Part shown: one piece after another, positions 1 to 64,000 of the stretch
Position numbering within the stretch: the stretch's first letter is position 1
Layout: every line of letters starts with the position of its first letter
Assembly: GCA_017610205.1 (NCBI GenBank)
Contig: JAFCCL010000004.1
Location: 32,001-96,000 of the forward strand
Length of the DNA: 64,000 nt
Reading direction: 5' to 3'
Source of the DNA: Candidatus Iainarchaeum sp.
GTDB lineage: Archaea > Iainarchaeota > Iainarchaeia > Iainarchaeales > GCA-2688035
Made by a program: the position numbers and the translations under genes
The notes under the pieces: model-generated
Told to the model about the DNA's origin: nothing
What the model saw: only the letters and a program-made list of their open reading frames with translations
Databases searched by the model: none

Positions 1-3000
1 AAAACTTGGTAGGTTAAAGTTATGTCACCCTCTGCATCTGCACCTTCACTAATTACATCGGCAACACCTGTACTGTCTTCAACTTCAATTAAGGCATATT
101 CTTCACCCATTAATATATTGTTCCTTATTGTGAAATCAATCCAGCCTTTGTGGTCTTTATCTGTGCTTATATAACTCCATTTTGCAGAAGTGACTTTGGT
201 AAGTAATTCAGGATCTCCCTTTGACTCCAAGGCAATTGTGTTTGCTATATGGCCAATTGAATAAGGCATTGAAACAGCACTTGAACGATAGCCATCAACT
301 GCACAGCCTGCAAGTGTGCTGTCAGGACCGTCAAGGTTTAAATTGCAAATATTGTGCTGACCCTGCCATATTGCGTTAATTGTTACGTCTTCCAAAAACT
401 TAGTGCCCTGCAAATAATATGTTTCTGTGTCAACCCAGCCAACGTTGTCAATTGCAGGGAAGGAAAGCCTTCGGTCGGCAATTGTGCTTCCTTCAACATA
501 AACTTTGTGCCAGCCATCTCCAAAAGCTTTATCCGAAGCAAGTGCTATTTGGTATGTTTCCTCCTTATCTCCCGCGGATGTTACAATAATTTTTTCAATT
601 TCTGGCTCTTTGGCTTCGGCTGAAGCAGTGTATGGCAATTCAGAGGTCACATTTGTCCAGGAGTCCCTGCTTGTTTGTGCCCAAACCCTGTGCCTGTTGC
701 CGCCATTGTGTTCTTCATCAGTCATTAAAAAATCAATCCAGTTTATGAAAACATATCCTCCACTGTCAACAATGTTGATAAAGAGATTTCCTCCTTCATC
801 AAAATCGGCTTGGTTGGTAAAAAGGTTTGTTTGCGAATCAAAGTCAACTTTTTGCTTTAGCTTTTCAACCCCTGGCTGTGTGAGAGGAGTATAAATCAGC
901 GAAAAAAGCTCTTCAACTGCACTATAATCATGCACCTTGTCAACCATTGGCAGCATCAAGTCCTCAAAATAAGTATAGTCCTTGTTTCTTATCAGCCCAT
1001 CTGACGGTCCGGCTTTAAGGTCAAAACTTGACTTCATTGCAGAATCGTCGCTAGGATATTCTGGGTCAGCAAGCCTGAATTTGCTGTTTGGGTCAGTAAC
1101 ATAAACTCTTGCAACTGCAAGCGGACCTGAAAATCCTGCGGCCGAATCATCAGATGCAAGCTTTGCCATTAACCCAATGCCATATTCACCCATGTAAATT
1201 GGATAAGGCGAATTTTCCACTGTTTCAGCATAAACAGTTATTGTTTCAGAGTAGCTTGGATTTAAATCAAATGGTTCGGAAGAATCAATTCCGTTTTCTG
1301 TCCTTAGTTCAGAGTTAAGCTGAATTACAACTGTTGAATCACAGCCATTTGTTATTGCAAAGGTGTCTGTTTGAGGGGTTGCTCCCAGAGCAGGCTTTTC
1401 AAAGCGAATGCTTACATCGCTTGAAGAATTTTTTTCAATTGAAATGCATTCAAGGTTTGGGTTTGGAATTGGAGGACTTGTGCCAACCTCTATTTCACTT
1501 TCAAAAGTTTTATAGCCTGCTTTTCTTACAGTAATCGTTACACTTGAAAGACCGGCCAGTTGCTCAATTCCACTTATCATGAATTCTCCAGCACTTCCAG
1601 TAATTGTAGTTAATGTACCAGTAGCTACTTCAAGGAACACTGTTGCCCCTTCTATTGGAGCAGCTTCCTGAAGAACTGAATCCATAACTTTTCCGTAAAG
1701 AGTTTGGCTTCCAATATTTGGATTCAGTTTGTCAGGAGTATGAGTAACTTTAAGCTCTAAATTGCTTTCAATTGCAAAGCCTATTTTCTTATAGGAAGGA
1801 CCGTCTTCTGTATCCAAAGTGAATTGCAGTCCTGTTGAAACTGTTTCCAAAACAGAATAGATTTGAACCTCTCCTGAAATTTCAGTATCTTTTTGGAAAG
1901 AAAATTGTTCAGTCAAAGCTTTTGGCCCGTGGTCAAATGGTTCTGATGATACAAACGAAACTGAAGTTGGAACAGGAGCAGTGTTTTCCGCAAATATTGT
2001 TGCATTGAAAAAATCACGGTTACTGCAATTGTAAATTCTGTATGAAAGAGTATATGCTTCATTCATTGAAAGCTGGTTTATTGCACCCAGAGCAGTGTCA
2101 ATTACTTCTATTGAACCGTCAGGCTTGGTGAGATTAAAAGCCCAGGCAAATTCTTCATCTTCACACAAGGCTGCATCAACAAGGAAAATTTTAACCTTGT
2201 TGGCAGTAACAGTTGTTTCTTCCCCTGATGTTGCCTTGGCAATGTAATGCAGTTTAAGTTCTTCTCCATCTTCAAGACCTGGTTCAACATTAAACTTTAC
2301 AACAAAGGGAACAACCTGTATTCCCTCCAAATCAGGATAATACAAATTTACCTGCTTTGCACTGGTGTCAACAGACGGCTGCATGCCATCAGGGCATTCA
2401 AGCGGATCAATAAAAGGGTCTTGAGCGGAATTATTCCAACAGCTTGACATCGGAGCTGCGGTAAAAAGCGGGCCTGTTACTCCCATTATTTTAATTTTGT
2501 ACCCATTTGGCAAAGGAAGATTTAATTCAGAGTCCAATCCAGCTCTTACATGCTGTACAATATCAGTGTAGGAAATATCTTCGGTAAAAAGAAGTTCAAA
2601 CCTTGCATAGTATGAAAGTGTTCCAAGTTTATCTGATTGAACCCAAGCTGTTTTGATTTCAGCATCTGAATCTTCATAAAGGCCTTCAAATATTGTGTCA
2701 ATTTTTCCAATTTCTGGCGAAATGCTTATTTCAGGCATCAGGCCTATTGAAACATCGGCTGTAACACCGTCCATTATATCAATTGTTGAAACAGACCACT
2801 CTGAAACAAAATTTGCTGCGGTTGCCATTACCAAAATTTCTCTGTCAGCAGGAATTGGATTTGATTCACATTTTCCATCAACATCAGTTTGACAACTTGC
2901 AATAACTATCATTGAACCATTTGCGTCAACAAAGTTAACAGTTGCGCCGGAAACAGGTGTTTGTAAGGAAGACTCCTGATTAAATACAAGAACTTCTACA

Positions 3001-4568
3001 GCGCCCTCACCAAGAACAAGAATAAGTTCCAAAAGCGCGCTTTCGCCTGCAACAACAGTTATTTGGCCAGACACCCCAGTAGGATTAAATGTTGCTCTTG
3101 CAAAATATGTTCCAGGCGCAAGATTTGTAAAAGTATAACTTCCATTTTCCAATGTTTGGCCAGGAGGAGTGTTAAGAGGAATTTCAGGATAGGTTACATC
3201 GTAAAGGGTTGCTTCAGCATCTTGAACAGGCTCAAGGGCTTCGTTTAAAACAGTAAGGGTTATTTTAGCACTTGTTGGATTTGGCTGCTCCAGTGTTGAA
3301 CGTGCCATTGGAACATTTATTGGCTCTGTATCTGAAAGCTCTTTAAGAGGAATGTTTGACTCGATTTTTGTTACAAAATCAGAGTGGGTTAACACAACCA
3401 GATAGGATGAATCAGGGTTTGAAAGATTTTTTTCAACTATTCCAAGGCTGGTGCTTGCAGTGCTATCAATCAAAACATTATTTTCATAAATAAAAGCCTG
3501 TGCATTTGAAACAGGGTTTGAAGTGCCTTGTTCTATAAGCTTTAAGTAAATTTTTTTCATATCTACCTGGTCTGCATTTGGCAAAGTAATTGTTATAGTA
3601 GTTGTTTCACCAACACTAACCAGAATTCCTGACTTTTGACCTGTTCTTCCATCAGGCGAACTTGCAGAAACCGTGTAATTTCCTGGAGCAAGATCTGACA
3701 AAAGCGCTGTACCACTTAATGATGTGCTTGAACTTGCTTTCTCAGAGTTACTTGTTTCATCTAATGCCCTTACAGTAACATCAGGCTCTTTGTTTCCTGA
3801 ATCGTCTTTTACTATTACAGTAATGCTCCCAGTAGTGCTTTTGGAAGTCATTCTGATATAAGTTACACTTGAAGAAATGCTTTTGCTTGCCTTGTCATAA
3901 CCAGAAGCATCTGCTGTTGCAGTTAATGTTGGACAGTTGCTTGGCTGCACTACCTTGAACTCGCCTGTGTTGCCAGATTGTGATGGAGGGGCAAAGCCCC
4001 CATTGGTGCACACAAAACTTAGAGTGACATTGCTTATAGTCCTGTTTGTTTTGCTATCAACTACTTTAATTGTCCTGTCAGAATCCTGAAGAGAAACTGC
4101 AGGAATTTCAGGCTGCATTGTAACCGAAACCGTTTCATCAGCTAGTAAAAAAATTGAACTTTTAAGGTCTTGAAAGCCATCCTTGGAAAACAAGGCTTCT
4201 GCTTTAATCTCCTTTTCAGGAATATCAACCCTTGCCTCACCCCAGCCATCGGTAAGAAACTCTACAGTCTGCCCGTCCATAACCAAATTTACCAATGTTC
4301 CGTCAAGCACCTGGTTTTGATTGTCAACAACCTTAATTGTTGCGGTCAAAACACCGCCTGAAGTGAACACAACAATGAAAAAAACTGCGAGCAAAAATGC
4401 TAATGCAATCAAAAGTGCAAACGACGGCACTATCTTGTCAATTGGGTCAGTTATCTTATAAACAGGAATATGCTGGTTTATTTTGTCCAAAATATGGTAA
4501 TATCTGTCTTCAAGGAAATAGTATCCTTTCTTGAAATAGCCAACAATTTTTTCCAAGGGATTGCCCAT
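1..4568 (-). CDS. Giant membrane-anchored surface protein with carboxypeptidase-regulatory-like/Ig-like repeats (3' partial, >1520 aa)
   Basis: ATG at 4568 (MGNPLEKIVGYFKK...), N-terminal TM helix (FALLIALAFLLAVFFIVVF), repeated beta-sandwich motifs (ITVIVKDDSGNKEPDVTV, DLAPGNYTVSA, NLAPGTYFA). Frame appears open to the window edge, so it is missing from the ORF track. Confidence 0.85.
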   Translation of the reverse strand, partial: MGNPLEKIVGYFKKGYYFLEDRYYHILDKINQHIPVYKITDPIDKIVPSFALLIALAFLLAVFFIVVFTSGGVLTATIKVVDNQNQVLDGTLVNLVMDGQTVEFLTDGWGEARVDIPEKEIKAEALFSKDGFQDLKSSIFLLADETVSVTMQPEIPAVSLQDSDRTIKVVDSKTNRTISNVTLSFVCTNGGFAPPSQSGNTGEFKVVQPSNCPTLTATADASGYDKASKSISSSVTYIRMTSKSTTGSITVIVKDDSGNKEPDVTVRALDETSNSEKASSSTSLSGTALLSDLAPGNYTVSASSPDGRTGQKSGILVSVGETTTITITLPNADQVDMKKIYLKLIEQGTSNPVSNAQAFIYENNVLIDSTASTSLGIVEKNLSNPDSSYLVVLTHSDFVTKIESNIPLKELSDTEPINVPMARSTLEQPNPTSAKITLTVLNEALEPVQDAEATLYDVTYPEIPLNTPPGQTLENGSYTFTNLAPGTYFARATFNPTGVSGQITVVAGESALLELILVLGEGAVEVLVFNQESSLQTPVSGATVNFVDANGSMIVIASCQTDVDGKCESNPIPADREILVMATAANFVSEWSVSTIDIMDGVTADVSIGLMPEISISPEIGKIDTIFEGLYEDSDAEIKTAWVQSDKLGTLSYYARFELLFTEDISYTDIVQHVRAGLDSELNLPLPNGYKIKIMGVTGPLFTAAPMSSCWNNSAQDPFIDPLECPDGMQPSVDTSAKQVNLYYPDLEGIQVVPFVVKFNVEPGLEDGEELKLHYIAKATSGEETTVTANKVKIFLVDAALCEDEEFAWAFNLTKPDGSIEVIDTALGAINQLSMNEAYTLSYRIYNCSNRDFFNATIFAENTAPVPTSVSFVSSEPFDHGPKALTEQFSFQKDTEISGEVQIYSVLETVSTGLQFTLDTEDGPSYKKIGFAIESNLELKVTHTPDKLNPNIGSQTLYGKVMDSVLQEAAPIEGATVFLEVATGTLTTITGSAGEFMISGIEQLAGLSSVTITVRKAGYKTFESEIEVGTSPPIPNPNLECISIEKNSSSDVSIRFEKPALGATPQTDTFAITNGCDSTVVIQLNSELRTENGIDSSEPFDLNPSYSETITVYAETVENSPYPIYMGEYGIGLMAKLASDDSAAGFSGPLAVARVYVTDPNSKFRLADPEYPSDDSAMKSSFDLKAGPSDGLIRNKDYTYFEDLMLPMVDKVHDYSAVEELFSLIYTPLTQPGVEKLKQKVDFDSQTNLFTNQADFDEGGNLFINIVDSGGYVFINWIDFLMTDEEHNGGNRHRVWAQTSRDSWTNVTSELPYTASAEAKEPEIEKIIVTSAGDKEETYQIALASDKAFGDGWHKVYVEGSTIADRRLSFPAIDNVGWVDTETYYLQGTKFLEDVTINAIWQGQHNICNLNLDGPDSTLAGCAVDGYRSSAVSMPYSIGHIANTIALESKGDPELLTKVTSAKWSYISTDKDHKGWIDFTIRNNILMGEEYALIEVEDSTGVADVISEGADAEGDITLTYQV

Positions 4569-4646
4569 TAAGAACACTCTGCTAAAAAGCCTTTTAGGAG
4601 GCTTATATTTTTCATTAATAGAATAGTTTTAGTATTAATAAATTTT

Positions 4647-5576
4647 GTGCAGGCAAGATTATTGTTGATAATGCAGGAAAAACAAGGTGCTGAAGTTGCA
4701 GAAATAAAACTTGGATACGAATGCAATAATAACTGCATTTTTTGCCTAAATGAACATATGAAACCCCTTGGCAAACTCTCTTTTGAAAAAGCAAAAAAGG
4801 CAATTGACAGGGCAAAATCCCTTAAATGCAAAACTGTTATTTTTACAGGGGGAGAACCAAGCATTAGACCGGATTTTTTTGAATTATGCAATTATGCAAA
4901 AAAACAAGGGCTTGAAATTGAAATTCAGACAAACGGCAGAAAATTTTCTGAAAAAGAATTTGCAGAAAAAATTTCAGCTCTTGGAATTAAATTGTTTGTT
5001 GTTTCAATTCACGCACACAATGCAAAATTGAACAAAATTCTGACAGGAACAGATTCTTTTAATGAAACAATTCAGGGAATCAAAAACCTTGCATTGCTTG
5101 GAAACAAAATTGTTTCAAATACCGTTATAACAAAACAAAACATGCAAAATTTGAAAGAAATTGCAAAAATGCTTCTTGAACTAAACGTTGCAAAGGTTCA
5201 GATTACATGGCCTGAAGCAAGCGGTGCAGCACTGGCAAACTTTGAAACAGTTGTGCCAAGACTCAGCCAAGCAGCCCCTTTTGTAAGAGAAGCTTTGTTT
5301 GATGAACGAATAGGAATTGCCGGAATGCCACTGTGCACAATTGGAAAAACGTTTGAAAAATTTTGCGCTTTTCAACAGGAAAAAGTTGACTTTGATTTTG
5401 GAAAAGTGTGCAAATCAACAAAAGAAAGAAGAAAAAAGGAACGGGTTGAAAAGCCAGAGTTTTGCAGCAGGTGTGAAGCAAACCAGTACTGTGACGGAGT
5501 ATGCAAACAATACCTTAAAAAAAATGGCGCAACAGAGCTAAAGCCAATTCACAAAAAAAGAATAATGCATTTTTAA
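4647..5576 (+). CDS. Radical SAM protein with C-terminal Cys cluster
   Basis: CNNNCIFC (CxxxCxxC), FTGGEP, QTNG, C-terminal CSRCEANQYCDG; true start may be ATG 4671. Confidence 0.9.
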   Translation: MQARLLLIMQEKQGAEVAEIKLGYECNNNCIFCLNEHMKPLGKLSFEKAKKAIDRAKSLKCKTVIFTGGEPSIRPDFFELCNYAKKQGLEIEIQTNGRKFSEKEFAEKISALGIKLFVVSIHAHNAKLNKILTGTDSFNETIQGIKNLALLGNKIVSNTVITKQNMQNLKEIAKMLLELNVAKVQITWPEASGAALANFETVVPRLSQAAPFVREALFDERIGIAGMPLCTIGKTFEKFCAFQQEKVDFDFGKVCKSTKERRKKERVEKPEFCSRCEANQYCDGVCKQYLKKNGATELKPIHKKRIMHF

Positions 5577-5588
5577 CGAAACAGATTT

Positions 5589-5633
5589 TTAGCTTCTTTG
5601 CCCAATTGCAACCTAATTCCTTTGCCCAATTGC
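5589..5633 (-). repeat. Duplicated 3' end of hel308 (14-bp exact core 5596-5609 / 5620-5633)
   Basis: Gene ends AIGQRN*; downstream copy reads AIGQRS*. Confidence 0.75.
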
Positions 5634-7718
5634 TTCCTTTACCTTTTTTGCAACACCCTCACCCAAAATTCTTGACAGGTCCTTTTTGTCAATTTTTTTC
5701 AAATCTGAAACAGACCTTACATTGCTGCGCCAAAGCCTTCTTGCCCTCGCCCTTCCAATATTTCTTACCTCTGTAAGGCACAAAAGTTCCTCTTTTACAC
5801 CATACTTCAGCCGTTTCCTAAGCTTTGACAACGCAACAAAATGCATTTCAAGATTCAAAAGTTTTGCAATCTCAAGGGCAGAATAGCAAAGCCAGTCACA
5901 GCGATTAAGTTTTGCATGCAAAATTCCAGGCTGTGTTTTAAAGTCATCCATAATTGTTTGTTCCCTTGCCTCATCAATCCACAGTCCAATCATTTCAGCA
6001 GTGTTAAATTTTCGCAAAAGATTTAAGTCAAAAAACATTTCGCTGTCAAGATTAATAGGCATTTCAAGCTTGTGCAACTGCAATTGCTCCCAGAGCTCTG
6101 GTTCCCTTGCCTTTGGAACAGAAAGCCAGGGTATCATTTCACTGCAGTTGCATAAAAGGAAAAGATAGGAAAGTGGTGAAAATTTTGAAGAGGAATTCAT
6201 TCCCTTAATCATTTCAAAAGCACTCATTGGATCAAGATAGAGTTCGCTTATGCGCCTGCCCAAAGCAGTTGCCTCAATTCTTTTTTCATCAGATTCAACA
6301 AAGCCCATTTCCTCAAGCTGTTCAAGCACACTCTGCAGCTTTTCAAACAAAGCCTGCATGTTTCCAAATTGTTTTGCATAAAATGTTTTTTTGAAAAAGG
6401 ATTCAATGCTTGCAAGGTCAAAAACAAAATTGCTTGCAACAAGGGCAAGCATGTGCATTCTAAGAACTGGTTCAACCCCAAGCCTTGACCCAATAGGCTC
6501 TATTGCTCCGTTGACATATTTTTCCAAAAGCTCGTCTTTTTCGGTTTCGCACCTTGCCACAATAATTCCTCTTCCCTCCGTGTCATAGCGCGGTCTTCCA
6601 GCACGTCCAACTTGTTGTTTGAATTCAGCAACAGGAATGCGAACCATTCCAGCAGCAGTGTACCTGTAAAGCGACGGAATTATCACAGTATGGCTTGGAA
6701 GGTTGACGCCAGCGCAAAGCGTCGGCGTGGCAGCAATAAGCCTTACTTTGTTTGACCTAAATGCATCTTCAACCAAAGTCCTTTGCTTTGAAAGCAATCC
6801 TGCGTGATGAAAGGCAACTCCTTTTGAAACAAGACTGGAAAGTTTTCTGCATTGTTCGGTTGGAGACTCCAAGACCGAAAGAATTTTTTCACCTTCCTTT
6901 CCTAAATCATTTTTTTCCTCATCCTTCAGCTCTTTTTCAACAAGCGGAGCAAGCTGTGCAGCAATATTTTCAGCCCTCTTTCTGGTGTTTGCAAAAATCA
7001 TTGCCTGCTTTCCTTTAGCAAACAACGTGTCCTTAACCAATGCCTTTACAGGCTCTTTCAAATCAAGCTGTTCTCTTTTTCCCTTTCCATAATCTATTTC
7101 ACCATCAAAAAAAATTCCTTCCCTTAAAGGAATTGGCCTGTAATTGCTTTCAACCAATTCGGCTCCAAGCCATTCCGAAAGCTCTCCTGCATTTGGAATT
7201 GTCGCACTCAAAGAAAGAATTCTTAGCCGTGGATTAAGATGCCTCAATTTTGTTACAGTCATTTCAATTGTCGGACCCCTGTCAGAGCCAAGCATGTGAA
7301 CTTCGTCAATTACAAGCAGTGCAACAGACACAAGCCAGTCAGCCCTGTGGCGAAGCAATGAATCAAGCTTTTCATAAGTTGAGAAAATGATGTCATAATT
7401 TTGCAAGTGTCTGCTGCTTGAATCAAGTTCTCCTGTACTAAGCCCTGCTCTTATTTTTAATTCAGAACAATACTTTTTTTTGAATTCAGAAAAATGCTCA
7501 GAGGCAAGGGCTCTCAAAGGACAGGTGTAAATTACTTTTCGTTTTTTGTTCATTATTGAATCCAGTGAAGCAATTTCTGCAAGCAAAGTCTTTCCTGACG
7601 CAGTTGGCGCAGAAACAACAACGCTTTTTTCAAAAAAACCCTTTTTCAATGCCTTAGCCTGCATTGGATTAAATTTGGAAATTCCACTAAGCTTTAACGC
7701 CTGCTTTTTTGCATCCAT
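5613..7718 (-). CDS. hel308: Ski2-like ATP-dependent DNA helicase Hel308
   Basis: APTASGKT, DEVH, LSAT, FHHAGL, QQVGRAGRP, C-terminal HhH (NIGRARARRL). Confidence 0.95.
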   Translation of the reverse strand: MDAKKQALKLSGISKFNPMQAKALKKGFFEKSVVVSAPTASGKTLLAEIASLDSIMNKKRKVIYTCPLRALASEHFSEFKKKYCSELKIRAGLSTGELDSSSRHLQNYDIIFSTYEKLDSLLRHRADWLVSVALLVIDEVHMLGSDRGPTIEMTVTKLRHLNPRLRILSLSATIPNAGELSEWLGAELVESNYRPIPLREGIFFDGEIDYGKGKREQLDLKEPVKALVKDTLFAKGKQAMIFANTRKRAENIAAQLAPLVEKELKDEEKNDLGKEGEKILSVLESPTEQCRKLSSLVSKGVAFHHAGLLSKQRTLVEDAFRSNKVRLIAATPTLCAGVNLPSHTVIIPSLYRYTAAGMVRIPVAEFKQQVGRAGRPRYDTEGRGIIVARCETEKDELLEKYVNGAIEPIGSRLGVEPVLRMHMLALVASNFVFDLASIESFFKKTFYAKQFGNMQALFEKLQSVLEQLEEMGFVESDEKRIEATALGRRISELYLDPMSAFEMIKGMNSSSKFSPLSYLFLLCNCSEMIPWLSVPKAREPELWEQLQLHKLEMPINLDSEMFFDLNLLRKFNTAEMIGLWIDEAREQTIMDDFKTQPGILHAKLNRCDWLCYSALEIAKLLNLEMHFVALSKLRKRLKYGVKEELLCLTEVRNIGRARARRLWRSNVRSVSDLKKIDKKDLSRILGEGVAKKVKEAIGQRN

Positions 7719-7741
7719 TCAAATAATTTTCCATGAATGGC

Positions 7742-7777
7742 TTTAAAAGGAAAAGCAGGGTAGCTTTCCGGTAAAAA
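7742..7777 (-). promoter_or_regulatory. hel308 promoter: TATA-like TTTAAA plus upstream 13-bp motif (TTTCCGGTAAAAA on + strand)
   Basis: TTTAAA at 7742-7747, 24 nt from the start; motif at 7765-7777 recurs at 9239, 29736 and 32045. Confidence 0.55.
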
Positions 7778-7778
7778 A

Positions 7779-7867
7779 TTAATTCGCAGAACATTCTGAA
7801 GATTCAACAAGCTGGTTGAAAGAATTAACTTCAGGAACATTCAGATGATTCAACAAGCTGGTTGAAA
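7779..7867 (-). repeat. Duplicated 3' end of the lipoprotein gene (33 bp, 7789-7821 / 7835-7867)
   Basis: Two mismatches, both synonymous; FNQLVESSECS* vs FNQLVESSECSAN*. Confidence 0.85.
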
Positions 7868-8409
7868 TAAGAAAGGTTTTCCGGGCGATTTTCCTTGTCA
7901 TTCATTAAAAGCACTGCAACAATCTTGTTATTGCAAAAAGTAACTGCAATATCTGACAAAACAGTGGTTTCTTCGTCCGATGCTTCTGATTCAAGCACAA
8001 CCCAGTCAAGCTGCCCTATTCTTTTTATTTCAGGATGGCTGGACATGTTTATTCCTGAAATTTCTGTTGCATTAATCCAATCAAGTGGAATTTCAGATAC
8101 GTTGGAATATCCCCTTTCATTGTCAGCCATTAAAATTCCTATAAAACTCATTTCCGAATCATCGCCTTCGTTCTTCATAAGCAAAAAAACCGGTTCACTT
8201 CCAGTATCAGAAACCAGTGCATTGAAAATCGCCTGACCTAAAGGGGCATTAGTCCAGTCAATCCATTCACTGCTTGCAGGTGCAATCATGCTAAAGCCAT
8301 ATTTTTCAAAAGACTTTGGTTCCTCAATTGGCTCTGGCGCAGAACCAAGGCATCCGCTGAAAGCAACAACTGCAAGAAAAAAACATGCAAGAAAAATTCC
8401 TTTTTTCAT
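7831..8409 (-). CDS. Predicted lipoprotein, unknown function
   Basis: Signal peptide with lipobox-like AFSGC; acidic soluble domain. Confidence 0.75.
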   Translation of the reverse strand: MKKGIFLACFFLAVVAFSGCLGSAPEPIEEPKSFEKYGFSMIAPASSEWIDWTNAPLGQAIFNALVSDTGSEPVFLLMKNEGDDSEMSFIGILMADNERGYSNVSEIPLDWINATEISGINMSSHPEIKRIGQLDWVVLESEASDEETTVLSDIAVTFCNNKIVAVLLMNDKENRPENLSYFNQLVESSECS

Positions 8410-8464
8410 AACCTAAAAAAAGACCGAAATTGTATTTAAAACTTGCCTTATTTAAAAAAAAATG

Positions 8465-8974
8465 TTAAAATTGTTTTTTCCCTGAAAAAAATAGGAATGC
8501 AAGAACTGAAAAGGCAATCAAAGGCAGCAAAAGAACGGAAAATTCCGGAACAGGAGGCGGTTTGGAAATGAAAAGAGTTAAAGTCTTGAACTTTTGCGCA
8601 TGCAGGGAAGGGATGCCATCACCAACAGTTGGATAAAAGAAATAAAGGCCAGGTCCCCAGTTTCCTTGAACATTAACAGTAAAATTATGATTATCAGTGT
8701 TACCAACAGCCACAGGAATTGAACTTAAGCTGCTAGCAATAAATTTTTGGACACCTGCACTATCCTTAACAACAAGGCCAACAGTTGTACTGCCATCAGT
8801 GTCGCCAATATTCCTAATCACCACATCAACATCAACATTCACAGAACCTGCAGGGCCAACAGAAACAAAAGTATCTGACAAATCAAAGGAAAAAATCTGG
8901 AACTCGGCTTGGGCAAAAGCGTTGCCTGCAAAAAACAGAACAAAAAGCAGTGAAAGGAAATGCAATAATTTCAT
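8465..8974 (-). CDS. Secreted single Ig/CARDB-like domain protein with VPEF-CTERM anchor
   Basis: Signal peptide; C-terminus PPPVPEF + TM helix + KK. Confidence 0.8.
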   Translation of the reverse strand: MKLLHFLSLLFVLFFAGNAFAQAEFQIFSFDLSDTFVSVGPAGSVNVDVDVVIRNIGDTDGSTTVGLVVKDSAGVQKFIASSLSSIPVAVGNTDNHNFTVNVQGNWGPGLYFFYPTVGDGIPSLHAQKFKTLTLFISKPPPVPEFSVLLLPLIAFSVLAFLFFSGKKQF

Positions 8975-9076
8975 TCACATAAAAAAAGGCAAAAGGAGTA
9001 TTTAAAGCTTGACAAAGCCCTAAAAGCTTGACCATCTTGCAAGTTCCTGCATTGCATTTATATCCTGGTCAAGAGC

Positions 9077-9190
9077 ATGAGCCAAAACCAGGTTACTTTT
9101 TGAACACCTGCCATTTTTTTGGGCCTTGACTTGCATTGGATTAAACCATGAAATGCCATAGAGCCCAAGAACCTTTTTTTTCACATTCGT
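9077..9190 (-). pseudogene. Decayed copy of the hel308 5' end
   Basis: TNVKKKVLGLYGISWFNPMQVKAQKNG vs Hel308 MDAKKQALKLSGISKFNPMQAKALKKG (16/27 identical); ACG in place of ATG; TTTAAA at similar spacing. Confidence 0.8.
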
Positions 9191-9256
9191 GTAATTAATT
9201 GGTTTGTAAATGGGTTTAAAATTAAGGCAAGGAGTTGGTTTCAGGTAGAAAAAAAT

Positions 9257-9511
9257 CTACTCAAATATTATTTTTTCAATTTCTGACTTCATTTTGACAT
9301 TGAGTGAAACATGCAGGCCATAGCCAGTGGGCTTTTTCACAATTATTCCTTCTCTTGCAAGCTGCTCCAATTCTTTCTTGACCTCTTTCCACAACTCTTT
9401 TGGAAAGCCTTTGGGAATGTTGTCAAAAGCAGTGTGCTTTCCGCCCCACCACCTGTGCCTAACCATTTTGCGCAAAATTCGCCTTCTAATCCCAAAAGAA
9501 GAAAGTTTCAT
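9257..9511 (-). CDS. Small basic winged-helix-like hypothetical protein
   Basis: WGGKHT...IPKGFP...LEQLAREGIIVKKPTGYGLHVSLN pattern; 84 aa. Confidence 0.7.
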   Translation of the reverse strand: MKLSSFGIRRRILRKMVRHRWWGGKHTAFDNIPKGFPKELWKEVKKELEQLAREGIIVKKPTGYGLHVSLNVKMKSEIEKIIFE

Positions 9512-9581
9512 TTATTGAAACATTAAGAGTAAAATATTTAAACTTAATTGTGGCTAGTAAAATATAGATTTAGATAAATAT

Positions 9582-9929
9582 TTGAAGGTGAATGATGCAA
9601 TGACTAAAGACAAATCCTTGTTTGTGGAATTTTTTGGAGACTATCCAATAATTAGGGTGCTGGACTTCCTGATAGAAAATGACATTTTTGACTACTCAAA
9701 AAAAGACATTGGCAGGAATGCCGACGTTTCCTGGAACACGCTGGAAAATTTTTGGAGTAGGCTGGAGGAAACAGGGGTTGTAACCTACACCAGAAAGGTT
9801 GGCAAGGCAAAAATGTACAAGGTCAACACAAAAAACCAAGTGGTGCAGCAGCTGATTGAGCTGGACAACAAGTTAATGAAAAATTCAATGGAAAAACTTG
9901 AGCCAGAAAAACTAAAAGCGCTTGCGTGA
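9582..9929 (+). CDS. Winged helix-turn-helix protein
   Basis: RVLDFLIE...YSKKDIGRNADVSWNTL...LEETGVVTYTRKVGKAKMYKVN. Confidence 0.8.
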   Translation: MKVNDAMTKDKSLFVEFFGDYPIIRVLDFLIENDIFDYSKKDIGRNADVSWNTLENFWSRLEETGVVTYTRKVGKAKMYKVNTKNQVVQQLIELDNKLMKNSMEKLEPEKLKALA

Positions 9930-10059
9930 AAAATATAAGTTTATAATATTAGAAAAAGATACGATTAATGAGGTAAGAACAATTCCAAGACTAACGAAGA
10001 AACCTTTCATTACAAAGACCTGGAACAACAAACGGTAAAAAGTAAAGACAAAAAGTAAT

Positions 10060-10713
10060 TCAAAAGCTTGACCATCTTGCAAGTTCCTGCATTGCATTTA
10101 TATCCTGGTCAAGAGCTGCAAGCCTTTTTTTCAATTCGGTGATTTTGCGATTGCTTTGCTCCATTCTGAACTTTTGCAGTAGGTCAGCATATTGTGCAAC
10201 CTTTTTGCTCTTTTTGTAAACAATACTTTCGTCAACAGTTTGCACAAGCTGTTTCCTGTAATCAAGGTCTGAAACAAATGTTTTGACCATTGGCTTCCAC
10301 CTTGAATCAGCAACAAGGTGAACAGGCAGGCTTACCTTTTCTGAATCAGCCCTGTAATCTTTGTCAACCGCACATTTTGCCAAATGTTTCCAGTACAATG
10401 GCTCCTTCAATTTTTTGAGGTGGTGTATGTTGTGATAGCTTTTTGCACCGCTGAATTTCTTTTGCCAGCTTTCAAGCCTTGTATTGTACTTATGGTGCAA
10501 TGACCTTGTTTCCTCAATTTTTTTCCTAAGATGTGTTTTGGTTGGATACAACAGCTTTGGCCATGCGCCCTCATTTGGAGAAATGTGAAGCACGCCGCCT
10601 TTTGACAAATAGTGCTTTAAGGCAGCAACCCTTGCAGCTTCCTTTTCAATATTAATGTCAACAGGCAGCATTTTTTGCAGTTGCCCAAAAGAGCTTACAA
10701 GATCTTTTCTCAT
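10060..10713 (-). CDS. Hypothetical basic protein with C-terminal coiled coil
   Basis: 217-aa ORF divergent from nac; no recognised family. Confidence 0.75.
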   Translation of the reverse strand: MRKDLVSSFGQLQKMLPVDINIEKEAARVAALKHYLSKGGVLHISPNEGAWPKLLYPTKTHLRKKIEETRSLHHKYNTRLESWQKKFSGAKSYHNIHHLKKLKEPLYWKHLAKCAVDKDYRADSEKVSLPVHLVADSRWKPMVKTFVSDLDYRKQLVQTVDESIVYKKSKKVAQYADLLQKFRMEQSNRKITELKKRLAALDQDINAMQELARWSSF

Positions 10714-10789
10714 GTAAAAATTATGTGTGGCGCAGGTTAAAAAGCTTTTTCTACCAGAAGAATTTTGAAAAAGAACAGGAGTTGATTAA

Positions 10790-11131
10790 ATGTTTCCAGG
10801 AATGAAAGGAATGGACCCAAGAGCAATGCAAAGAATGATGAAACAAATGGGCATAAAAAACGAAGAAATGGAAGCCGAACGAGTTGTAATTGAAGGAAAG
10901 ACAAAAAAGATAATTATTGAAAATCCAAGCGTAAACATTGTGGTAATGCAGGGAAAAAAAACCTACACCATAATGGGAGACGAAACAGAGCAGGAAAAAG
11001 GAATAAGCAGGGAAGACATTGAAATGGTTGTAAAACAGGCAAATGTTGACGAAAAAAAAGCGGAAGCCGCTTTGAAAAAAAACGAAGGAGACATTGCAGC
11101 CGCAATTCTTGAACTAAAAGGCGATGAGTAA
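10790..11131 (+). CDS. nac: Nascent polypeptide-associated complex protein
   Basis: MDPRAMQRMMKQMGI NAC N-terminus, UBA-like C-terminus (GDIAAAIL). Confidence 0.95.
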   Translation: MFPGMKGMDPRAMQRMMKQMGIKNEEMEAERVVIEGKTKKIIIENPSVNIVVMQGKKTYTIMGDETEQEKGISREDIEMVVKQANVDEKKAEAALKKNEGDIAAAILELKGDE

Positions 11132-11360
11132 AAAATTAAAGCAATTCAAATGTGGGAAAAAAGTCTTCAAATTGCATAAAAAAAATTCTTCAAATTTGTT
11201 TACATAACCCAGCCCAAACATCTTTTACTGCAGATTACTCAGTACAATTGTCAGATCATCATCGGCAAGTAGTATGAATCATACAAAAGGGTTTAAAGAA
11301 TAGGCAAGCAATAGATAAGTTTTAAATATTGATAGGCACATAATTAGTATGTGATAAATT

Positions 11361-11603
11361 ATGAGGAATATTACTTTGTCAATAACAGATGAAACAAAAA
11401 ACAAAATGGAAAGCCACCCTGAAGTGCGTTGGTCCAATGCAGTAAGGGTAATTATTGAGCGAAAACTCAACGACTTTAGAATAGCAGAGGCACTAGCCCA
11501 AAAAAGCAGGCTGACTGAAAAAGATGTTCAGGCCCTCTCGAAAAAAGTTAACAGAGCAATGGGAAAGCACGCAAAGGGGCTATTAAATGAGGGTTACAGT
11601 TGA
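11361..11603 (+). CDS. Antitoxin (VapB/RHH-like)
   Basis: NITLSI...HPEVRWSNAVR; overlaps the PIN gene. Confidence 0.8.
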   Translation: MRNITLSITDETKNKMESHPEVRWSNAVRVIIERKLNDFRIAEALAQKSRLTEKDVQALSKKVNRAMGKHAKGLLNEGYS

Positions 11604-11997
11604 TGCAAACATTCTCTTTGCTGCATTGCTAAAAAGCGGAACAACAAGGGAACTGTGGTTTGGACCAGAAATAGAACTCTATGCACCACATTTTCTCTTA
11701 AAAGAATTCAAAAAATACGCAAATTACTTAAAAGGAAAATTTGTAGGCAGTGAAGAAGAGTTTCAAACACTGTACAACAAAATAACAGCACAGGTTTTCC
11801 TGATTGAAGACTCAGAGCTAAAGCCCTTTTTGCCAGCAGCTGCTTCATTAATTAAAGACCCTGATGACTGGCTATATCTTGCATGTGCCCTAAAAGAAGA
11901 CACAATAGTCTGGAGCGAAGACAAAGGATTCAAAACACAAAACAGGATAAAAACACTTACCACAAAAGAAATGATAAAAGAGTTTGGAAGGCTTTGA
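11587..11997 (+). CDS. vapC: PIN-domain toxin (VapC-like)
   Basis: VDANILFAAL, DPDDWLYLACAL, WSEDKGF. Confidence 0.9.
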   Translation: MRVTVDANILFAALLKSGTTRELWFGPEIELYAPHFLLKEFKKYANYLKGKFVGSEEEFQTLYNKITAQVFLIEDSELKPFLPAAASLIKDPDDWLYLACALKEDTIVWSEDKGFKTQNRIKTLTTKEMIKEFGRL

Positions 11998-12070
11998 AAG
12001 GGCGAACTGAAACGAAAATTAAAGTATATTACCCTTAATACACCAGACTGATTCTTCAAATTGTACAAAA

Positions 12071-13417
12071 CTATTCTTCAACTGCCTGTGCTGATTGAAC
12101 AAAGCCCCTTACAAGAACGAAATCCACTTTGACATTAACTGTGTCACCAACTGAATGTCCTGTTTTAAGCACAGCAGGAACAACACCTGTGTCAATAGCA
12201 TAAGTACTGTTTAAATCGTCAGGGTCGGAGAGTTCAAGTATGGCAAGCTCTCCAGGTTGGGTTAGTTCTGCAACAAGACCCTCTGATTCAAGCAAGGCCA
12301 GCAAATCAGAAGCAGGAATTGTTGAGTTTTCCAAAACAAGTTCAACCTGTCCGGAAATCAGACCCTCTTCCTCTTCAAGTGTTGCATCAATTTCAAGTTC
12401 TTCAAGCTTTGATTTAATTAATTCTTTTTTTTCTGAAAAAGAGCTGCTTGTAATTTCTTCAAAGGAAATTTCTGCAGCCAAAGGCTGGTTTTCAACAGAA
12501 ACACCGGATGCATTGATGTCGTTTAGAAAAATTTCAAGCTCTGAAAATTTTTCTTCCCCAATTTCTTCACCGTTTATTGAAATTTTTTCCCTAACCTCGG
12601 ACATAAAAACAACTGCGTTGTTTACATCAGCAATTTCTGCAATTTGTTCTTCAAGCAAAACAAGGGAGTCAAGCAGACTGTAAGGCAAACCTGCTTCGAA
12701 AAGCAACAGGCTTTCAAGAGAAACAACTTCTGCTTCAATTTCAGAGCTTTTTTGCACAGGTGCAGCAGTAAGATTTTCTTCTTCAACCGCCATAATGTTT
12801 GTGGCATCAGCTCCAACAAAAGTTGCTGAAACCGACACAGTTAATTGGTCACCCTCCATTGCATCAAAACCAACAAGGGCTTCGCTAATGTTTTCAGAAA
12901 AAGCATGAGTTCGGGAAAGTCCAAGGGCAGAATCACGGCTTTGCATTTCAATTTCCGAAGGAAATTCAACCAAAGCAAAAGTATAGCCGTCAATGTACTC
13001 CAAAGAGGTTTCTTGCCCAAGCCTTTCAATTACAAAATCAAGATTTAAATCAGTGTCAAAACTTATTTCTGCAACGTAAACATAGCCTTTTCCAAGAAAA
13101 GTGTAGGGAGATTGTTCAAATCCTGCATTAAGCCTCTTAATTCCCTCAATTGCATAAATACTATTGTTTACTGCAATAATGTCTGTTTCGGTTGTTTCTG
13201 CCTGAATTCTCATTGTTGGAAGCATTTGGTCAACCTTTACAACAACATTTTCTGCAACAAAATCAATTGAGGTTGCAGGCAAAACAGGTTTGTCTCCATT
13301 GTCAGAATCAGGCTTCTGGTCAGGAAAGCTGTAAAAGGCAGTAACTCCAACAATTGAACCAATCAAAAGAACGGAAATAAAAATTGAAAAAATTGTTTTA
13401 AGGTCAAATTCCATCAA
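12071..13417 (-). CDS. Acidic membrane-anchored hypothetical protein
   Basis: N-terminal TM helix; Glu-rich 448-aa ORF. Confidence 0.75.
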   Translation of the reverse strand: MMEFDLKTIFSIFISVLLIGSIVGVTAFYSFPDQKPDSDNGDKPVLPATSIDFVAENVVVKVDQMLPTMRIQAETTETDIIAVNNSIYAIEGIKRLNAGFEQSPYTFLGKGYVYVAEISFDTDLNLDFVIERLGQETSLEYIDGYTFALVEFPSEIEMQSRDSALGLSRTHAFSENISEALVGFDAMEGDQLTVSVSATFVGADATNIMAVEEENLTAAPVQKSSEIEAEVVSLESLLLFEAGLPYSLLDSLVLLEEQIAEIADVNNAVVFMSEVREKISINGEEIGEEKFSELEIFLNDINASGVSVENQPLAAEISFEEITSSSFSEKKELIKSKLEELEIDATLEEEEGLISGQVELVLENSTIPASDLLALLESEGLVAELTQPGELAILELSDPDDLNSTYAIDTGVVPAVLKTGHSVGDTVNVKVDFVLVRGFVQSAQAVEE

Positions 13418-13481
13418 AAATCACAAAAAAAACCTTTAATTTAAAGCCAATTAAGGAGGAAAAAAAATAATAAGGTAAGCT

Positions 13482-13549
13482 ATTGCTTAGATTTTGCACA
13501 AATTGCCATTACTTAACTTTTCCATAATTTCCATTGCTTAGGTTTTGCA
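13482..13549. repeat. Three degenerate 17-bp repeats at about 25-bp period
   Basis: attgcttagattttgca (13482), attacttaacttttcca (13508), attgcttaggttttgca (13533). Confidence 0.55.
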
Positions 13550-13556
13550 TTTACAG

Positions 13557-15416
13557 CTAACTTTTTCGCCTTTCTGAAAAGAACAGTATTGCAAGAGCTG
13601 AAAAGGCAAGCAACGGAATAAAAACAAGGTCAAGCTCTGGCACTGCAGCAGGCTGACCCACTGTGAAAAATACTGATTCCGTATCCGAAGGATCAAACTT
13701 GCCAACCTCATAAGCCTCTACAATAAGCTGGTAGGAACCGGAAGGAAGGAGAGAAACATCAAGGTTGTGTATTAAATCGGCGTGAATTGCTGAATCCCAA
13801 ACTTCTGTTCCTTCCAAAGCAATTGATTTATGGACTCCGCTTACACTAACCTCAGGAACTATAGGCAAGCCTGTAACAGCATCAACAACAGAAAGCTTTA
13901 TTTCAGCATTGACAGTATTATCACCAGAATTCAAAACAGCAATATCTAATGAAGTAAAACTTGGAGTTGCAGAATCAAGTGCAAGAGGCTCTGCAAACAA
14001 TTGAGTAATATTCAAAACACCCTGACCTGTGGAAGCGACAACATTGAAAGGTTTTGTCACAGTGCCCTTGCTGCCAGCAACCAATTCAAATGTTTCAGCA
14101 CTTATTACATAATCATCAATGTCAAGGATTTCTTCTCCAAGACCACCGGCTGCAATCAAATCAAAAGACCCAACTGTTCCAGCTAGAATGGGTTGTGCTC
14201 CAGTAGTAATTGGAATGCCAACAGTAGGTATTTCTGCCTCAACATAAATATTGTAAGCTGTTAAACTGCTTACAGCAACATCAGCCCTTGCCATTGAAAA
14301 CTCGCTTCCCCTTGGCAAAGGAATCGGAGAAGCAAAAACCTTTGTGCCAAAAACAAAAACACGCGCTCCAGGAACACTGCAGACAACATTGGCCACACCA
14401 TTAGGAAGAGAAACAACAATTGGACCCATTTGCCCAAGCGCGTCATAGGGACCGCAGGTAAAAGTGCATATTCCATTTGCACCGCCACTGCATGAAAAAT
14501 CAGCTGCAGAAACACCAGCGCTTCCGCAGTTAATTGATAAATAATCAGGAGGCATTGTATCAAAACCTGCATAAGCAACAGTAACACCAACAATTCCGCT
14601 TTCAATTTCAATCTCTGAAGGAGAAAAACCTACTCCGCAAACACCTGTCCCTGGAACGCTAACAGATATTGTAGTGGTGTCAGTATCCTGCAATCCACCT
14701 AAATCAGTCACAGTCAATGTAACGTCAGCAATGCCCTCATCACTACAAGTAATTGAAGGCTTCATGCCAGTTGCAGTTACAGTACAACCAGGATCGACAG
14801 CCGGGTCATTTGCAATAACCCAATCATAAGTCAGCATAGAGCAATTAGTAAATCCCACACCACAATCTTCATCATCCATAGAACCAGAACCGTCCAAATC
14901 AACAGCATTAGGCAATATTATAACATGCGGAGCACCTGCATCAGCAACAGGAGCAGTATTCAAAACCTCAGCACTGCTGCAGCATACTTTTGTTGCATAA
15001 GGTGCATCTGTGCATGTTGCAATATGGGCATTTGTTGTATCAGAAATTGTTGCAATGCATTCTTCATCAGCATTACAGCTTGCACGATAACTGCATTTCA
15101 AATCACCATAATAAACAGTTGTAGGATAACCAGCTGTTGCAACATGGGCATTGGTTTGACCTGAAAGTGTAAGAACATCGTTAGTTGCAGTGCTAGCATG
15201 CGGGCTTGCTCCAGTGTATTCTTTGCCAAAGATGTCGTCATAACATATTTCTGTAGTGTAACCTCCTGCACCGTTCCAGAGTTCAGCATGTGCGTTGGTT
15301 GGACTGCTAATTCTCATTATAAGTTGGGAATCGTCACCAGGCAATCCTGCACAGGCAGCAAAAGCTGAGGGAAAAAGAAAAAGTGCAAGCAATGCAATGA
15401 AAGCAATTTTGTTCAT
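13557..15416 (-). CDS. Secreted multidomain surface protein (TNAH-repeat domain, PKD/Ig-like domains, VPEL-CTERM)
   Basis: Signal peptide, 3x SxxTNAH, APVADAG...LDGSGSMD PKD motif, PAAVPEL + TM + RRK. Confidence 0.85.
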   Translation of the reverse strand: MNKIAFIALLALFLFPSAFAACAGLPGDDSQLIMRISSPTNAHAELWNGAGGYTTEICYDDIFGKEYTGASPHASTATNDVLTLSGQTNAHVATAGYPTTVYYGDLKCSYRASCNADEECIATISDTTNAHIATCTDAPYATKVCCSSAEVLNTAPVADAGAPHVIILPNAVDLDGSGSMDDEDCGVGFTNCSMLTYDWVIANDPAVDPGCTVTATGMKPSITCSDEGIADVTLTVTDLGGLQDTDTTTISVSVPGTGVCGVGFSPSEIEIESGIVGVTVAYAGFDTMPPDYLSINCGSAGVSAADFSCSGGANGICTFTCGPYDALGQMGPIVVSLPNGVANVVCSVPGARVFVFGTKVFASPIPLPRGSEFSMARADVAVSSLTAYNIYVEAEIPTVGIPITTGAQPILAGTVGSFDLIAAGGLGEEILDIDDYVISAETFELVAGSKGTVTKPFNVVASTGQGVLNITQLFAEPLALDSATPSFTSLDIAVLNSGDNTVNAEIKLSVVDAVTGLPIVPEVSVSGVHKSIALEGTEVWDSAIHADLIHNLDVSLLPSGSYQLIVEAYEVGKFDPSDTESVFFTVGQPAAVPELDLVFIPLLAFSALAILFFSERRKS

Positions 15417-15560
15417 TTACTTTATTTAGTGATTTGTTATATTTAAGGTTAATTATAATACAAAAAAAAAGGCCCGAAGGCAAAAAATTGCCATAAGCAG
15501 CAATTTCAAAAAAAAAAATAAAAGTTTATTAATAACAAAAGCATTAAAATTACTGATTAA

Positions 15561-16772
15561 ATGGAAATAAATCTTGAAAAAAAACACTTTGCAATAATTG
15601 CAGCATTTTGCTTAATTCTGACAACAGGATTAGTTGCAGCAAACCAGGACATGATTCTAAAACTGGCAGCACCAACAACAGACATACTACCAGGAAGAAC
15701 AGTTGGACACAGTTCTGAAGACGTTGTAGTAAACCTTGATGACCTGCTAACAGGCGGCGCACTATGCACAGGAGACATGGGTTTGCAGGAAGCAATAGAC
15801 AACGGCTGCTTTGGAACAGGCGGTGGATTTTTTGGTGACTGGGTTGATATGGGATCTGCTTCAAATAATCACGGACCTGTAGCAACAGACGGGATAGTTG
15901 TTACATATAGTGATGGTGATAGTAACCCTATAGGATATACTGATAGCAGTAGTTCTCCAACTAGGGTAATATCTGGTTTGAATGGATGGAAAAAAGGTTT
16001 TACTATGCCTGTGAAAAAAGGGGATTATTGGAGAGTTGAAGATACAACTAAAAGTTGGTGGATTCCACTAATTGGAGGGGAAAGCGAAGGCAGTTCCGGC
16101 ACATCACTTCCACCATGCTCTAACGACCAGCTCATCCAATATAATTCTGTTGCAGGAGAGTGGGAGTGCGCTGATAGCTGTGCAAATGGGCAAATACTCC
16201 AGTATAATTCAGCATCAGACAGCTGGGAATGTGCTGATTTAATCGGAGTAGCCGGAGCAAGCCTTGGAGAATGGGACTCAACCGACTTAGGACAGGTTGG
16301 AGGAACAGGAACTACCTTGGCTCGTGAAACTATATATCAGGCAATTGGAGACGGTTTTGTTGTAGCTGAAATGATTGCAGGCCACTGTGGACAGGGGATT
16401 GAAGGTTATACTGACAGCGAAAGCAATCCAACTACTTTAAGAGTTCAAAATGGAAGTGGCTACATTGATACTGGCGGAGCAGGCATTACAATGCCTGTTA
16501 AGGCAAATGATTTCTGGAGAGTAAAAAGAAAGAGAACCGATGGGTATTGTGACGGCCCGGTTAATATTTACTGGATTCCACTGATTGGAGGAGGCTCTGC
16601 AGGAGACACTTGTTATTGGACAGGGTATACGGCATGCAGTGCGGATGAAATGGGCATAACAGAGTGTGCTATAGGAGAAGTTATGACCGGTTTTGATTTA
16701 AGAGGTTGTGCTGAGGGCTTATGCGGTGACATAACACGCTGCAGGAAATACAAAATTAAGTGCTGTAATTAA
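15561..16772 (+). CDS. Secreted or anchored Cys/Trp-rich repeat protein (fibre/adhesin-like)
   Basis: N-terminal TM; 2x GYTDS...TMPVK..D(Y/F)WRV...WIPLIGG; 2x C.N.Q..QYNS....WECAD. Confidence 0.8.
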   Translation: MEINLEKKHFAIIAAFCLILTTGLVAANQDMILKLAAPTTDILPGRTVGHSSEDVVVNLDDLLTGGALCTGDMGLQEAIDNGCFGTGGGFFGDWVDMGSASNNHGPVATDGIVVTYSDGDSNPIGYTDSSSSPTRVISGLNGWKKGFTMPVKKGDYWRVEDTTKSWWIPLIGGESEGSSGTSLPPCSNDQLIQYNSVAGEWECADSCANGQILQYNSASDSWECADLIGVAGASLGEWDSTDLGQVGGTGTTLARETIYQAIGDGFVVAEMIAGHCGQGIEGYTDSESNPTTLRVQNGSGYIDTGGAGITMPVKANDFWRVKRKRTDGYCDGPVNIYWIPLIGGGSAGDTCYWTGYTACSADEMGITECAIGEVMTGFDLRGCAEGLCGDITRCRKYKIKCCN

Positions 16773-16871
16773 AGATAATTGCCAAAAACCTTCTTTTAAA
16801 TATTTTTGCTTTTAGAAGGTTTGTAAGGGGAAATTAAAGGAGATACTTTTTTTCTCTCAATTTTTTTTAAG

Positions 16872-17741
16872 GTGATTTTTTTGAAGGACGGAAGCATTAT
16901 TGAAATAGATTATACAGGAAAGGCAATTTTAACAGGCAATGTTTTTGAATCAACTATTGAAAAAAAGGCAATTGCTGCAGGAATTTTCAGCGAAAAAAAC
17001 CAGTACAAGCCAATGGTTGTAGTTGTCGGAGAAGGCCATGTTTTGCCAGGGCTTGAAAAGACCCTGAAAGAAATTAAACAAGGCGAGGAAAGAAAGGTTT
17101 TGGTAAAGCCGGAAGAAGGATGGGGTGAAAGAAAGCCAGGCAATATTGTAGTTGTTCCACTACAGCAGTTTAAGAAAGAAAAAATGCAGCCATTTCCAGG
17201 GCTTGTTGTTGAAGTAAACGGCAGGCAGGGAAAAATCCAAAGCGTAAACGGCGGAAGAGTAAGGATTGATTTTAACCACCCTCTTGCAGGAAAGGAATTG
17301 GAGTATGAGCTAAAAATTGTCAGGGAAATTACTGCACCAAAAGAACAGGTTGAAGCCCTTTACAAAAAGTATTTTTACATGGTTCCAGACGCTGAAAGAA
17401 AGCTTAAAATAGGGCAGGGTGAAATTGAAGTTAGCTTAAGCCCAAGGTGGAGTGCAAATTTGGCTCCGTTAAAAAAGGCTTTTAGCGATCTTGTTACAAA
17501 GCACGTAAAGGGATTTTCAAAAGTAAAATTTGTTGAAGAATTTGTTGAAAAAAAGGACGCAGGGAAAAAACAGAGAGAAGAAAAGACTGAAAAAAAAGAG
17601 GAATCCGAAAAAAAGGAAACAATTGAAGAAAAGGAAACCGTGAAAAGAAAGCCTGAAGAAAAAGATAAAAAAGAGAAGGGTGAAAAGAAAGCAGATTCCA
17701 AAACAGGAAAAGAACAGACATTAAAGAAGCCTCAAAAGTAG
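16872..17741 (+). CDS. FKBP-type peptidyl-prolyl isomerase (archaeal long SlyD type)
   Basis: IDYTG...FEST, VVGEGHVLPGLE, IDFNHPLAGKELEY; charged tail. Confidence 0.93.
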   Translation: MIFLKDGSIIEIDYTGKAILTGNVFESTIEKKAIAAGIFSEKNQYKPMVVVVGEGHVLPGLEKTLKEIKQGEERKVLVKPEEGWGERKPGNIVVVPLQQFKKEKMQPFPGLVVEVNGRQGKIQSVNGGRVRIDFNHPLAGKELEYELKIVREITAPKEQVEALYKKYFYMVPDAERKLKIGQGEIEVSLSPRWSANLAPLKKAFSDLVTKHVKGFSKVKFVEEFVEKKDAGKKQREEKTEKKEESEKKETIEEKETVKRKPEEKDKKEKGEKKADSKTGKEQTLKKPQK

Positions 17742-17815
17742 CTTTATAAAGGTTTTCTTGCAAAAGTTTGTCAGAGGCTTTTACTGTTTGTCTCACATTT
17801 TTTGGTGGGTAGTTA

Positions 17816-18454
17816 ATGGAAAATTCTATTAAAGATTTTAAAACAGGAACCACAACAGTTGGATTAATTGCAACAGAATCGGTAATCTTAGCTGCCGACA
17901 TGAGAGCAAGCTTTGGACACATTGCATATGACGAAGAAAGCCAAAAGCTTTACAAAATTACTGACAGAATTGCAGTAACAAATGCAGGATCTGTTGGAGA
18001 CAGCTTAGCACTGATAAGATTTTTAAGAAGCCAGGCAAGATTGTATGAAATTGAAAGAGACAGTAAGATTACACCAAAGGCACTTGTAACATATCTTTCA
18101 AATGTTTTGAATGCTAACAGGTATTATCCTTTTGCAGCCCAGTTTGTTTTGGGAGGATTGAATGACGGGCCAGAACTCTTTGAGCTAACACCATATGGCG
18201 GAATACTGAAAAGGGACAAGTTTGCTGTTTCAGGTTCAGGAACAGAACCGGCAATGACAACACTTGACCAGAATTACAAAAAGGGCATGAGTGAAGAAGA
18301 AGGAATAGCTGTTGCAATAAAGGCTGTTAATGCAGGAAGAAAAAGGGACATTTATTCAGGCGGAAAAAGCATTTCTGTAATGGTAATTGACAGAAAAGGA
18401 ATAAAACAACTAAAGGAAGCAGAAGTAGAAAAATACTTGCTAAAAAAGGCTTAA
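17816..18454 (+). CDS. psmB: Proteasome subunit beta
   Basis: KTGTTTVG propeptide cleavage site, AGSVGD, SGSG, RDIYSG. Confidence 0.95.
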   Translation: MENSIKDFKTGTTTVGLIATESVILAADMRASFGHIAYDEESQKLYKITDRIAVTNAGSVGDSLALIRFLRSQARLYEIERDSKITPKALVTYLSNVLNANRYYPFAAQFVLGGLNDGPELFELTPYGGILKRDKFAVSGSGTEPAMTTLDQNYKKGMSEEEGIAVAIKAVNAGRKRDIYSGGKSISVMVIDRKGIKQLKEAEVEKYLLKKA

Positions 18455-18540
18455 CTCCCAAAAAAATGGGAATTTTAAGAAATTTTTTTGCCTTTGAGAA
18501 AAATTCAAAAGCAATCCAACGGCTTGCGGAGAAATTTTAA

Positions 18541-20442
18541 ATGAGTACAATAGACGAAATTAAGGACACAATTCACGGAATTTTGCCTGAAAAATGCCAG
18601 GTTACAAAAATTGAAATGGAAGGACCAGAGGTTGCAATTTACACAAAAAACCCTTCGGCTTTTTTTGAAAATGAAAACTTTGTGGCAAAAACCGCATTTG
18701 AACTAAAGAAAAGGGTAAACATCAGAACTGACAAAAGCCTTTTGATGGATGAAAAAGACGCTGTGGCAAAAGCAAAAGAAATAATTCCAGAAGACGCTGA
18801 TATCAAAGAAATATATTTTGACCAGGCATTTTCAGAAATAACAATTGAGTCAATAAAACCAGGGCTTGTAATAGGCAAGGGCGGCGAAACAAGCAAAAAA
18901 ATAATTCTTGAAACAGGCTGGACCCCAAACATAATCAGGGCACCAACACAGCCTTGTGAAGTACTTAGAGGAATAAGAAACCAGCTTCACAAATACAGCA
19001 ATGAACGAAAAAAGATTTTGAAGGAAACAGCTGAAAAAATTTACTCGGACATAGACCAAAGCCCAAAAGACTGGTTTAGAATAGAGGCATTAGGCGGTTT
19101 TAAACAGGTTGGAAGAAGCTGTGTTTTTCTTGAAACACCGCATACAAAAGTATTGCTTGACTGCGGAATAAATGTTGCAGGCGCAAATGACCCGCTGAAA
19201 AGCTTCCCATACCTCAACATACTGCACATGCCATTAAACGAACTAGATGCAGTGGTTGTAACACACGCACACCTTGACCACTCAGGATTTATTCCATTTT
19301 TGTTCAAAAGCGGTTACAGCGGACCAGTATACTGCACGCCACCAACAAGAGACCTAATGACCCTGTTACAATTTGATTACATTGATGTTTTGGCAAAAGA
19401 AGGAAAGGAAGCGCCATACAATGAAACCGATGTCAAAAAAATGCTAAAATACTGCATTCCAAGAGAATACAGGGAAGTAACAGACATTGCACCAGACATG
19501 AGGCTTACACTGCACAATGCAGCACACATTCTGGGTTCTGCATCAGTTCACATGCATGTTGGAGAAGGAGGACACAATCTTGTATACACCGGGGACATAA
19601 AGTACGGGTTTACAAGGCTGTTTAACAATGTAGACATGCACTACCCAAGGCTTGAAACACTAATAATTGAAAGCACCTACGGAGGCAAAGATGCCATACA
19701 GCCAAACAGGCAGGATTGCGAAGATTACTTACTAAAAGTCATAAAAGAAACAACTGAAAGAGACGGAAACATTTTAATTCCGGTCTTTGCAGTAGGAAGA
19801 GGACAGGAAATAATGCTGGTAATTGAAAACTTTTACAGAAACGGATTACTTGATACAAAATGCTATATTGACGGAATGACAAACCAGGCAAGTGCAATCC
19901 ACACAGCATACCCTGAATATTTAAGAAAAGGAGTTCAAAGAAGAATTCTGCAAAATGACAGCCCCTTCACTGCAGAAATATTTGAACCAATGAACGGCAA
20001 AAAAAGGGAAGAAGTACTACAGGAAAAAGGAGTAATGATAATTGCAAGCAGCGGAATGCTAACAGGCGGAGCAAGTTTGGATTACTTCCAAAGAATGGCA
20101 GAAGATGCAAACAACTGCATGGTTTTTGTAGGATACCAGGGAGAAGGAAGTTTGGGAAGAAAAATTCAAGGCGGATTAAAAATGCTTCCAAGAACAGACG
20201 AAAATGGGCGAACAAAGGCCCTAAACGTAAATATGAGAATTGAAACAATTGACGGCTTCTCAGGACACGCAGACAGAGACCAGCTTTTGGCATATGTAAG
20301 AAACCTAAAGCCAAAGCCAAAAAAGATTTTGGTAAACCACGGTGAAAAAACAAGGGCAGCAGAATTTGCAAGAACACTAAGCAGCAGATTCAAGCTCAAT
20401 GCAAGATCAATAAGCAACCTTGACGCAGTAAGGCTAAAGTAA
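18541..20442 (+). CDS. fttA: KH/beta-CASP ribonuclease aCPSF1 (termination factor FttA)
   Basis: KH (PGLVIGKGG), THAHLDH, GFSGHAD, NHGE; conserved position after psmB. Confidence 0.95.
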   Translation: MSTIDEIKDTIHGILPEKCQVTKIEMEGPEVAIYTKNPSAFFENENFVAKTAFELKKRVNIRTDKSLLMDEKDAVAKAKEIIPEDADIKEIYFDQAFSEITIESIKPGLVIGKGGETSKKIILETGWTPNIIRAPTQPCEVLRGIRNQLHKYSNERKKILKETAEKIYSDIDQSPKDWFRIEALGGFKQVGRSCVFLETPHTKVLLDCGINVAGANDPLKSFPYLNILHMPLNELDAVVVTHAHLDHSGFIPFLFKSGYSGPVYCTPPTRDLMTLLQFDYIDVLAKEGKEAPYNETDVKKMLKYCIPREYREVTDIAPDMRLTLHNAAHILGSASVHMHVGEGGHNLVYTGDIKYGFTRLFNNVDMHYPRLETLIIESTYGGKDAIQPNRQDCEDYLLKVIKETTERDGNILIPVFAVGRGQEIMLVIENFYRNGLLDTKCYIDGMTNQASAIHTAYPEYLRKGVQRRILQNDSPFTAEIFEPMNGKKREEVLQEKGVMIIASSGMLTGGASLDYFQRMAEDANNCMVFVGYQGEGSLGRKIQGGLKMLPRTDENGRTKALNVNMRIETIDGFSGHADRDQLLAYVRNLKPKPKKILVNHGEKTRAAEFARTLSSRFKLNARSISNLDAVRLK

Positions 20443-20478
20443 TTTATTCTAATAGCAAAGCCACCCTAAAAAAACTAC

Positions 20479-20610
20479 ATATACATAACGGCCTTTTTTT
20501 GAAAAATTTCAGAATTTGAAAAAAGAAAAAAAAAAGCAAATATACATAAAAATAAAGGCTAAATTGAACTCTATTTCACGATACAAGGTTAATTTTTTTT
20601 ATATACATAA
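20479..20610. repeat. Three ATATACATAA boxes at exact 61-bp spacing in an AT-rich intergenic region
   Basis: Copies at 20479, 20540, 20601. Confidence 0.6.
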
Positions 20611-20694
20611 AAAAAAGCCCAAATTGGGCTTTTTGAAGCGAAAAGTATTTATATGGGGTTGCGTATAATACTAGTGCTTTGCGAAGGGATCAAT

Positions 20695-20866
20695 ATGAAA
20701 ATAAATGAAAGCCACTTTGAAGTGGCAGAATTAAGTTCGGAAAAGGCATCTGAGCTAGGCAAGACTCTAAGCAAAGGGGGCATTACCAAAGCTGATAGCG
20801 AAACTGCTTTTCCCAAAAGGTGTCGGCGGTAATGCCCTTTCACCCCTATTAAAGCCTTAGCTGCGC
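20695..20866 (+). other. Putative small ORF (45 aa, 20695-20832) overlapping a structured RNA
   Basis: BRE/TATA (cgaaaagtatttatat) and GAAGGGA upstream; stems GGGGGCATTACC/GGTAATGCCCTT and GCTGATA/TGTCGGC. Confidence 0.4.
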
Positions 20867-20919
20867 TTTCAAGCTTTTTAACTCCCTTTTAAATTCCTTT
20901 TCCAGGCAAATTCTTTTGC

Positions 20920-21414
20920 ATGTGCATTATAATTACAGGAAGCCCAGGTGTTGGAAAAACAAGCGTTGCAAAGGCACTTGGCAAAAAGCTTGGCTATTTA
21001 GTGCTTAACGAAAAGCAGTTTGCTCTGGAAGAAAAGATTGGGAAATGGGACCCTGAAGAAGACGAACTTGTCATTCCCTTGATGCCATATGCAAAGGCCT
21101 TAAACAGGCTTTTTTCAGAAAAGAAAAATGTAATAATTGAAGGCCATCTTTTATGCGAATTAAAGACAAAAGCAGATTTTGTGGTCTTACTAAGAGTGCA
21201 TCCAGAGCTGCTTGAAACAAGGCTGCATTTAAGAAATTATTCAGAGGAAAAGGTTCAGGACAATGTTTTCTGCGAAGGAATTGATTACTGCAAAAAACAT
21301 TTGTTAAAAAATTACCCCAAAAAAAGGATTATAGAGGTGGAAAGTGGGAAAACTATAAAAGAAACATTGAACAGAATAATAAAGGGGCTAAAGGAAAAAG
21401 AAGCCAAAATTTGA
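20920..21414 (+). CDS. Adenylate kinase, AK6/Fap7 family
   Basis: ITGSPGVGKT, IIEGH, RNYSEEKVQDN. Confidence 0.9.
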   Translation: MCIIITGSPGVGKTSVAKALGKKLGYLVLNEKQFALEEKIGKWDPEEDELVIPLMPYAKALNRLFSEKKNVIIEGHLLCELKTKADFVVLLRVHPELLETRLHLRNYSEEKVQDNVFCEGIDYCKKHLLKNYPKKRIIEVESGKTIKETLNRIIKGLKEKEAKI

Positions 21415-21437
21415 ATTTTTGGAAAAGGTGCAAAGTT

Positions 21438-22652
21438 ATGAATAAGTGGATTTTTCTTGCATTATTAATGCTTTTTTCAGTGCCTGTTGTTTCAGGAGAA
21501 ACTGTTTTTGAAAGAAGCTTTGGAGAAATGGGTTATGAAAGCCTGCTTGTAGAAGGCCCACGCCAAACAGAGTGTTTTGAAGCAGAATTCTTATATCCAA
21601 AGGATATTGCAGTAGAAAGCGATGAAATATACCCAATTGCATCAATTGGCATGGAAATAGGGCCTGTACAGGAAGGAAAAATAGATGTAAATGCCTTTTT
21701 GAACAGCAAAGAAATTGCAAACCTTACATTGGAAGATTTCAAATGCAGTGAAGAAAAATGCTGGGAAAGACTTGCATTGCCAAAGGATTTGCTGCTTGAA
21801 GAAGAAAATTCATTGCAGATATGCCTTGGAACAGGCAATAGCATAACAAGCATAATGCTTGACAAGAACTCAGGAATAGGACTTTACAAAGCAGCAGATT
21901 TTTCAGAAGAAAGCGCGTTTAGCACAGCTGCAGAAAAAACAGATTTGGTAAAAGGCGAAAAAACAACAATAAAAATACTTCTACATAACTTAGGGAGTGC
22001 TGCAACAAATGTAAAAGTAGAGTTTGCAAGACCTTTGGCAGAGGACAAAAATGCCTTTTCAGTTGTTGAAGGGAATACATATTACACAGGCGAAATAGCC
22101 CCTGACCAGGAAATTAAATTAGAGTATGTTGTAAAACCAAGAAGGGCAGTGCACATGACTTTGCCTCCTGCAATAGTTTATTTTGAAAATCCTTTTGGGG
22201 AAACTGAATCAAAATTCAGCAACCTTGTTGAATTGAATGTAAGGGAACCTGAAAGAAAAATAGAGGCCTTTGTTGTAAAAGAGGAGGAAACAAGCAGTAT
22301 TGGAAGCCCTATTGAAATGAAGCTTGCTGTAAAAAATGTTGGAAACGACCCGCTTTACAGCCTGAGCACAAGCATTGAATCAGAAGCAGAAATAAGCCAG
22401 CTTGAAAAAACCATTGAGGTATTGCAGCCAAAGGAAACAAAATATTTGCAATTTTCCATTAACAGCAGCAAGCCAGGAAAATTCCCAATAGGCTGCACAA
22501 TAACATATACTGACGCCAATGTTTCTGAAAGCAAATGCCAAAACAGCTTTGCAGAATTTGTACAGCCGGAAATAAATCCAATAATTTACATAGCAATTGC
22601 ATTTATCATAATCGCAATCGGAATTTACCTATACATTATGAAAACAGGGTAA
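21438..22652 (+). CDS. Surface protein with BatD/CARDB-like domains and C-terminal TM
   Basis: Signal peptide, LHNLGSAA and VKNVGNDP Ig-like motifs, terminal TM. Confidence 0.8.
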   Translation: MNKWIFLALLMLFSVPVVSGETVFERSFGEMGYESLLVEGPRQTECFEAEFLYPKDIAVESDEIYPIASIGMEIGPVQEGKIDVNAFLNSKEIANLTLEDFKCSEEKCWERLALPKDLLLEEENSLQICLGTGNSITSIMLDKNSGIGLYKAADFSEESAFSTAAEKTDLVKGEKTTIKILLHNLGSAATNVKVEFARPLAEDKNAFSVVEGNTYYTGEIAPDQEIKLEYVVKPRRAVHMTLPPAIVYFENPFGETESKFSNLVELNVREPERKIEAFVVKEEETSSIGSPIEMKLAVKNVGNDPLYSLSTSIESEAEISQLEKTIEVLQPKETKYLQFSINSSKPGKFPIGCTITYTDANVSESKCQNSFAEFVQPEINPIIYIAIAFIIIAIGIYLYIMKTG

Positions 22653-22686
22653 AAAGAAGGGTGGTAACTTACTAGCGCAAAAAAGA

Positions 22687-25233
22687 CTATTTTTTTCTCA
22701 AAATAAAGACTACAAATGCAAGCAGCAAAGGCAAAATCAGAATATTGAAATCAGGAACAGGAGCAGGTTTTACCAAGGCAACAGTCAGATACTTTACACT
22801 ACTACTGTCATGCAAAACACCAGAGGCATCATAAACTCTGGCATATAATGCATAACGACCTGGTTCCCAATCGCTATTAACATTGAAGAAAAGATTATCC
22901 GGAGGAGTTGGACCAAAGACTACAGGAGAACTGCCAACAGCCTTTGGCAAAGTAGATTTAGTAATTTTTGACACACCTTCTGGATTAATTACATCAAGTT
23001 CAACAGTAGCAAAATCTGAAACACCCCAGTTGCTAACAGTCACAGTAGCCTCAACTACTTCACTAAAACCACTTTCAACAAACACAGAATTTGGCAAAAT
23101 ATCAAAGGAAGCAATATGGAAATCCCAAGGAGTAGAAGGAGTAACTGTTACAGTTACAGTAGCAGTATCAGAATCAATAGCACCAACATTATCAGTAGCA
23201 GTCAAAGAAACAGTAACATCAGTAGAAACAGCAAAATTACAAACAATAGAACCATTATTTGTCTCAGAAGCACCACTACCATCACTAGTATCAGCAGACG
23301 TTATTGTACAATCATCAGAATAATCAGACATCCAACCACAACCACCTGCAGCTATAAAACCATCCGAATCAGAACAACCACCAAGCAAATTAACCACAGC
23401 ACCACTTGCACCAGAATAATTACCATTAGCCTCAGCAACAGGAGCAACATTTGGCAAAGCAACCACTGTAACTGTTACAAAATCAGCAGCAGAACTAGCA
23501 ACACCATCATCAACAATCAATTGAAAAATATAAATTTCACCAGCACTACCAGAAGTAAACGTCGGCTGAAAATTTGAAGAATCATTTAACACAGGACAGG
23601 GATCAGGCGAAGAAGCATTACAAGCCCAAGAATAAGTCAAACAAGTACCAGAAGAATCACCAACAGGACAATCTTCCGGATCAAAAGAACCACTACCATC
23701 CAAACTAACCAAAAGACCAGAAGGCACAGACTGATCAACACCAGCAACAGCAACAGGAGGATTATCAACAGCACTATTAACAGTGATAACCCTGGTATCA
23801 GGGGTTGGGTCCCATGTGCCAGTGCTGTCTTGGACACGATATTTAATTGTGTAACTGCCCCTGTCGTTGAATACTATAAGTCCAGGGTTTTGCCGAATTG
23901 AGGGAAAGCTGGCCGGGCAGATTCCGTTAATTGTTTCACAAGCCCATTCGTTTGCCTGGATTGCATCACAGGAGTCATCGTCCTGTCCTTGACCCTGAAA
24001 GGTTATGCTTTCCCTTTCAAGTATTGACAGGGGATTGCTTAAAGGAGAGGTGATTGTTGATTCAGGAGCATTGTTTAGGGAAACCGGGTTTTCCATGCAT
24101 TTCTGGTAAGGGTAGCTATCGTTTTTGCTTATATCAATGCCCCAGGTGCTTGTGAAATCCCATCCTGTAAAAGTTGATTGTTGTTTCATTTCAGGTGTTG
24201 TTTTGCCTGTTCCACAATCACTTGTGCTAACTCCGGAAGAGTCCGTGTCCCAAAAACAATTGTTACAGTTGCTGCCAGGCAGATTGCCAAAACGTGCCAG
24301 TCCATAGACACAGCCAATGAGGCAGTTTAACCTTAACCCGCTTAGTTGACCTGTTGCAAAAGAGTTTGTTAGTGTAGTTGCCTCGGCATTCCCAATTAAG
24401 CCTCCAACCCATGAACTGCCAGTTCCAACCCCTGCGCCAACACTGCCTCTTGCAAAACTGTTTTGTATTGTTGAAGACTGGTCAGTCCCAATTAGGCCGC
24501 CGGCAAAACTCTGGCCTATTAAAGAATTAGTGGTTATGTTTGCTGTGGAAAAAGAACAATCTATCAAGGTGTTGAGAGCTGATCCAACTAATCCGCCTGT
24601 AAATGCTGGCCCGTTCACTGTTCCGCTGGAAAAAGAGCGGCAAATTTTTGTTGAATTGGCAGTTCCTATTATGCCGCCAACCCATCCTGCATAAGATGTG
24701 CTTTTTGCCACGCCATTAAAGCTTGAGTCAATTATTGTATCAAGCATGCTATTCCCAATTAGACCTCCAACCCGCTTGTTGGCTTTTACTGTTCCGGTGA
24801 CATTGGAGTTTATTATAACTGAACGACTACTTGCCCCAGCAAGCCCTCCGGTGGGACCAAGAGTGCTGTTTCCTGTTATGCTAACGTTCTCAAGGACCAC
24901 ATTTTTTATTGTTGCACGGCGGAGGTTTCCAAACAAGCCAATGCCATCAGAAACTGTTGTTGTGTCAATGTACAGCCCGGTTATTTTGAAGCCTTGGCCG
25001 TTAAGGCTGCCTGTAAACTTGTCGGAGAGTTTGCCTATTGGCGTGAACCCTGTGCCAGTGTTGAAGGGAAAAACATCACAATCAATATTTTTCCCCAAAA
25101 CATAGTATTCATCGAGATTGATATTCATTGCCTGCAGACCAGCACAGTCTGTAATTGTGGTTAGAGCGCTTGCAGTGCCTGCAAACAGCAGTGCAGAAAA
25201 TAGCAATGCAAAAAGAAACGAGATTTTTTTCAT
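22687..25233 (-). CDS. GLUG-repeat surface protein with PKD/Ig domains and VPDF-CTERM
   Basis: Repeated GGL(I/V)G, GWDFTSTW, PVAVAG/PVAEAN motifs, PAPVPDF + TM + RKK. Confidence 0.88.
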   Translation of the reverse strand: MKKISFLFALLFSALLFAGTASALTTITDCAGLQAMNINLDEYYVLGKNIDCDVFPFNTGTGFTPIGKLSDKFTGSLNGQGFKITGLYIDTTTVSDGIGLFGNLRRATIKNVVLENVSITGNSTLGPTGGLAGASSRSVIINSNVTGTVKANKRVGGLIGNSMLDTIIDSSFNGVAKSTSYAGWVGGIIGTANSTKICRSFSSGTVNGPAFTGGLVGSALNTLIDCSFSTANITTNSLIGQSFAGGLIGTDQSSTIQNSFARGSVGAGVGTGSSWVGGLIGNAEATTLTNSFATGQLSGLRLNCLIGCVYGLARFGNLPGSNCNNCFWDTDSSGVSTSDCGTGKTTPEMKQQSTFTGWDFTSTWGIDISKNDSYPYQKCMENPVSLNNAPESTITSPLSNPLSILERESITFQGQGQDDDSCDAIQANEWACETINGICPASFPSIRQNPGLIVFNDRGSYTIKYRVQDSTGTWDPTPDTRVITVNSAVDNPPVAVAGVDQSVPSGLLVSLDGSGSFDPEDCPVGDSSGTCLTYSWACNASSPDPCPVLNDSSNFQPTFTSGSAGEIYIFQLIVDDGVASSAADFVTVTVVALPNVAPVAEANGNYSGASGAVVNLLGGCSDSDGFIAAGGCGWMSDYSDDCTITSADTSDGSGASETNNGSIVCNFAVSTDVTVSLTATDNVGAIDSDTATVTVTVTPSTPWDFHIASFDILPNSVFVESGFSEVVEATVTVSNWGVSDFATVELDVINPEGVSKITKSTLPKAVGSSPVVFGPTPPDNLFFNVNSDWEPGRYALYARVYDASGVLHDSSSVKYLTVALVKPAPVPDFNILILPLLLAFVVFILRKK

Positions 25234-25405
25234 ATCCTACATTTGTTTTTTGTTATATTTAAAGGCGGTGGATTTTATTTAAGCGCTTTTTTTAGCCTGT
25301 TTTGGTGCTTCAGCTTTTCTCTATTTTTTTGAACAGTAGCTTTTTTTTGCTTTGGGTGCTTTTTCTTTTTGAAGCGAATGAATAGGGCAATCAAGCAGGC
25401 AAAAA

Positions 25406-28400
25406 TCACCAGTTGCTTTCAATCTTTTTTACAAGCTCTTCCTTTTGCTTTCCATCCTTTTCCTTTTTGAGCCTTATAAACAAAACAAGACCTGCACAGG
25501 CTGCCAGTGGAATGGCAAGGATTGGCAGGTTTAATCCAGTTGGCTGTGATGGAAGTGCCATTAATGCTGTTGCATTCTTTGATTCTGCAATTGATTCAAG
25601 ATAGCTTCCGTCAAGCAAAAGATTTTTGGATTTTTCAAGGCTTTCGTTTGCCGTGGTGTTGTCAGGGTTGCTGTTGAATATTTCTGCAGCACTGTTAAAT
25701 GAAACAACAGCATCTTCCTTGATTTGAGAAAATGAGTCTGAAAGGCGTGAAGAAATTTGTTCTGTTTCCAAAAGCTTTTCGTCAAGCTGTTTTGAGAATG
25801 GATTTGATTCCTCTAAGGCTGCGTCAATGTCGCCTTGTTCTGCAAATTGTTGAAAATCCTGCACCTGCTTTTTTCCAAGGAATGATTTAAGGCTGTTAAT
25901 ATTGAGCCTTAGCTTGTCAAGCTCTTCTCTTGTTATTGGGAGGGGATATTTTGATGAAATTATTTGCTCATCCGAAATGTTTGAGAAGATTGTGTCAAGC
26001 AGTCCAAGGTTTTCCTCTGCAGAATAAAGATTGGATTGAATGGAATTGATTTTTTCAGAAATTTTTATTGTTTCGGCAATATTTTGAATTTGCTGTGCAG
26101 TGTTTTGGAAATTGGAAACTAGGGCAATGGTGTTGGTGTCAATGGTTTGAGAAAAGAGTTCTGGAGGCTGTAGAAGGCTGTTGCTTGTACTCTTTGAAAA
26201 GCGCAGCACTGTTTTGCCTTGCGGGAGGCCGTTGAGGTCTAGGGAAATTGTTTTTCCATCTGTTTTAAATGAAAGAATATTTGGGCTAAAGGCAGTAACT
26301 GTTGCTGTATTTTTGTCAAAGGGAAGTTGTATTGTAAGAGGCCCTGTAATTGAATATGGAAAAGTGTTGTCAAGCTCTATTTCAATGTCTTGGTTTGTTT
26401 CAATAATTGAAGCATTTTCCTGCACAAAGGAATGAATTGCTGTGTTAAGTGTTTCTTCAAGCAATGCAAGAAATTCTGAAAGGCTTTGTTTAAGGTCAGG
26501 AAGAAGCGGCAGGGATTTTTCAAAAATAAGGTTTTGGTTTGAAAAAAAGCTTTTAAAATAGGCTTTTTGCGATTCAATGTTTTTCATTTTTGTTTTGGAA
26601 ACAAGGTCTTTAGATTCGGCAATTTCTAGAGCTGAAAGCATTTGATTGGCTTGAAAAAATTGGCTTTCAATTTCTATTATAGCAGGCTGGTTTTGAAGAA
26701 ATGTCCTAAGGTCGGTTTCAAGTGCAGTGCAGATTCTTTTAACGGCTTCAAGGTTGGAGTAAGGCTGTTCAATATTTTTAAGTTGAAGAAACCTTAGGTT
26801 AAAATCGTCAAAGGAAATTCCGCTTGCTTTGCTGCTTTCAAGGCTTTTGTTGATAAACGAAAGGCATTCTTCAAGTGCTGTTTCTTCAAGCAATTGGTAT
26901 TCTTTAAAGTTTTGCAATGCCAGAGAAAATCTTGAAAATTCGTCAACCATTTCAGCGCATTGAAAAAGCTTTTGTTCATTTTCTTTGGCTTGCCTAAACA
27001 AAGAAAGCTTAAATTTGGCTCTTGCTTTTAGGTCTGATGCTGTTGAAATATAATCAGTTGGAAGTGAAGCCTGTTCAAGCTCTTGTTCAATAAAACCTGC
27101 TCTTTCGTTGCAAAGTACAAGCAGTCCGCCTAGAACCTCATTTCTCAGGTATTCTGAATTTTCTTTAAGAAAGGAAAGGTCTGAGTTTAATTGTTTTAAG
27201 GATTCTGCCTTTTTGCCAAGACTTAGGTTGTTCAAGGAATCCTGCTGCCGGAGCAAGGCAAGCTCCTGTTTTAGTTCAGAAAGTTTTGCACTGGATTCTT
27301 CCCTTAGTTCGCCAAAGTCTCTGATACCATACTTTTGTGACGAAGCAATGCTTTCCTGATTCAAACCAGAGTAGAGTTTTTGGAAAAATTCACTGTCAAA
27401 GCCCGAATATTTTTCTGAAAGCAGGGCATTGATTTCTTTCTCGGTTTCAAGAATTGCCTTTGAAGCGCTTGCTTCAAGTTCTGCATTCCTTTGCATTAAT
27501 TGCTTTCTGTGCAATGCATTCTGTTCAATTAAAACAGAAAATTTGGCAAGGCAGGTGTTGTCTGTTCCCATAAAGTTGCTGTAAATTTGGATAAATTGAA
27601 ATGCAGGAACCTTTTCAAGTTCACCAACGGCATTTTCTGCAGTTGAAAGATTTGCAAGGTATGACACAAAGGATGGAAGCAGTGGGTCAATAAATGGAAT
27701 GCCAAATTCGCTGTTGAAATATTTTGCAATTAATGAAGAAGGTTGGCTTAAAATTGAAAAAATATTTGATTCGCTTACAATGCTTTGACCAAAACCTGTT
27801 GAATTTGTAAGAGAGACAAAGCTTGATGTTTGAGTTAAGTAAAAACAAGAATAGCTTTCATTGCTTTGGCAGGTTTCAGGGCTGGAAAGCTGGCTTATGT
27901 TTAATGAAAGCAGTGCAAAATCGTTAAACAATGGCTCTTCTTTTGCAAGATTTAAGTCCTCTTTTTCAAGATCTTCGTGTTCCAAAAACATGATTGCAAA
28001 ACTTTCCCTGTTTGCCAAGTCACTGAATTCAAAGGCCTTTGACATATTGTGAGTTAACTCATTCAACTGAAAAATAAGACCTGAAAGACTTTTGTTTTTG
28101 CTGCAAATGCTATGAATGGCTGAAATGTTTTCTCTTGCCTTGTTGAAGTAAAGCCAGCTTAATGAGGCATTGTTTTTGTAACTGTAAAGCCTGTTTCTTA
28201 CTTCGCTGCTGAAAACGCTTTGGTCAAAAGAAAAAAAGTTTGCTTCAAGTTTGGAAAAGCATTCCTTTTCATTATCGCATTCCGGAACAAACGCATAGCT
28301 TTTTTCAGTTAAGTCAAGGCAGTAAAACCTTTGCTCAGGGCTTAATGAATCAATGCAGCCGCTTAATGCAAGCAAAAGAGCAATTGCAAGCAAGGGCAGT

Positions 28401-28414
28401 ATTTGCTTTAGCAT
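25406..28414 (-). CDS. Large helical coiled-coil lipoprotein with C-terminal TM
   Basis: Probable start MLKQILP, lipobox LSGC, long helical body, terminal TM + basic tail. Confidence 0.8.
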   Translation of the reverse strand: MLKQILPLLAIALLLALSGCIDSLSPEQRFYCLDLTEKSYAFVPECDNEKECFSKLEANFFSFDQSVFSSEVRNRLYSYKNNASLSWLYFNKARENISAIHSICSKNKSLSGLIFQLNELTHNMSKAFEFSDLANRESFAIMFLEHEDLEKEDLNLAKEEPLFNDFALLSLNISQLSSPETCQSNESYSCFYLTQTSSFVSLTNSTGFGQSIVSESNIFSILSQPSSLIAKYFNSEFGIPFIDPLLPSFVSYLANLSTAENAVGELEKVPAFQFIQIYSNFMGTDNTCLAKFSVLIEQNALHRKQLMQRNAELEASASKAILETEKEINALLSEKYSGFDSEFFQKLYSGLNQESIASSQKYGIRDFGELREESSAKLSELKQELALLRQQDSLNNLSLGKKAESLKQLNSDLSFLKENSEYLRNEVLGGLLVLCNERAGFIEQELEQASLPTDYISTASDLKARAKFKLSLFRQAKENEQKLFQCAEMVDEFSRFSLALQNFKEYQLLEETALEECLSFINKSLESSKASGISFDDFNLRFLQLKNIEQPYSNLEAVKRICTALETDLRTFLQNQPAIIEIESQFFQANQMLSALEIAESKDLVSKTKMKNIESQKAYFKSFFSNQNLIFEKSLPLLPDLKQSLSEFLALLEETLNTAIHSFVQENASIIETNQDIEIELDNTFPYSITGPLTIQLPFDKNTATVTAFSPNILSFKTDGKTISLDLNGLPQGKTVLRFSKSTSNSLLQPPELFSQTIDTNTIALVSNFQNTAQQIQNIAETIKISEKINSIQSNLYSAEENLGLLDTIFSNISDEQIISSKYPLPITREELDKLRLNINSLKSFLGKKQVQDFQQFAEQGDIDAALEESNPFSKQLDEKLLETEQISSRLSDSFSQIKEDAVVSFNSAAEIFNSNPDNTTANESLEKSKNLLLDGSYLESIAESKNATALMALPSQPTGLNLPILAIPLAACAGLVLFIRLKKEKDGKQKEELVKKIESNW

Positions 28415-28475
28415 AAAGAAAACTGCTTCCTGCAAAGCTTTTAAAACAAGCAAAAAATTCGGCAAAAAACGAAGG

Positions 28476-29826
28476 ATGAACTATCCCCGGCTATTGTAGG
28501 GGGTTTCCTGTTTCATCGGCAATACTTGCTTCGGGCTTATGCCGTCAGTAGAGGTTTCATCTCCAACAGGCGTTGATTTGGGTTGTTCCAACCCTATCCC
28601 AGTTATGAGTATATTTTGTGCAGCGTTTATATCTCGGTCTATTTCTAGACTACAATGATGACATTTGTGTATTCTCATTGTTAATGTTTTTCTAACAATC
28701 TCTCCACATCCACTGCATTTTTGACTTGTGTTTTTTGGATTCATTTTCACTATTTTTCCTCCAGCACTTTCAGCCTTGAAAAAAAGTTTGCTTGTGAAAT
28801 CACTCCAAGAAACATCTGTTATTTCTCTTGCAAGATAATGATTTTTTAACATTCCTTTTACATTCAAATTCTCAATATATATTGTTCCATATTTTTCAAT
28901 AAGTTTTCTGCATAGTTTCCAGCCAAAATCGTTTCTGGTGTTTGCTATTTGTTCGTCCATTATTGCTAACTTGACTCTCGCTTTGTTTCGGTTGTTGCTT
29001 TTTTTCTTTGTTTTGCTAAACTTTTTTGCCAGAACCTTTCTTTTTTCTGACATTTTCCCAAGTGGCTTTGGATGATCAAAAAATTCACTATTGCTTGTGG
29101 TGATAAAATGATTTAAACCAAAATCTATACCAACTTCACCATTTCCAACCGTTATTTTTTCTTTAGGCATATTATCACAAAAAATCGTAACAAAGTATTT
29201 TCCGCTTTTCGCTTTCTTGATTGTCATTATTTTTGGGGTTCCTTGTAGTACTCTGTGGTATTTTATGTTCAGCCAACCAATTTTTGGGAAACGAGTTTTC
29301 TTACCTATGTTCTTTGGTTTGGTTATTTGCGGAAGTGTGATGCTGTTATAAGTTCCATATTTTTTAAATCTTGGAAAGCCCTTTTTTCTTTCATCTCTCT
29401 TGATTCTTGCAAAAAAGTTTTTGTATGCTTTGTCAATCCTATCAGCCACATTCTGGCTGACTTGTGAGTACATTTCTTTGTTTCCCTTTACTCGTCTATA
29501 TAGGTCTTTTCTTGATAGTCTAACACTCTTATTTTTATAAGCATCTTTTTTCAGGGCAAGAAGTTTGTTATACAATAATCTGCATTTTTCTATTTGCAAG
29601 TCTATTTCACTTGCCTGTTTTTTTGTTGGATAAACTCTATATTTATAGGTTTTCATTTTTCTTAACTCCTCGGAAATTTGAGAACTATTACAATTTTACT
29701 ATTTTTTCTTTTTAAAGGCACTGAAAGAGAGTGGACTTCCGGTAAAAATTACTCCACAGAAATTTCCACTGAAGCTAGGTTCGCTTTCATCTAACTGCTA
29801 AAGCGGTTGATTTTCTTGCTCACACG
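28476..29826 (-). mobile_element. IS200/IS605-family (IS1341-like) element, tnpB only
   Basis: Left-end hairpin aactgctaaagcggtt (29793-29808); right end GAAACAGGAAACCCCCTACAATAGCCGGGGATAGTTCA; no tnpA; boundaries approximate. Confidence 0.8.
28481..29656 (-). CDS. tnpB: RNA-guided endonuclease TnpB
   Basis: YKYRVYPT, GIDFG, IENLN, CxxC...CxxC, DRDINAAQNI; RuvC D-E-D intact. Confidence 0.95.
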   Translation of the reverse strand: MKTYKYRVYPTKKQASEIDLQIEKCRLLYNKLLALKKDAYKNKSVRLSRKDLYRRVKGNKEMYSQVSQNVADRIDKAYKNFFARIKRDERKKGFPRFKKYGTYNSITLPQITKPKNIGKKTRFPKIGWLNIKYHRVLQGTPKIMTIKKAKSGKYFVTIFCDNMPKEKITVGNGEVGIDFGLNHFITTSNSEFFDHPKPLGKMSEKRKVLAKKFSKTKKKSNNRNKARVKLAIMDEQIANTRNDFGWKLCRKLIEKYGTIYIENLNVKGMLKNHYLAREITDVSWSDFTSKLFFKAESAGGKIVKMNPKNTSQKCSGCGEIVRKTLTMRIHKCHHCSLEIDRDINAAQNILITGIGLEQPKSTPVGDETSTDGISPKQVLPMKQETPYNSRG

Positions 29827-29911
29827 ATAAACATATCACATTTTAGCCTGCCTCTTAGAAGAAAAGTTCTCAGCGGAAAAGTTAAAAAAACTTGGAATAC
29901 TAATTATTTTT

Positions 29912-30535
29912 ATGGGAGAAAAACTTTCCTTAAAACAGGGCGAAAAACTTACAAGGGTTGCAAGAAAAAGCATAGACTATTCACTTGCTTCAGGACTCAG
30001 ACTTGCAGAAGCATGCGACGACAAACAGCTTTTGGAGCAAAGAGGCGTTTTTGTTACATTGCATTCTTTTCCAGGAAAAGAACTCAGGGGATGCATTGGA
30101 TTTCCTTACCCTGTAAAGCCTTTGTGGAACGCTGTTTTGGAAATGGCTGTTGAAGCCGCAATTCACGACCCAAGATTTTCGCCAATGACCTCGGACGAAA
30201 TGAAAAATACTATTGTTGAAATAAGTGTTTTAACAAAACCTGAAGAAATTTTGTGCGAAAGGAAAAAGCTTCCGAAATTTGTCAAAATTGGCGAAGATGG
30301 ATTGATTGCCCAAAGGGGAGGGCATTCCGGCCTTTTGCTTCCAATTGTGGGAGCTGAATTTAAATGGGATGCTGAAAATTTTTTGAAACAAACGTGCCGT
30401 AAAGCAGGGTTGCCTGAAACTGCTTGGAGGATGACAGACACACAGGTGTTCAAGTTTCAAGCCCAAGTATTTTGCGAGGAAACACCAGGCAGAGATATTA
30501 GGGAGATAAACTTGCAAGAATTATTAAATAAATAG
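29912..30535 (+). CDS. AMMECR1 domain protein
   Basis: GVFVTL, LRGCIG, DPRF, EISVLT, GLLLP, KAGL. Confidence 0.93.
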   Translation: MGEKLSLKQGEKLTRVARKSIDYSLASGLRLAEACDDKQLLEQRGVFVTLHSFPGKELRGCIGFPYPVKPLWNAVLEMAVEAAIHDPRFSPMTSDEMKNTIVEISVLTKPEEILCERKKLPKFVKIGEDGLIAQRGGHSGLLLPIVGAEFKWDAENFLKQTCRKAGLPETAWRMTDTQVFKFQAQVFCEETPGRDIREINLQELLNK

Positions 30536-30562
30536 ATTTCTTTTCTTTTTACAAGAACACTT

Positions 30563-31996
30563 TTAATCCATTGCGGCCTTAGCTGCCCTTATGCCACTCT
30601 TTTTGATTAAACGCTCTAGAGATTTGTACGGCGCACTATAATTGCCTGACAACCAATTCCACAAGGTGCTTTTGCTCATTCCACAGCAAAAGCAAGCATT
30701 TTTGAGAGAGGCGTACCTGTCAATTAAATGATTTGAAATTTGTTTACAGCCCAGTTCACTTAATTCAATAAAAATGCCGCCCTTAGAACCAAATCGGATT
30801 GTTTTTAATTGACTTGCATTGACAGAGTCTAAAATTTTAATTAGACCTATTCTTACAAGAAAGTCTTTGTAGGGCAAAAGACTTTGAACAGAGTTTATGC
30901 GTGGAGACAGACTTTTTAATAGAATTGGAAAATCGAACAGGGTTAATTCTTTACAGACCAGATTCAATTCACTTAAAGATACTTTAGCTTTTGGAAATAA
31001 ATCATTGTAGGTTTGCAGGGGATTTTTTACTGTTAAACTGCCTTTGAAAAATTCTAGTCGTCTGTGCTTTGGGGTATCAACTTCAAGATAATTTAACATA
31101 TTAGAGTTAAACCTTGTTTTAGTATTATTAACCCTTAAGATGTGTTTGCTGTTAGAATAGACAATGTTGCTGTTAATACTGTCCTTTAGCAAAATTTCTT
31201 GAATGCTTTTTAGCAACTGAAAACTACGACACTCAAGAGTAACACAACCACTTAAGGATACACTTCCATCAAATGTTAAAACTCCGAGAGCAAAAACCCT
31301 ACGAAAATCTTGACCCGCTTCTCTTATTATTTTTGGTTCTTTAACAATTCTTGTTTTCTTCCCAAAAGGAAAACCAAAGAAAACATGCAAATATCTTGCC
31401 ATTATTTTGTTATATTTATCTGCCTTAAACGCATTCTCTCGTTTAGATTTTTTAACCTCAATTTTTATGCCAAACTCCTCTTTCAACCAATCAGCCCATT
31501 TCTTTACTGATTCCCTGCTTGAATCTATTAAACGAAGCCCATAGTCAGGGCTAAGCGAACCATCTGCTGCGTGAGCACCAGCAATTTTGCAAAGAGTTAG
31601 CGTCAAAAATTTTGGTGCTTTAACAGGTTTTGATTGTTGCTGCCCTACTTTTAAAAATTGTATTCCTTTAATAATTCTCCACTTTTTATTTTTGAAATCT
31701 CTTTCATTAACAGTATACAAATCTTTCCATATATCCAATAACAAGCTTATAATTTTCAAGGAAACCCAAGGTCGCCCTTTGTTTATATTTATAAGATGCC
31801 TCTTTGAGGTACTAAAAGAACAATTCAGAAGAGAACACAACAATTTTGCAAAATTGTTTTGATTGCGCTCCTGATAAAGACAATGAAGTAACTCCTTTAT
31901 TTCTTTATTTAGAACTGGTCCTTTTGCTTTTATCCAAGATCCTTGCATATTTTTGTCAATATTGTCATCGTGTAATTTAAGTATATCAAAGCACAT
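30563..31996 (-). CDS. Free-standing two-motif LAGLIDADG protein with HTH-like extensions
   Basis: IAGAHAADGS and FALGVLTFDGS, FGFPFGKKT; no intein splice blocks. Confidence 0.8.
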   Translation of the reverse strand: MCFDILKLHDDNIDKNMQGSWIKAKGPVLNKEIKELLHCLYQERNQNNFAKLLCSLLNCSFSTSKRHLININKGRPWVSLKIISLLLDIWKDLYTVNERDFKNKKWRIIKGIQFLKVGQQQSKPVKAPKFLTLTLCKIAGAHAADGSLSPDYGLRLIDSSRESVKKWADWLKEEFGIKIEVKKSKRENAFKADKYNKIMARYLHVFFGFPFGKKTRIVKEPKIIREAGQDFRRVFALGVLTFDGSVSLSGCVTLECRSFQLLKSIQEILLKDSINSNIVYSNSKHILRVNNTKTRFNSNMLNYLEVDTPKHRRLEFFKGSLTVKNPLQTYNDLFPKAKVSLSELNLVCKELTLFDFPILLKSLSPRINSVQSLLPYKDFLVRIGLIKILDSVNASQLKTIRFGSKGGIFIELSELGCKQISNHLIDRYASLKNACFCCGMSKSTLWNWLSGNYSAPYKSLERLIKKSGIRAAKAAMD

Positions 31997-32107
31997 GCAA
32001 CTATATCAGTTTTTACCTTTAAGTAATTTTGGAGAGACAACAGGTTTCCGGTGAAAAATACTTCACTAGTGTTTCCAGTAATTGTCAAATCCTCTAATAA
32101 ATAGCAG

Positions 32108-32395
32108 CTAGCTTTCAATACATTGGGTTAATTGGAATTTACAGGCTTGAAGTACATTGCTGCATTCAACAAAACGGTCATCCAAGACATCCTTTTGAGT
32201 AAGGCACCTTGCATACTTTTCTTCAACTGTTTCACCATATATCGGTTCTACCACAAAGTGCTGAATGCCCATTCCAATAATTAAAAGGGAAAAAATTGCA
32301 ACCAAGACAAGGACCTGCTTTTTTGAAAAGCCCTTTCGCTTTTTTTTCCTTCGCTTTGGAACATCTTCTTCTTCATCAGACATAAAAAACCACAA
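32108..32395 (-). CDS. Small single-TM protein with Cys-containing helix
   Basis: Basic N-terminus, TM, Cys-spaced C-terminus. Confidence 0.65.
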   Translation of the reverse strand: MWFFMSDEEEDVPKRRKKKRKGFSKKQVLVLVAIFSLLIIGMGIQHFVVEPIYGETVEEKYARCLTQKDVLDDRFVECSNVLQACKFQLTQCIES

Positions 32396-32417
32396 AGTAT
32401 AATGACAATTTTAGTAT

Positions 32418-32472
32418 TTATACTTTTGCTGTTATCTTTTTAGGATTCTTTTGCTGTTATCTTTTTAGGATT
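32418..32472 (-). repeat. Perfect 25-bp tandem duplication of the taw1 3' end
   Basis: 32423-32447 = 32448-32472; NPKKITAKES* vs NPKKITAKV*. Confidence 0.85.
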
Positions 32473-33396
32473 TTTCTTTTTGCTTAAAAGAACAACCCTG
32501 CTTGGCTTGCTTTCAGCTATTAGGTAATATCCCAAATGTTCATTGATTTTTTCAGCAAAGCTTTTGACTTCTTCATGCAAGGGCATGTTTTCAATGGCAA
32601 GGCGCTTTCTGCTGTATCCCACAAACATGTAACTTTTCACTTCCACAAAATCAGGAGAAGCCTTTTCAATAAGCTTTGCAAATTCGTTTTCGCGGGACAT
32701 GTTCTTGCCTTTAATTGCAGTAATCCTGATTGCCTTTCTTGTATTCAATGAAGGCATTAGCTCAAGGCTTTGATTAAGCTTTTGCCAACTGTCTTTAACA
32801 AGCGGGACATTAATTGTCTTGTGCATTTCCTTGTTTGGAGCTTCAAGTGAAAGATAAAGCTGTGTAGGCAAATACATTTCCGCAAGAGTTTTTGGATGCA
32901 TGCCATTGCTTACAAGAAATGTTGAAAATTTCCTTAGGTCAAATTCTTCAATTAATTCTCCAATTTTTGTGTAAAGTGTAGGTTCACCGGCCAAAGAAAT
33001 TGCAACCTGATTTGGGTTGTTTGCCTCCCAAAGCTTTTTTTCACCAATTTTTTCTCTGAATTCACCATAGCCACTTAACAGAATGCGTTGCTGTTTTATT
33101 GCCTCGTCAATTATTTCATCTGGCTCGTCAAACTCTTTTGGAAACTTTACATACTTTGTTAAAGGTCGCCAGCAAAACTGGCAGTTTTGGTCACACCAGG
33201 AAACAGCCGGAGTCATTTGAAGGCAGCGGTGGCTTTGAATTCCGTAAAACTTTTGCTTGTAACAAACCTCACTCTTGTAAATTGAGGCTTTGGTCCAATG
33301 GCAAAGTTTTACTGCGCTATGGCCAAAGAGCTTGTAGTGCTGCCTTGCAAGCATTTCAATTGTTTCTTTAGGCAAATAGTCTTCTGTACAATGCAT
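32440..33396 (-). CDS. taw1: 4-demethylwyosine synthase TYW1
   Basis: HSAVKLCHWT, CYKQKFYGIQSHRC, CDQNCQFCWRP, AISLAGEPTLY. Confidence 0.95.
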   Translation of the reverse strand: MHCTEDYLPKETIEMLARQHYKLFGHSAVKLCHWTKASIYKSEVCYKQKFYGIQSHRCLQMTPAVSWCDQNCQFCWRPLTKYVKFPKEFDEPDEIIDEAIKQQRILLSGYGEFREKIGEKKLWEANNPNQVAISLAGEPTLYTKIGELIEEFDLRKFSTFLVSNGMHPKTLAEMYLPTQLYLSLEAPNKEMHKTINVPLVKDSWQKLNQSLELMPSLNTRKAIRITAIKGKNMSRENEFAKLIEKASPDFVEVKSYMFVGYSRKRLAIENMPLHEEVKSFAEKINEHLGYYLIAESKPSRVVLLSKKKNPKKITAKES

Positions 33397-33519
33397 AAAA
33401 AGAAGAAGGAAGGGAATTCTTTTAAAAAAAGGCTTTTATGTATAAGCAGAAAAAAGCAACATTTAAATAGAAGTTTGTCTTTTATTTGTACAAGTTGATT
33501 TATTAACGGGGGAAAAATA

Positions 33520-33798
33520 ATGTATAAGTACACAATCGCAAGGCAATTAGCAACAAAAAAGGTTATTACCAACAGAGGAGATGAGGTTGGAAAGCTTTCA
33601 GACCTTATGATAGACGAAGGAAGCGGCGAAATAGAGCATTTGCTGGTAGAACTTGACAGGGAAAGTAAATTCATAAAAAAGGCAGAAGGAAGGGACAGGA
33701 TAATAAAAATCCCTTACAGCGCTGTAACTGCAGTAAGTGACGTATTTATAGTTGATGAGCGTGAGATAGAGACTGCTGAAGCCGCACCTGAAAAGTAA
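33520..33798 (+). CDS. PRC-barrel protein (CdpB-like)
   Basis: KKVITNRGDEVGKLSDLMID...IPYSAVTAVSDVFIV. Confidence 0.85.
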   Translation: MYKYTIARQLATKKVITNRGDEVGKLSDLMIDEGSGEIEHLLVELDRESKFIKKAEGRDRIIKIPYSAVTAVSDVFIVDEREIETAEAAPEK

Positions 33799-33830
33799 AT
33801 TTGAAAAGCTTTTTTTAGTCTTTTTTCTAA

Positions 33831-34946
33831 TTATTCTAATGATACAACTACTTTACCCTGTTTTAGGTTAAAACTTTTAAGAAAAGGAAACTCATTTTTT
33901 ATCTTATACATAATCTCTTTTTCCCAGTTTTTTTCCTTTTTTGCAGAATTAAGAGATTGAATAAGTGGAAAAAGCCTGGAGTAGTTTGCATAAATTAGCT
34001 TGGCTTTTTTTGCGTTTAACTCAATCTTTGAAAGAAAGGTTTCCAAAGCCTCTTTTTGCTGCTGGATGCTGTAATCCAGCTCTGCTTTTTTCTTTGAAAC
34101 TGCATTTCTTTCATCTGCGCCTTTTGCTTCAGAAAACTGTTTTCCGTATGCCAAATCTATTGCCTCATTTAGAGAATTGAAGGATTCAAGTTTTGGAAGG
34201 CAGTTAAGTTCAAATGGAAGCAGTATTTCAGAACCGGCTTTTTCAGCAGTTGACACAGCCTCTTTTTTCAGGTCAACAGAGTAAAGTTCTTTTATTGCTG
34301 AAACAAGCTTTGCAATTTCTTTTTCAGTAATTTCTTTGGCTTGTTTTTCCTTTCCAACTGAGGCTTTAAGGCAGGCTTCTTCTGCAAATGAAGGAGCAAT
34401 GTTTATGTCTTTTACAAGGGTTCTTACAAGGTCTGAATTGCTTTTCTTTAAAATGTTCTCCAAAGATTTGCTGTCAAGACCTGCAGGGCTTATTCCTTTT
34501 GACGAAGGAAATTTGTAGTCTTCTCCTTTTTTAAGAATTCTGTCCTTCCACCGCTCTTTTCTAAAAGCGGAAAGAATTATTTTTTTCTCATCAAGCAAAA
34601 CTATATTTCCTTTTGCAAAAAGTTCAAAAATCAGGAAAAAACCCTCCAATTCTATTACAATAATTCTGTCAAAGCCATGCTGTTTGAAGGAAATAATTTT
34701 TTTGTTTGAAAGCCTTTTTCGAAGAAACGCCCCGTAACCTGACGTTGTCTGCCTTGCAGGCATGGAAAAGAATGTAAGAAACAATGCATCAGGCGCTGCT
34801 ATCAAGTCCTTTGTGCCCTGCCTTGTCTGCAGCTTGAATTTTAGCCAGCCATTGTCAAGCTCTTGTACCCTGCGCACAATACAGCCGTCAATTAGGGGGC
34901 TTAATTCTGCCACAATATACGCCAAAGAAATGTTTGGAATGTGCAT
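33831..34946 (-). CDS. NFACT/Rqc2 family protein, N-terminal half only
   Basis: FDRII, ELFAKGNIVL, HhH (FAEEAC), coiled coil; ends at 371 aa. Confidence 0.85.
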   Translation of the reverse strand: MHIPNISLAYIVAELSPLIDGCIVRRVQELDNGWLKFKLQTRQGTKDLIAAPDALFLTFFSMPARQTTSGYGAFLRKRLSNKKIISFKQHGFDRIIVIELEGFFLIFELFAKGNIVLLDEKKIILSAFRKERWKDRILKKGEDYKFPSSKGISPAGLDSKSLENILKKSNSDLVRTLVKDINIAPSFAEEACLKASVGKEKQAKEITEKEIAKLVSAIKELYSVDLKKEAVSTAEKAGSEILLPFELNCLPKLESFNSLNEAIDLAYGKQFSEAKGADERNAVSKKKAELDYSIQQQKEALETFLSKIELNAKKAKLIYANYSRLFPLIQSLNSAKKEKNWEKEIMYKIKNEFPFLKSFNLKQGKVVVSLE

Positions 34947-34993
34947 TTAAACCAAAGTAAATTAAGACATAAATGGTTTAAAATTGTGTGATT

Positions 34994-36142
34994 TCAACAA
35001 TTGCAGGCTACTCCAACATTTGAAGAAAAGCGATTGCACTCAGTGCAAATTTCACTAGGACTTAAGGCACGGTTGTAAATTTTAGACTCATCAATGAACC
35101 CACTGAAATACTCGCCATCAGATGCTATGGTTTTTCCAATAAGTAAAGGGTGTAATGGATATGATGAGTTAGTAGATATACCGTCACTGCAGGGAATCGC
35201 TGTAGAAAGACTTAGTTCCTCTCCATTTTTATAAAAGTGAATAAGGTTATCTCCTGCATCGTCAAAAGTCATTGCAACAAAATACCAGCTATTTGGTTCA
35301 AAACCTGCGCCGTTAGATGTGCTTGTTGCAGATACTGTATTACAGTACACATAACCTCTTAGTTCAGTCGTTGTTAGGAAAAAAAAATTATTCCAGCTAT
35401 TCTTTGCAAAAATTGAGTTATAGGCTTTAAGGGAAGTTGGCTTAATCCAAGCAGTGTAAGTGAAAGCGTTTAAGTTGTCCAACCTGCCATTTGCAGGCGG
35501 TATGTCAGGGTCACAAGTTGTGCCATTACATTCAACATATTGAGTTAAGCCGTTAAATTGAAGGCATTTTCCATGTGGGCAATCTGAAACAAATGTTGGA
35601 CTGCCAAAGGTGATAGCATGAAGTTTGTTTCCACTACCATCTTTAGCATTTTCTTCAAAACCGTAGGATGCAATAAGCCCGGTAATTCCTCCTGAACCGC
35701 TGACTATGCTTGTATTCATCTGCAAACCAATTGCATCCAAATAAGCTATTTCTATAATGCCATTTTCACCATTGTTTGACATAGTTATGCCCTCTAAATG
35801 TAACAAACCGCCTGCATTCACGTTAACAGGAAAATCACTTGCCTCATCCAAAACTTGATTATTAAACTTAAACTTAGGACTGTCACCAAAATCACCTGAA
35901 AAAGTAATTGCGTTAATTAAAATCTTGCCACCTGTAATATTCTGCATCACTATATCAATATCATTTCCAGAAATGGTACTTCCCTTGAATAAAATCTTTG
36001 CAGGGTCAGAAGAATGAAAAATGGTTGTTTCACTAGGAGTACCTACAACAAAAACAAATACACTTACAACAGATGCTATTAGTATTAATGCCCAGCCATA
36101 AGTCATCAAATACTCCAAAGAAGCTTGAGCTTTGTTGTGCAT
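34994..36142 (-). CDS. Class III signal (pilin-like) protein with LamG-like domain
   Basis: KAQASLEYLMTYGW; FTYTAWIK, WYFVAMTFD, FSGFIDESKIYNRALS. Confidence 0.88.
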   Translation of the reverse strand: MHNKAQASLEYLMTYGWALILIASVVSVFVFVVGTPSETTIFHSSDPAKILFKGSTISGNDIDIVMQNITGGKILINAITFSGDFGDSPKFKFNNQVLDEASDFPVNVNAGGLLHLEGITMSNNGENGIIEIAYLDAIGLQMNTSIVSGSGGITGLIASYGFEENAKDGSGNKLHAITFGSPTFVSDCPHGKCLQFNGLTQYVECNGTTCDPDIPPANGRLDNLNAFTYTAWIKPTSLKAYNSIFAKNSWNNFFFLTTTELRGYVYCNTVSATSTSNGAGFEPNSWYFVAMTFDDAGDNLIHFYKNGEELSLSTAIPCSDGISTNSSYPLHPLLIGKTIASDGEYFSGFIDESKIYNRALSPSEICTECNRFSSNVGVACNC

Positions 36143-36177
36143 TGAAAAATAAAGGAGCAATCAAGTATTTAATTCTG

Positions 36178-37377
36178 TCATTTAAGATATTTTAGCATTA
36201 CTTTTGCAAGCTTTGGGTGCTTTACAAGCTTTTTGATAACCATTTTCGCAGAAGACTTTAAGTCGCCTTCCGCAATAAGCATTATGTCTGAACCGGAAAT
36301 GCTTTTTGCAAGTGTTTCAAAATTGTTGTCGTTTAATTCCTCCAGCATATGCCTTTGCTTTAGAATCCTTTTCAGTTTGTTGCCTCTTGTTTCATACCAT
36401 TGAACAGTATACTGGTTTAGAAATTTGCTTCCAAAATTCTTTTCCGCAATTGCTTTTAGGGCAATTCCTGAAGCAATTGTTGCAGCCTCCATTGCAATTC
36501 CGATTCCTCCGCCATGAATTGGATTTACCTGATGGGCTGCGTCTCCTACAACAAGCAAATTGTCTGCAGCCAGCTCGTCCAAAAATCCTCCAACAGGAAT
36601 TGTTCCTGCATTTACCTCAATAATGCTTCCGTTTCTAAGTCCAGGGTGTGCTTTGACAAACTTGTCAAGGTATTCCTTTGCAGTTTTTGGCTCCGAACCG
36701 GCAATTCCAATTCCAACATTTGCACAATTTTTGCCTTTTGGAAATAACCAAAGATACCCCCTTGGCGCTATTTCCTTTCCGAAGAAAAAGTGAATGAAGT
36801 GAGGGTTTTCAAAAGAAATGTTTGCCATTTCATACTGGTAACCTGAATCAATGTCATTCAAACCAATTTTGGTGTCAAAGCCAAGTTTTCTTGCAGTAAG
36901 ACTTTCTGTTCCGTCAGCCGCAATAATTAATGGAGTAGCATATTTCACATTCTCACCTTGCTCTGCACAGCTTACAATTACTTTTCCGCCCTTTCTTTCA
37001 AAATCGGAAGCGTGACATTTTGTTCTAATCATTGCACCTTTGCTGGCTGCTTCTTTTGCAAGCTCTTTTTCAAAAACCCTTCGTTCAATTATATAGCCTG
37101 AAACTTTTTTGAAATCAATTTTAACGCTTTTCATACTGGGGGCATATAAAGCTGCGCCATTTATGCTTTGAAGGCACCATTTGTTGTCAGGCTTTAATCC
37201 AAGCCTTTCCATCCAGCTTAAACCAAAGCCCTCTCCGCATCTTTTTGGAACGCCAATTTCCTGCTTTTTGTCAATGCACAAAACCTTGGCTTTTCCTTCA
37301 GCCAAAACCTTTGCAGCACGCAGGCCAGCAGGACCTGCTCCAATAATTATTACGTCAAATTCCTGCATAAAATTCAC
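36178..37377 (-). CDS. Digeranylgeranylglycerophospholipid (geranylgeranyl) reductase
   Basis: GAGPAG, IGVPKRCGEG, PRGYLWLFP, GDAA..VNPIHGGGI. Confidence 0.92.
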   Translation of the reverse strand: MNFMQEFDVIIIGAGPAGLRAAKVLAEGKAKVLCIDKKQEIGVPKRCGEGFGLSWMERLGLKPDNKWCLQSINGAALYAPSMKSVKIDFKKVSGYIIERRVFEKELAKEAASKGAMIRTKCHASDFERKGGKVIVSCAEQGENVKYATPLIIAADGTESLTARKLGFDTKIGLNDIDSGYQYEMANISFENPHFIHFFFGKEIAPRGYLWLFPKGKNCANVGIGIAGSEPKTAKEYLDKFVKAHPGLRNGSIIEVNAGTIPVGGFLDELAADNLLVVGDAAHQVNPIHGGGIGIAMEAATIASGIALKAIAEKNFGSKFLNQYTVQWYETRGNKLKRILKQRHMLEELNDNNFETLAKSISGSDIMLIAEGDLKSSAKMVIKKLVKHPKLAKVMLKYLK

Positions 37378-37577
37378 TTCTTTTGTTCTTTTTTTATTTT
37401 TTCCGAAAGCATTTCGCCTCCAACAGCCCAGTTTTCAACAGGATTGTCATTGAAAACTATTGTAACCCATTCCTTTGGAATGTTGTTTTCCTCAAAAGCC
37501 TTGTACAATGACATAACAAGCTTTTCCTTTTGTTCTGCAGTCTTTCCTTCCAGCAAATCAATTTTTACAACCGGCAT
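37374..37577 (-). CDS. 4-oxalocrotonate tautomerase family protein
   Basis: N-terminal Pro (MPVVKIDLLEGKT), ENWAVGG. Confidence 0.9.
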   Translation of the reverse strand: MPVVKIDLLEGKTAEQKEKLVMSLYKAFEENNIPKEWVTIVFNDNPVENWAVGGEMLSEKIKKEQKK

Positions 37578-37583
37578 TTTTAA

Positions 37584-37760
37584 TCACCTCTTAATACTCA
37601 TTGCGCCAACAGGGCATACCTTTACGCAGGCACCGCAATTTGTGCACTTTTCCTTGTCTATAACAACTATTCCATCAATTAGCTCTATTGCCCCAACAGG
37701 GCAAACAATGGGACAGCCTGCACAATAACAGCACTTGTTTCGGTCATTTACAGCAGTCAT
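37584..37760 (-). CDS. 2x[4Fe-4S] ferredoxin (58 aa, below ORF-track cutoff)
   Basis: MTAVNDRNKCCYCAGCPIVCPVGAI...CTNCGACVKVCPVGAM. Confidence 0.92.
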   Translation of the reverse strand: MTAVNDRNKCCYCAGCPIVCPVGAIELIDGIVVIDKEKCTNCGACVKVCPVGAMSIKR

Positions 37761-37833
37761 AGTCTTTAACTCTTTAAAAAAAATAGGTTAATAAACATTT
37801 TAAACCATTGTTTTTTGTATAGGTGAAAGAAAA

Positions 37834-38040
37834 ATGTGTCTGGCAATAGCTGCAAAAGTGATTGAATTAAGGAACGATGGCAAAAAAGCTGTTGTGGAAC
37901 AGGGTGAAACAAGGAGAGAAGTCCTTAATATGGCAAAGGCAGAAAAAGGCCAGTATGTTCTCGTTCAACAGGGTTTTGCCGTTGAAAAAATTTCAGAAAA
38001 AGAAGCAAGGGAAACTTTTGAGGCGCTTGCAGATGACTAA
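37834..38040 (+). CDS. hypC: HypC/HupF hydrogenase maturation chaperone
   Basis: MCLAIAAKV, GQYVLVQQGFA (His of the canonical VLVHxG replaced by Gln). Confidence 0.88.
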   Translation: MCLAIAAKVIELRNDGKKAVVEQGETRREVLNMAKAEKGQYVLVQQGFAVEKISEKEARETFEALADD

Positions 38041-38191
38041 GCCAAGGAAATTAAAGAAATTGGACAAAAGAAAACCAATACCAGTAGTAGTTAAAAGGAA
38101 GAAAAGAATACATCCAACAATAGGTAAAATGGCTAGGCAGATATACAAAAAAGGACAAAAGCCTGGTCAAAATATGGATTTCACAGCCTGA
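38033..38191 (+). CDS. Possible 52-aa Lys/Arg-rich peptide
   Basis: ATG overlaps the hypC end; MTKPRKLKKLDKRKPIPVVVKRKK... Confidence 0.35.
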   Translation: MTKPRKLKKLDKRKPIPVVVKRKKRIHPTIGKMARQIYKKGQKPGQNMDFTA

Positions 38192-38897
38192 TTGCTTCAA
38201 GGGTTGCCTTTGTATATTTTTCCAGGCGCTTTAATTCGTCTTCTGAAATTTGTTCAACAACATTGTTCCAATGCACTGACACAAGTTCACCTGGAGCAAG
38301 TTTCAAACCAAAAGAATTTTGCAGTGTTTTTTCTTTTTCCCTAAGCTTTAATTCACCTGATTCTGAAAAAAGCTCAATTCCTTTTGCCCTGATTCCTTTA
38401 GGTGTTTCCTCAAGCACTTTTGCCCACTGCACAAGGCAGCTTGAAAGGTTTTTCACAATAGGATCTACTTTTTGTGAAATAAAATTTACGTAAAGGACAT
38501 GCATGCTGTGATGTGGAATTATTCCATCTGGAAGCTCTTTTGCTTTTTTTTTCGCAATGCTGTGTGGCAAGCCAAAATGCTGAAAGGAAAGAATTGTTTT
38601 TTGAATTTCTCTAAAAGAAACATTTTCAAGCAAGGAATTGCCAATCCAATAGGCTTCAATTACTTCAGAATCAAATGGCTGCAGATTGTTTTCGGTTGCA
38701 ATCAGTTCAAGGTAAGGAAATAATGCTGTGAAATGCGTTAGTTGTTCTTTTGCGATTTCTGCACTTTCTTCAGCCGGATTTGAAATGAATTCTTGAAGCA
38801 ATTTCCGGCTTTCAACAGGACCACAGTAGCCAAGTTTGTTTGGAGGAATTGAGTAAAAGCAGGCTCTTTTTAATGCATTAATTTCTTCTTGGGACAA
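38181..38897 (-). CDS. DUF6390-like protein
   Basis: PPNKLGYCGP, PYLELIA, EAYWIGN, PHHSMHV, VSVHW. Confidence 0.8.
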   Translation of the reverse strand: MSQEEINALKRACFYSIPPNKLGYCGPVESRKLLQEFISNPAEESAEIAKEQLTHFTALFPYLELIATENNLQPFDSEVIEAYWIGNSLLENVSFREIQKTILSFQHFGLPHSIAKKKAKELPDGIIPHHSMHVLYVNFISQKVDPIVKNLSSCLVQWAKVLEETPKGIRAKGIELFSESGELKLREKEKTLQNSFGLKLAPGELVSVHWNNVVEQISEDELKRLEKYTKATLEAIRL

Positions 38898-39792
38898 TTG
38901 AAGGACCTTTTATTTTGCTTGCATGCAGGAAAAAGCCAACACCGAAGAGAAGGAAAACTCCCGAAATTATCAGCAGGAAGCCGAATCCTTGCTGGATTGA
39001 AACCTGTTTTCCAAGAAAGGCAAAGGAAAGGAGGGCTGTAATTGGCTGTGCAAGAAGCAGTACAGCTGTTGCTTTGTGAACTGGCAGGCGCTTCAAGCCG
39101 GAATAGAATGTGAAAACAAAGGCAAGGAGGAAGGCTGAAGAAATCAAAACCCATTGAATTTGCTGCATTGAAAGCACAAGAATTGAAACTCTCTGGCCTG
39201 TGAATGCAAGAAATGCAAGAATGAAAATGCTTCCGAAAAACATTCTTCCAAATGCAACAATTGTTCCGCTTAAATCTTTTAGTACATGCTTTGATAAGGT
39301 GTTTTCTGCAGCCCAAAGAATGGTCGCGATTAAGATAAGCAACTCAGGCAAACCAAAAGCGTTGATGTTAAAAAGCAGAAAATTTCCTGCAAGCAAAAGC
39401 AATGCAGCTGCAATGAATTTTTTGTCAAGTTTTTCCTTTAAAAAGAAAAAGGCAAAAATCGAGGCCCAAAGGAAAAGGGTTTTGTGCAAAAAACCTGCGT
39501 TTAATGCGTTTGTAAGATTTAATGCATAAAAGAACAAAAGAAAGGGGATTGAACCGCCTATTAAGCCAATTGCTGCAAGCTGGCCAGCCTGCTTTTTTGA
39601 AATGGTTTTGATTGCCTTAAAGTCTTTGAGCAAAATGATTATTGAGAAAAGGAAAACTGCCACAACAGCGGTTTTGAGAAACGTAAATGTAAAAGTGTTA
39701 AAGCCCTGGACTGCAAAGCTGTTTGCAAAAATGCTTACCCCGCTAACAAGTGCAGTAAGCAATACAAGGATAAAACCAGTTCTTTGGCTCAT
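38878..39792 (-). CDS. EamA/DMT family transporter
   Basis: About 10 TM helices, duplicated EamA pattern (FFFLKEK, AFLGKQ). Confidence 0.9.
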   Translation of the reverse strand: MSQRTGFILVLLTALVSGVSIFANSFAVQGFNTFTFTFLKTAVVAVFLFSIIILLKDFKAIKTISKKQAGQLAAIGLIGGSIPFLLFFYALNLTNALNAGFLHKTLFLWASIFAFFFLKEKLDKKFIAAALLLLAGNFLLFNINAFGLPELLILIATILWAAENTLSKHVLKDLSGTIVAFGRMFFGSIFILAFLAFTGQRVSILVLSMQQIQWVLISSAFLLAFVFTFYSGLKRLPVHKATAVLLLAQPITALLSFAFLGKQVSIQQGFGFLLIISGVFLLFGVGFFLHASKIKGPSIVPRRN

Positions 39793-39842
39793 GGTAAGGA
39801 TTAAAGGCTTAAAGGATTAAAAAGGTAAGTAAGTGAAGACCG

Positions 39843-40217
39843 GTGGCAAAAATTTTTGTTTTTGGAAATGAATTGGTTGAAAAAGACAGCCTTGCATTAA
39901 AGGTTGCAAAAAAGCTGAAAGGAAAGATTAAAGGAATTGAATTTGAAGCGGTTGAGTCATTGGACACAATAAAAAAAAGGCAAGACTTATACATAATGGA
40001 TGTTGCTGTTGGTTTGGAAAAAGTGCAATTGATTGAGGATTTGAATAAACTGCAAACAAAGCAGCCTGTTTCAGGGCATGATTTTGATTTGGCAATGGAA
40101 TTGAAGCTTTTGCGGAAAATCGGAGAATTGGGCAAGGTTAGAATAATTGCGATTCCGGCAGAGTACGAGTTAAAAAATGCTGTTGGAGAAGTTAAAACAT
40201 TAATTGAATCAAATTAG
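39843..40217 (+). CDS. Short hydrogenase maturation protease-like protein
   Basis: FVFGNELVEKDSLA, IMDVA, SGHDFDL resemble HyaD/HycI motifs. Confidence 0.7.
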   Translation: MAKIFVFGNELVEKDSLALKVAKKLKGKIKGIEFEAVESLDTIKKRQDLYIMDVAVGLEKVQLIEDLNKLQTKQPVSGHDFDLAMELKLLRKIGELGKVRIIAIPAEYELKNAVGEVKTLIESN

Positions 40218-40358
40218 CAGTTGCAGGTGACAACAGGATTGGAAGCGTAACGCTTGCACTTGTTGCAGATTTCTCTTTTAGCCAAATCCCTGCCTGTCGC
40301 TGTTGTCTGCTACACTTCTATCTAATGAATATGACACAGAAAGTCCTGCTATTTCTAG
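40214..40358 (-). pseudogene. Remnant of a deleted LamG domain of the adjacent pilin
   Basis: IAGLSVSYSLDRSVADNSD then RDLAKREICNKCKRYASNPVVTCNC* match both ends of the LamG region of 34994-36142. Confidence 0.8.
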
Positions 40359-40817
40359 TTAATTAGCACTACAACTTATCTTAACACTCCTGTTAAGTCC
40401 GTCGGCATCAGTGTAATCAATTTCCATTGCACCACCTGTGCTGCAGTTGTCTGAAAGATTAATGTTTTCAAAACGCATTTCATCACCTGTGCCAACAGTT
40501 ATTGGAAATGAGGATAGGCTTTCAGCATTTAGAAGACCGGAAGATGAACCATCCAAGCCCCCAAAAAAAGAAATTGACTTTATAGAAATTCTTCCACCTG
40601 TTAAATTCTTCAAAACTGCAGACAATTTGCTGGATGAATCAATACTTACCCCTTTAACAGGAAATATTGTAGGGTCGGAAGAAGAAAAAGTTACTTCCGG
40701 TATTGGGGCGTCTGCTACAAAAACAAGTATGCCTATAACGCCTGCTATTATTACCAATGCAAATCCATAAATCATCAAATATTCCAAAGAAGCCTGTGCT
40801 TTTCTTGATGAAAACAT
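40359..40817 (-). CDS. Class III signal (pilin-like) protein, truncated paralog
   Basis: KAQASLEYLMIYGF, SSSDP, KNLTGGRI. Confidence 0.85.
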   Translation of the reverse strand: MFSSRKAQASLEYLMIYGFALVIIAGVIGILVFVADAPIPEVTFSSSDPTIFPVKGVSIDSSSKLSAVLKNLTGGRISIKSISFFGGLDGSSSGLLNAESLSSFPITVGTGDEMRFENINLSDNCSTGGAMEIDYTDADGLNRSVKISCSAN

Positions 40818-40860
40818 ATGTAGGGAATAAGTGTTTTTTTATTAAAAATGGTTTGCATTT

Positions 40861-42162
40861 TTATAAATTATATTTTGCATTTTTCCAATTAACTTTTAGA
40901 AAATGTGTTGCACAACTTATGCAGGGGTCATAAGCGCGAACAATCTTTTCTATTTCCAAATTTGCCTTTTCCTGTTGCAAATCCAAAAGAGTTGGAATGA
41001 ATTCGGCAAGGTCTTCTTCAATTGGGTGGTTGTTTTGGTTTGTTGGAACAACAATGTTTGCCTTTTTTACAAAACCTTTTTCGTCAAAAGAATACTGGTG
41101 GTAAAGTGTTCCTCTTGGAGCCTCGGTTACACCAATTCCAAAAGCCTCTTTTGGCTTAATTTTCTGCATTTCCTCCTTTTCAAGCTTCAGTTCTTTAATC
41201 AGCCTAATGCTTGAATCAATTAAGTGAAGCAATTCAATTGCCTGTGCAATATTGTTGTAATAAATTTTGTCACTTGGAAATCTTAAGCCAAGGCCTTTGA
41301 TAATGTCCTGTGCTGCAGGCTCAAGCGCTTTTTGGTTTAGGTTAATTCTTGCAAGTGAACCAACTCTGAAAGATTTTCCTTCAAAACTTGTTTGCGCAGC
41401 ATTGCTGTAGGGGACAATAAATTCTTCAACATGCTTTAGCATATCTTCTTCTTCAATAACCAGTCCTGAAGCAAAATGAAGCTTTCCTTTGACAAAACTG
41501 TAGTTTGAATCAACAAGTGCCAGGTAATCTGTTTTTCTTTCAAAAGAAAGCTTTTCTGAAAATGAAGCAAAAAGTTTTATTGCATTAATTGCTGTTTTCC
41601 TTTCATTTTCAAGCAATGGAAGGCATTTGTCAAGCTGGCTTTTTTTTGGAAGAGTTGTAAAGCCACCTGGCCTTATGCTAACAGTTTGATAAATTCGCCC
41701 TCCCAAAAGCTTTATAATGTCAGTGCCTGACTTTTTTAGGCTAAGCCCCCAGTGAAGAAACTTGTTTTCTTCTTTGTTGAATTCAAGAACGGATTCCCTT
41801 CCAAGATAGTCCGGCAGGGCAAGGAAGAACAGGTGAAGTGCATGGCTTTTTAGAAATTCTCCGTTTGTTGCAAGGTCTCTAAGAATGTTTGTTTGCCTGC
41901 TTGCCTCAATGCCAAACGCATTTTCAACCGCTTCAATTGAAGTGTTTAAATGGCTTACATTGCATAGCCCGCAGATTCTTGAAACAATCAGCGGAACCTG
42001 TGAAAAATGCCTTCCTTTAAGCATGTCTTCAAAAAACCTCTGCCCTTCATAAATTTTCAACTCGCATTTTTCAACCACGCCGTCTTTTAATTCAACATCA
42101 AGGTTTGCATGCCCTTCAATTTTTGTAATTTCCTTTATTGAAAAATTGCATGTTTTGCGCAT
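40861..42162 (-). CDS. hydA: [NiFe] hydrogenase group 3b large (alpha) subunit
   Basis: KIEGH, RICGLCNVSH, EAPRGTLYH, DPCISCATH + cleavable tail. Confidence 0.93.
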   Translation of the reverse strand: MRKTCNFSIKEITKIEGHANLDVELKDGVVEKCELKIYEGQRFFEDMLKGRHFSQVPLIVSRICGLCNVSHLNTSIEAVENAFGIEASRQTNILRDLATNGEFLKSHALHLFFLALPDYLGRESVLEFNKEENKFLHWGLSLKKSGTDIIKLLGGRIYQTVSIRPGGFTTLPKKSQLDKCLPLLENERKTAINAIKLFASFSEKLSFERKTDYLALVDSNYSFVKGKLHFASGLVIEEEDMLKHVEEFIVPYSNAAQTSFEGKSFRVGSLARINLNQKALEPAAQDIIKGLGLRFPSDKIYYNNIAQAIELLHLIDSSIRLIKELKLEKEEMQKIKPKEAFGIGVTEAPRGTLYHQYSFDEKGFVKKANIVVPTNQNNHPIEEDLAEFIPTLLDLQQEKANLEIEKIVRAYDPCISCATHFLKVNWKNAKYNL

Positions 42163-42930
42163 TCAGTTTTCACCCCTTAAATGACGCAATTCTTTTGGCA
42201 GTTGATTAAAATAGGTGAAAAAATTGTATCTTTCCTTTTTGCCGGAATCCATTTCTTTAAGCAAATTGTCCAATGACTTAAAATTGGCGTCTTTTGTAAA
42301 GCCCCTGCAGCCAATGCATTGCACGTTCTGGCTTGGGCAGAGTGCATCACAACCTGCGTAGGTTACCGGGCCAAGGCATGGAATTCCTTTTAACAAAAGG
42401 CAGGAATTTCCTTTTAGTTTGCATTCAAAACACACAGGAACCTCTTCAAGCCTTGGAATAACACCGTGCAATACTTTGTTCAAAAAGTCAAGGAATTCAA
42501 GCTCGTTGACTGAACAGCCGTTAAGAATGTAGTCCACTTTTACAAAGGCTGACAAAGGACTTGCCTTTTCTTTAACAGGGGTTATTGCCTTTTGCCTTAT
42601 TCTTTCCTGAAGCTCTTTAGGCAAAGCATTCCTAATACCGTTTATTCCAGCAGTTGCAGCGCAGGAACCAAGTGCCACAAGAAAACCTGTTTTTTCACGA
42701 ATATAATTCAGCTTGTTAAGATCGTGCTTGCTTATTACACTTCCTTCAACAAATGCTATATCAAGCTTTAATGCCTCTGGCTTTATTTTTTCCATCAAAA
42801 CACGGGATTCGACTATTTCAAGGTAATCAAATGCCTTGAGCAATTTTTCCTCAAGGTCAAGAACGGCAAACTCACAGCCTTCACAGCAGGTAAGTGAAAA
42901 AAATCCAACCTTAACTTTTTTTGCAGACAT
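42163..42930 (-). CDS. hydD: [NiFe] hydrogenase group 3b small (delta) subunit
   Basis: TCCEGC, VEGSV, LGSCA, VCFEC, CLGPVTYAGC, CIGCRG. Confidence 0.92.
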   Translation of the reverse strand: MSAKKVKVGFFSLTCCEGCEFAVLDLEEKLLKAFDYLEIVESRVLMEKIKPEALKLDIAFVEGSVISKHDLNKLNYIREKTGFLVALGSCAATAGINGIRNALPKELQERIRQKAITPVKEKASPLSAFVKVDYILNGCSVNELEFLDFLNKVLHGVIPRLEEVPVCFECKLKGNSCLLLKGIPCLGPVTYAGCDALCPSQNVQCIGCRGFTKDANFKSLDNLLKEMDSGKKERYNFFTYFNQLPKELRHLRGEN

Positions 42931-42933
42931 TTT

Positions 42934-43761
42934 TTAATCCTCTTTTACAGGCAGTTTATTCAAATCTTTTGCATTAAAAACCGGCCCGTCAATACAGGTA
43001 TACTTGTTTCCAATATTGCAGTGGCTGCAATAGCCTACACCGCATTGCATTAGCCTCTCCAAAGACGCAAACATCTGCTCATCCTTAAAACCTTTTTTTC
43101 TCAATTCAATTAAAGAAAAGTGAATCATTACAGACGGACCGCACATCATTACAACTGTGTTCTTAGAAGGAAGTTCAACATGTTTGAAAAGGGCTGTTAC
43201 AAGACCGACATTTCCTTTCCAGGTTTTGTTTGGATTGTCAACTGTTGAAAGCACTTGGAAATCTTCCTTTTGCCATTGCTTCAGTTCCTCGTCAAATAAA
43301 ACATTTTCAGGAGCTTTGCATCCGAATAAAACAGAAACCTTGCCAAACTCGCTTTTCTTTTCCCGAACAGCATAAATTGCACTCCTTAAAGGTGCAAGCC
43401 CACAGCCTCCGCTTACAAACAGGATGTTTTTTTTTCTGAATTTTTGCAAAGGAAAACTGTTTCCAAAAGGGCCTCTTAACCCAATTTTGTTTCCTTTTTT
43501 GAGCTTGTGCAGTGCATTTGTGACATTGCCAACATTTACAATGGTAAAGTTTATTGAATTGGTTTTGTAGGGAGAGGAAGAAATGCTTATTGGAATTTCT
43601 CCAAATCCAAAAACGCTTACCATCATAAACTGGCCTGGCCTGAATTTGAATTTTTTCTGAAGATTTTTGTCAGAAAATTCAACTTCAAAAGTTTTTGTGT
43701 CAGAAGTATCCTGTGAAACCGAAAGTATTTCAGCAACATTTGGCTTTTCAGGAATAATCAT
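42934..43761 (-). CDS. hydG: Hydrogenase gamma subunit (FAD/NAD(P), 2Fe-2S)
   Basis: PGQF, RGPFGN, GGCGLAP, CGP, MQCGVGYCSHC. Confidence 0.92.
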   Translation of the reverse strand: MIIPEKPNVAEILSVSQDTSDTKTFEVEFSDKNLQKKFKFRPGQFMMVSVFGFGEIPISISSSPYKTNSINFTIVNVGNVTNALHKLKKGNKIGLRGPFGNSFPLQKFRKKNILFVSGGCGLAPLRSAIYAVREKKSEFGKVSVLFGCKAPENVLFDEELKQWQKEDFQVLSTVDNPNKTWKGNVGLVTALFKHVELPSKNTVVMMCGPSVMIHFSLIELRKKGFKDEQMFASLERLMQCGVGYCSHCNIGNKYTCIDGPVFNAKDLNKLPVKED

Positions 43762-44777
43762 TTTTTAGCCCCCAAACCATGTTTTTGAATCTTGTTTGCA
43801 ATTTCAACAAGGCTTATTTTAACAGGACAAACAGTAATGCATCTGCCACAGCCAATACACAAATGCACACCGTATTGTTCCCTGTAATAGGAAAGCTTGT
43901 GCAAAACAAACTGCCTTAACCTTCCTTCTCTTGAAGGCCTAAAGACATGGTTTCCTGCAACCTCTGTAAAGCGTTTGAGTTGGCAACTGTCCAAAAATCT
44001 GAATCTTTCACTTTCAGTGTCTGAACCAAAAACAAATTCGTCTTTTGTAGTATAGCAATAGCAGGTTGGGCAGCTTTGAGTGCAGGAAGTGCAACTAAGA
44101 CAGCGTTCTGATTCCTCTTTCCAAACAGGATGGTTAAAATTAGCATAAAGGTTTTCTTCAATGTCTTCGGTGTCAAGTGAATTTTTGCAGGAAATGTCAG
44201 CGGAAGGAAGTGCATCACTTGTATGTCTGAAAAATTTGCTGTCAATTAATTCCTTTCCTTTTTCAGTTTCCACTTTTACAAAAAAATCCGAGCCCCTTTC
44301 AAAAAATAAAAGATCGTGGCCTGTTGCCTGCGATGTACCAAGGCTTGTGCAAAATCCATTTTCGCATGCTTTGGAACATTGTAATGCAATTACCACTGTA
44401 TTTTTGCGCCTAATGCTGTAAAATCGGTCTTCTCCAAAAAATTTTATAAAAAGTACGTCAAGCGCATGCAATGCATGTGTTTCACAAGGCCTTATTCCAA
44501 AAATAACACGCTTTGCAGTGTCAAAACAAGGTTCAACATTAAAGGAAGAATTCTTTTTCTTAAAGGAAAACATTTTTTCCTTTGCAGGTCTGAAGAATTC
44601 TTTTGCAGAAAAATCAGTTCTTGTTTCAAGAAAAAGTTCCTGTCCGCTATATTGCTGAAAGCAGGTTGCATCTGTTTTGTTTTTTGCCGGAACAATAACC
44701 TGGTCAAACTTTTTTTGAAGAAATTCGAGAAATTTTGGCAGGTCTTCTTTTTTTATGATATAATTCATGCTGTTCAC
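43758..44777 (-). CDS. hydB: Hydrogenase beta subunit (4Fe-4S, AsrA-like)
   Basis: GIRPC, CLSCTSCTQSCPTCYC, CIGCGRCITVCP. Confidence 0.92.
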   Translation of the reverse strand: MNSMNYIIKKEDLPKFLEFLQKKFDQVIVPAKNKTDATCFQQYSGQELFLETRTDFSAKEFFRPAKEKMFSFKKKNSSFNVEPCFDTAKRVIFGIRPCETHALHALDVLFIKFFGEDRFYSIRRKNTVVIALQCSKACENGFCTSLGTSQATGHDLLFFERGSDFFVKVETEKGKELIDSKFFRHTSDALPSADISCKNSLDTEDIEENLYANFNHPVWKEESERCLSCTSCTQSCPTCYCYTTKDEFVFGSDTESERFRFLDSCQLKRFTEVAGNHVFRPSREGRLRQFVLHKLSYYREQYGVHLCIGCGRCITVCPVKISLVEIANKIQKHGLGAKK

Positions 44778-44780
44778 AAA

Positions 44781-46142
44781 TTAATTTTTCTGTGGCAATT
44801 TAGGCTGTTCAGCCACAGGCTGTTCAGCAGGCTCCTCAGCTTCAGGCTTTTCAGCCACAGACTCTTCCGTTGCCTCTTCTTTAGCAGGAGCTTCCTCAAC
44901 TTTACGCTCTTCAGTGTCAGGCTGTGCAGGTTTAGATTTAGAGGTTTTGTTTTGAAGTGCAACAAGTCCAGGCAGTTCTTTTCCACTAAGGTATTGCAAC
45001 AGTGCTTTGCCTGCAAGGGAAATGTGTGAAAAATCCTTTTCTGAAAAATCAACCTGCTCCAATGCTGTTTCAGTATCACCGCCCCCAATTATGGAAAATG
45101 CCCTGCTTTTGCTTATTGCATTAAAAACCCTTTTTGTCCCAATTTCAAAATCCATTCTTTCAAATATTCCCATTGGCCCGTTTGCTACAACAAGTTTTGC
45201 TCCCTTTAATGCTTCCTTGAATTCTGCAACTGTTTCTGTTCCAATGTCAAAAATAGAATTTTCTTTTGGAAGCTCTGAAATTGAAATTTCTTCCCTTTCA
45301 TCAGAATCATCCATTATTGCAACGTCAACAGGCAAAATAATTTTTTCGCCGTAATTTTCCAAAATCTGTTTTGCCGGTTCAACCAATTCATTGAATCCTT
45401 TTTCCTCAAAAAATTTGTCTTTTTCGCCAAGCACAATGCCTTTTGCTTTCAAAAACAGCTCGCCAAGCAAGCCACCTGCACAAATTTTGTCAGCTTTTTG
45501 TTTTCCAAAAAGCTCGTTTATCAAATAAATACTGTCCTTTATTTTTGAACCGCCCAAAACAAAAACACAGGGCTTTTCATTTGAATCAAAGTGCTTTAAT
45601 GCTTCAAGCTCTGCTTCAAGAACATGGCCAACAAAGGACGGAAGCAATGGAATAAATCCTATAACACTTGGCTGGCTTCGGTGGCAAACGCTTAAGGCAT
45701 CCTCAACAAACATTTGGGAAACAGAAGCAATCTTTTGAACCCACTCAATCTTTGAAGCATCTTCCGGAGTAAAATCCTGCTCTTCGTTGTCATGAAAGCG
45801 CACATTTTCCATTAAAACAATGCCACCTTTCTGCATTTCCTTAATGGTTGTTTCGTAATTTGAATCCCACGGCAAAAGCTTTACTTCTTTTTCAGCCATC
45901 TCAGACAATTCTTCGGCATGTGGCTTTAGGGAAACACAGTCATCCTGCCCTTTTCTTCCCTGATGGGCAAGCACAACAAGCTTTGCATTCTTTTCAGACA
46001 TTTCCTTTAATGTTTTGGAATAGGCTCTAAGCCTTGCATTCTCAAACAGCTCTCCGTCTTCAACATTACTGTTTAAGTCAACTCTTATCACAATTGTTTT
46101 GCCAGAAATGTTTTCATCCTTTAAAAATTTGTAATCTCCCAT
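44781..46142 (-). CDS. pgk: Phosphoglycerate kinase with acidic C-terminal tail
   Basis: RVDLN, AHQGR, ENVRF, GPMGIFE, GGGDT. Confidence 0.93.
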   Translation of the reverse strand: MGDYKFLKDENISGKTIVIRVDLNSNVEDGELFENARLRAYSKTLKEMSEKNAKLVVLAHQGRKGQDDCVSLKPHAEELSEMAEKEVKLLPWDSNYETTIKEMQKGGIVLMENVRFHDNEEQDFTPEDASKIEWVQKIASVSQMFVEDALSVCHRSQPSVIGFIPLLPSFVGHVLEAELEALKHFDSNEKPCVFVLGGSKIKDSIYLINELFGKQKADKICAGGLLGELFLKAKGIVLGEKDKFFEEKGFNELVEPAKQILENYGEKIILPVDVAIMDDSDEREEISISELPKENSIFDIGTETVAEFKEALKGAKLVVANGPMGIFERMDFEIGTKRVFNAISKSRAFSIIGGGDTETALEQVDFSEKDFSHISLAGKALLQYLSGKELPGLVALQNKTSKSKPAQPDTEERKVEEAPAKEEATEESVAEKPEAEEPAEQPVAEQPKLPQKN

Positions 46143-46222
46143 TTTTTAACGCCTCCCGATAGGAATTTCTTCAAATGCCCCAATAAGAAAAGGGATTATG
46201 AGAATAAAAAGCTATTTGCTCT

Positions 46223-47227
46223 TTACAAGCCCTTTTTTGCAAGAAAAAGCACAAAATCAGCAAGCAATGAACTGTAACCCCACTCGTTGTCATACCATCC
46301 AAGTACTTTTACCTGCCGTCCATTAACTTTTGTTAGCTTGCTGTCAAAAATGCACCCGTGGGGGTTTGCAATAATGTCAGTGCTTACAAGGTCTTGTTCA
46401 CTATATTCAAGATTTCTTGCCAAAGGACCTGAAGCAGCCTTTTTGAACAATGCATTGACTTCCTCAGCACTTGTTTCCTTTTTCATGCTACAGGTAAAGT
46501 CAGTAATGCTGCCTGTTGGAACAGGAACGCGAACAGCCATTCCATCAAGATTTCCCTTCAAATCAGTAAAAATTGTTGAAATTGCCTTTGTAGCACCTGT
46601 ACCTGTCGGAATCATATTTATTGCAGCAGCCCTTGCCCTTCTTGGATCAGAATGAGGGCCATCAACCAGATTCTGATCTGAGGTATAAGCATGAATTGTA
46701 GTAAGAAAACCTTTTTCAATTCCAATATTTTCGTGCAAAACCTTTACCATTGGAGCAAGGCAATTTGTTGTACAGGAAGCCATGCTTACAACATCTTCTT
46801 TTGAAGAATTGTAATTTGCTGTGTTAATATTCAAAATATACTGGTTGCAAATTTGGCCTTTTGGAGGAGCACTAATAACCACCTTTTTTGCACCGGCGTT
46901 AACATGCACTCTTGCCTGATCAGCACTCCTAAAAATTCCAGTGCTTTCCAAAACAACGTCAACTTTTAAAGCCTTCCAAGGAAGCTTGCCTGGATCTTTT
47001 TCTGCCAAGGCAGCAACATTTTTTCCGCCAACAGTAATACTGTTCTTGTCGGATTTTACATCCTTGTCAAATTTTCCGTAAACGCTGTCAAATTGAAGAA
47101 GATTTGCAAGAGTTTCGTTTTCGGTCAAGTCATTTATTGCAACAACATCAATTCCTTTTGTTTCAAGCATTGCCTTAAATGCCTGCCTTCCAATTCTGCC
47201 AAAACCATTAATTGCAACCCTAACCAT
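46223..47227 (-). CDS. gap: Type I (bacterial-type) glyceraldehyde-3-phosphate dehydrogenase
   Basis: AINGFGRIGR, ASCTTNCLAP, WYDNEWGYS. Confidence 0.96.
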   Translation of the reverse strand: MVRVAINGFGRIGRQAFKAMLETKGIDVVAINDLTENETLANLLQFDSVYGKFDKDVKSDKNSITVGGKNVAALAEKDPGKLPWKALKVDVVLESTGIFRSADQARVHVNAGAKKVVISAPPKGQICNQYILNINTANYNSSKEDVVSMASCTTNCLAPMVKVLHENIGIEKGFLTTIHAYTSDQNLVDGPHSDPRRARAAAINMIPTGTGATKAISTIFTDLKGNLDGMAVRVPVPTGSITDFTCSMKKETSAEEVNALFKKAASGPLARNLEYSEQDLVSTDIIANPHGCIFDSKLTKVNGRQVKVLGWYDNEWGYSSLLADFVLFLAKKGL

Positions 47228-47367
47228 AAAACCATCCCCTGCATTTGCCGCAAAAAAATAATGCTATAAAATTGACAGCTTTAAATAATAAAAAAGCTTG
47301 CTTTGAAAAAAAAGAAAAGGGTTTTTAATAACCTAAACAATACAACCTAAAAAAAGAGGCGCTTTTT

Positions 47368-48588
47368 TTGTTACTTGGCACAAAAAAAACATTCGTAAAA
47401 AAAACAGCAATAGTACTTGGATTAATGCTTGCATTTGCAGCATTAAGCACCTCAGGGTTTTGCAAAAGCGAAACAGGCTTTTCAATCATTGTGTTGCCAG
47501 ACACCCAAAAATACAGCGAATCATTTCCACAAATATTTGACATTCAAACAAATTGGATTGCGAACCAGGCAGGTGACCAAAACATTGTTTTTGTAATGCA
47601 TTTAGGAGACATTGTTCAGGATTGGAATGACGAAAGCCAGTGGCAAAATGCAAGCAAAAGCATTGGTGTGCTTGACGGAAATGTTCCCAATTCAGTTCTG
47701 CCAGGAAACCATGATATGTCTTCCAAAGAAGAAACAGAAAAATTCAACCAGTACTTTGGCTTGGAACGCTATAAGGACTCTGAATGGTTCGGAGGAAGCT
47801 ATCCTGAAGGAACAAATGACAACAGCTACCAGTTTTTTTCTGCAGGAGGAAAAGATTACATAACAATAAGCCTAAAGTTTTGCCCTGATGAAAATGCGGT
47901 TAGATGGGCAAACAGTATTCTTCAAAGCAATTTGGACAAAAAGGCAATTGTTGCAACACACGGTTACCTTGGATATAATGGAGAAAGGCATATTCACAAC
48001 AGAAACGACAATGCATGTGGTTCCGAAAAAGAAAATACTCAATACATTTGGGACGAAATAATTTATCCGAACGAAAATATATTTCTTGTCTTAAGCGGAC
48101 ATGTTCACGGTGCTGCAAGAAGAACAGACCCAAACATTGCCGGAACAGATGTTTACCAGATTTTATCAGACTACCAGAGTGAAAAAAATGGCGGAAATGG
48201 CTGGCTTAGAATAATGGAATTTTTGCCAGGGGAAAACAGAATCAGGGTAAAAACCTTTTCGCCATATCTGAATGAATTCAAAAGCGATTCAAGAAACGAA
48301 TTTTTTCTCGGAGAATGCCTTAAAAAAAGCGAATGCAGGGAAGAAGAACTGTGCTGTGAAGGCAAATGCACAAAGGCAAAATGCATTGCAGATGCAGATT
48401 GCCAATCAGGCCAAATTTGCCTCAATTCAGGAGAATGCAATTCAACATGTTATGAAAACATTAAAGAAAAAGAACTGGAAATTCAGTCATTTAAAACATT
48501 TTCTTTAATTGCAGCAATTTCAATAATTATTTTTGGAATAGTCCTAGTCATTTTTGGCAAACAAATAATTGACCAGGGCAAAAGCTAA
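47368..48588 (+). CDS. Exported metallophosphoesterase with Cys-rich domain and C-terminal TM
   Basis: LPDTQ, HLGDIV, PGNHD, SGHVH. Confidence 0.88.
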   Translation: MLLGTKKTFVKKTAIVLGLMLAFAALSTSGFCKSETGFSIIVLPDTQKYSESFPQIFDIQTNWIANQAGDQNIVFVMHLGDIVQDWNDESQWQNASKSIGVLDGNVPNSVLPGNHDMSSKEETEKFNQYFGLERYKDSEWFGGSYPEGTNDNSYQFFSAGGKDYITISLKFCPDENAVRWANSILQSNLDKKAIVATHGYLGYNGERHIHNRNDNACGSEKENTQYIWDEIIYPNENIFLVLSGHVHGAARRTDPNIAGTDVYQILSDYQSEKNGGNGWLRIMEFLPGENRIRVKTFSPYLNEFKSDSRNEFFLGECLKKSECREEELCCEGKCTKAKCIADADCQSGQICLNSGECNSTCYENIKEKELEIQSFKTFSLIAAISIIIFGIVLVIFGKQIIDQGKS

Positions 48589-48634
48589 CCGCTGCAATTG
48601 CAGCAAATACAAGGACAGTAAAGTAAGGCAGCAG

Positions 48635-50380
48635 CTAACTAAAATTACTTGCCTTAAATGTTTTGACATCCTTCCCGTCAAAAAACAGTAAAAATGCATT
48701 TTTGCAATCTTGCTCAGGCAAAGTTATTTCAATTGATTCAAACTCCAAAGTATGGTCAAAGTTTACGGTTATTTCCCTTGAATTAATTTGGCCCCTTGCC
48801 CAAAACATTGCCGGAAAAATCCTTGCTGTTTTTCTATACAGGTCTTTTTTGCTTTCCAGCAAAAAAACACAATTGTCTTTCTGGCTGAAAGAAAACTGGT
48901 TTTCGTCCAAACCCAAATCCAAAATAGTAGAACTTGACAGGGAAAAGACATCCAAATTTTTTTGAGGAAAACTAAAATCAAGCATTGCCTGTACAGAAGC
49001 CCAGTTAACCATAAAAAACTGGTAATCAAAACCCTTTTCAGGAAAAAATAAAATTGCAGGATAGTTTACCAAATAAATTGTACTCTCATCCGGAAGCATT
49101 TCAGCAGCATTCACTGTCTGACTCAAAACAGATTGAGTCATTTTTCCAGCAGCCAAAGGCTGTTCATAGCTTACAAAAAGCGGAGAAAACAAAAAAAAGG
49201 AAATGAAAAGAAAGGCAATAAAAAATGAAAGAATTTTTGACAAATTGCTTTTGCAAAACCTTTTGCAATTCCTTTCAAGAAAAATTGACAAAAGAAGAAC
49301 AAACGGAACAAGTGGAACATAAGAATACCACGGCATCATAAGGCCAAAAGCTGAAAAGAAAAAAAGAAAAATGAAAAACCAAAGGAAAAGAAACAGTACA
49401 GGCTTGTCTTTCTTTTTCCTTGAAAAAAACCACAAAGCAAAAGCAGTAATTGCAATAACAGAAATTAAAACCGGTACAAATGCAAAAGGGTTAACCAGCA
49501 GGGCATAAATCGGTTTTAGTAAATCAATTTTGAGAAAACCAACCGGATAGAAAAGAAGTTTGAAAAAAATAATTGACGCCCTTGCATTGTTTGGAACAAA
49601 CTGGTTTGTGTAACCGCCTATTCTTCCAAGCGAAAAAAGCATTAAGGCAAAATACAATGCAATCAGGGAAAAAAACGGAACGCAGAGTTTTAAAGATCTG
49701 GTTAAACGCCTTAAAATGGTTTTTTCTTTTAAGAAAACAAAGCAGTAAGAAAAAAGAACAAACGGAATCAGACAGCCTGTTTCCTTTGAAAAAATGCCAA
49801 GCCCGCAGAAAAAAATTGAAATCAGGAAAAAACGTTGCTTTTTTTCCTCAAAAAATTTCTTCAAAAACAATAAAGATGCAAGCAAAGCAAAAAGAATAAG
49901 TGGTTCATGAAGCCTTGAAATAAACAAAACGCTGTTCAGGTTAATTGGATTGAGAGCAAAAGCAAGTGCTGCAATAAGGGAAAAAAAACCGCTTTTGTCC
50001 CTGATAAGTTTTCTTGCAAGAAAAAAAACAAGAACACTATTTAACGCATGCAAAGCAAAGCAAAGCAGGTGAAAGGCTGAAAAATTCAGACCGTATAGCA
50101 TGAAAACAAACCAGTAAAGCAGGCTTCCAACAGGCCTGTAATTCACACTAATGAAAAAAAAATTCTCCTCAGGCTGGGTAAAAATATTTACCACCTCGCC
50201 AAAATCAGTGCCACTATGAGAAACTATTTTTATTACAGAATCAAACTCCATCAGCTGCATTCCAAAAAACTGGCTGTATGCAAGCATGGAAACAGCCGCA
50301 ATAAAAAAAACAAGTGTAAGGGTTTTATTTTTTCCACAAGACATACCATTAACTCTTGTATTAAGTTTAATAAAAAGCAT
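48635..50380 (-). CDS. GT-C fold polytopic glycosyltransferase (PMT-like)
   Basis: NYRPV, FALHALNS, FSKE motif, many TM helices. Confidence 0.75.
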   Translation of the reverse strand: MLFIKLNTRVNGMSCGKNKTLTLVFFIAAVSMLAYSQFFGMQLMEFDSVIKIVSHSGTDFGEVVNIFTQPEENFFFISVNYRPVGSLLYWFVFMLYGLNFSAFHLLCFALHALNSVLVFFLARKLIRDKSGFFSLIAALAFALNPINLNSVLFISRLHEPLILFALLASLLFLKKFFEEKKQRFFLISIFFCGLGIFSKETGCLIPFVLFSYCFVFLKEKTILRRLTRSLKLCVPFFSLIALYFALMLFSLGRIGGYTNQFVPNNARASIIFFKLLFYPVGFLKIDLLKPIYALLVNPFAFVPVLISVIAITAFALWFFSRKKKDKPVLFLFLWFFIFLFFFSAFGLMMPWYSYVPLVPFVLLLSIFLERNCKRFCKSNLSKILSFFIAFLFISFFLFSPLFVSYEQPLAAGKMTQSVLSQTVNAAEMLPDESTIYLVNYPAILFFPEKGFDYQFFMVNWASVQAMLDFSFPQKNLDVFSLSSSTILDLGLDENQFSFSQKDNCVFLLESKKDLYRKTARIFPAMFWARGQINSREITVNFDHTLEFESIEITLPEQDCKNAFLLFFDGKDVKTFKASNFS

Positions 50381-50416
50381 CCTATTTTAAAAAAAAGACT
50401 TGGCATAAAAGCAAAA

Positions 50417-51124
50417 TCAAAAAACCAAACCTTCTTTTTGAAGCATTTTCTTCAGCTTATACAAAGAAAAAGCAAACGAGAGTGTTTCCATGTTTATCTT
50501 CATTTTGCTTCCGTGAACATAGCTCCAGTTAATAGGAATCTCGCCAATTGAAGAATTTTTTGCTTTTAATCTTGCAAGCAATTCAACATCAAAAATCCAC
50601 CTGTCTGAAACCAATGAAGGCAAAACATGCTTTGCAATTTCACTTCTAAAGCCCTTAAAGCCGCATAACAAATCACTGCAGCCAAAGCCAAAAAGCCAAT
50701 CAGCATAAAAATTAAAAAGTTTGCTTAAAACCATTTTCACAAAAGGCTTTTTTGAAATAATTTTAGAATCAGGCAGGTTCCTTGAACCAAACACTGCATC
50801 AAATTTTCTTAAAGCAGAACGCATCTTTGGAAGCTGGGAAGCAGACGTTGCCCCATCAGCATCTGCAATCACAATAAAATCACCTTTGGCAGCCATTATT
50901 CCGGTTCTAACCGCAGCTCCCTTTCCAAGATTTCTTTCATGCTTCAAAATCCTAACCTGTTTTTTAAAACTGTTTAAAATCTGCAATGTTGCATCAGAAC
51001 TTCCGTCGTCAACAACAATCAGCTCGCCAACCCAGGAATTCTTTTCCGCAAAATCAACAAGCTCTTTGAGAAATGGCACAATTCTATCCTGCTCATTAAA
51101 TGCCGGAACAACAACAGAAAGCAT
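50417..51124 (-). CDS. GT2 polyprenol-phosphate glycosyltransferase (ALG5/DPM-like)
   Basis: VVPAFNE, VDDGSSD, GKGAAV, DADG, CGFK, FDVE. Confidence 0.92.
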   Translation of the reverse strand: MLSVVVPAFNEQDRIVPFLKELVDFAEKNSWVGELIVVDDGSSDATLQILNSFKKQVRILKHERNLGKGAAVRTGIMAAKGDFIVIADADGATSASQLPKMRSALRKFDAVFGSRNLPDSKIISKKPFVKMVLSKLFNFYADWLFGFGCSDLLCGFKGFRSEIAKHVLPSLVSDRWIFDVELLARLKAKNSSIGEIPINWSYVHGSKMKINMETLSFAFSLYKLKKMLQKEGLVF

Positions 51125-51216
51125 GAGTATTTACCTTTTGAAAACTGTTAATAATCAAAACCAAAACATTTTATTGCAGTTTTCATCTTTATTTGCACCA
51201 CTGGCAATTGAACATA

Positions 51217-51930
51217 TTAAGGATAACCATAGACGTCACAAGAATAATCCGAAAAACAATCAGAGTCATCACAGTCAGGAAGACTGTCAGCGTCATTGTC
51301 AAACGAGTCAGAACAATTATACTCAGTTCCATACTCACAGGTTCCACCACCAGGACCAGCTAGACCGTCACAGTCTTCATCAGCACAATCTATATCACCG
51401 TCACCGTCATCATCAATGCTATTGTTGCAGATTTCTGTTGGAGATGGGGGAGAAACTACTTCACCAGAAGATAATCCGGTAATCACAACAGATTGTTCAA
51501 GTTCAAAAATGTCAGTATAGTCCATGTTAATTGTTCCTGAACCACTGCCTGAATAGTTGATTCCTGCAAACAACAATTCACCACCTGCCAAAATCACAAT
51601 ATCGTATTCACCATTATCACTAATCGACACATCATTCAAAAAAACCGACGGGCTAAAGCCAAAACTTCCCTTAAGGTCAACATCGGTAACAGTAATTCTT
51701 CCACCAGTAGCATTTTGAAGCAAAACAGTTACTTGGCCTCCATCAGTACTGTTGCCTTTGACCAGTATTTTTCCAGGGACTGATGATGAAAAAGAAAGAG
51801 TCTCTGTTGGTGGCGAAATAATGAAAACCATGACCCCTATAATTGTTGCGATTATTATAAGCGCCCATCCATAAGTTACTAAATATTCAAGACCAGCCTG
51901 GGCTTTTGAACTAAGGGGATTTAAAACCAT
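51217..51930 (-). CDS. Class III signal (pilin-like) protein with Cys-Asp repeats
   Basis: KAQAGLEYLVTYGW, QNATGGRI; EICNNSIDDDGDGDIDCADEDC and a second degenerate copy. Confidence 0.85.
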   Translation of the reverse strand: MVLNPLSSKAQAGLEYLVTYGWALIIIATIIGVMVFIISPPTETLSFSSSVPGKILVKGNSTDGGQVTVLLQNATGGRITVTDVDLKGSFGFSPSVFLNDVSISDNGEYDIVILAGGELLFAGINYSGSGSGTINMDYTDIFELEQSVVITGLSSGEVVSPPSPTEICNNSIDDDGDGDIDCADEDCDGLAGPGGGTCEYGTEYNCSDSFDNDADSLPDCDDSDCFSDYSCDVYGYP

Positions 51931-52170
51931 AGCTAAAATATAAAAAGCAAACTAATATATAAAAGCTTATTTTATCAAACTTTGAGAAAAAAATTATTTA
52001 AAACAATAAACAGGTTTCAAGAACAGGCCTTGCCTGGGGTTTTTTTGCATTCAAAAAAAGAGAAGCAGGAAGAAGTATTTAATTATTACATTGCTCAAAG
52101 GATAGCTATTTTTAAACTTTATAATAATAATAATATCATTAATGAACTTCTTTTTGAAGAGGTGTTTTTT

Positions 52171-53604
52171 TTGAAGATTAACCCGTATATTTTTAGAAAC
52201 TATGACATTCGAGGCATTGTTCCAGACGAATTAAATGACAAAGAAGTTGAAGCCATAGGAAAGGCTTTTGGAACCTTTTTGCGAAGAAGAAAAATACTGC
52301 AGGCAGTAGTAGGCAGGGATTGCCGTTTAAGCGGAAAAAAATTTCAAAAAATATTCATCAAAGCTTTGACTGAAATTGGAATTGATGTCATAGACATTGG
52401 AATGGTTATGACTCAAATGGTTTACTATGGGCAATACAGATTCCAGACTAATGGAGGAACCATGATTACCGCATCCCACAACCCGCATAATTTTAATGGA
52501 TTTAAACTGTGCATTGGTTTTTCCAAAACCACTGAAATTAAGGAATTGGAGGAAATAAGAAAAACTGTGGAAACTGAAAATTATTTCAAATCCGAAAAAA
52601 AGGGAACAGTGGTAAAAAAAGACATCAAAGACGATTACAACAATGATGTCCTGAAAAGAGTGAAGATTAAAAAAAAGTTTAAAGTGGTTGTTGATTTTAG
52701 GCACGGTACACCTGCACTCTATGTGCCTGAGTTGTTCAAAATGGCTGGCTGTGAAGTAATTAGTAAAAGAGCCAATGTTGACGGAAGCTTTCCTGATGGA
52801 ACACCTGACCCTACAGACGAACGTTTTATGAAAGAACTGGCTAAAAGCGTTGTGGAAGAAAAAGCCGATTTTGGAATGGCTTTTGACGGAGACGGGGACA
52901 GAATTGGCACAGTTGACGAAAAAGGAAGGATTTTGTGGAACGATGTGCTTGTAGCAATTTTTGCAAAAGAAATACTTGGAAGGTTTCCTAAATCAAAAAT
53001 AATTTACAACACGCTTTGTTCACAGGTTGTTAAAAAAGTCATTGAAAAAAATGGCGGAATTCCAATTATGTGGCTGACAGGACATGCATTCATTAAATCC
53101 AAAATTGCTGAAGAAGACGCCGCTTTTGGCGGGGAATTATCAGGGCACTTCTTTTTCAACGAAAACGCTTACGGCCATGATGACGGCACCTACGCCGCTC
53201 TGAGGCTAATGGAATATTTGTCTGAAAAAAACCAGTCACTAAGCCAATTGTATGAAAGTTTTCCGGCATATATTTCTTCGCCTGAAATAAAAATAGGCTG
53301 CCCAGATGACAAAAAGGTTGAGATAATAAAGGATGTGTCTAAAAAATTCAAAAAGAAATTTCCAAACGCAACAATCACCGATGAAAACATTATACCAGAC
53401 GATGACGGAACAAGAGCTGATTTCGATGACGGAATGATTATTTTTAGACACTCACAAAACGGCCCTTATATTACAATTAAATTTGAGGCAAAAGACCAAA
53501 AAACATATGACGAAAGAAAAGTCTATGTCAGAAAAATGCTTGAAAGCTATCCTGAAATGATTTGGAAAGACCAATTATGCGTTAACTTGGATTCATTGAA
53601 ATAG
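52171..53604 (+). CDS. Phosphomannomutase/phosphoglucomutase
   Basis: YDIRG, TASHNP, DGDGDR, GELSGH; TTG start after GAGGTG. Confidence 0.93.
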   Translation: MKINPYIFRNYDIRGIVPDELNDKEVEAIGKAFGTFLRRRKILQAVVGRDCRLSGKKFQKIFIKALTEIGIDVIDIGMVMTQMVYYGQYRFQTNGGTMITASHNPHNFNGFKLCIGFSKTTEIKELEEIRKTVETENYFKSEKKGTVVKKDIKDDYNNDVLKRVKIKKKFKVVVDFRHGTPALYVPELFKMAGCEVISKRANVDGSFPDGTPDPTDERFMKELAKSVVEEKADFGMAFDGDGDRIGTVDEKGRILWNDVLVAIFAKEILGRFPKSKIIYNTLCSQVVKKVIEKNGGIPIMWLTGHAFIKSKIAEEDAAFGGELSGHFFFNENAYGHDDGTYAALRLMEYLSEKNQSLSQLYESFPAYISSPEIKIGCPDDKKVEIIKDVSKKFKKKFPNATITDENIIPDDDGTRADFDDGMIIFRHSQNGPYITIKFEAKDQKTYDERKVYVRKMLESYPEMIWKDQLCVNLDSLK

Positions 53605-53617
53605 AGGACAGGATGAA

Positions 53618-54394
53618 ATGAAGAAATCCATTGAATTGGAAACCGCGATTAAGGCAGCAAAGGAAGCCGGAAAAATTCTTTACGAGAGTGCGCAGACAGC
53701 AGTTGTTGTGGAAAAAAAAGACAGGCAGGATATTTGTACTGACGCTGATTTGAAGTCCGAAAAGAAAATAATTGAAATTCTGGAAAAGCAGTTTCCAGAA
53801 CACAACATTGTTTCAGAGGAAAAGGGAAGGATTGAAAAGGAATCAGAATTTACATGGATAATTGACCCATTAGATGGAACAAAGAACTATATTAGGGGCA
53901 TGACTATTTTCACTGTTTCAATTGCTTTGGCAAAAGGCAGCGAAATAATTCTTGGGGCGGTCTTTGAGCCGGCAACAGGCAGAATGTATTATGCCGAGAA
54001 AGGCAAAGGTGCCTTTGTAGATGGACAAAAGATGAAGGTCTCAAAAATTTCTGAATTGGAAGATGCTCTGGTATATTTTGATAAGGGAAACTTATCCAAC
54101 CTTGACAAAAATGAATGGGAAAAAGTAAACAGCCTGCAAAAATCTGTTTACAGAATAAGGGATTTTGGATTAGGGTCACTTGCACTATGCTATCTTGCAC
54201 TAGGCGGTTATGATGCCTACATTGGCGGCAATACAACTAAGATAATGGATATTGCAGCAGGAATAATTATTGCACAGGAAGCAGGTGCAAAAATTAGCGA
54301 CCAAAAAGGCGGAAAGATTAACTTGTTTGAAAGCAGGAAGATAATTGCAAGCAATGGCCTTTTGGACAAACAGTTGTTGAAAATTTTTGAGTAG
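53618..54394 (+). CDS. Inositol monophosphatase / FBPase family
   Basis: SEE, WIIDPLDGTKNY, DIAAG. Confidence 0.9.
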   Translation: MKKSIELETAIKAAKEAGKILYESAQTAVVVEKKDRQDICTDADLKSEKKIIEILEKQFPEHNIVSEEKGRIEKESEFTWIIDPLDGTKNYIRGMTIFTVSIALAKGSEIILGAVFEPATGRMYYAEKGKGAFVDGQKMKVSKISELEDALVYFDKGNLSNLDKNEWEKVNSLQKSVYRIRDFGLGSLALCYLALGGYDAYIGGNTTKIMDIAAGIIIAQEAGAKISDQKGGKINLFESRKIIASNGLLDKQLLKIFE

Positions 54395-54400
54395 AAAATT

Positions 54401-55366
54401 CTATTCGGATTCTTCTCTAAAAAATTCTGCAGCGTGCTCTGGAGAAACGGTGTTTATGATGCAGCCAGTGCAGTTTTCAAAACCACCCCAGGTAATTAAA
54501 CGCGGTACAATTTTTACGTGAATGTGGTGTTTTTTTCCAGGAGGTGCTTCGTGAAAGTAAACATTGAACGGAGCCTGCAATTCTGAAATTTTTGAAAGAG
54601 TTTTTTTCAAAAGCTCTGCAAGTTGCAATATCTCGTCATTGTTCAAATCTGAAAAATGGTTAACGTGTTTTTTTGGAAAAATGCCTGCTTCAAACTCAAA
54701 AATCGAAGCATAAGGAGTAAATGCAAGAAATGAATCATTTTCAGAAATTCTTCTAGGCCCCTTTCTTTCAAGACTAACAACCTTGCAATAGGGGCATTTC
54801 CTATGCTTTTTATGATACTTTGCAATTGCCTTTATTTCCCTTTCAATATTTGCAGGAAGCTTGTTGTAGGCAATTGTTTGCGTGTGCTCGTGCACTAATG
54901 AAGTGCCTGCTTCAAGCCCGTGATTTTTAAACATTGCCACAAATTTTATGCCTGGAATTTTATACAGGGCATCACGCCTTTTGAACAAAAGGCTCAAATA
55001 CTTTGCAATTCTTTCAACAGGCAATTCATGAAATTGCTGCTTGTGTCGTGGAGTTTCAACAATAACTTCGTGCTTTCCAAAAGCGTCTCCTTTAGTAAAA
55101 AACTCGCCCTCGGTTTTGACCTGCGGCTTTCCTTCAGTTGTAACCGCAGGAAACTTGTTTTCAAAAACTCTTAGAACCCACTCCCCGTTTTCTTCAACGC
55201 GGGCAATCTCAGGAGGAGTCATTTTTTCATTTCCCTGACAAAAAGGACAGGGGCCTGAATCATTAATCTTTGGATGTTGTTTGATGAAATCACGCGGCCT
55301 TTTGGCCCGCTCGGTGTTGACAATCACCCATCTGTCAAAAATATAATCCTTTCTAAGCTCGTGCAT
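54401..55366 (-). CDS. galT: Galactose-1-phosphate uridylyltransferase family
   Basis: RAKRP, CPFC, NKFP, HEVIVE, GTSLVHEHTQ. Confidence 0.9.
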   Translation of the reverse strand: MHELRKDYIFDRWVIVNTERAKRPRDFIKQHPKINDSGPCPFCQGNEKMTPPEIARVEENGEWVLRVFENKFPAVTTEGKPQVKTEGEFFTKGDAFGKHEVIVETPRHKQQFHELPVERIAKYLSLLFKRRDALYKIPGIKFVAMFKNHGLEAGTSLVHEHTQTIAYNKLPANIEREIKAIAKYHKKHRKCPYCKVVSLERKGPRRISENDSFLAFTPYASIFEFEAGIFPKKHVNHFSDLNNDEILQLAELLKKTLSKISELQAPFNVYFHEAPPGKKHHIHVKIVPRLITWGGFENCTGCIINTVSPEHAAEFFREESE

Positions 55367-55506
55367 TAATGGCTCACTAAGGCAATTATAATACGGAAAG
55401 GGCATTTAAATCTTGCCCAACTCCAAAAAGAATAAAAACACGGAATTGCCGGCTATTGTCTAAGGCAAAAGGAATAAAAAGAGGGAAACTGTTACTTGTT
55501 TTGATT

Positions 55507-56496
55507 ATGGCTTTTGACATTGTAAGCATTGGAAATGCAACAATTGACGCTTTTATCTGCGTTGATGGAAAGGTCAAAGAAGGCAATTTGCTTTTACCTG
55601 TTGGTTCAAAGAAAGAAATACAAAGCATTTTTTACAGCACAGGCGGCGGAGCAACAAACACTGCTGTTGGATTCAAAAGGCTTGGATTAAAGACAGGGAT
55701 TTTGGCGGCGGTTGGAAATGACCCAGGCGGAAAAATTGTACTGCGTGAGTTGAAAAAAGAGGGGATTAGCACAAGGCTTATTTCAAGGCTGCAAAATTAT
55801 GAAACAGCTTACAGTGCAATTTTAACAGGTTTTGGACACGACAGAATTATCCTGGTTTATGGAGGGGCTATAAGGCATTTGGGAGAAGAAAGACAGGTGC
55901 ATTGGTCATGGCTAAGCCAAACAAAGTGGATGCATATAACAAGTTTTCATGCAAAACTGGAAATTATGAAAAAGATTCTTGGCTTTGCCGAGAAAAAAGG
56001 AATAAGTGTTTCATTCAACCCAGGAATGAGCGAAATAAGCCTTGGACTAAAAAAAATAATCCCGTTGCTAAAAAAAGTTGACATTCTTCTGCTTAACAGA
56101 AAGGAAGCTAAAATTTTAACAAAAGAAAAGAACGTGAAAAAACAACTGCAAAAACTTCAGGAAATTGTCCCACTTGTTGTTGTAACAGAAGACAAAAAGG
56201 GCGCGCATGCATTTGACGGAAGCTTTTACTACTACAAGCCTGCATTAAATGCAAAAATTGCTGACACAACAGGCGCAGGAGACGCATTCCACGCAGGGTT
56301 TGTTTCACAAATAGTAAAAGGAAGAAGCGTTGAAAAGGCCTTGAATGCAGGAACTGCAAATGCAACAAGCACAATAATGCATTTTGGTGCAAAAAACAAA
56401 TTGCTTACACAACACGGAATTGAAGAATTCCTTGAAAAGCATGAAACAAACAGGACAAAAGTTAAAAAAAACAGAATGACTTACAAAGCCCACTAA
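55507..56496 (+). CDS. PfkB family carbohydrate kinase
   Basis: GGGATNTA, DTTGAGDAF. Confidence 0.92.
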   Translation: MAFDIVSIGNATIDAFICVDGKVKEGNLLLPVGSKKEIQSIFYSTGGGATNTAVGFKRLGLKTGILAAVGNDPGGKIVLRELKKEGISTRLISRLQNYETAYSAILTGFGHDRIILVYGGAIRHLGEERQVHWSWLSQTKWMHITSFHAKLEIMKKILGFAEKKGISVSFNPGMSEISLGLKKIIPLLKKVDILLLNRKEAKILTKEKNVKKQLQKLQEIVPLVVVTEDKKGAHAFDGSFYYYKPALNAKIADTTGAGDAFHAGFVSQIVKGRSVEKALNAGTANATSTIMHFGAKNKLLTQHGIEEFLEKHETNRTKVKKNRMTYKAH

Positions 56497-56519
56497 AAAA
56501 CAGAATGGCTTATACATAA
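56466..56519 (+). repeat. Duplicated 3' end of the PfkB gene (18 bp, 1 mismatch)
   Basis: 56466-56483 / 56495-56512; KNRMTYKAH* vs KNRMAYT*. Confidence 0.7.
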
Positions 56520-56938
56520 TCTATTTTTTCTTTTAAAAAATCAATTGCCTTTTTAAGAACTGTTTTTGTATTTTTGAAGGAGAGCCTTTTCATTGCCTTT
56601 TCATAGGAAAGCCATTCAAAGCCCTTGTGCTCGTGTGAAATTTCCACATTTCCGGCAGGCGATTCTGCAAGGTAGAATGCAACTTCTTTGAATACTGTTT
56701 CTTTTCCTCTTCTGAAATAGTATTTTGTATACTGTCTAAAGCCTTTGGCTATAAGAATGTTCTGCAGGAAGGTTTCTTCTTGTACCTCGCGCCTTAGGGT
56801 TTGTTCCTCTGTTTCGCCTTGTTCAACGTGGCCTTTTGGAAAACCCCAGTGCCCTGCTTTATAATGCAACAGCAAAAATTCTTTTCCAGAATCCTTTTTT
56901 CTGAACAAAGCACATCCTACTGATTTTTCTTTGACCAT
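56510..56938 (-). CDS. NUDIX hydrolase (Ap4A hydrolase-like)
   Basis: HWGFPKGHVEQGE...REVQEET, SHEH. Confidence 0.92.
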   Translation of the reverse strand: MVKEKSVGCALFRKKDSGKEFLLLHYKAGHWGFPKGHVEQGETEEQTLRREVQEETFLQNILIAKGFRQYTKYYFRRGKETVFKEVAFYLAESPAGNVEISHEHKGFEWLSYEKAMKRLSFKNTKTVLKKAIDFLKEKIDYV

Positions 56939-56978
56939 TTAGATAAAAAAAGGGGGAAAATTATTTTAAGGGAATTGA

Positions 56979-57130
56979 ACAGCCTGCTGTATTATCGAGC
57001 ATCCGAAGGATGTGAAGATGGTACTCGCGCCAGCCCCGCGTGTGGGTTGCCGGGCGTGACGGCTTAGTTGAGATTGTGTCATTGAGTTCAAACGAAAATG
57101 GCACCCGCACCAGCCGGGCGTGACGGCTGC
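56979..57130. other. GC-rich palindromic intergenic element with internal duplication
   Basis: gccgggcgtgacggct at 57049 and 57113; 22-mers at 57014 and 57094 (4 mismatches). Confidence 0.5.
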
Positions 57131-57783
57131 TATATGAATTGTTCATAAATTGTGTTGTTGAATTTGTATAGGAATTTTTTTATTTTTGAGCCTTTGAAAT
57201 CGTATTTTTGCAGGGCCTCTTCTTTTGTTCCGGAAAAGTCTGCAAATGAATGCTTTTGGCTTGGGTCAAGGGCATAAAATTTTCCCTTGAATTCTGTTGC
57301 AACAAATGCGTGGGTTCTCAGGCTGTCGAGTTCGGAAATTATTACCGATGCCTTTTCATCTCCCAGTGCAAAAAGCAGGGAGCAGAGAAATACTGCAAGG
57401 TCTTCGTCATCCCCTACTTTTGAGGAAAAGATTTCTTTTGGTGAAAGCCAGTAGTTTAGGTTTATTTCTGGTTCAACGTAGCTTATTTTGTTTTGAACAA
57501 ATGAAATTGCTTTTTCTGCTGATGCAAGGTAATCTTTTGGAAAGGCGTATTCCTGCGGTTTTAGGTCTGAGAGAATTGCTTGAATTGTTAGGTCGTCTTT
57601 GTTTACTAGAATTTTTATTTCGCCTATTGTCCTTCTTTCCTTCTCATTTATCAATTCAGCATGTTTTTCAAGTAAAAGTCTGTATAGCTTGCATTGGTTT
57701 AATTTTTCTTTGACGGATGATTCTTCAGCTTGCGCTGGGTCTTCTCCTTCTTCAAAAAACACTTCTTCATTTTCAGGTGGCAT
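57130..57783 (-). CDS. Transglutaminase-like domain protein, catalytic Cys absent
   Basis: YWLSPKE...GDDEDLA, HAFV, LDPS. Confidence 0.75.
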   Translation of the reverse strand: MPPENEEVFFEEGEDPAQAEESSVKEKLNQCKLYRLLLEKHAELINEKERRTIGEIKILVNKDDLTIQAILSDLKPQEYAFPKDYLASAEKAISFVQNKISYVEPEINLNYWLSPKEIFSSKVGDDEDLAVFLCSLLFALGDEKASVIISELDSLRTHAFVATEFKGKFYALDPSQKHSFADFSGTKEEALQKYDFKGSKIKKFLYKFNNTIYEQFI

Positions 57784-57829
57784 TTTTGATTATTGTGCCT
57801 AAAACTGCTTTAAAAAAGATGCTTTTGGC

Positions 57830-59419
57830 TTGAAAGGGGAAAATGTTTTATTTGGGAAAATAGGTAATAATTGCATGAATTTTAAGTGGTTTGAGGACTT
57901 TGCACAAAAAAAAATTTCCTCTTTGGAAAACAGCAAGCTTTCTTTTAAATATTTTGCTGCGGCGTTCTTTTTTGCGGTTGTTTTAAGAATTTTTTTGGAA
58001 AGCTTTTCAGCCCACACTTCAATCAGCTTAAATATCGTGTCTCATTTTTTTCTGTTTTACGTTTCTGTTGCAATGTCGGTAATTATTCTTTTTTGGCTGG
58101 CAACAGGTGAAAAAATAAAAAAAAGTGCCATGGTTGTATTGCCTTCTTTTATTGTGCTGATTGTTGTGCCAATAGTGGACCTTTTGGTTACAGGCGGAAA
58201 AGGGCAGCAAATTACATATTTGCTTCCGGGAATTCATGAAAATCTGTTACTGCGTTTTTTTACATTCACAGGCGAATTTGGGAAGTGGGGGATAAGTTCA
58301 GGGATAAAGGTTGAGGGAGCAATAGTTCTTGTTGCTGCGTTTGTATACTTTTTTGCAAAAAGCAAAAAGGCTGCGCCTGTTTTTAAAATTGCAAAAGGTG
58401 TTTTTTGGACCTTTGTATTGTATGTTCTTATTTTTTCTTACAGTGCAATCCTTTTTCCAATAACCTGGTTTTTTGACTTTGCAGGCATTAATTATGACAC
58501 AGTGGGATTTGCTCCGCCATATGTTTATCTTATTCTTATTTTACTTCAGGCAATAGTTCTGGCATGGGTTGCTAACAAAAATTATTTCAAGGCAATTATT
58601 AGGGAAAGGCAATTGCTTAGGTTAATTCACTTTGAAGCAATGTTTGTTTTGGGAATTGCACTTGGTCTTTATGGAAACATTATGTTTAGGCTGCAGGCTG
58701 AACAGGCATTTAGTTTTGCAATCACTACAATTGCAATTGCATTAACCTGTTTTTATGCAATGTTTTCAAACAATATTGCAGACAGGGAAATTGACATTGT
58801 TTCAAACAAAAAAAGGGCAATTGTAAGCAAATCTATAGAGATTGCCAAATATAAGAAAATGGCGCTGGCTTTTTTGTTGGGAGGGCTTTTTTATGCGGCA
58901 ATGGCAGGCTTTGAAACATTTTTCTTTATGCTGGTTTTTGCAGGAAACTATTTCCTTTATTCAATGCCTCCGTTCAGATTGAAAAGAATTCCAATAATTT
59001 CAAAGGCATTAATTTCTTTCAATTCCCTTATCCTTATCCTTCTTGGATTCGTTTTCATAACTGGAAACCTTGCAGACTTTCCAATCGCAATAATAGCAAT
59101 TTTTCTCATTGGTTTTACCTTTTCAATAAACTTCATTGACTTAAAAGACACAAAAGGAGATAAAAAAACAGGAATAAAAACACTGCCGGTTCTGGTTGGA
59201 ATCAGAAACGCAAAAATTATTACAGGAATTTTCTTTGCAGCAACCTACCTTTCGTTTACTGCAATTGTAAAAGAATGGTGGGCATTACCAACCCTTGTAA
59301 TTCTTGCTATAATACAATTTATTCTAATAAACAGGAAAACTTGCAATGAAAAGCCTGTTCTTGGACTCTACATCCTAAGCATTATTGCCCTAATAATTTA
59401 TCTTGTACTAGGCACCTAG
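57830..59419 (+). CDS. UbiA family prenyltransferase with N-terminal membrane extension
   Basis: NNIADREID, YSMPPFRLKR, DLKDTKGDKKTGIKTL. Confidence 0.85.
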   Translation: MKGENVLFGKIGNNCMNFKWFEDFAQKKISSLENSKLSFKYFAAAFFFAVVLRIFLESFSAHTSISLNIVSHFFLFYVSVAMSVIILFWLATGEKIKKSAMVVLPSFIVLIVVPIVDLLVTGGKGQQITYLLPGIHENLLLRFFTFTGEFGKWGISSGIKVEGAIVLVAAFVYFFAKSKKAAPVFKIAKGVFWTFVLYVLIFSYSAILFPITWFFDFAGINYDTVGFAPPYVYLILILLQAIVLAWVANKNYFKAIIRERQLLRLIHFEAMFVLGIALGLYGNIMFRLQAEQAFSFAITTIAIALTCFYAMFSNNIADREIDIVSNKKRAIVSKSIEIAKYKKMALAFLLGGLFYAAMAGFETFFFMLVFAGNYFLYSMPPFRLKRIPIISKALISFNSLILILLGFVFITGNLADFPIAIIAIFLIGFTFSINFIDLKDTKGDKKTGIKTLPVLVGIRNAKIITGIFFAATYLSFTAIVKEWWALPTLVILAIIQFILINRKTCNEKPVLGLYILSIIALIIYLVLGT

Positions 59420-59484
59420 TAAAAAAAAACCGCTTTTGGAAAAAAAGCGAAATGTTTTATTTAAAGATACTCTATATATAGCAC

Positions 59485-59976
59485 ATGAATAATGAAAAAG
59501 CACAGGTTGCAACAGAATATATTATAATAACAGGATTCATTCTGGCGGTAGTAACCATCATTTTTGCCTATGCATATATTTCAAACAACGAAAATATCAA
59601 AGTAAACCAGGCAAGCACAGCTTTGGACAAAATGGTTAACGCCGCAAACCTTGTATACGCACTTGGCCCAGGAAACATTCAATATATTGAGGTAACATTT
59701 CCACAGGGAATTACAGAAATTCAAGATGTCACAGTATGCAACAGCGGAATACAAAACTACAATCAGGATTGTACAGAAGAGGACGGAGTAAATTTTGGTG
59801 CAATAGAAATGACAGCGGAACTTTTAAGCGGAGAAACATCAATCATGAGAGGGGCAAAAACAGAACTTGAACTTGATGGAGAAATTCCTGAAGATGAACG
59901 AATTCCGGAAAATGCAGGAGTGTACAGAATAAAAATTGAATGGTGCGACGACAAAATCTGCTTGAAGAGTGCTTAA
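59485..59976 (+). CDS. Class III signal (pilin-like) protein
   Basis: KAQVATEYIIITGF + TM. Confidence 0.85.
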   Translation: MNNEKAQVATEYIIITGFILAVVTIIFAYAYISNNENIKVNQASTALDKMVNAANLVYALGPGNIQYIEVTFPQGITEIQDVTVCNSGIQNYNQDCTEEDGVNFGAIEMTAELLSGETSIMRGAKTELELDGEIPEDERIPENAGVYRIKIEWCDDKICLKSA

Positions 59977-60430
59977 TATGTCCAGTCTGAAAGAAAAGGG
60001 GCAGACGCCCATTGAAGTAATTGCAATTGCAGTAATTATTGTAGCCCTGCTTTTGCTTGTATTTACTACAACAATGAGTAGAAATATGGAAACAGACAGA
60101 GTTCTTATAGCAGGAAAAAGCAGCATCCAATGCAATGCAATGGCTTCTACAATTGCAAGGTTGTACAACAACCGGGCAACAACACAAGAAACATTAAACC
60201 TTGAACTAGAAGCAAGACTTAGGAGAGTGGAAGGAAAACAAGGCGGAATAAATGTAGGAGAAGTAAGCTGCAGTTATATTGGAAGTGTAGCAATGTATCC
60301 AGAAGATGGAAAAAAAGACAGCAACCCAGACGATACAGGAACTGACGGAATAACTCTTGCTATAGGCAACTGGTGTTTTGAAAAAAACCCTGATACAAAT
60401 ATTGTAATAACGCCGGGGGAGTGCACTTGA
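59969..60430 (+). CDS. Class III signal (pilin-like) protein
   Basis: KGQTPIEVIAIAV + TM; overlaps neighbours. Confidence 0.85.
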   Translation: MLNMSSLKEKGQTPIEVIAIAVIIVALLLLVFTTTMSRNMETDRVLIAGKSSIQCNAMASTIARLYNNRATTQETLNLELEARLRRVEGKQGGINVGEVSCSYIGSVAMYPEDGKKDSNPDDTGTDGITLAIGNWCFEKNPDTNIVITPGECT

Positions 60431-60927
60431 ATAAAAAAGGCCAGGGTATTGCAATAGACTTCCTTTTTGCAGTTATGATATTCCTACTTGTACTCAATGC
60501 AAGCCTTACATTGATTGACAGCAACAATTCAACAGCCATGGACAAAAACCTCATAGGCGAACTTCAAGCCACTACAAGCCAATCAGTTGACGCACTTGTA
60601 AGAACAGAGGGTTCGCCAAAAGACTGGCAAAACAGAAGTATTGACGAAGCAGTCATAATCGGACTGGCAAAAAGTGACAGGGTTCTTGACAACGACAAGG
60701 TTAATACATTTATTACATGGTCAAAAACTTACAGCAGTAGTGATTACAACATGGTAAAAACATTATTATTAAGTGGTTACGACTTTCATTTCAAGATAGG
60801 CGGACTTGAAGCCCCAGAAGCAAAGCCGCCTATTTGGAACGATATGACAGCAGTAAGAATAAAAAGAATTGTAAATTTTAACGGAGAGGAAGCAATTGCA
60901 GAATTCACAATATACTACCCACAATAA
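60421..60927 (+). CDS. Class III signal (minor pilin-like) protein
   Basis: KKGQGIAIDFLFAV, LVRTEGSPKDW. Confidence 0.85.
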   Translation: MHLNKKGQGIAIDFLFAVMIFLLVLNASLTLIDSNNSTAMDKNLIGELQATTSQSVDALVRTEGSPKDWQNRSIDEAVIIGLAKSDRVLDNDKVNTFITWSKTYSSSDYNMVKTLLLSGYDFHFKIGGLEAPEAKPPIWNDMTAVRIKRIVNFNGEEAIAEFTIYYPQ

Positions 60928-63900
60928 AAAAGGAATGGCAATATCCATTGACGCATTGCTTGCGCTGATAATATTTGTAGCAATGGTTGCATTCATTTCA
61001 ACAGACCCTGCAAGCAACCTAACAACAATACAACCAACGCTTGCAACAAATCAATTGATTGACGACGCAATTGCTGCAATGGATAGAACAGGATTTATAA
61101 TGGAGTGCATTGAAAATGGTGAATTTGAGGAAATGGAAACAAAACTTGAAGCCATGCTGCCAGAAATCATGGACTACAATATTGAAATTATAAGATATGA
61201 GTCACCGCTGGACAAGGCTCCGGACAAGCCTTGCAGAGACATTGATTTAGGCCAAGATTTTGAAACATGCTTTCCATACGACACAAATGTTTACAGCATA
61301 GGAAGTGAACGGCCAACAGACAAAGACATTTTTCACGGGCAAAAAATATTCATAAAAAAAGAATCAGGCGACTGCAGCATTGTATCCGGTTTTGAAGAAA
61401 AGAAAAAATGGCTGGAATTAATATTTGCAGGGGATAACCTACCAGAAGCAAGGGATGTAAACATTACAACAGCAGGCTCATGCCCTGGAAAAAGAAACCC
61501 CTGCCCTGCAATAGAAGAAGGGCAGATGAGATGCTGCTATACATATTACGATGAAGATATCCCACAAAACCCAGAGACTGGTGTTGAATACAAATGGTAT
61601 ATGTATGATGAGGACACAGATTTGTGGGAACCGACAGGCGCAGATTTGCCAACACTTGATTTTGACGAAACTGACGACGCAAAAAGGTTCAAATGCTCTG
61701 TAAGAGTAAGAGATGGTCCAAACCCGTGGGATTGGGGAGCTGACACCAACAGCCCTCTTGCAATAATAGGCGGGCCATGCTTTGTATTTGAATCAGAAGT
61801 AACACAGGGAGAAGAACAAGTAACAGAATACAAGTGCGGAGAAACATACGACATAGATTTCAGCATTTCCGGAAGCTCAGGTGAAAGGATGGAACCTGTT
61901 GACATAATGCTTTCCTTGGACAGAAGCGGAAGCATGAGCTGGCTTGGATTCAATGATGACACAACCGAACTTGCAAAAAGCATTTTTATTGACTCAAGCG
62001 GAGCAAGTGATATTGCATACTTTGGAACAAACAACCAGGTATACAAATTTGGAATAAATAACCAAACAGGAGACCTTACAACACTTACAAATACAAGTTC
62101 AATAGACGACGCACAAGGGCTCTTTGTTGATGACAGCTATGTATATGTTGCCGATGATGAAAGAGGGCTTACAATACTGGACAAAGACGACTTAAGCATT
62201 GTAAGAATAATGGGTAATGACAGCGGGAAAGAGATTACAACAGCAAAAAGCGTCTTTGTTGAAGGAGATTACATTTACCTTGCAGCAGCAGGAACCTACA
62301 TACCCGGAACTGAAAAAAAATATGACGCTGAAATGTACGCGGAAAGAAATCAGGAAGATATAAACATAGGCTATAGCTCAACAGGAAGCTGGGCAGCACA
62401 ATCGTTTATACCAAATGTGCATGACATAAACGGAATAGAACTTGAGGTAAAAAAAATTGCCGGGAGAATTAATCCTGGAAACCTGACAGTTCACATTAGG
62501 CAAACACAAACAGGAACTGACCTGACAAACGGAACAGTGGAAATTGCAGCAGGGGATATTCCAACAAACTGGGATGAATGGATTACAGCCAATTTTAATC
62601 CTTCAGTAAGCGTAACGCCTGAGCAAACCTATTACATTGCACTTACCACAACAACAGAAGGCATAGGGCCTTACTATAAATGGGGAAGCAGGCTAATCAA
62701 TCCAGACCCATACAGCGAAGGAGCACTCTATGCATGCACCTCAGGCGGAATCTGCACAGAGCAATGGATTGAAGGCGAAGGATGGGAGCCTAACGAGTAT
62801 GAAGACGCAAGATTCAGGACTTTTTACTATTCTTCAATTGTAGGAGGATTAATAATAATAGACAAAAGCGACCCAGACCCAAATAATTGGAATATTTTAA
62901 GCAATATGTATAACACAGGAATCGGATTAATAGACAGACCTCAGGATGTTGTTGTCTCAGGAAATTATGCATATTTAACAGACAGAAGCGGCGGAGACGG
63001 TACACAAGGCCTTTGGATAATTGACATAACAGACAAGTTAAGCCCTTCAATGAAAGGATTTGTAGAAGCAAGCAACCCGAATTCAGTGGAAGTTTCAGGA
63101 AACTATGCATATGTAACAGACGGCGGAAACGGAGTAATGGTAATTGATGTAACAAACAAGTCAAACCCTTTGATTGCTCCACCAATAACCGGACTTGGCA
63201 CAGTTGACGACATTGCCCTATATGGAACAAAAATATATGTAAATGCAAATACCCCTGAAGGAGGGGCAAAAAATTACGGAGTGCATGTTATTGACATAAC
63301 AACTCCTGCAGACCCTGTGCTGCAGCAAACATTTTACACACAATTTGTAATTGCAGGAGAAAATGAATATGCATTGGATGTAAGCCCTAACTGGATGGCA
63401 TTGGCAAATGAATATGACCCAGACTTCTTTGAGAATTATAGTGCAATGACATTAAGCAGACAGTTTGGCAACAAAATGAACATTGCAAAGGAGTCCTCAA
63501 AAGAATTTGTCATGTTTGAAGATTGGAAGTCACCGGAAGACCAAATAGGAATCGTCAGCTACGGAGGCAGCCCTGATGTTAACTTAAACAGCGAATTGAA
63601 TGAAGCAAGTACTGAAAACAAGATAGAATTAAACGGCAAGATAGACTTTATAGAGGCATATATGGGAACTCCTATGACAAGCGGCTTGCAGACAGCAGTA
63701 GACGAGCTAAAGCTTCCGCCAACAGGAAATGGAAGCGAGGATGCAATGCAGTTTATAGTTTTGCTGGCAGATGGACAAAACGACGAAGGCGGCTTGAACG
63801 TGGCATACGATGATGCCAGAGCCAATGAGATATATATTTTCACAATAGGATTTGGAGGAGACGTTGACACAACGCAGTTGGAAAACATTTCAAAATGTGC

Positions 63901-64000
63901 TTACTGCCCTGATAATACTGATACTGAAGCAGACTGCACTGACTTTGTGCTTACAGAAAGCTCGGATTGCGGCAGCTATCACCATATAAGCGACCCGGAA
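60896..64000 (+). CDS. Large pilin-like adhesin with split vWA domain and LVIVD repeats (3' partial, >1035 aa)
   Basis: TTG start after GGAGAGGA; KKGMAISIDALLAL; DIMLSLDRSGSM at 61901; IGIVSY, GTPM, IVLLADG, IFTIGFG after 63473; open to the window edge. Confidence 0.88.
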   Translation, partial: MQNSQYTTHNKKGMAISIDALLALIIFVAMVAFISTDPASNLTTIQPTLATNQLIDDAIAAMDRTGFIMECIENGEFEEMETKLEAMLPEIMDYNIEIIRYESPLDKAPDKPCRDIDLGQDFETCFPYDTNVYSIGSERPTDKDIFHGQKIFIKKESGDCSIVSGFEEKKKWLELIFAGDNLPEARDVNITTAGSCPGKRNPCPAIEEGQMRCCYTYYDEDIPQNPETGVEYKWYMYDEDTDLWEPTGADLPTLDFDETDDAKRFKCSVRVRDGPNPWDWGADTNSPLAIIGGPCFVFESEVTQGEEQVTEYKCGETYDIDFSISGSSGERMEPVDIMLSLDRSGSMSWLGFNDDTTELAKSIFIDSSGASDIAYFGTNNQVYKFGINNQTGDLTTLTNTSSIDDAQGLFVDDSYVYVADDERGLTILDKDDLSIVRIMGNDSGKEITTAKSVFVEGDYIYLAAAGTYIPGTEKKYDAEMYAERNQEDINIGYSSTGSWAAQSFIPNVHDINGIELEVKKIAGRINPGNLTVHIRQTQTGTDLTNGTVEIAAGDIPTNWDEWITANFNPSVSVTPEQTYYIALTTTTEGIGPYYKWGSRLINPDPYSEGALYACTSGGICTEQWIEGEGWEPNEYEDARFRTFYYSSIVGGLIIIDKSDPDPNNWNILSNMYNTGIGLIDRPQDVVVSGNYAYLTDRSGGDGTQGLWIIDITDKLSPSMKGFVEASNPNSVEVSGNYAYVTDGGNGVMVIDVTNKSNPLIAPPITGLGTVDDIALYGTKIYVNANTPEGGAKNYGVHVIDITTPADPVLQQTFYTQFVIAGENEYALDVSPNWMALANEYDPDFFENYSAMTLSRQFGNKMNIAKESSKEFVMFEDWKSPEDQIGIVSYGGSPDVNLNSELNEASTENKIELNGKIDFIEAYMGTPMTSGLQTAVDELKLPPTGNGSEDAMQFIVLLADGQNDEGGLNVAYDDARANEIYIFTIGFGGDVDTTQLENISKCAYCPDNTDTEADCTDFVLTESSDCGSYHHISDPE

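What the first reader, a model, noticed from the sequence alone, without database searches (positions are those of the whole stretch)
5589..56519. Recurrent 'echo' 3' ends: genes followed by a second copy of their own terminus with its own stop
Seen in five unrelated genes: hel308 (AIGQRN* / AIGQRS*, 5589-5633), the lipoprotein (FNQLVESSECS* / FNQLVESSECSAN*, 7779-7867), gene 10060 (55 bp exact, echo 1040 bp away), taw1 (NPKKITAKES* / NPKKITAKV*, 32418-32472) and pfkB (KNRMTYKAH* / KNRMAYT*, 56466-56519). Every echo keeps an in-frame stop. In the lipoprotein the nucleotide differences are synonymous, so both copies look like formerly functional alleles rather than slippage products. Inference: DNA is repeatedly inserted at gene 3' ends, the incoming DNA restores the gene, and the old terminus is pushed downstream. 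The mechanism could be homology-anchored illegitimate recombination of taken-up DNA or an undescribed 3'-end-targeting cassette exchange. The taw1 case alone could be simple slippage.
Basis: partly seen in the sequence, partly recalled or inferred. Interest (0 to 1): 0.78.

Follow-up and report, generated by a model that had tools for sequence, protein, structure and literature searches.

The report
Duplicated gene ends in DPANN archaeon
Many genes of this tiny archaeon are followed by a dead second copy of their own last codons, mostly left by small harmless head-to-tail duplications, and in a few cases by the insertion of small mobile gene cassettes.

Summary
All five echoes are in the sequence as described. 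Genome-wide, 22 of 1348 genes repeat their last 60 nt within the next 200 nt, against 0.7 per permuted replicate.

There are two kinds.

(1) Short echoes (hel308, lipoprotein, taw1, pfkB) are small tandem or near-tandem duplications of 15-60 nt that span or abut the stop codon.
- Congeners carry a single terminus, and the downstream copy is the ancestral one.
- Differences between copies show no bias to synonymous sites (7 synonymous, 24 not).
- The same repeats fill intergenic DNA at similar excess and are in frame inside genes.
This fits ordinary duplication kept where it is harmless, not cassette exchange.

(2) The 55-nt echo is a target duplication around a 985-bp insert. The insert carries a horizontally mobile pair of small winged-helix genes and no recombinase. 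Three more cargo inserts flanked by long repeats lie elsewhere in the genome.

Short echoes are far commoner here and in the nearest sampled congener than in four genomes of other families. That difference is unexplained.

The scan has noted similar echoes in other genomes before. Reads could not be checked.

The parts
5589..5633 (-). hel308 end with its echo. The gene's stop is at 5613-5615. The 14-nt block at 5620-5633 (gene) is repeated at 5596-5609 (echo). The echo's stop is at 5589-5591. The period is 24 nt and in frame.
   Evidence: The echo is also present in congeners G002 (three copies) and G004 (two copies). G002's middle copy ends GAATTAG, like G000's working end.
5613..7718 (-). 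hel308 helicase gene (701 aa).
   Evidence: Orthologues were found in 21 of 21 relatives.
7779..7867 (-). Lipoprotein gene end with its echo. The 33-nt block at 7835-7867 (gene) is repeated at 7789-7821 (echo). The period is 46 nt. The echo's stop is at 7779-7781.
   Evidence: G002 and G006 have a single terminus (C-x-x-x-stop) directly before the conserved ACCGGAAG motif. In G000 the echo occupies that position.
9022..9076 (-). Distal copy (echo) of the last 55 nt of gene 10060-10713. It is followed by TAG and GGCTTTGT, as at the native gene end in G002.
9077..10061 (.). 985-bp insert (cargo) between the two 55-nt copies.
   Evidence: G004 has no insert at this site. G002, G006 and G005 have other DNA there.
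9257..9511 (-). 84-aa winged-helix protein gene, one half of the mobile pair.
   Evidence: Found in 20 of 61 genomes of the order, up to 86% identical across families. Model pLDDT is 92.9. Fold matches are SarA, ArsR and pNOB8 AspA-type winged helices, best E-value 7.7e-3. No Pfam, PHROG or NCBIfam hit.
9582..9929 (+). 115-aa winged-helix protein gene, the other half of the mobile pair.
   Evidence: Found in 26 of 61 genomes, up to 79% identical across families. Weak DUF7342 match: 26.8 bits, below the 31.6-bit cut-off.
10060..10713 (-). 217-aa gene of unknown family. Its last 55 nt (10062-10116) are the proximal repeat copy. Its stop is TGA, supplied at the junction with the insert.
   Evidence: In other genera its homologue lies directly upstream of hel308.
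32423..32472 (-). Perfect 25+25-nt tandem duplication inside the last codons of taw1 (32440-33396). It shifts the frame, so the end changes from ..ITAKV* to ..ITAKES*.
   Evidence: G002 and G004 end ..ITAKV* with one copy.
56466..56519 (+). pfkB end with its echo. The 18-nt block at 56466-56483 is repeated at 56495-56512 (period 29). The echo's stop is at 56517-56519. The echo overlaps the end of the convergent NUDIX gene (56510-56938).
   Evidence: G002 and G004 end K(T/S)RITST* at the echo's position, against the NUDIX gene.

Best explanation
Two ordinary processes leave 'echoes' of gene ends in this DPANN archaeon.

(A) Small tandem duplications of about 15-60 nt arise all over the genome, by microhomology-mediated duplication or slippage (inferred). 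They persist where they do no harm. Inside genes only in-frame ones persist. Between genes they persist, and across or just before a stop codon they persist. In that last case the upstream copy still gives a complete or nearly complete C-terminus with a stop, and the downstream copy, which is the old end, becomes untranslated DNA that decays. Once two copies exist, the array can gain or lose units. This explains the stacked copies at hel308 and the arrays of three or four copies elsewhere.

(B) Less often, a piece of foreign DNA of about 0.6-1.6 kb is inserted at or inside a gene's last codons together with a duplication of 18-98 nt of the target. The result has the same look, but with cargo between the copies. 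In the window the cargo is a horizontally mobile pair of small winged-helix genes with no recombinase. The insertion therefore relies on host recombination or repair; the mechanism is inferred, not shown.

Shown: the anatomy, the excess over chance, single-copy ancestry in relatives, the neutral decay pattern, and the mobility of the cargo pair. Inferred: the molecular mechanism of duplication and of insertion, and selection as the cause of the 3' excess.
For: Excess over chance:
- 22 genes against 0.7 per permuted replicate.
- 550 repeat pairs against 6 after shuffling.

Placement of 126 short-range clusters (period up to 70 nt) against uniform placement:
- coding 59 observed / 102.1 expected;
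- intergenic 28 / 10.4;
- spanning a 3' end 25 / 5.5;
- spanning a 5' end 10 / 5.7.

Frame of the period: a multiple of 3 in 113 of 122 repeats within genes, but in only 8 of 37 at 3' ends.

Anatomy and decay:
- 15 of 25 3' clusters are head-to-tail with a spacer under 6 nt. For the other 10, spacer-to-flank identity is 0.55 against a null of 0.41, much as in intergenic DNA.
- The 31 differences in coding columns fall 11/11/9 over codon positions, 7 synonymous and 24 not.
- 13 of 15 perfect two-copy duplications run at least 2 nt beyond two units.

Relatives:
- At least one congener has a single terminus for 7 of 8 genes examined. The eighth, hel308, has two or more copies in G000, G002 and G004 and one copy in more distant relatives.
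- The downstream copy matches the ancestral end or flank in 5 of 5 judgeable cases.
- All 8 echoes sit at true C-termini.

Cargo class:
- The 55-nt echo keeps the ancestral TAG and flank, and G004 has the empty site.
- The cargo pair occurs in 26 and 20 of 61 genomes, at 79-86% identity across families in which hel308 is 50-56% identical.
- Homology between 13 copies of the pair ends at the two stop codons.
- Flanking direct repeats of 18, 24, at least 45 and 55 nt occur at 4 of 15 loci.
- In G064 the echo continues like the congener's native terminus.
- Other cargo-bearing echoes in this genome: GGR with an ATPase_2/DUF234 gene, and acs with a RelE-like (by eye) two-gene pair, here called RelE/RHH.

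Literature: microhomology-mediated tandem duplications are reported across bacteria and archaea (preprint 10.64898/2026.02.28.708716, passages read). They are reported as neutral and depleted from coding DNA (PMC13167724, listing abstract only).
Against: - A pure tolerance filter predicts that 3'-spanning repeats scale with intergenic ones in every genome. They do in G000 (25 against 28) and G004 (6 against 6). They do not in four genomes of other families, where 2 span a 3' end against 27 intergenic (Fisher p = 7e-5).
- In G000 the 3' excess (4.5x) tends to exceed the intergenic excess (2.7x), p = 0.06.
- Echoes recur at the same gene in different species with different units, in 4 of 8 genes examined. 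This is more than a low uniform rate predicts.
- In hel308, pfkB and the 601-aa gene the repeated block is nearly exact, but the few bases around the stop differ completely between copies. This fits a duplication with filler better than uniform decay.
- The taw1 duplication has no flanking microhomology.
- The 5' control is weakened because start codons were not verified.
- Genes were called with a simple ORF rule.
- Two of the four 3' clusters in G006 are hairpin-element repeats, not coding echoes.
- No reads could be laid on the duplications.
Confidence: 0.72

Rival explanations
1. One break-repair process makes both kinds. Staggered or resected double-strand breaks are filled in and joined. 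This gives small tandem duplications, sometimes with a few filler bases, and gives long target duplications around captured DNA. A lineage-specific source of breaks near gene 3' ends explains the excess in this genus.
For: - The size ranges overlap: periods of 12-64 nt for short repeats and target duplications of 18-98 nt around cargo.
- Three short echoes have the pattern block, filler, block.
- The inserted DNA has no fixed ends, and the cargo encodes no recombinase.
- 3'-spanning repeats run at about 18 per Mb in the genus sample and 1.25 per Mb in four other families, at similar intergenic densities.
- Fill-in at break ends is a described route to small tandem duplications in eukaryotes (PMC8355091, listing abstract only).
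Against: - Ku was found in 0 of 21 relatives, and FEN1 is present in 19 of 21 including G000. Neither obvious repair difference is seen.
- The stop sits anywhere within the duplicated unit, so there is no precise target.
- The mobile pair is not significantly biased to 3' ends: 12 of 13 loci face at least one, against 9.75 expected.
- The control genomes give small counts.
Confidence: 0.13
2. DNA taken up from relatives is joined by homology inside the gene and illegitimately downstream, or exchanged as a 3' cassette. Each echo pair would then be two formerly functional alleles.
For: - The GGR echo differs from the working end at 4 positions, all synonymous. Its spelling and TGA stop resemble G004 and G005, while the working copy resembles G002.
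- The acs echo keeps an open 20-codon frame ending in the same K-stop at about 78% identity.
- The differences in the lipoprotein echo are synonymous.
- Homology-facilitated illegitimate recombination is a described process (PMC3240628, listing abstract only).
Against: - Genome-wide, differences are 7 synonymous against 24 not.
- 6 of 25 3' clusters are perfect duplicates and 15 of 25 are head-to-tail. Foreign alleles would not give this.
- In G064 the new gene end is read out of the insert itself, not from a donor allele.
- The process would need donor fragments that end just after a stop codon, again and again.
Confidence: 0.08
3. The echoes are functional. They could be back-up stops for read-through, binding sites, or 3' RNA elements.
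For: The hel308 echo is in frame behind a TAG and is kept in three species.
Against: - Only 8 of 37 periods are multiples of 3.
- The copies decay without regard to codon position.
- The echoes are absent from close relatives at most loci.
- The echoes share no motif.
Confidence: 0.03
4. The duplications are assembly artefacts of a metagenome-assembled genome.
For: No reads could be examined. The genome is a 24-contig draft.
Against: - The hel308 echo recurs in three independent assemblies, and the 266-aa gene junction duplication in two.
- Diverged copies cannot come from collapsed or doubled reads.
- Units of 25-47 nt are shorter than usual reads (inference).
Confidence: 0.03

Closest known systems
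Microhomology-mediated or slipped-strand small tandem duplications (intergenic minisatellites, VNTRs)
   Same: - Head-to-tail copies of 15-60 nt.
- A few bases of overlap beyond two units in 13 of 15 perfect cases.
- Copy number varies between relatives.
- Depleted, and in frame, within coding DNA.
- Reported across bacteria and archaea (10.64898/2026.02.28.708716, passages read).
   Different: - Here they pile up across stop codons: 25 observed against 5.5 expected.
- They do so much more than in four genomes of other families.
- Some have unrelated filler around the stop.
- That preprint's main text has no occurrence of 'stop codon' or 'intergenic'.
Direct repeats (att duplications) left by integrase-mediated insertion at the 3' ends of tRNA or protein genes
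   Same: The gene stays whole. An identical copy of its end (55 nt) lies beyond the inserted DNA. The distal copy adjoins the old flank.
   Different: - The insert has no integrase.
- The same cargo pair sits at different genes in different genomes.
- Repeat lengths are 18, 24, at least 45 and 55 nt.
- The insert has no fixed ends.
Target-site duplications of transposons and miniature elements
   Same: Direct repeats of target sequence flank the insert.
   Different: - The repeat length is long and variable.
- No terminal inverted repeats or conserved ends: homology stops at the two stop codons.
- No transposase.
Free-standing homing-endonuclease genes that bring a copy of the host gene's C-terminal codons (fungal mitochondria; recalled, not checked in any call)
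   Same: An inserted gene sits at a host gene's 3' end, and the old terminus is displaced downstream.
   Different: The cargo here encodes two winged-helix proteins and no nuclease.

Membership tests
Small tandem duplication (microhomology-mediated / slippage) | Copies lie head to tail with no foreign DNA between them. | tested here: met
   15 of 25 clusters spanning a 3' end have a spacer under 6 nt. In the window, taw1 is perfect (25+25). The lipoprotein, hel308 and pfkB echoes have spacers of 10-13 nt.
Small tandem duplication (microhomology-mediated / slippage) | A short microhomology flanks the duplicated unit, so the repeat runs a few bases beyond two units. | tested here: inconclusive
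   13 of 15 perfect two-copy duplications run at least 2 nt beyond two units. Four of these (17-39 nt) are partial third copies. taw1 has 0.
Small tandem duplication (microhomology-mediated / slippage) | Close relatives carry a single copy at the same place. | tested here: met
   7 of 8 genes have a congener with one terminus. hel308 has two or three copies in the three closest species and one copy further out.
Small tandem duplication (microhomology-mediated / slippage) | The untranslated copy decays neutrally. | tested here: met
   31 differences fall 11/11/9 over codon positions; 7 are synonymous and 24 are not.
Integrase-mediated integrative element (att duplication) | The element encodes, or is accompanied by, a site-specific recombinase. 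| tested here: not met
   The 985-bp insert holds two small winged-helix genes only. A recombinase acting from elsewhere was not excluded.
Integrase-mediated integrative element (att duplication) | The same element uses the same target sequence. | tested here: not met
   The repeat-flanked copies of the pair sit at four different targets in G000, G064, G072 and G029.
Transposon with target-site duplication | Fixed duplication length and defined element ends. | tested here: not met
   Repeats are 18, 24, at least 45 and 55 nt. Inserts are 651 to about 1600 bp. Homology between 13 copies ends at the stop codons.
Homology-facilitated illegitimate recombination / Campbell-type insertion | The duplicated segment carries donor-type (allelic) differences. 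| tested here: inconclusive
   Met for GGR (4 of 4 differences synonymous) and plausibly for acs. Not met for the 55-nt repeat (identical copies) or for G064, where the new end is read from the insert.
Homing-endonuclease gene insertion with duplicated C-terminus | A nuclease gene lies in the insert. | tested here: not met
   No nuclease domain or fold in either cargo protein.

The most novel reading that the evidence does not exclude
This genus has a process of its own that breaks DNA near gene 3' ends and repairs it with duplication. The by-products are stacked spare gene ends. The same repair captures small toxin-antitoxin-like cassettes between long target duplications. That would give these tiny archaea a way to gain genes without an integrase.
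Probability: 0.13. Interest if true: 0.65.

Novelty: new member of a known kind. Interest (0 to 1): 0.4.

Why it matters
The echoes are a clean natural record of how C-termini are remodelled. A small duplication replaces the last one to four residues, and the old end is left as a fossil that dates the event.

If the excess in this genus is real, it marks a lineage-specific mutational habit in DPANN archaea that can be measured by deep sequencing.

The inserts flanked by long target repeats show that small two-gene cassettes (a winged-helix pair, and pairs that look by eye like RelE/RHH and HicAB) and an ATPase_2/DUF234 gene move into gene ends without any recombinase of their own. How such modules spread is poorly understood.

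For annotation, echoes can be mistaken for frameshifts, pseudogenes or read-through extensions.

Tried and rejected
- Read support: for window 5000-10500 no public sequencing run was listed.
- Loss of flap endonuclease as a cause of frequent duplications: XPG_I was found in 19 of 21 relatives, including G000.
- End joining by Ku: found in 0 of 21 relatives (incomplete genomes, so not proof of absence).
- Nuclease or recombinase in the cargo: Pfam, PHROGs and NCBIfam gave nothing for the 84-aa protein. A PDB profile search gave only E > 0.3. Its fold is a winged helix.
- Cargo pair targeting 3' ends: 12 of 13 loci face at least one neighbour's 3' end, against 9.75 expected. This is not significant.
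- Fixed position of the stop within the duplicated unit: offsets are spread over the unit.
- Long-range echoes as a common class: among exact repeats of 20 nt or more at 300-20000 nt, only the gene-10060, GGR and acs ends qualify.
- The 78-nt repeats around HicAB as a dispersed element: only those two copies exist in the genome.
- Literature searches found no paper describing stop-spanning echoes in prokaryotes. Supplements were not seen.
Full report
OBSERVATION

All five cases are in the sequence as described.
- hel308 (5613-7718, minus strand) ends ..AIGQRN* (TAG). In the same frame it is followed by VAIGQRS*.
- The lipoprotein gene (7831-8409, minus) ends ..FNQLVESSECS*. It is followed 46 nt on, in another frame, by FNQLVESSECSAN*.
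- taw1 (32440-33396, minus) carries a perfect 25+25-nt tandem repeat at 32423-32472.
- pfkB (55456-56496, plus) ends ..KNRMTYKAH* and is followed by KNRMAYT*.
- The last 55 nt of gene 10060-10713 (minus) recur exactly at 9022-9076.

Pfam confirms the names taw1 and pfkB.

IS IT MORE THAN CHANCE?

The window is contig C19:32001-96000 of a 1.37-Mb, 24-contig genome with 38% G+C. Earlier notes of this scan call it a DPANN archaeon. I called 1374 genes with a simple longest-ORF rule, giving 88% coding.

The last 60 nt of each gene were compared with the next 200 nt for the 1348 genes with enough flank. A score of 14 or more was reached by 22 genes, against 0.7 per replicate when downstream regions were swapped between genes. 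The mirror test at 5' ends gave 12 against 0.7. The genome holds 550 local direct-repeat pairs (distance 6-300, score 14 or more), against 6 after block shuffling.

After removing low-complexity repeats and merging overlaps, 210 clusters remain. Restricted to periods of 70 nt or less there are 126. Their counts against the expectation from uniform placement are:

| Class | Observed | Expected |
|---|---|---|
| coding | 59 | 102.1 |
| intergenic | 28 | 10.4 |
| spanning a 3' end only | 25 | 5.5 |
| spanning a 5' end only | 10 | 5.7 |
| spanning both | 4 | 2.3 |

The 3' excess is strong (Poisson p about 1e-9). It exceeds the 5' excess (p = 0.01). It is not clearly above the intergenic excess (p = 0.06).

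WHAT THE SHORT ECHOES ARE

- Within genes the period is a multiple of three in 113 of 122 clusters. At 3' ends it is in only 8 of 37, so the echoes are not read.
- In 24 of 40 gene-echo pairs the echo's stop lies at exactly the homologous offset, because the repeated block contains the stop.
- The stop sits anywhere within the unit.
- Of the 25 clusters at 3' ends, 15 are head-to-tail with a spacer under 6 nt. The other 10 have spacers of 7-40 nt whose identity to the flank is 0.55, against a null of 0.41. Intergenic clusters look the same: 10 head-to-tail and 18 spaced, 0.49 against 0.40.
- The 31 differences between copies in coding columns fall 11/11/9 over the three codon positions; 7 are synonymous and 24 are not.
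- Of 15 perfect two-copy duplications, 13 run at least 2 nt beyond two units, as microhomology-mediated duplication predicts. Four of these are partial third copies, and taw1 has none.

RELATIVES

Congeners G002 to G006 were searched with eight of the proteins.

- taw1 ends ..NPKKITAKV* with one copy in G002 and G004. The 25-nt duplication is therefore new in G000. It lies inside the last codons, shifts the frame and changes V* to ES*. The 'echo' is simply the old end.
- pfkB ends K(T/S)RITST* in G002 and G004, directly against the convergent NUDIX gene. G000's echo holds that place. The new end carries 13 nt (CAAAGCCCACTAA) unrelated to the old one.
- The lipoprotein gene has one terminus (Cys, three residues, stop) before a conserved ACCGGAAG motif in G002 and G006. 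In G000 the echo sits there.
- The 601-aa, 252-aa and 207-aa genes are single-copy in G002, and the 601-aa and 252-aa genes also in G004.
- hel308 is different. G004 has two copies and G002 has three. G002's middle, decayed copy ends GAATTAG like G000's working end. Units have thus been added on the gene side one after another.
- G003 has its own in-frame echo (FKNSE*FKNSE*) at the 601-aa gene. G004 has its own echo at the 207-aa gene. G004 shares the 32-nt duplication of the stop/start overlap behind the 266-aa gene. Four of eight genes therefore carry echoes in more than one species.

All eight echoes lie at true C-termini, so they are not artefacts of broken genes.

THE CARGO CLASS

The 55-nt echo differs in kind.
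- The distal copy is followed by TAG and GGCTTTGT, as at the native end in G002. The proximal copy runs into TGA and unrelated DNA.
- G004 has no insert at this site. G002, G006 and G005 have other DNA there.
- The 985-bp insert carries a divergent pair of genes, 84 aa and 115 aa.
- The pair occurs in 20 and 26 of 61 genomes sampled from the order. It is 79-86% identical to copies in other families, where hel308 is only 50-56% identical. It therefore moves horizontally.
- Homology between 13 copies ends at the two stop codons.
- The 84-aa protein folds with confidence (pLDDT 92.9) as a winged helix. The best matches are SarA, ArsR-type regulators and the pNOB8 centromere-binding protein, all with E-values of 7.7e-3 or more. 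The 115-aa protein has a weak DUF7342 match below the cut-off. Neither is a nuclease or recombinase.
- Flanking direct repeats occur at 4 of 15 loci: 55 nt (G000), 24 nt (G064), at least 45 nt with three mismatches (G072) and 18 nt (G029).
- In G064 the 24-nt repeat lies 12 codons before the end of a 421-aa gene. The echo continues ELIELIG.., like the congener's native end ..ELIEKEII*. The working gene now ends ITRIL*, read out of the insert.

G000 has further examples.
- The last ~98 nt of a geranylgeranyl-reductase-like gene recur 1644 nt downstream, around an ATPase_2/DUF234 gene. The four differences are all synonymous and look allelic.
- The end of an acs-like gene recurs 708 nt downstream, around a RelE-like plus ribbon-helix-helix pair (named by eye from the ORF translations, no family search).
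- A HicAB-like pair (named by eye) lies between 78-nt repeats in intergenic DNA.

The variable repeat length, the different targets and the lack of fixed ends argue against an integrase or a transposase. Insertion by host recombination or break repair with target duplication is inferred.

WHAT DOES NOT FIT

The same census was run on 400-kb samples of four genomes of other families (G028, G014, G042, G027). Together they gave 2 clusters spanning a 3' end against 27 intergenic. G000, G004 and G006 together gave 35 against 39 (Fisher p = 7e-5). That is about 18 per Mb against 1.25 per Mb.

Two of G006's four clusters are hairpin-element repeats, so the excess is secure only for G000 and G004. 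A simple tolerance filter does not predict this difference.

Neither loss of FEN1 (present in 19 of 21 relatives) nor presence of Ku (0 of 21) explains it.

The block-filler-block pattern at hel308, pfkB and the 601-aa gene, and the recurrence at the same genes, are also left open. A lineage-specific break-and-repair process remains possible; I give it about 13%.

COMPARISON WITH WHAT IS KNOWN

- They are described as neutral and depleted from coding regions (PMC13167724, listing abstract only).
- Fill-in at break ends as a source of small duplications is described in eukaryotes (PMC8355091, listing abstract only).
- Six literature searches found no description of stop-spanning echoes in prokaryotes. 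Supplements were not available.
- Earlier notes of this scan report the same kind of echo in other genomes (leuC, KsgA, orc1, cdc48, giant viruses). Each was read as local duplication. I did not test those notes.

VERDICT

- The short echoes are ordinary small duplications kept at gene ends.
- The 55-nt echo is a target duplication around a mobile two-gene insert.
- The genus-level excess and the recombinase-free inserts are the parts worth following.
- No reads could be examined.

Noticed in passing
L013 2465-2562 and 4109-4206 (G000 C3:29465-31206): The last ~98 nt of a geranylgeranyl-reductase-like gene are repeated 1644 nt downstream, around a 455-aa ATPase_2/DUF234 gene. The four differences are all synonymous. 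One copy is spelled like G004/G005 and the other like G002.
   Followed up: partly
L177 (G000 C16:129464-130191): The end of an acs-like gene (..VPYLKKLVGYRGK*) recurs 708 nt downstream as an open, diverged copy (..VPYLKKLVGYRRK*), around a RelE-like plus ribbon-helix-helix pair. G000's acs is closest to G005 (89%), whereas other genes are closest to G002/G004. This hints at recombination within the genus.
   Followed up: partly
L178 (G000 C18:44477-45159): A HicAB-like pair lies between two 78-nt direct repeats that contain a hairpin. These are the only two copies in the genome.
   Followed up: partly
G000 C9:11763-13863: Three VapBC-like pairs lie in a row, two of them separated by the same 38-nt sequence. 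This is either a small array of cassettes or shared promoters.
   Followed up: no
window 7763-7772 (minus strand ACCGGAAAGC), and upstream of hel308 in L002-L012: An ACCGGAAG motif about 45 nt before the hel308 start is conserved across genera. It also follows the echo in G064. It is probably a promoter-proximal element.
   Followed up: no
window 7831-10059: In other genera of the family the homologue of gene 10060 lies directly upstream of hel308. In this genus two secreted or lipoprotein genes, plus variable small cargo, lie between them. The site behind gene 10060 is a hot spot of gene gain.
   Followed up: partly
window 13482-13550: A 25-nt unit is repeated 2.7 times. The array ends 7 nt downstream of the stop of gene 13557-15416 (minus). 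It is an intergenic array next to a gene end.
   Followed up: no
G000 C1:19917-20028 (L148) and C17:109991-110048 (L149): Tandem duplications of a stop/start overlap (ATGA) between two co-directional genes. Each extra unit carries gene 1's stop and gene 2's start, which leaves mini-ORFs. The C17 duplication is shared with G004.
   Followed up: partly
L161 (G003), tail of the 601-aa gene's orthologue: An independent 18-nt in-frame echo (FKNSE*FKNSE*) at the same gene that carries a 37-nt echo in G000.
   Followed up: no
L113 16697-16772 and L123 16155-16252 (G006): Repeated hairpin elements (AAGCCTTTTT..AAAAAGCCTTGGGAAAA) lie behind gene ends in G006. They also occur downstream of its hel308 (L003). 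They could be a small dispersed element or a terminator family.
   Followed up: no
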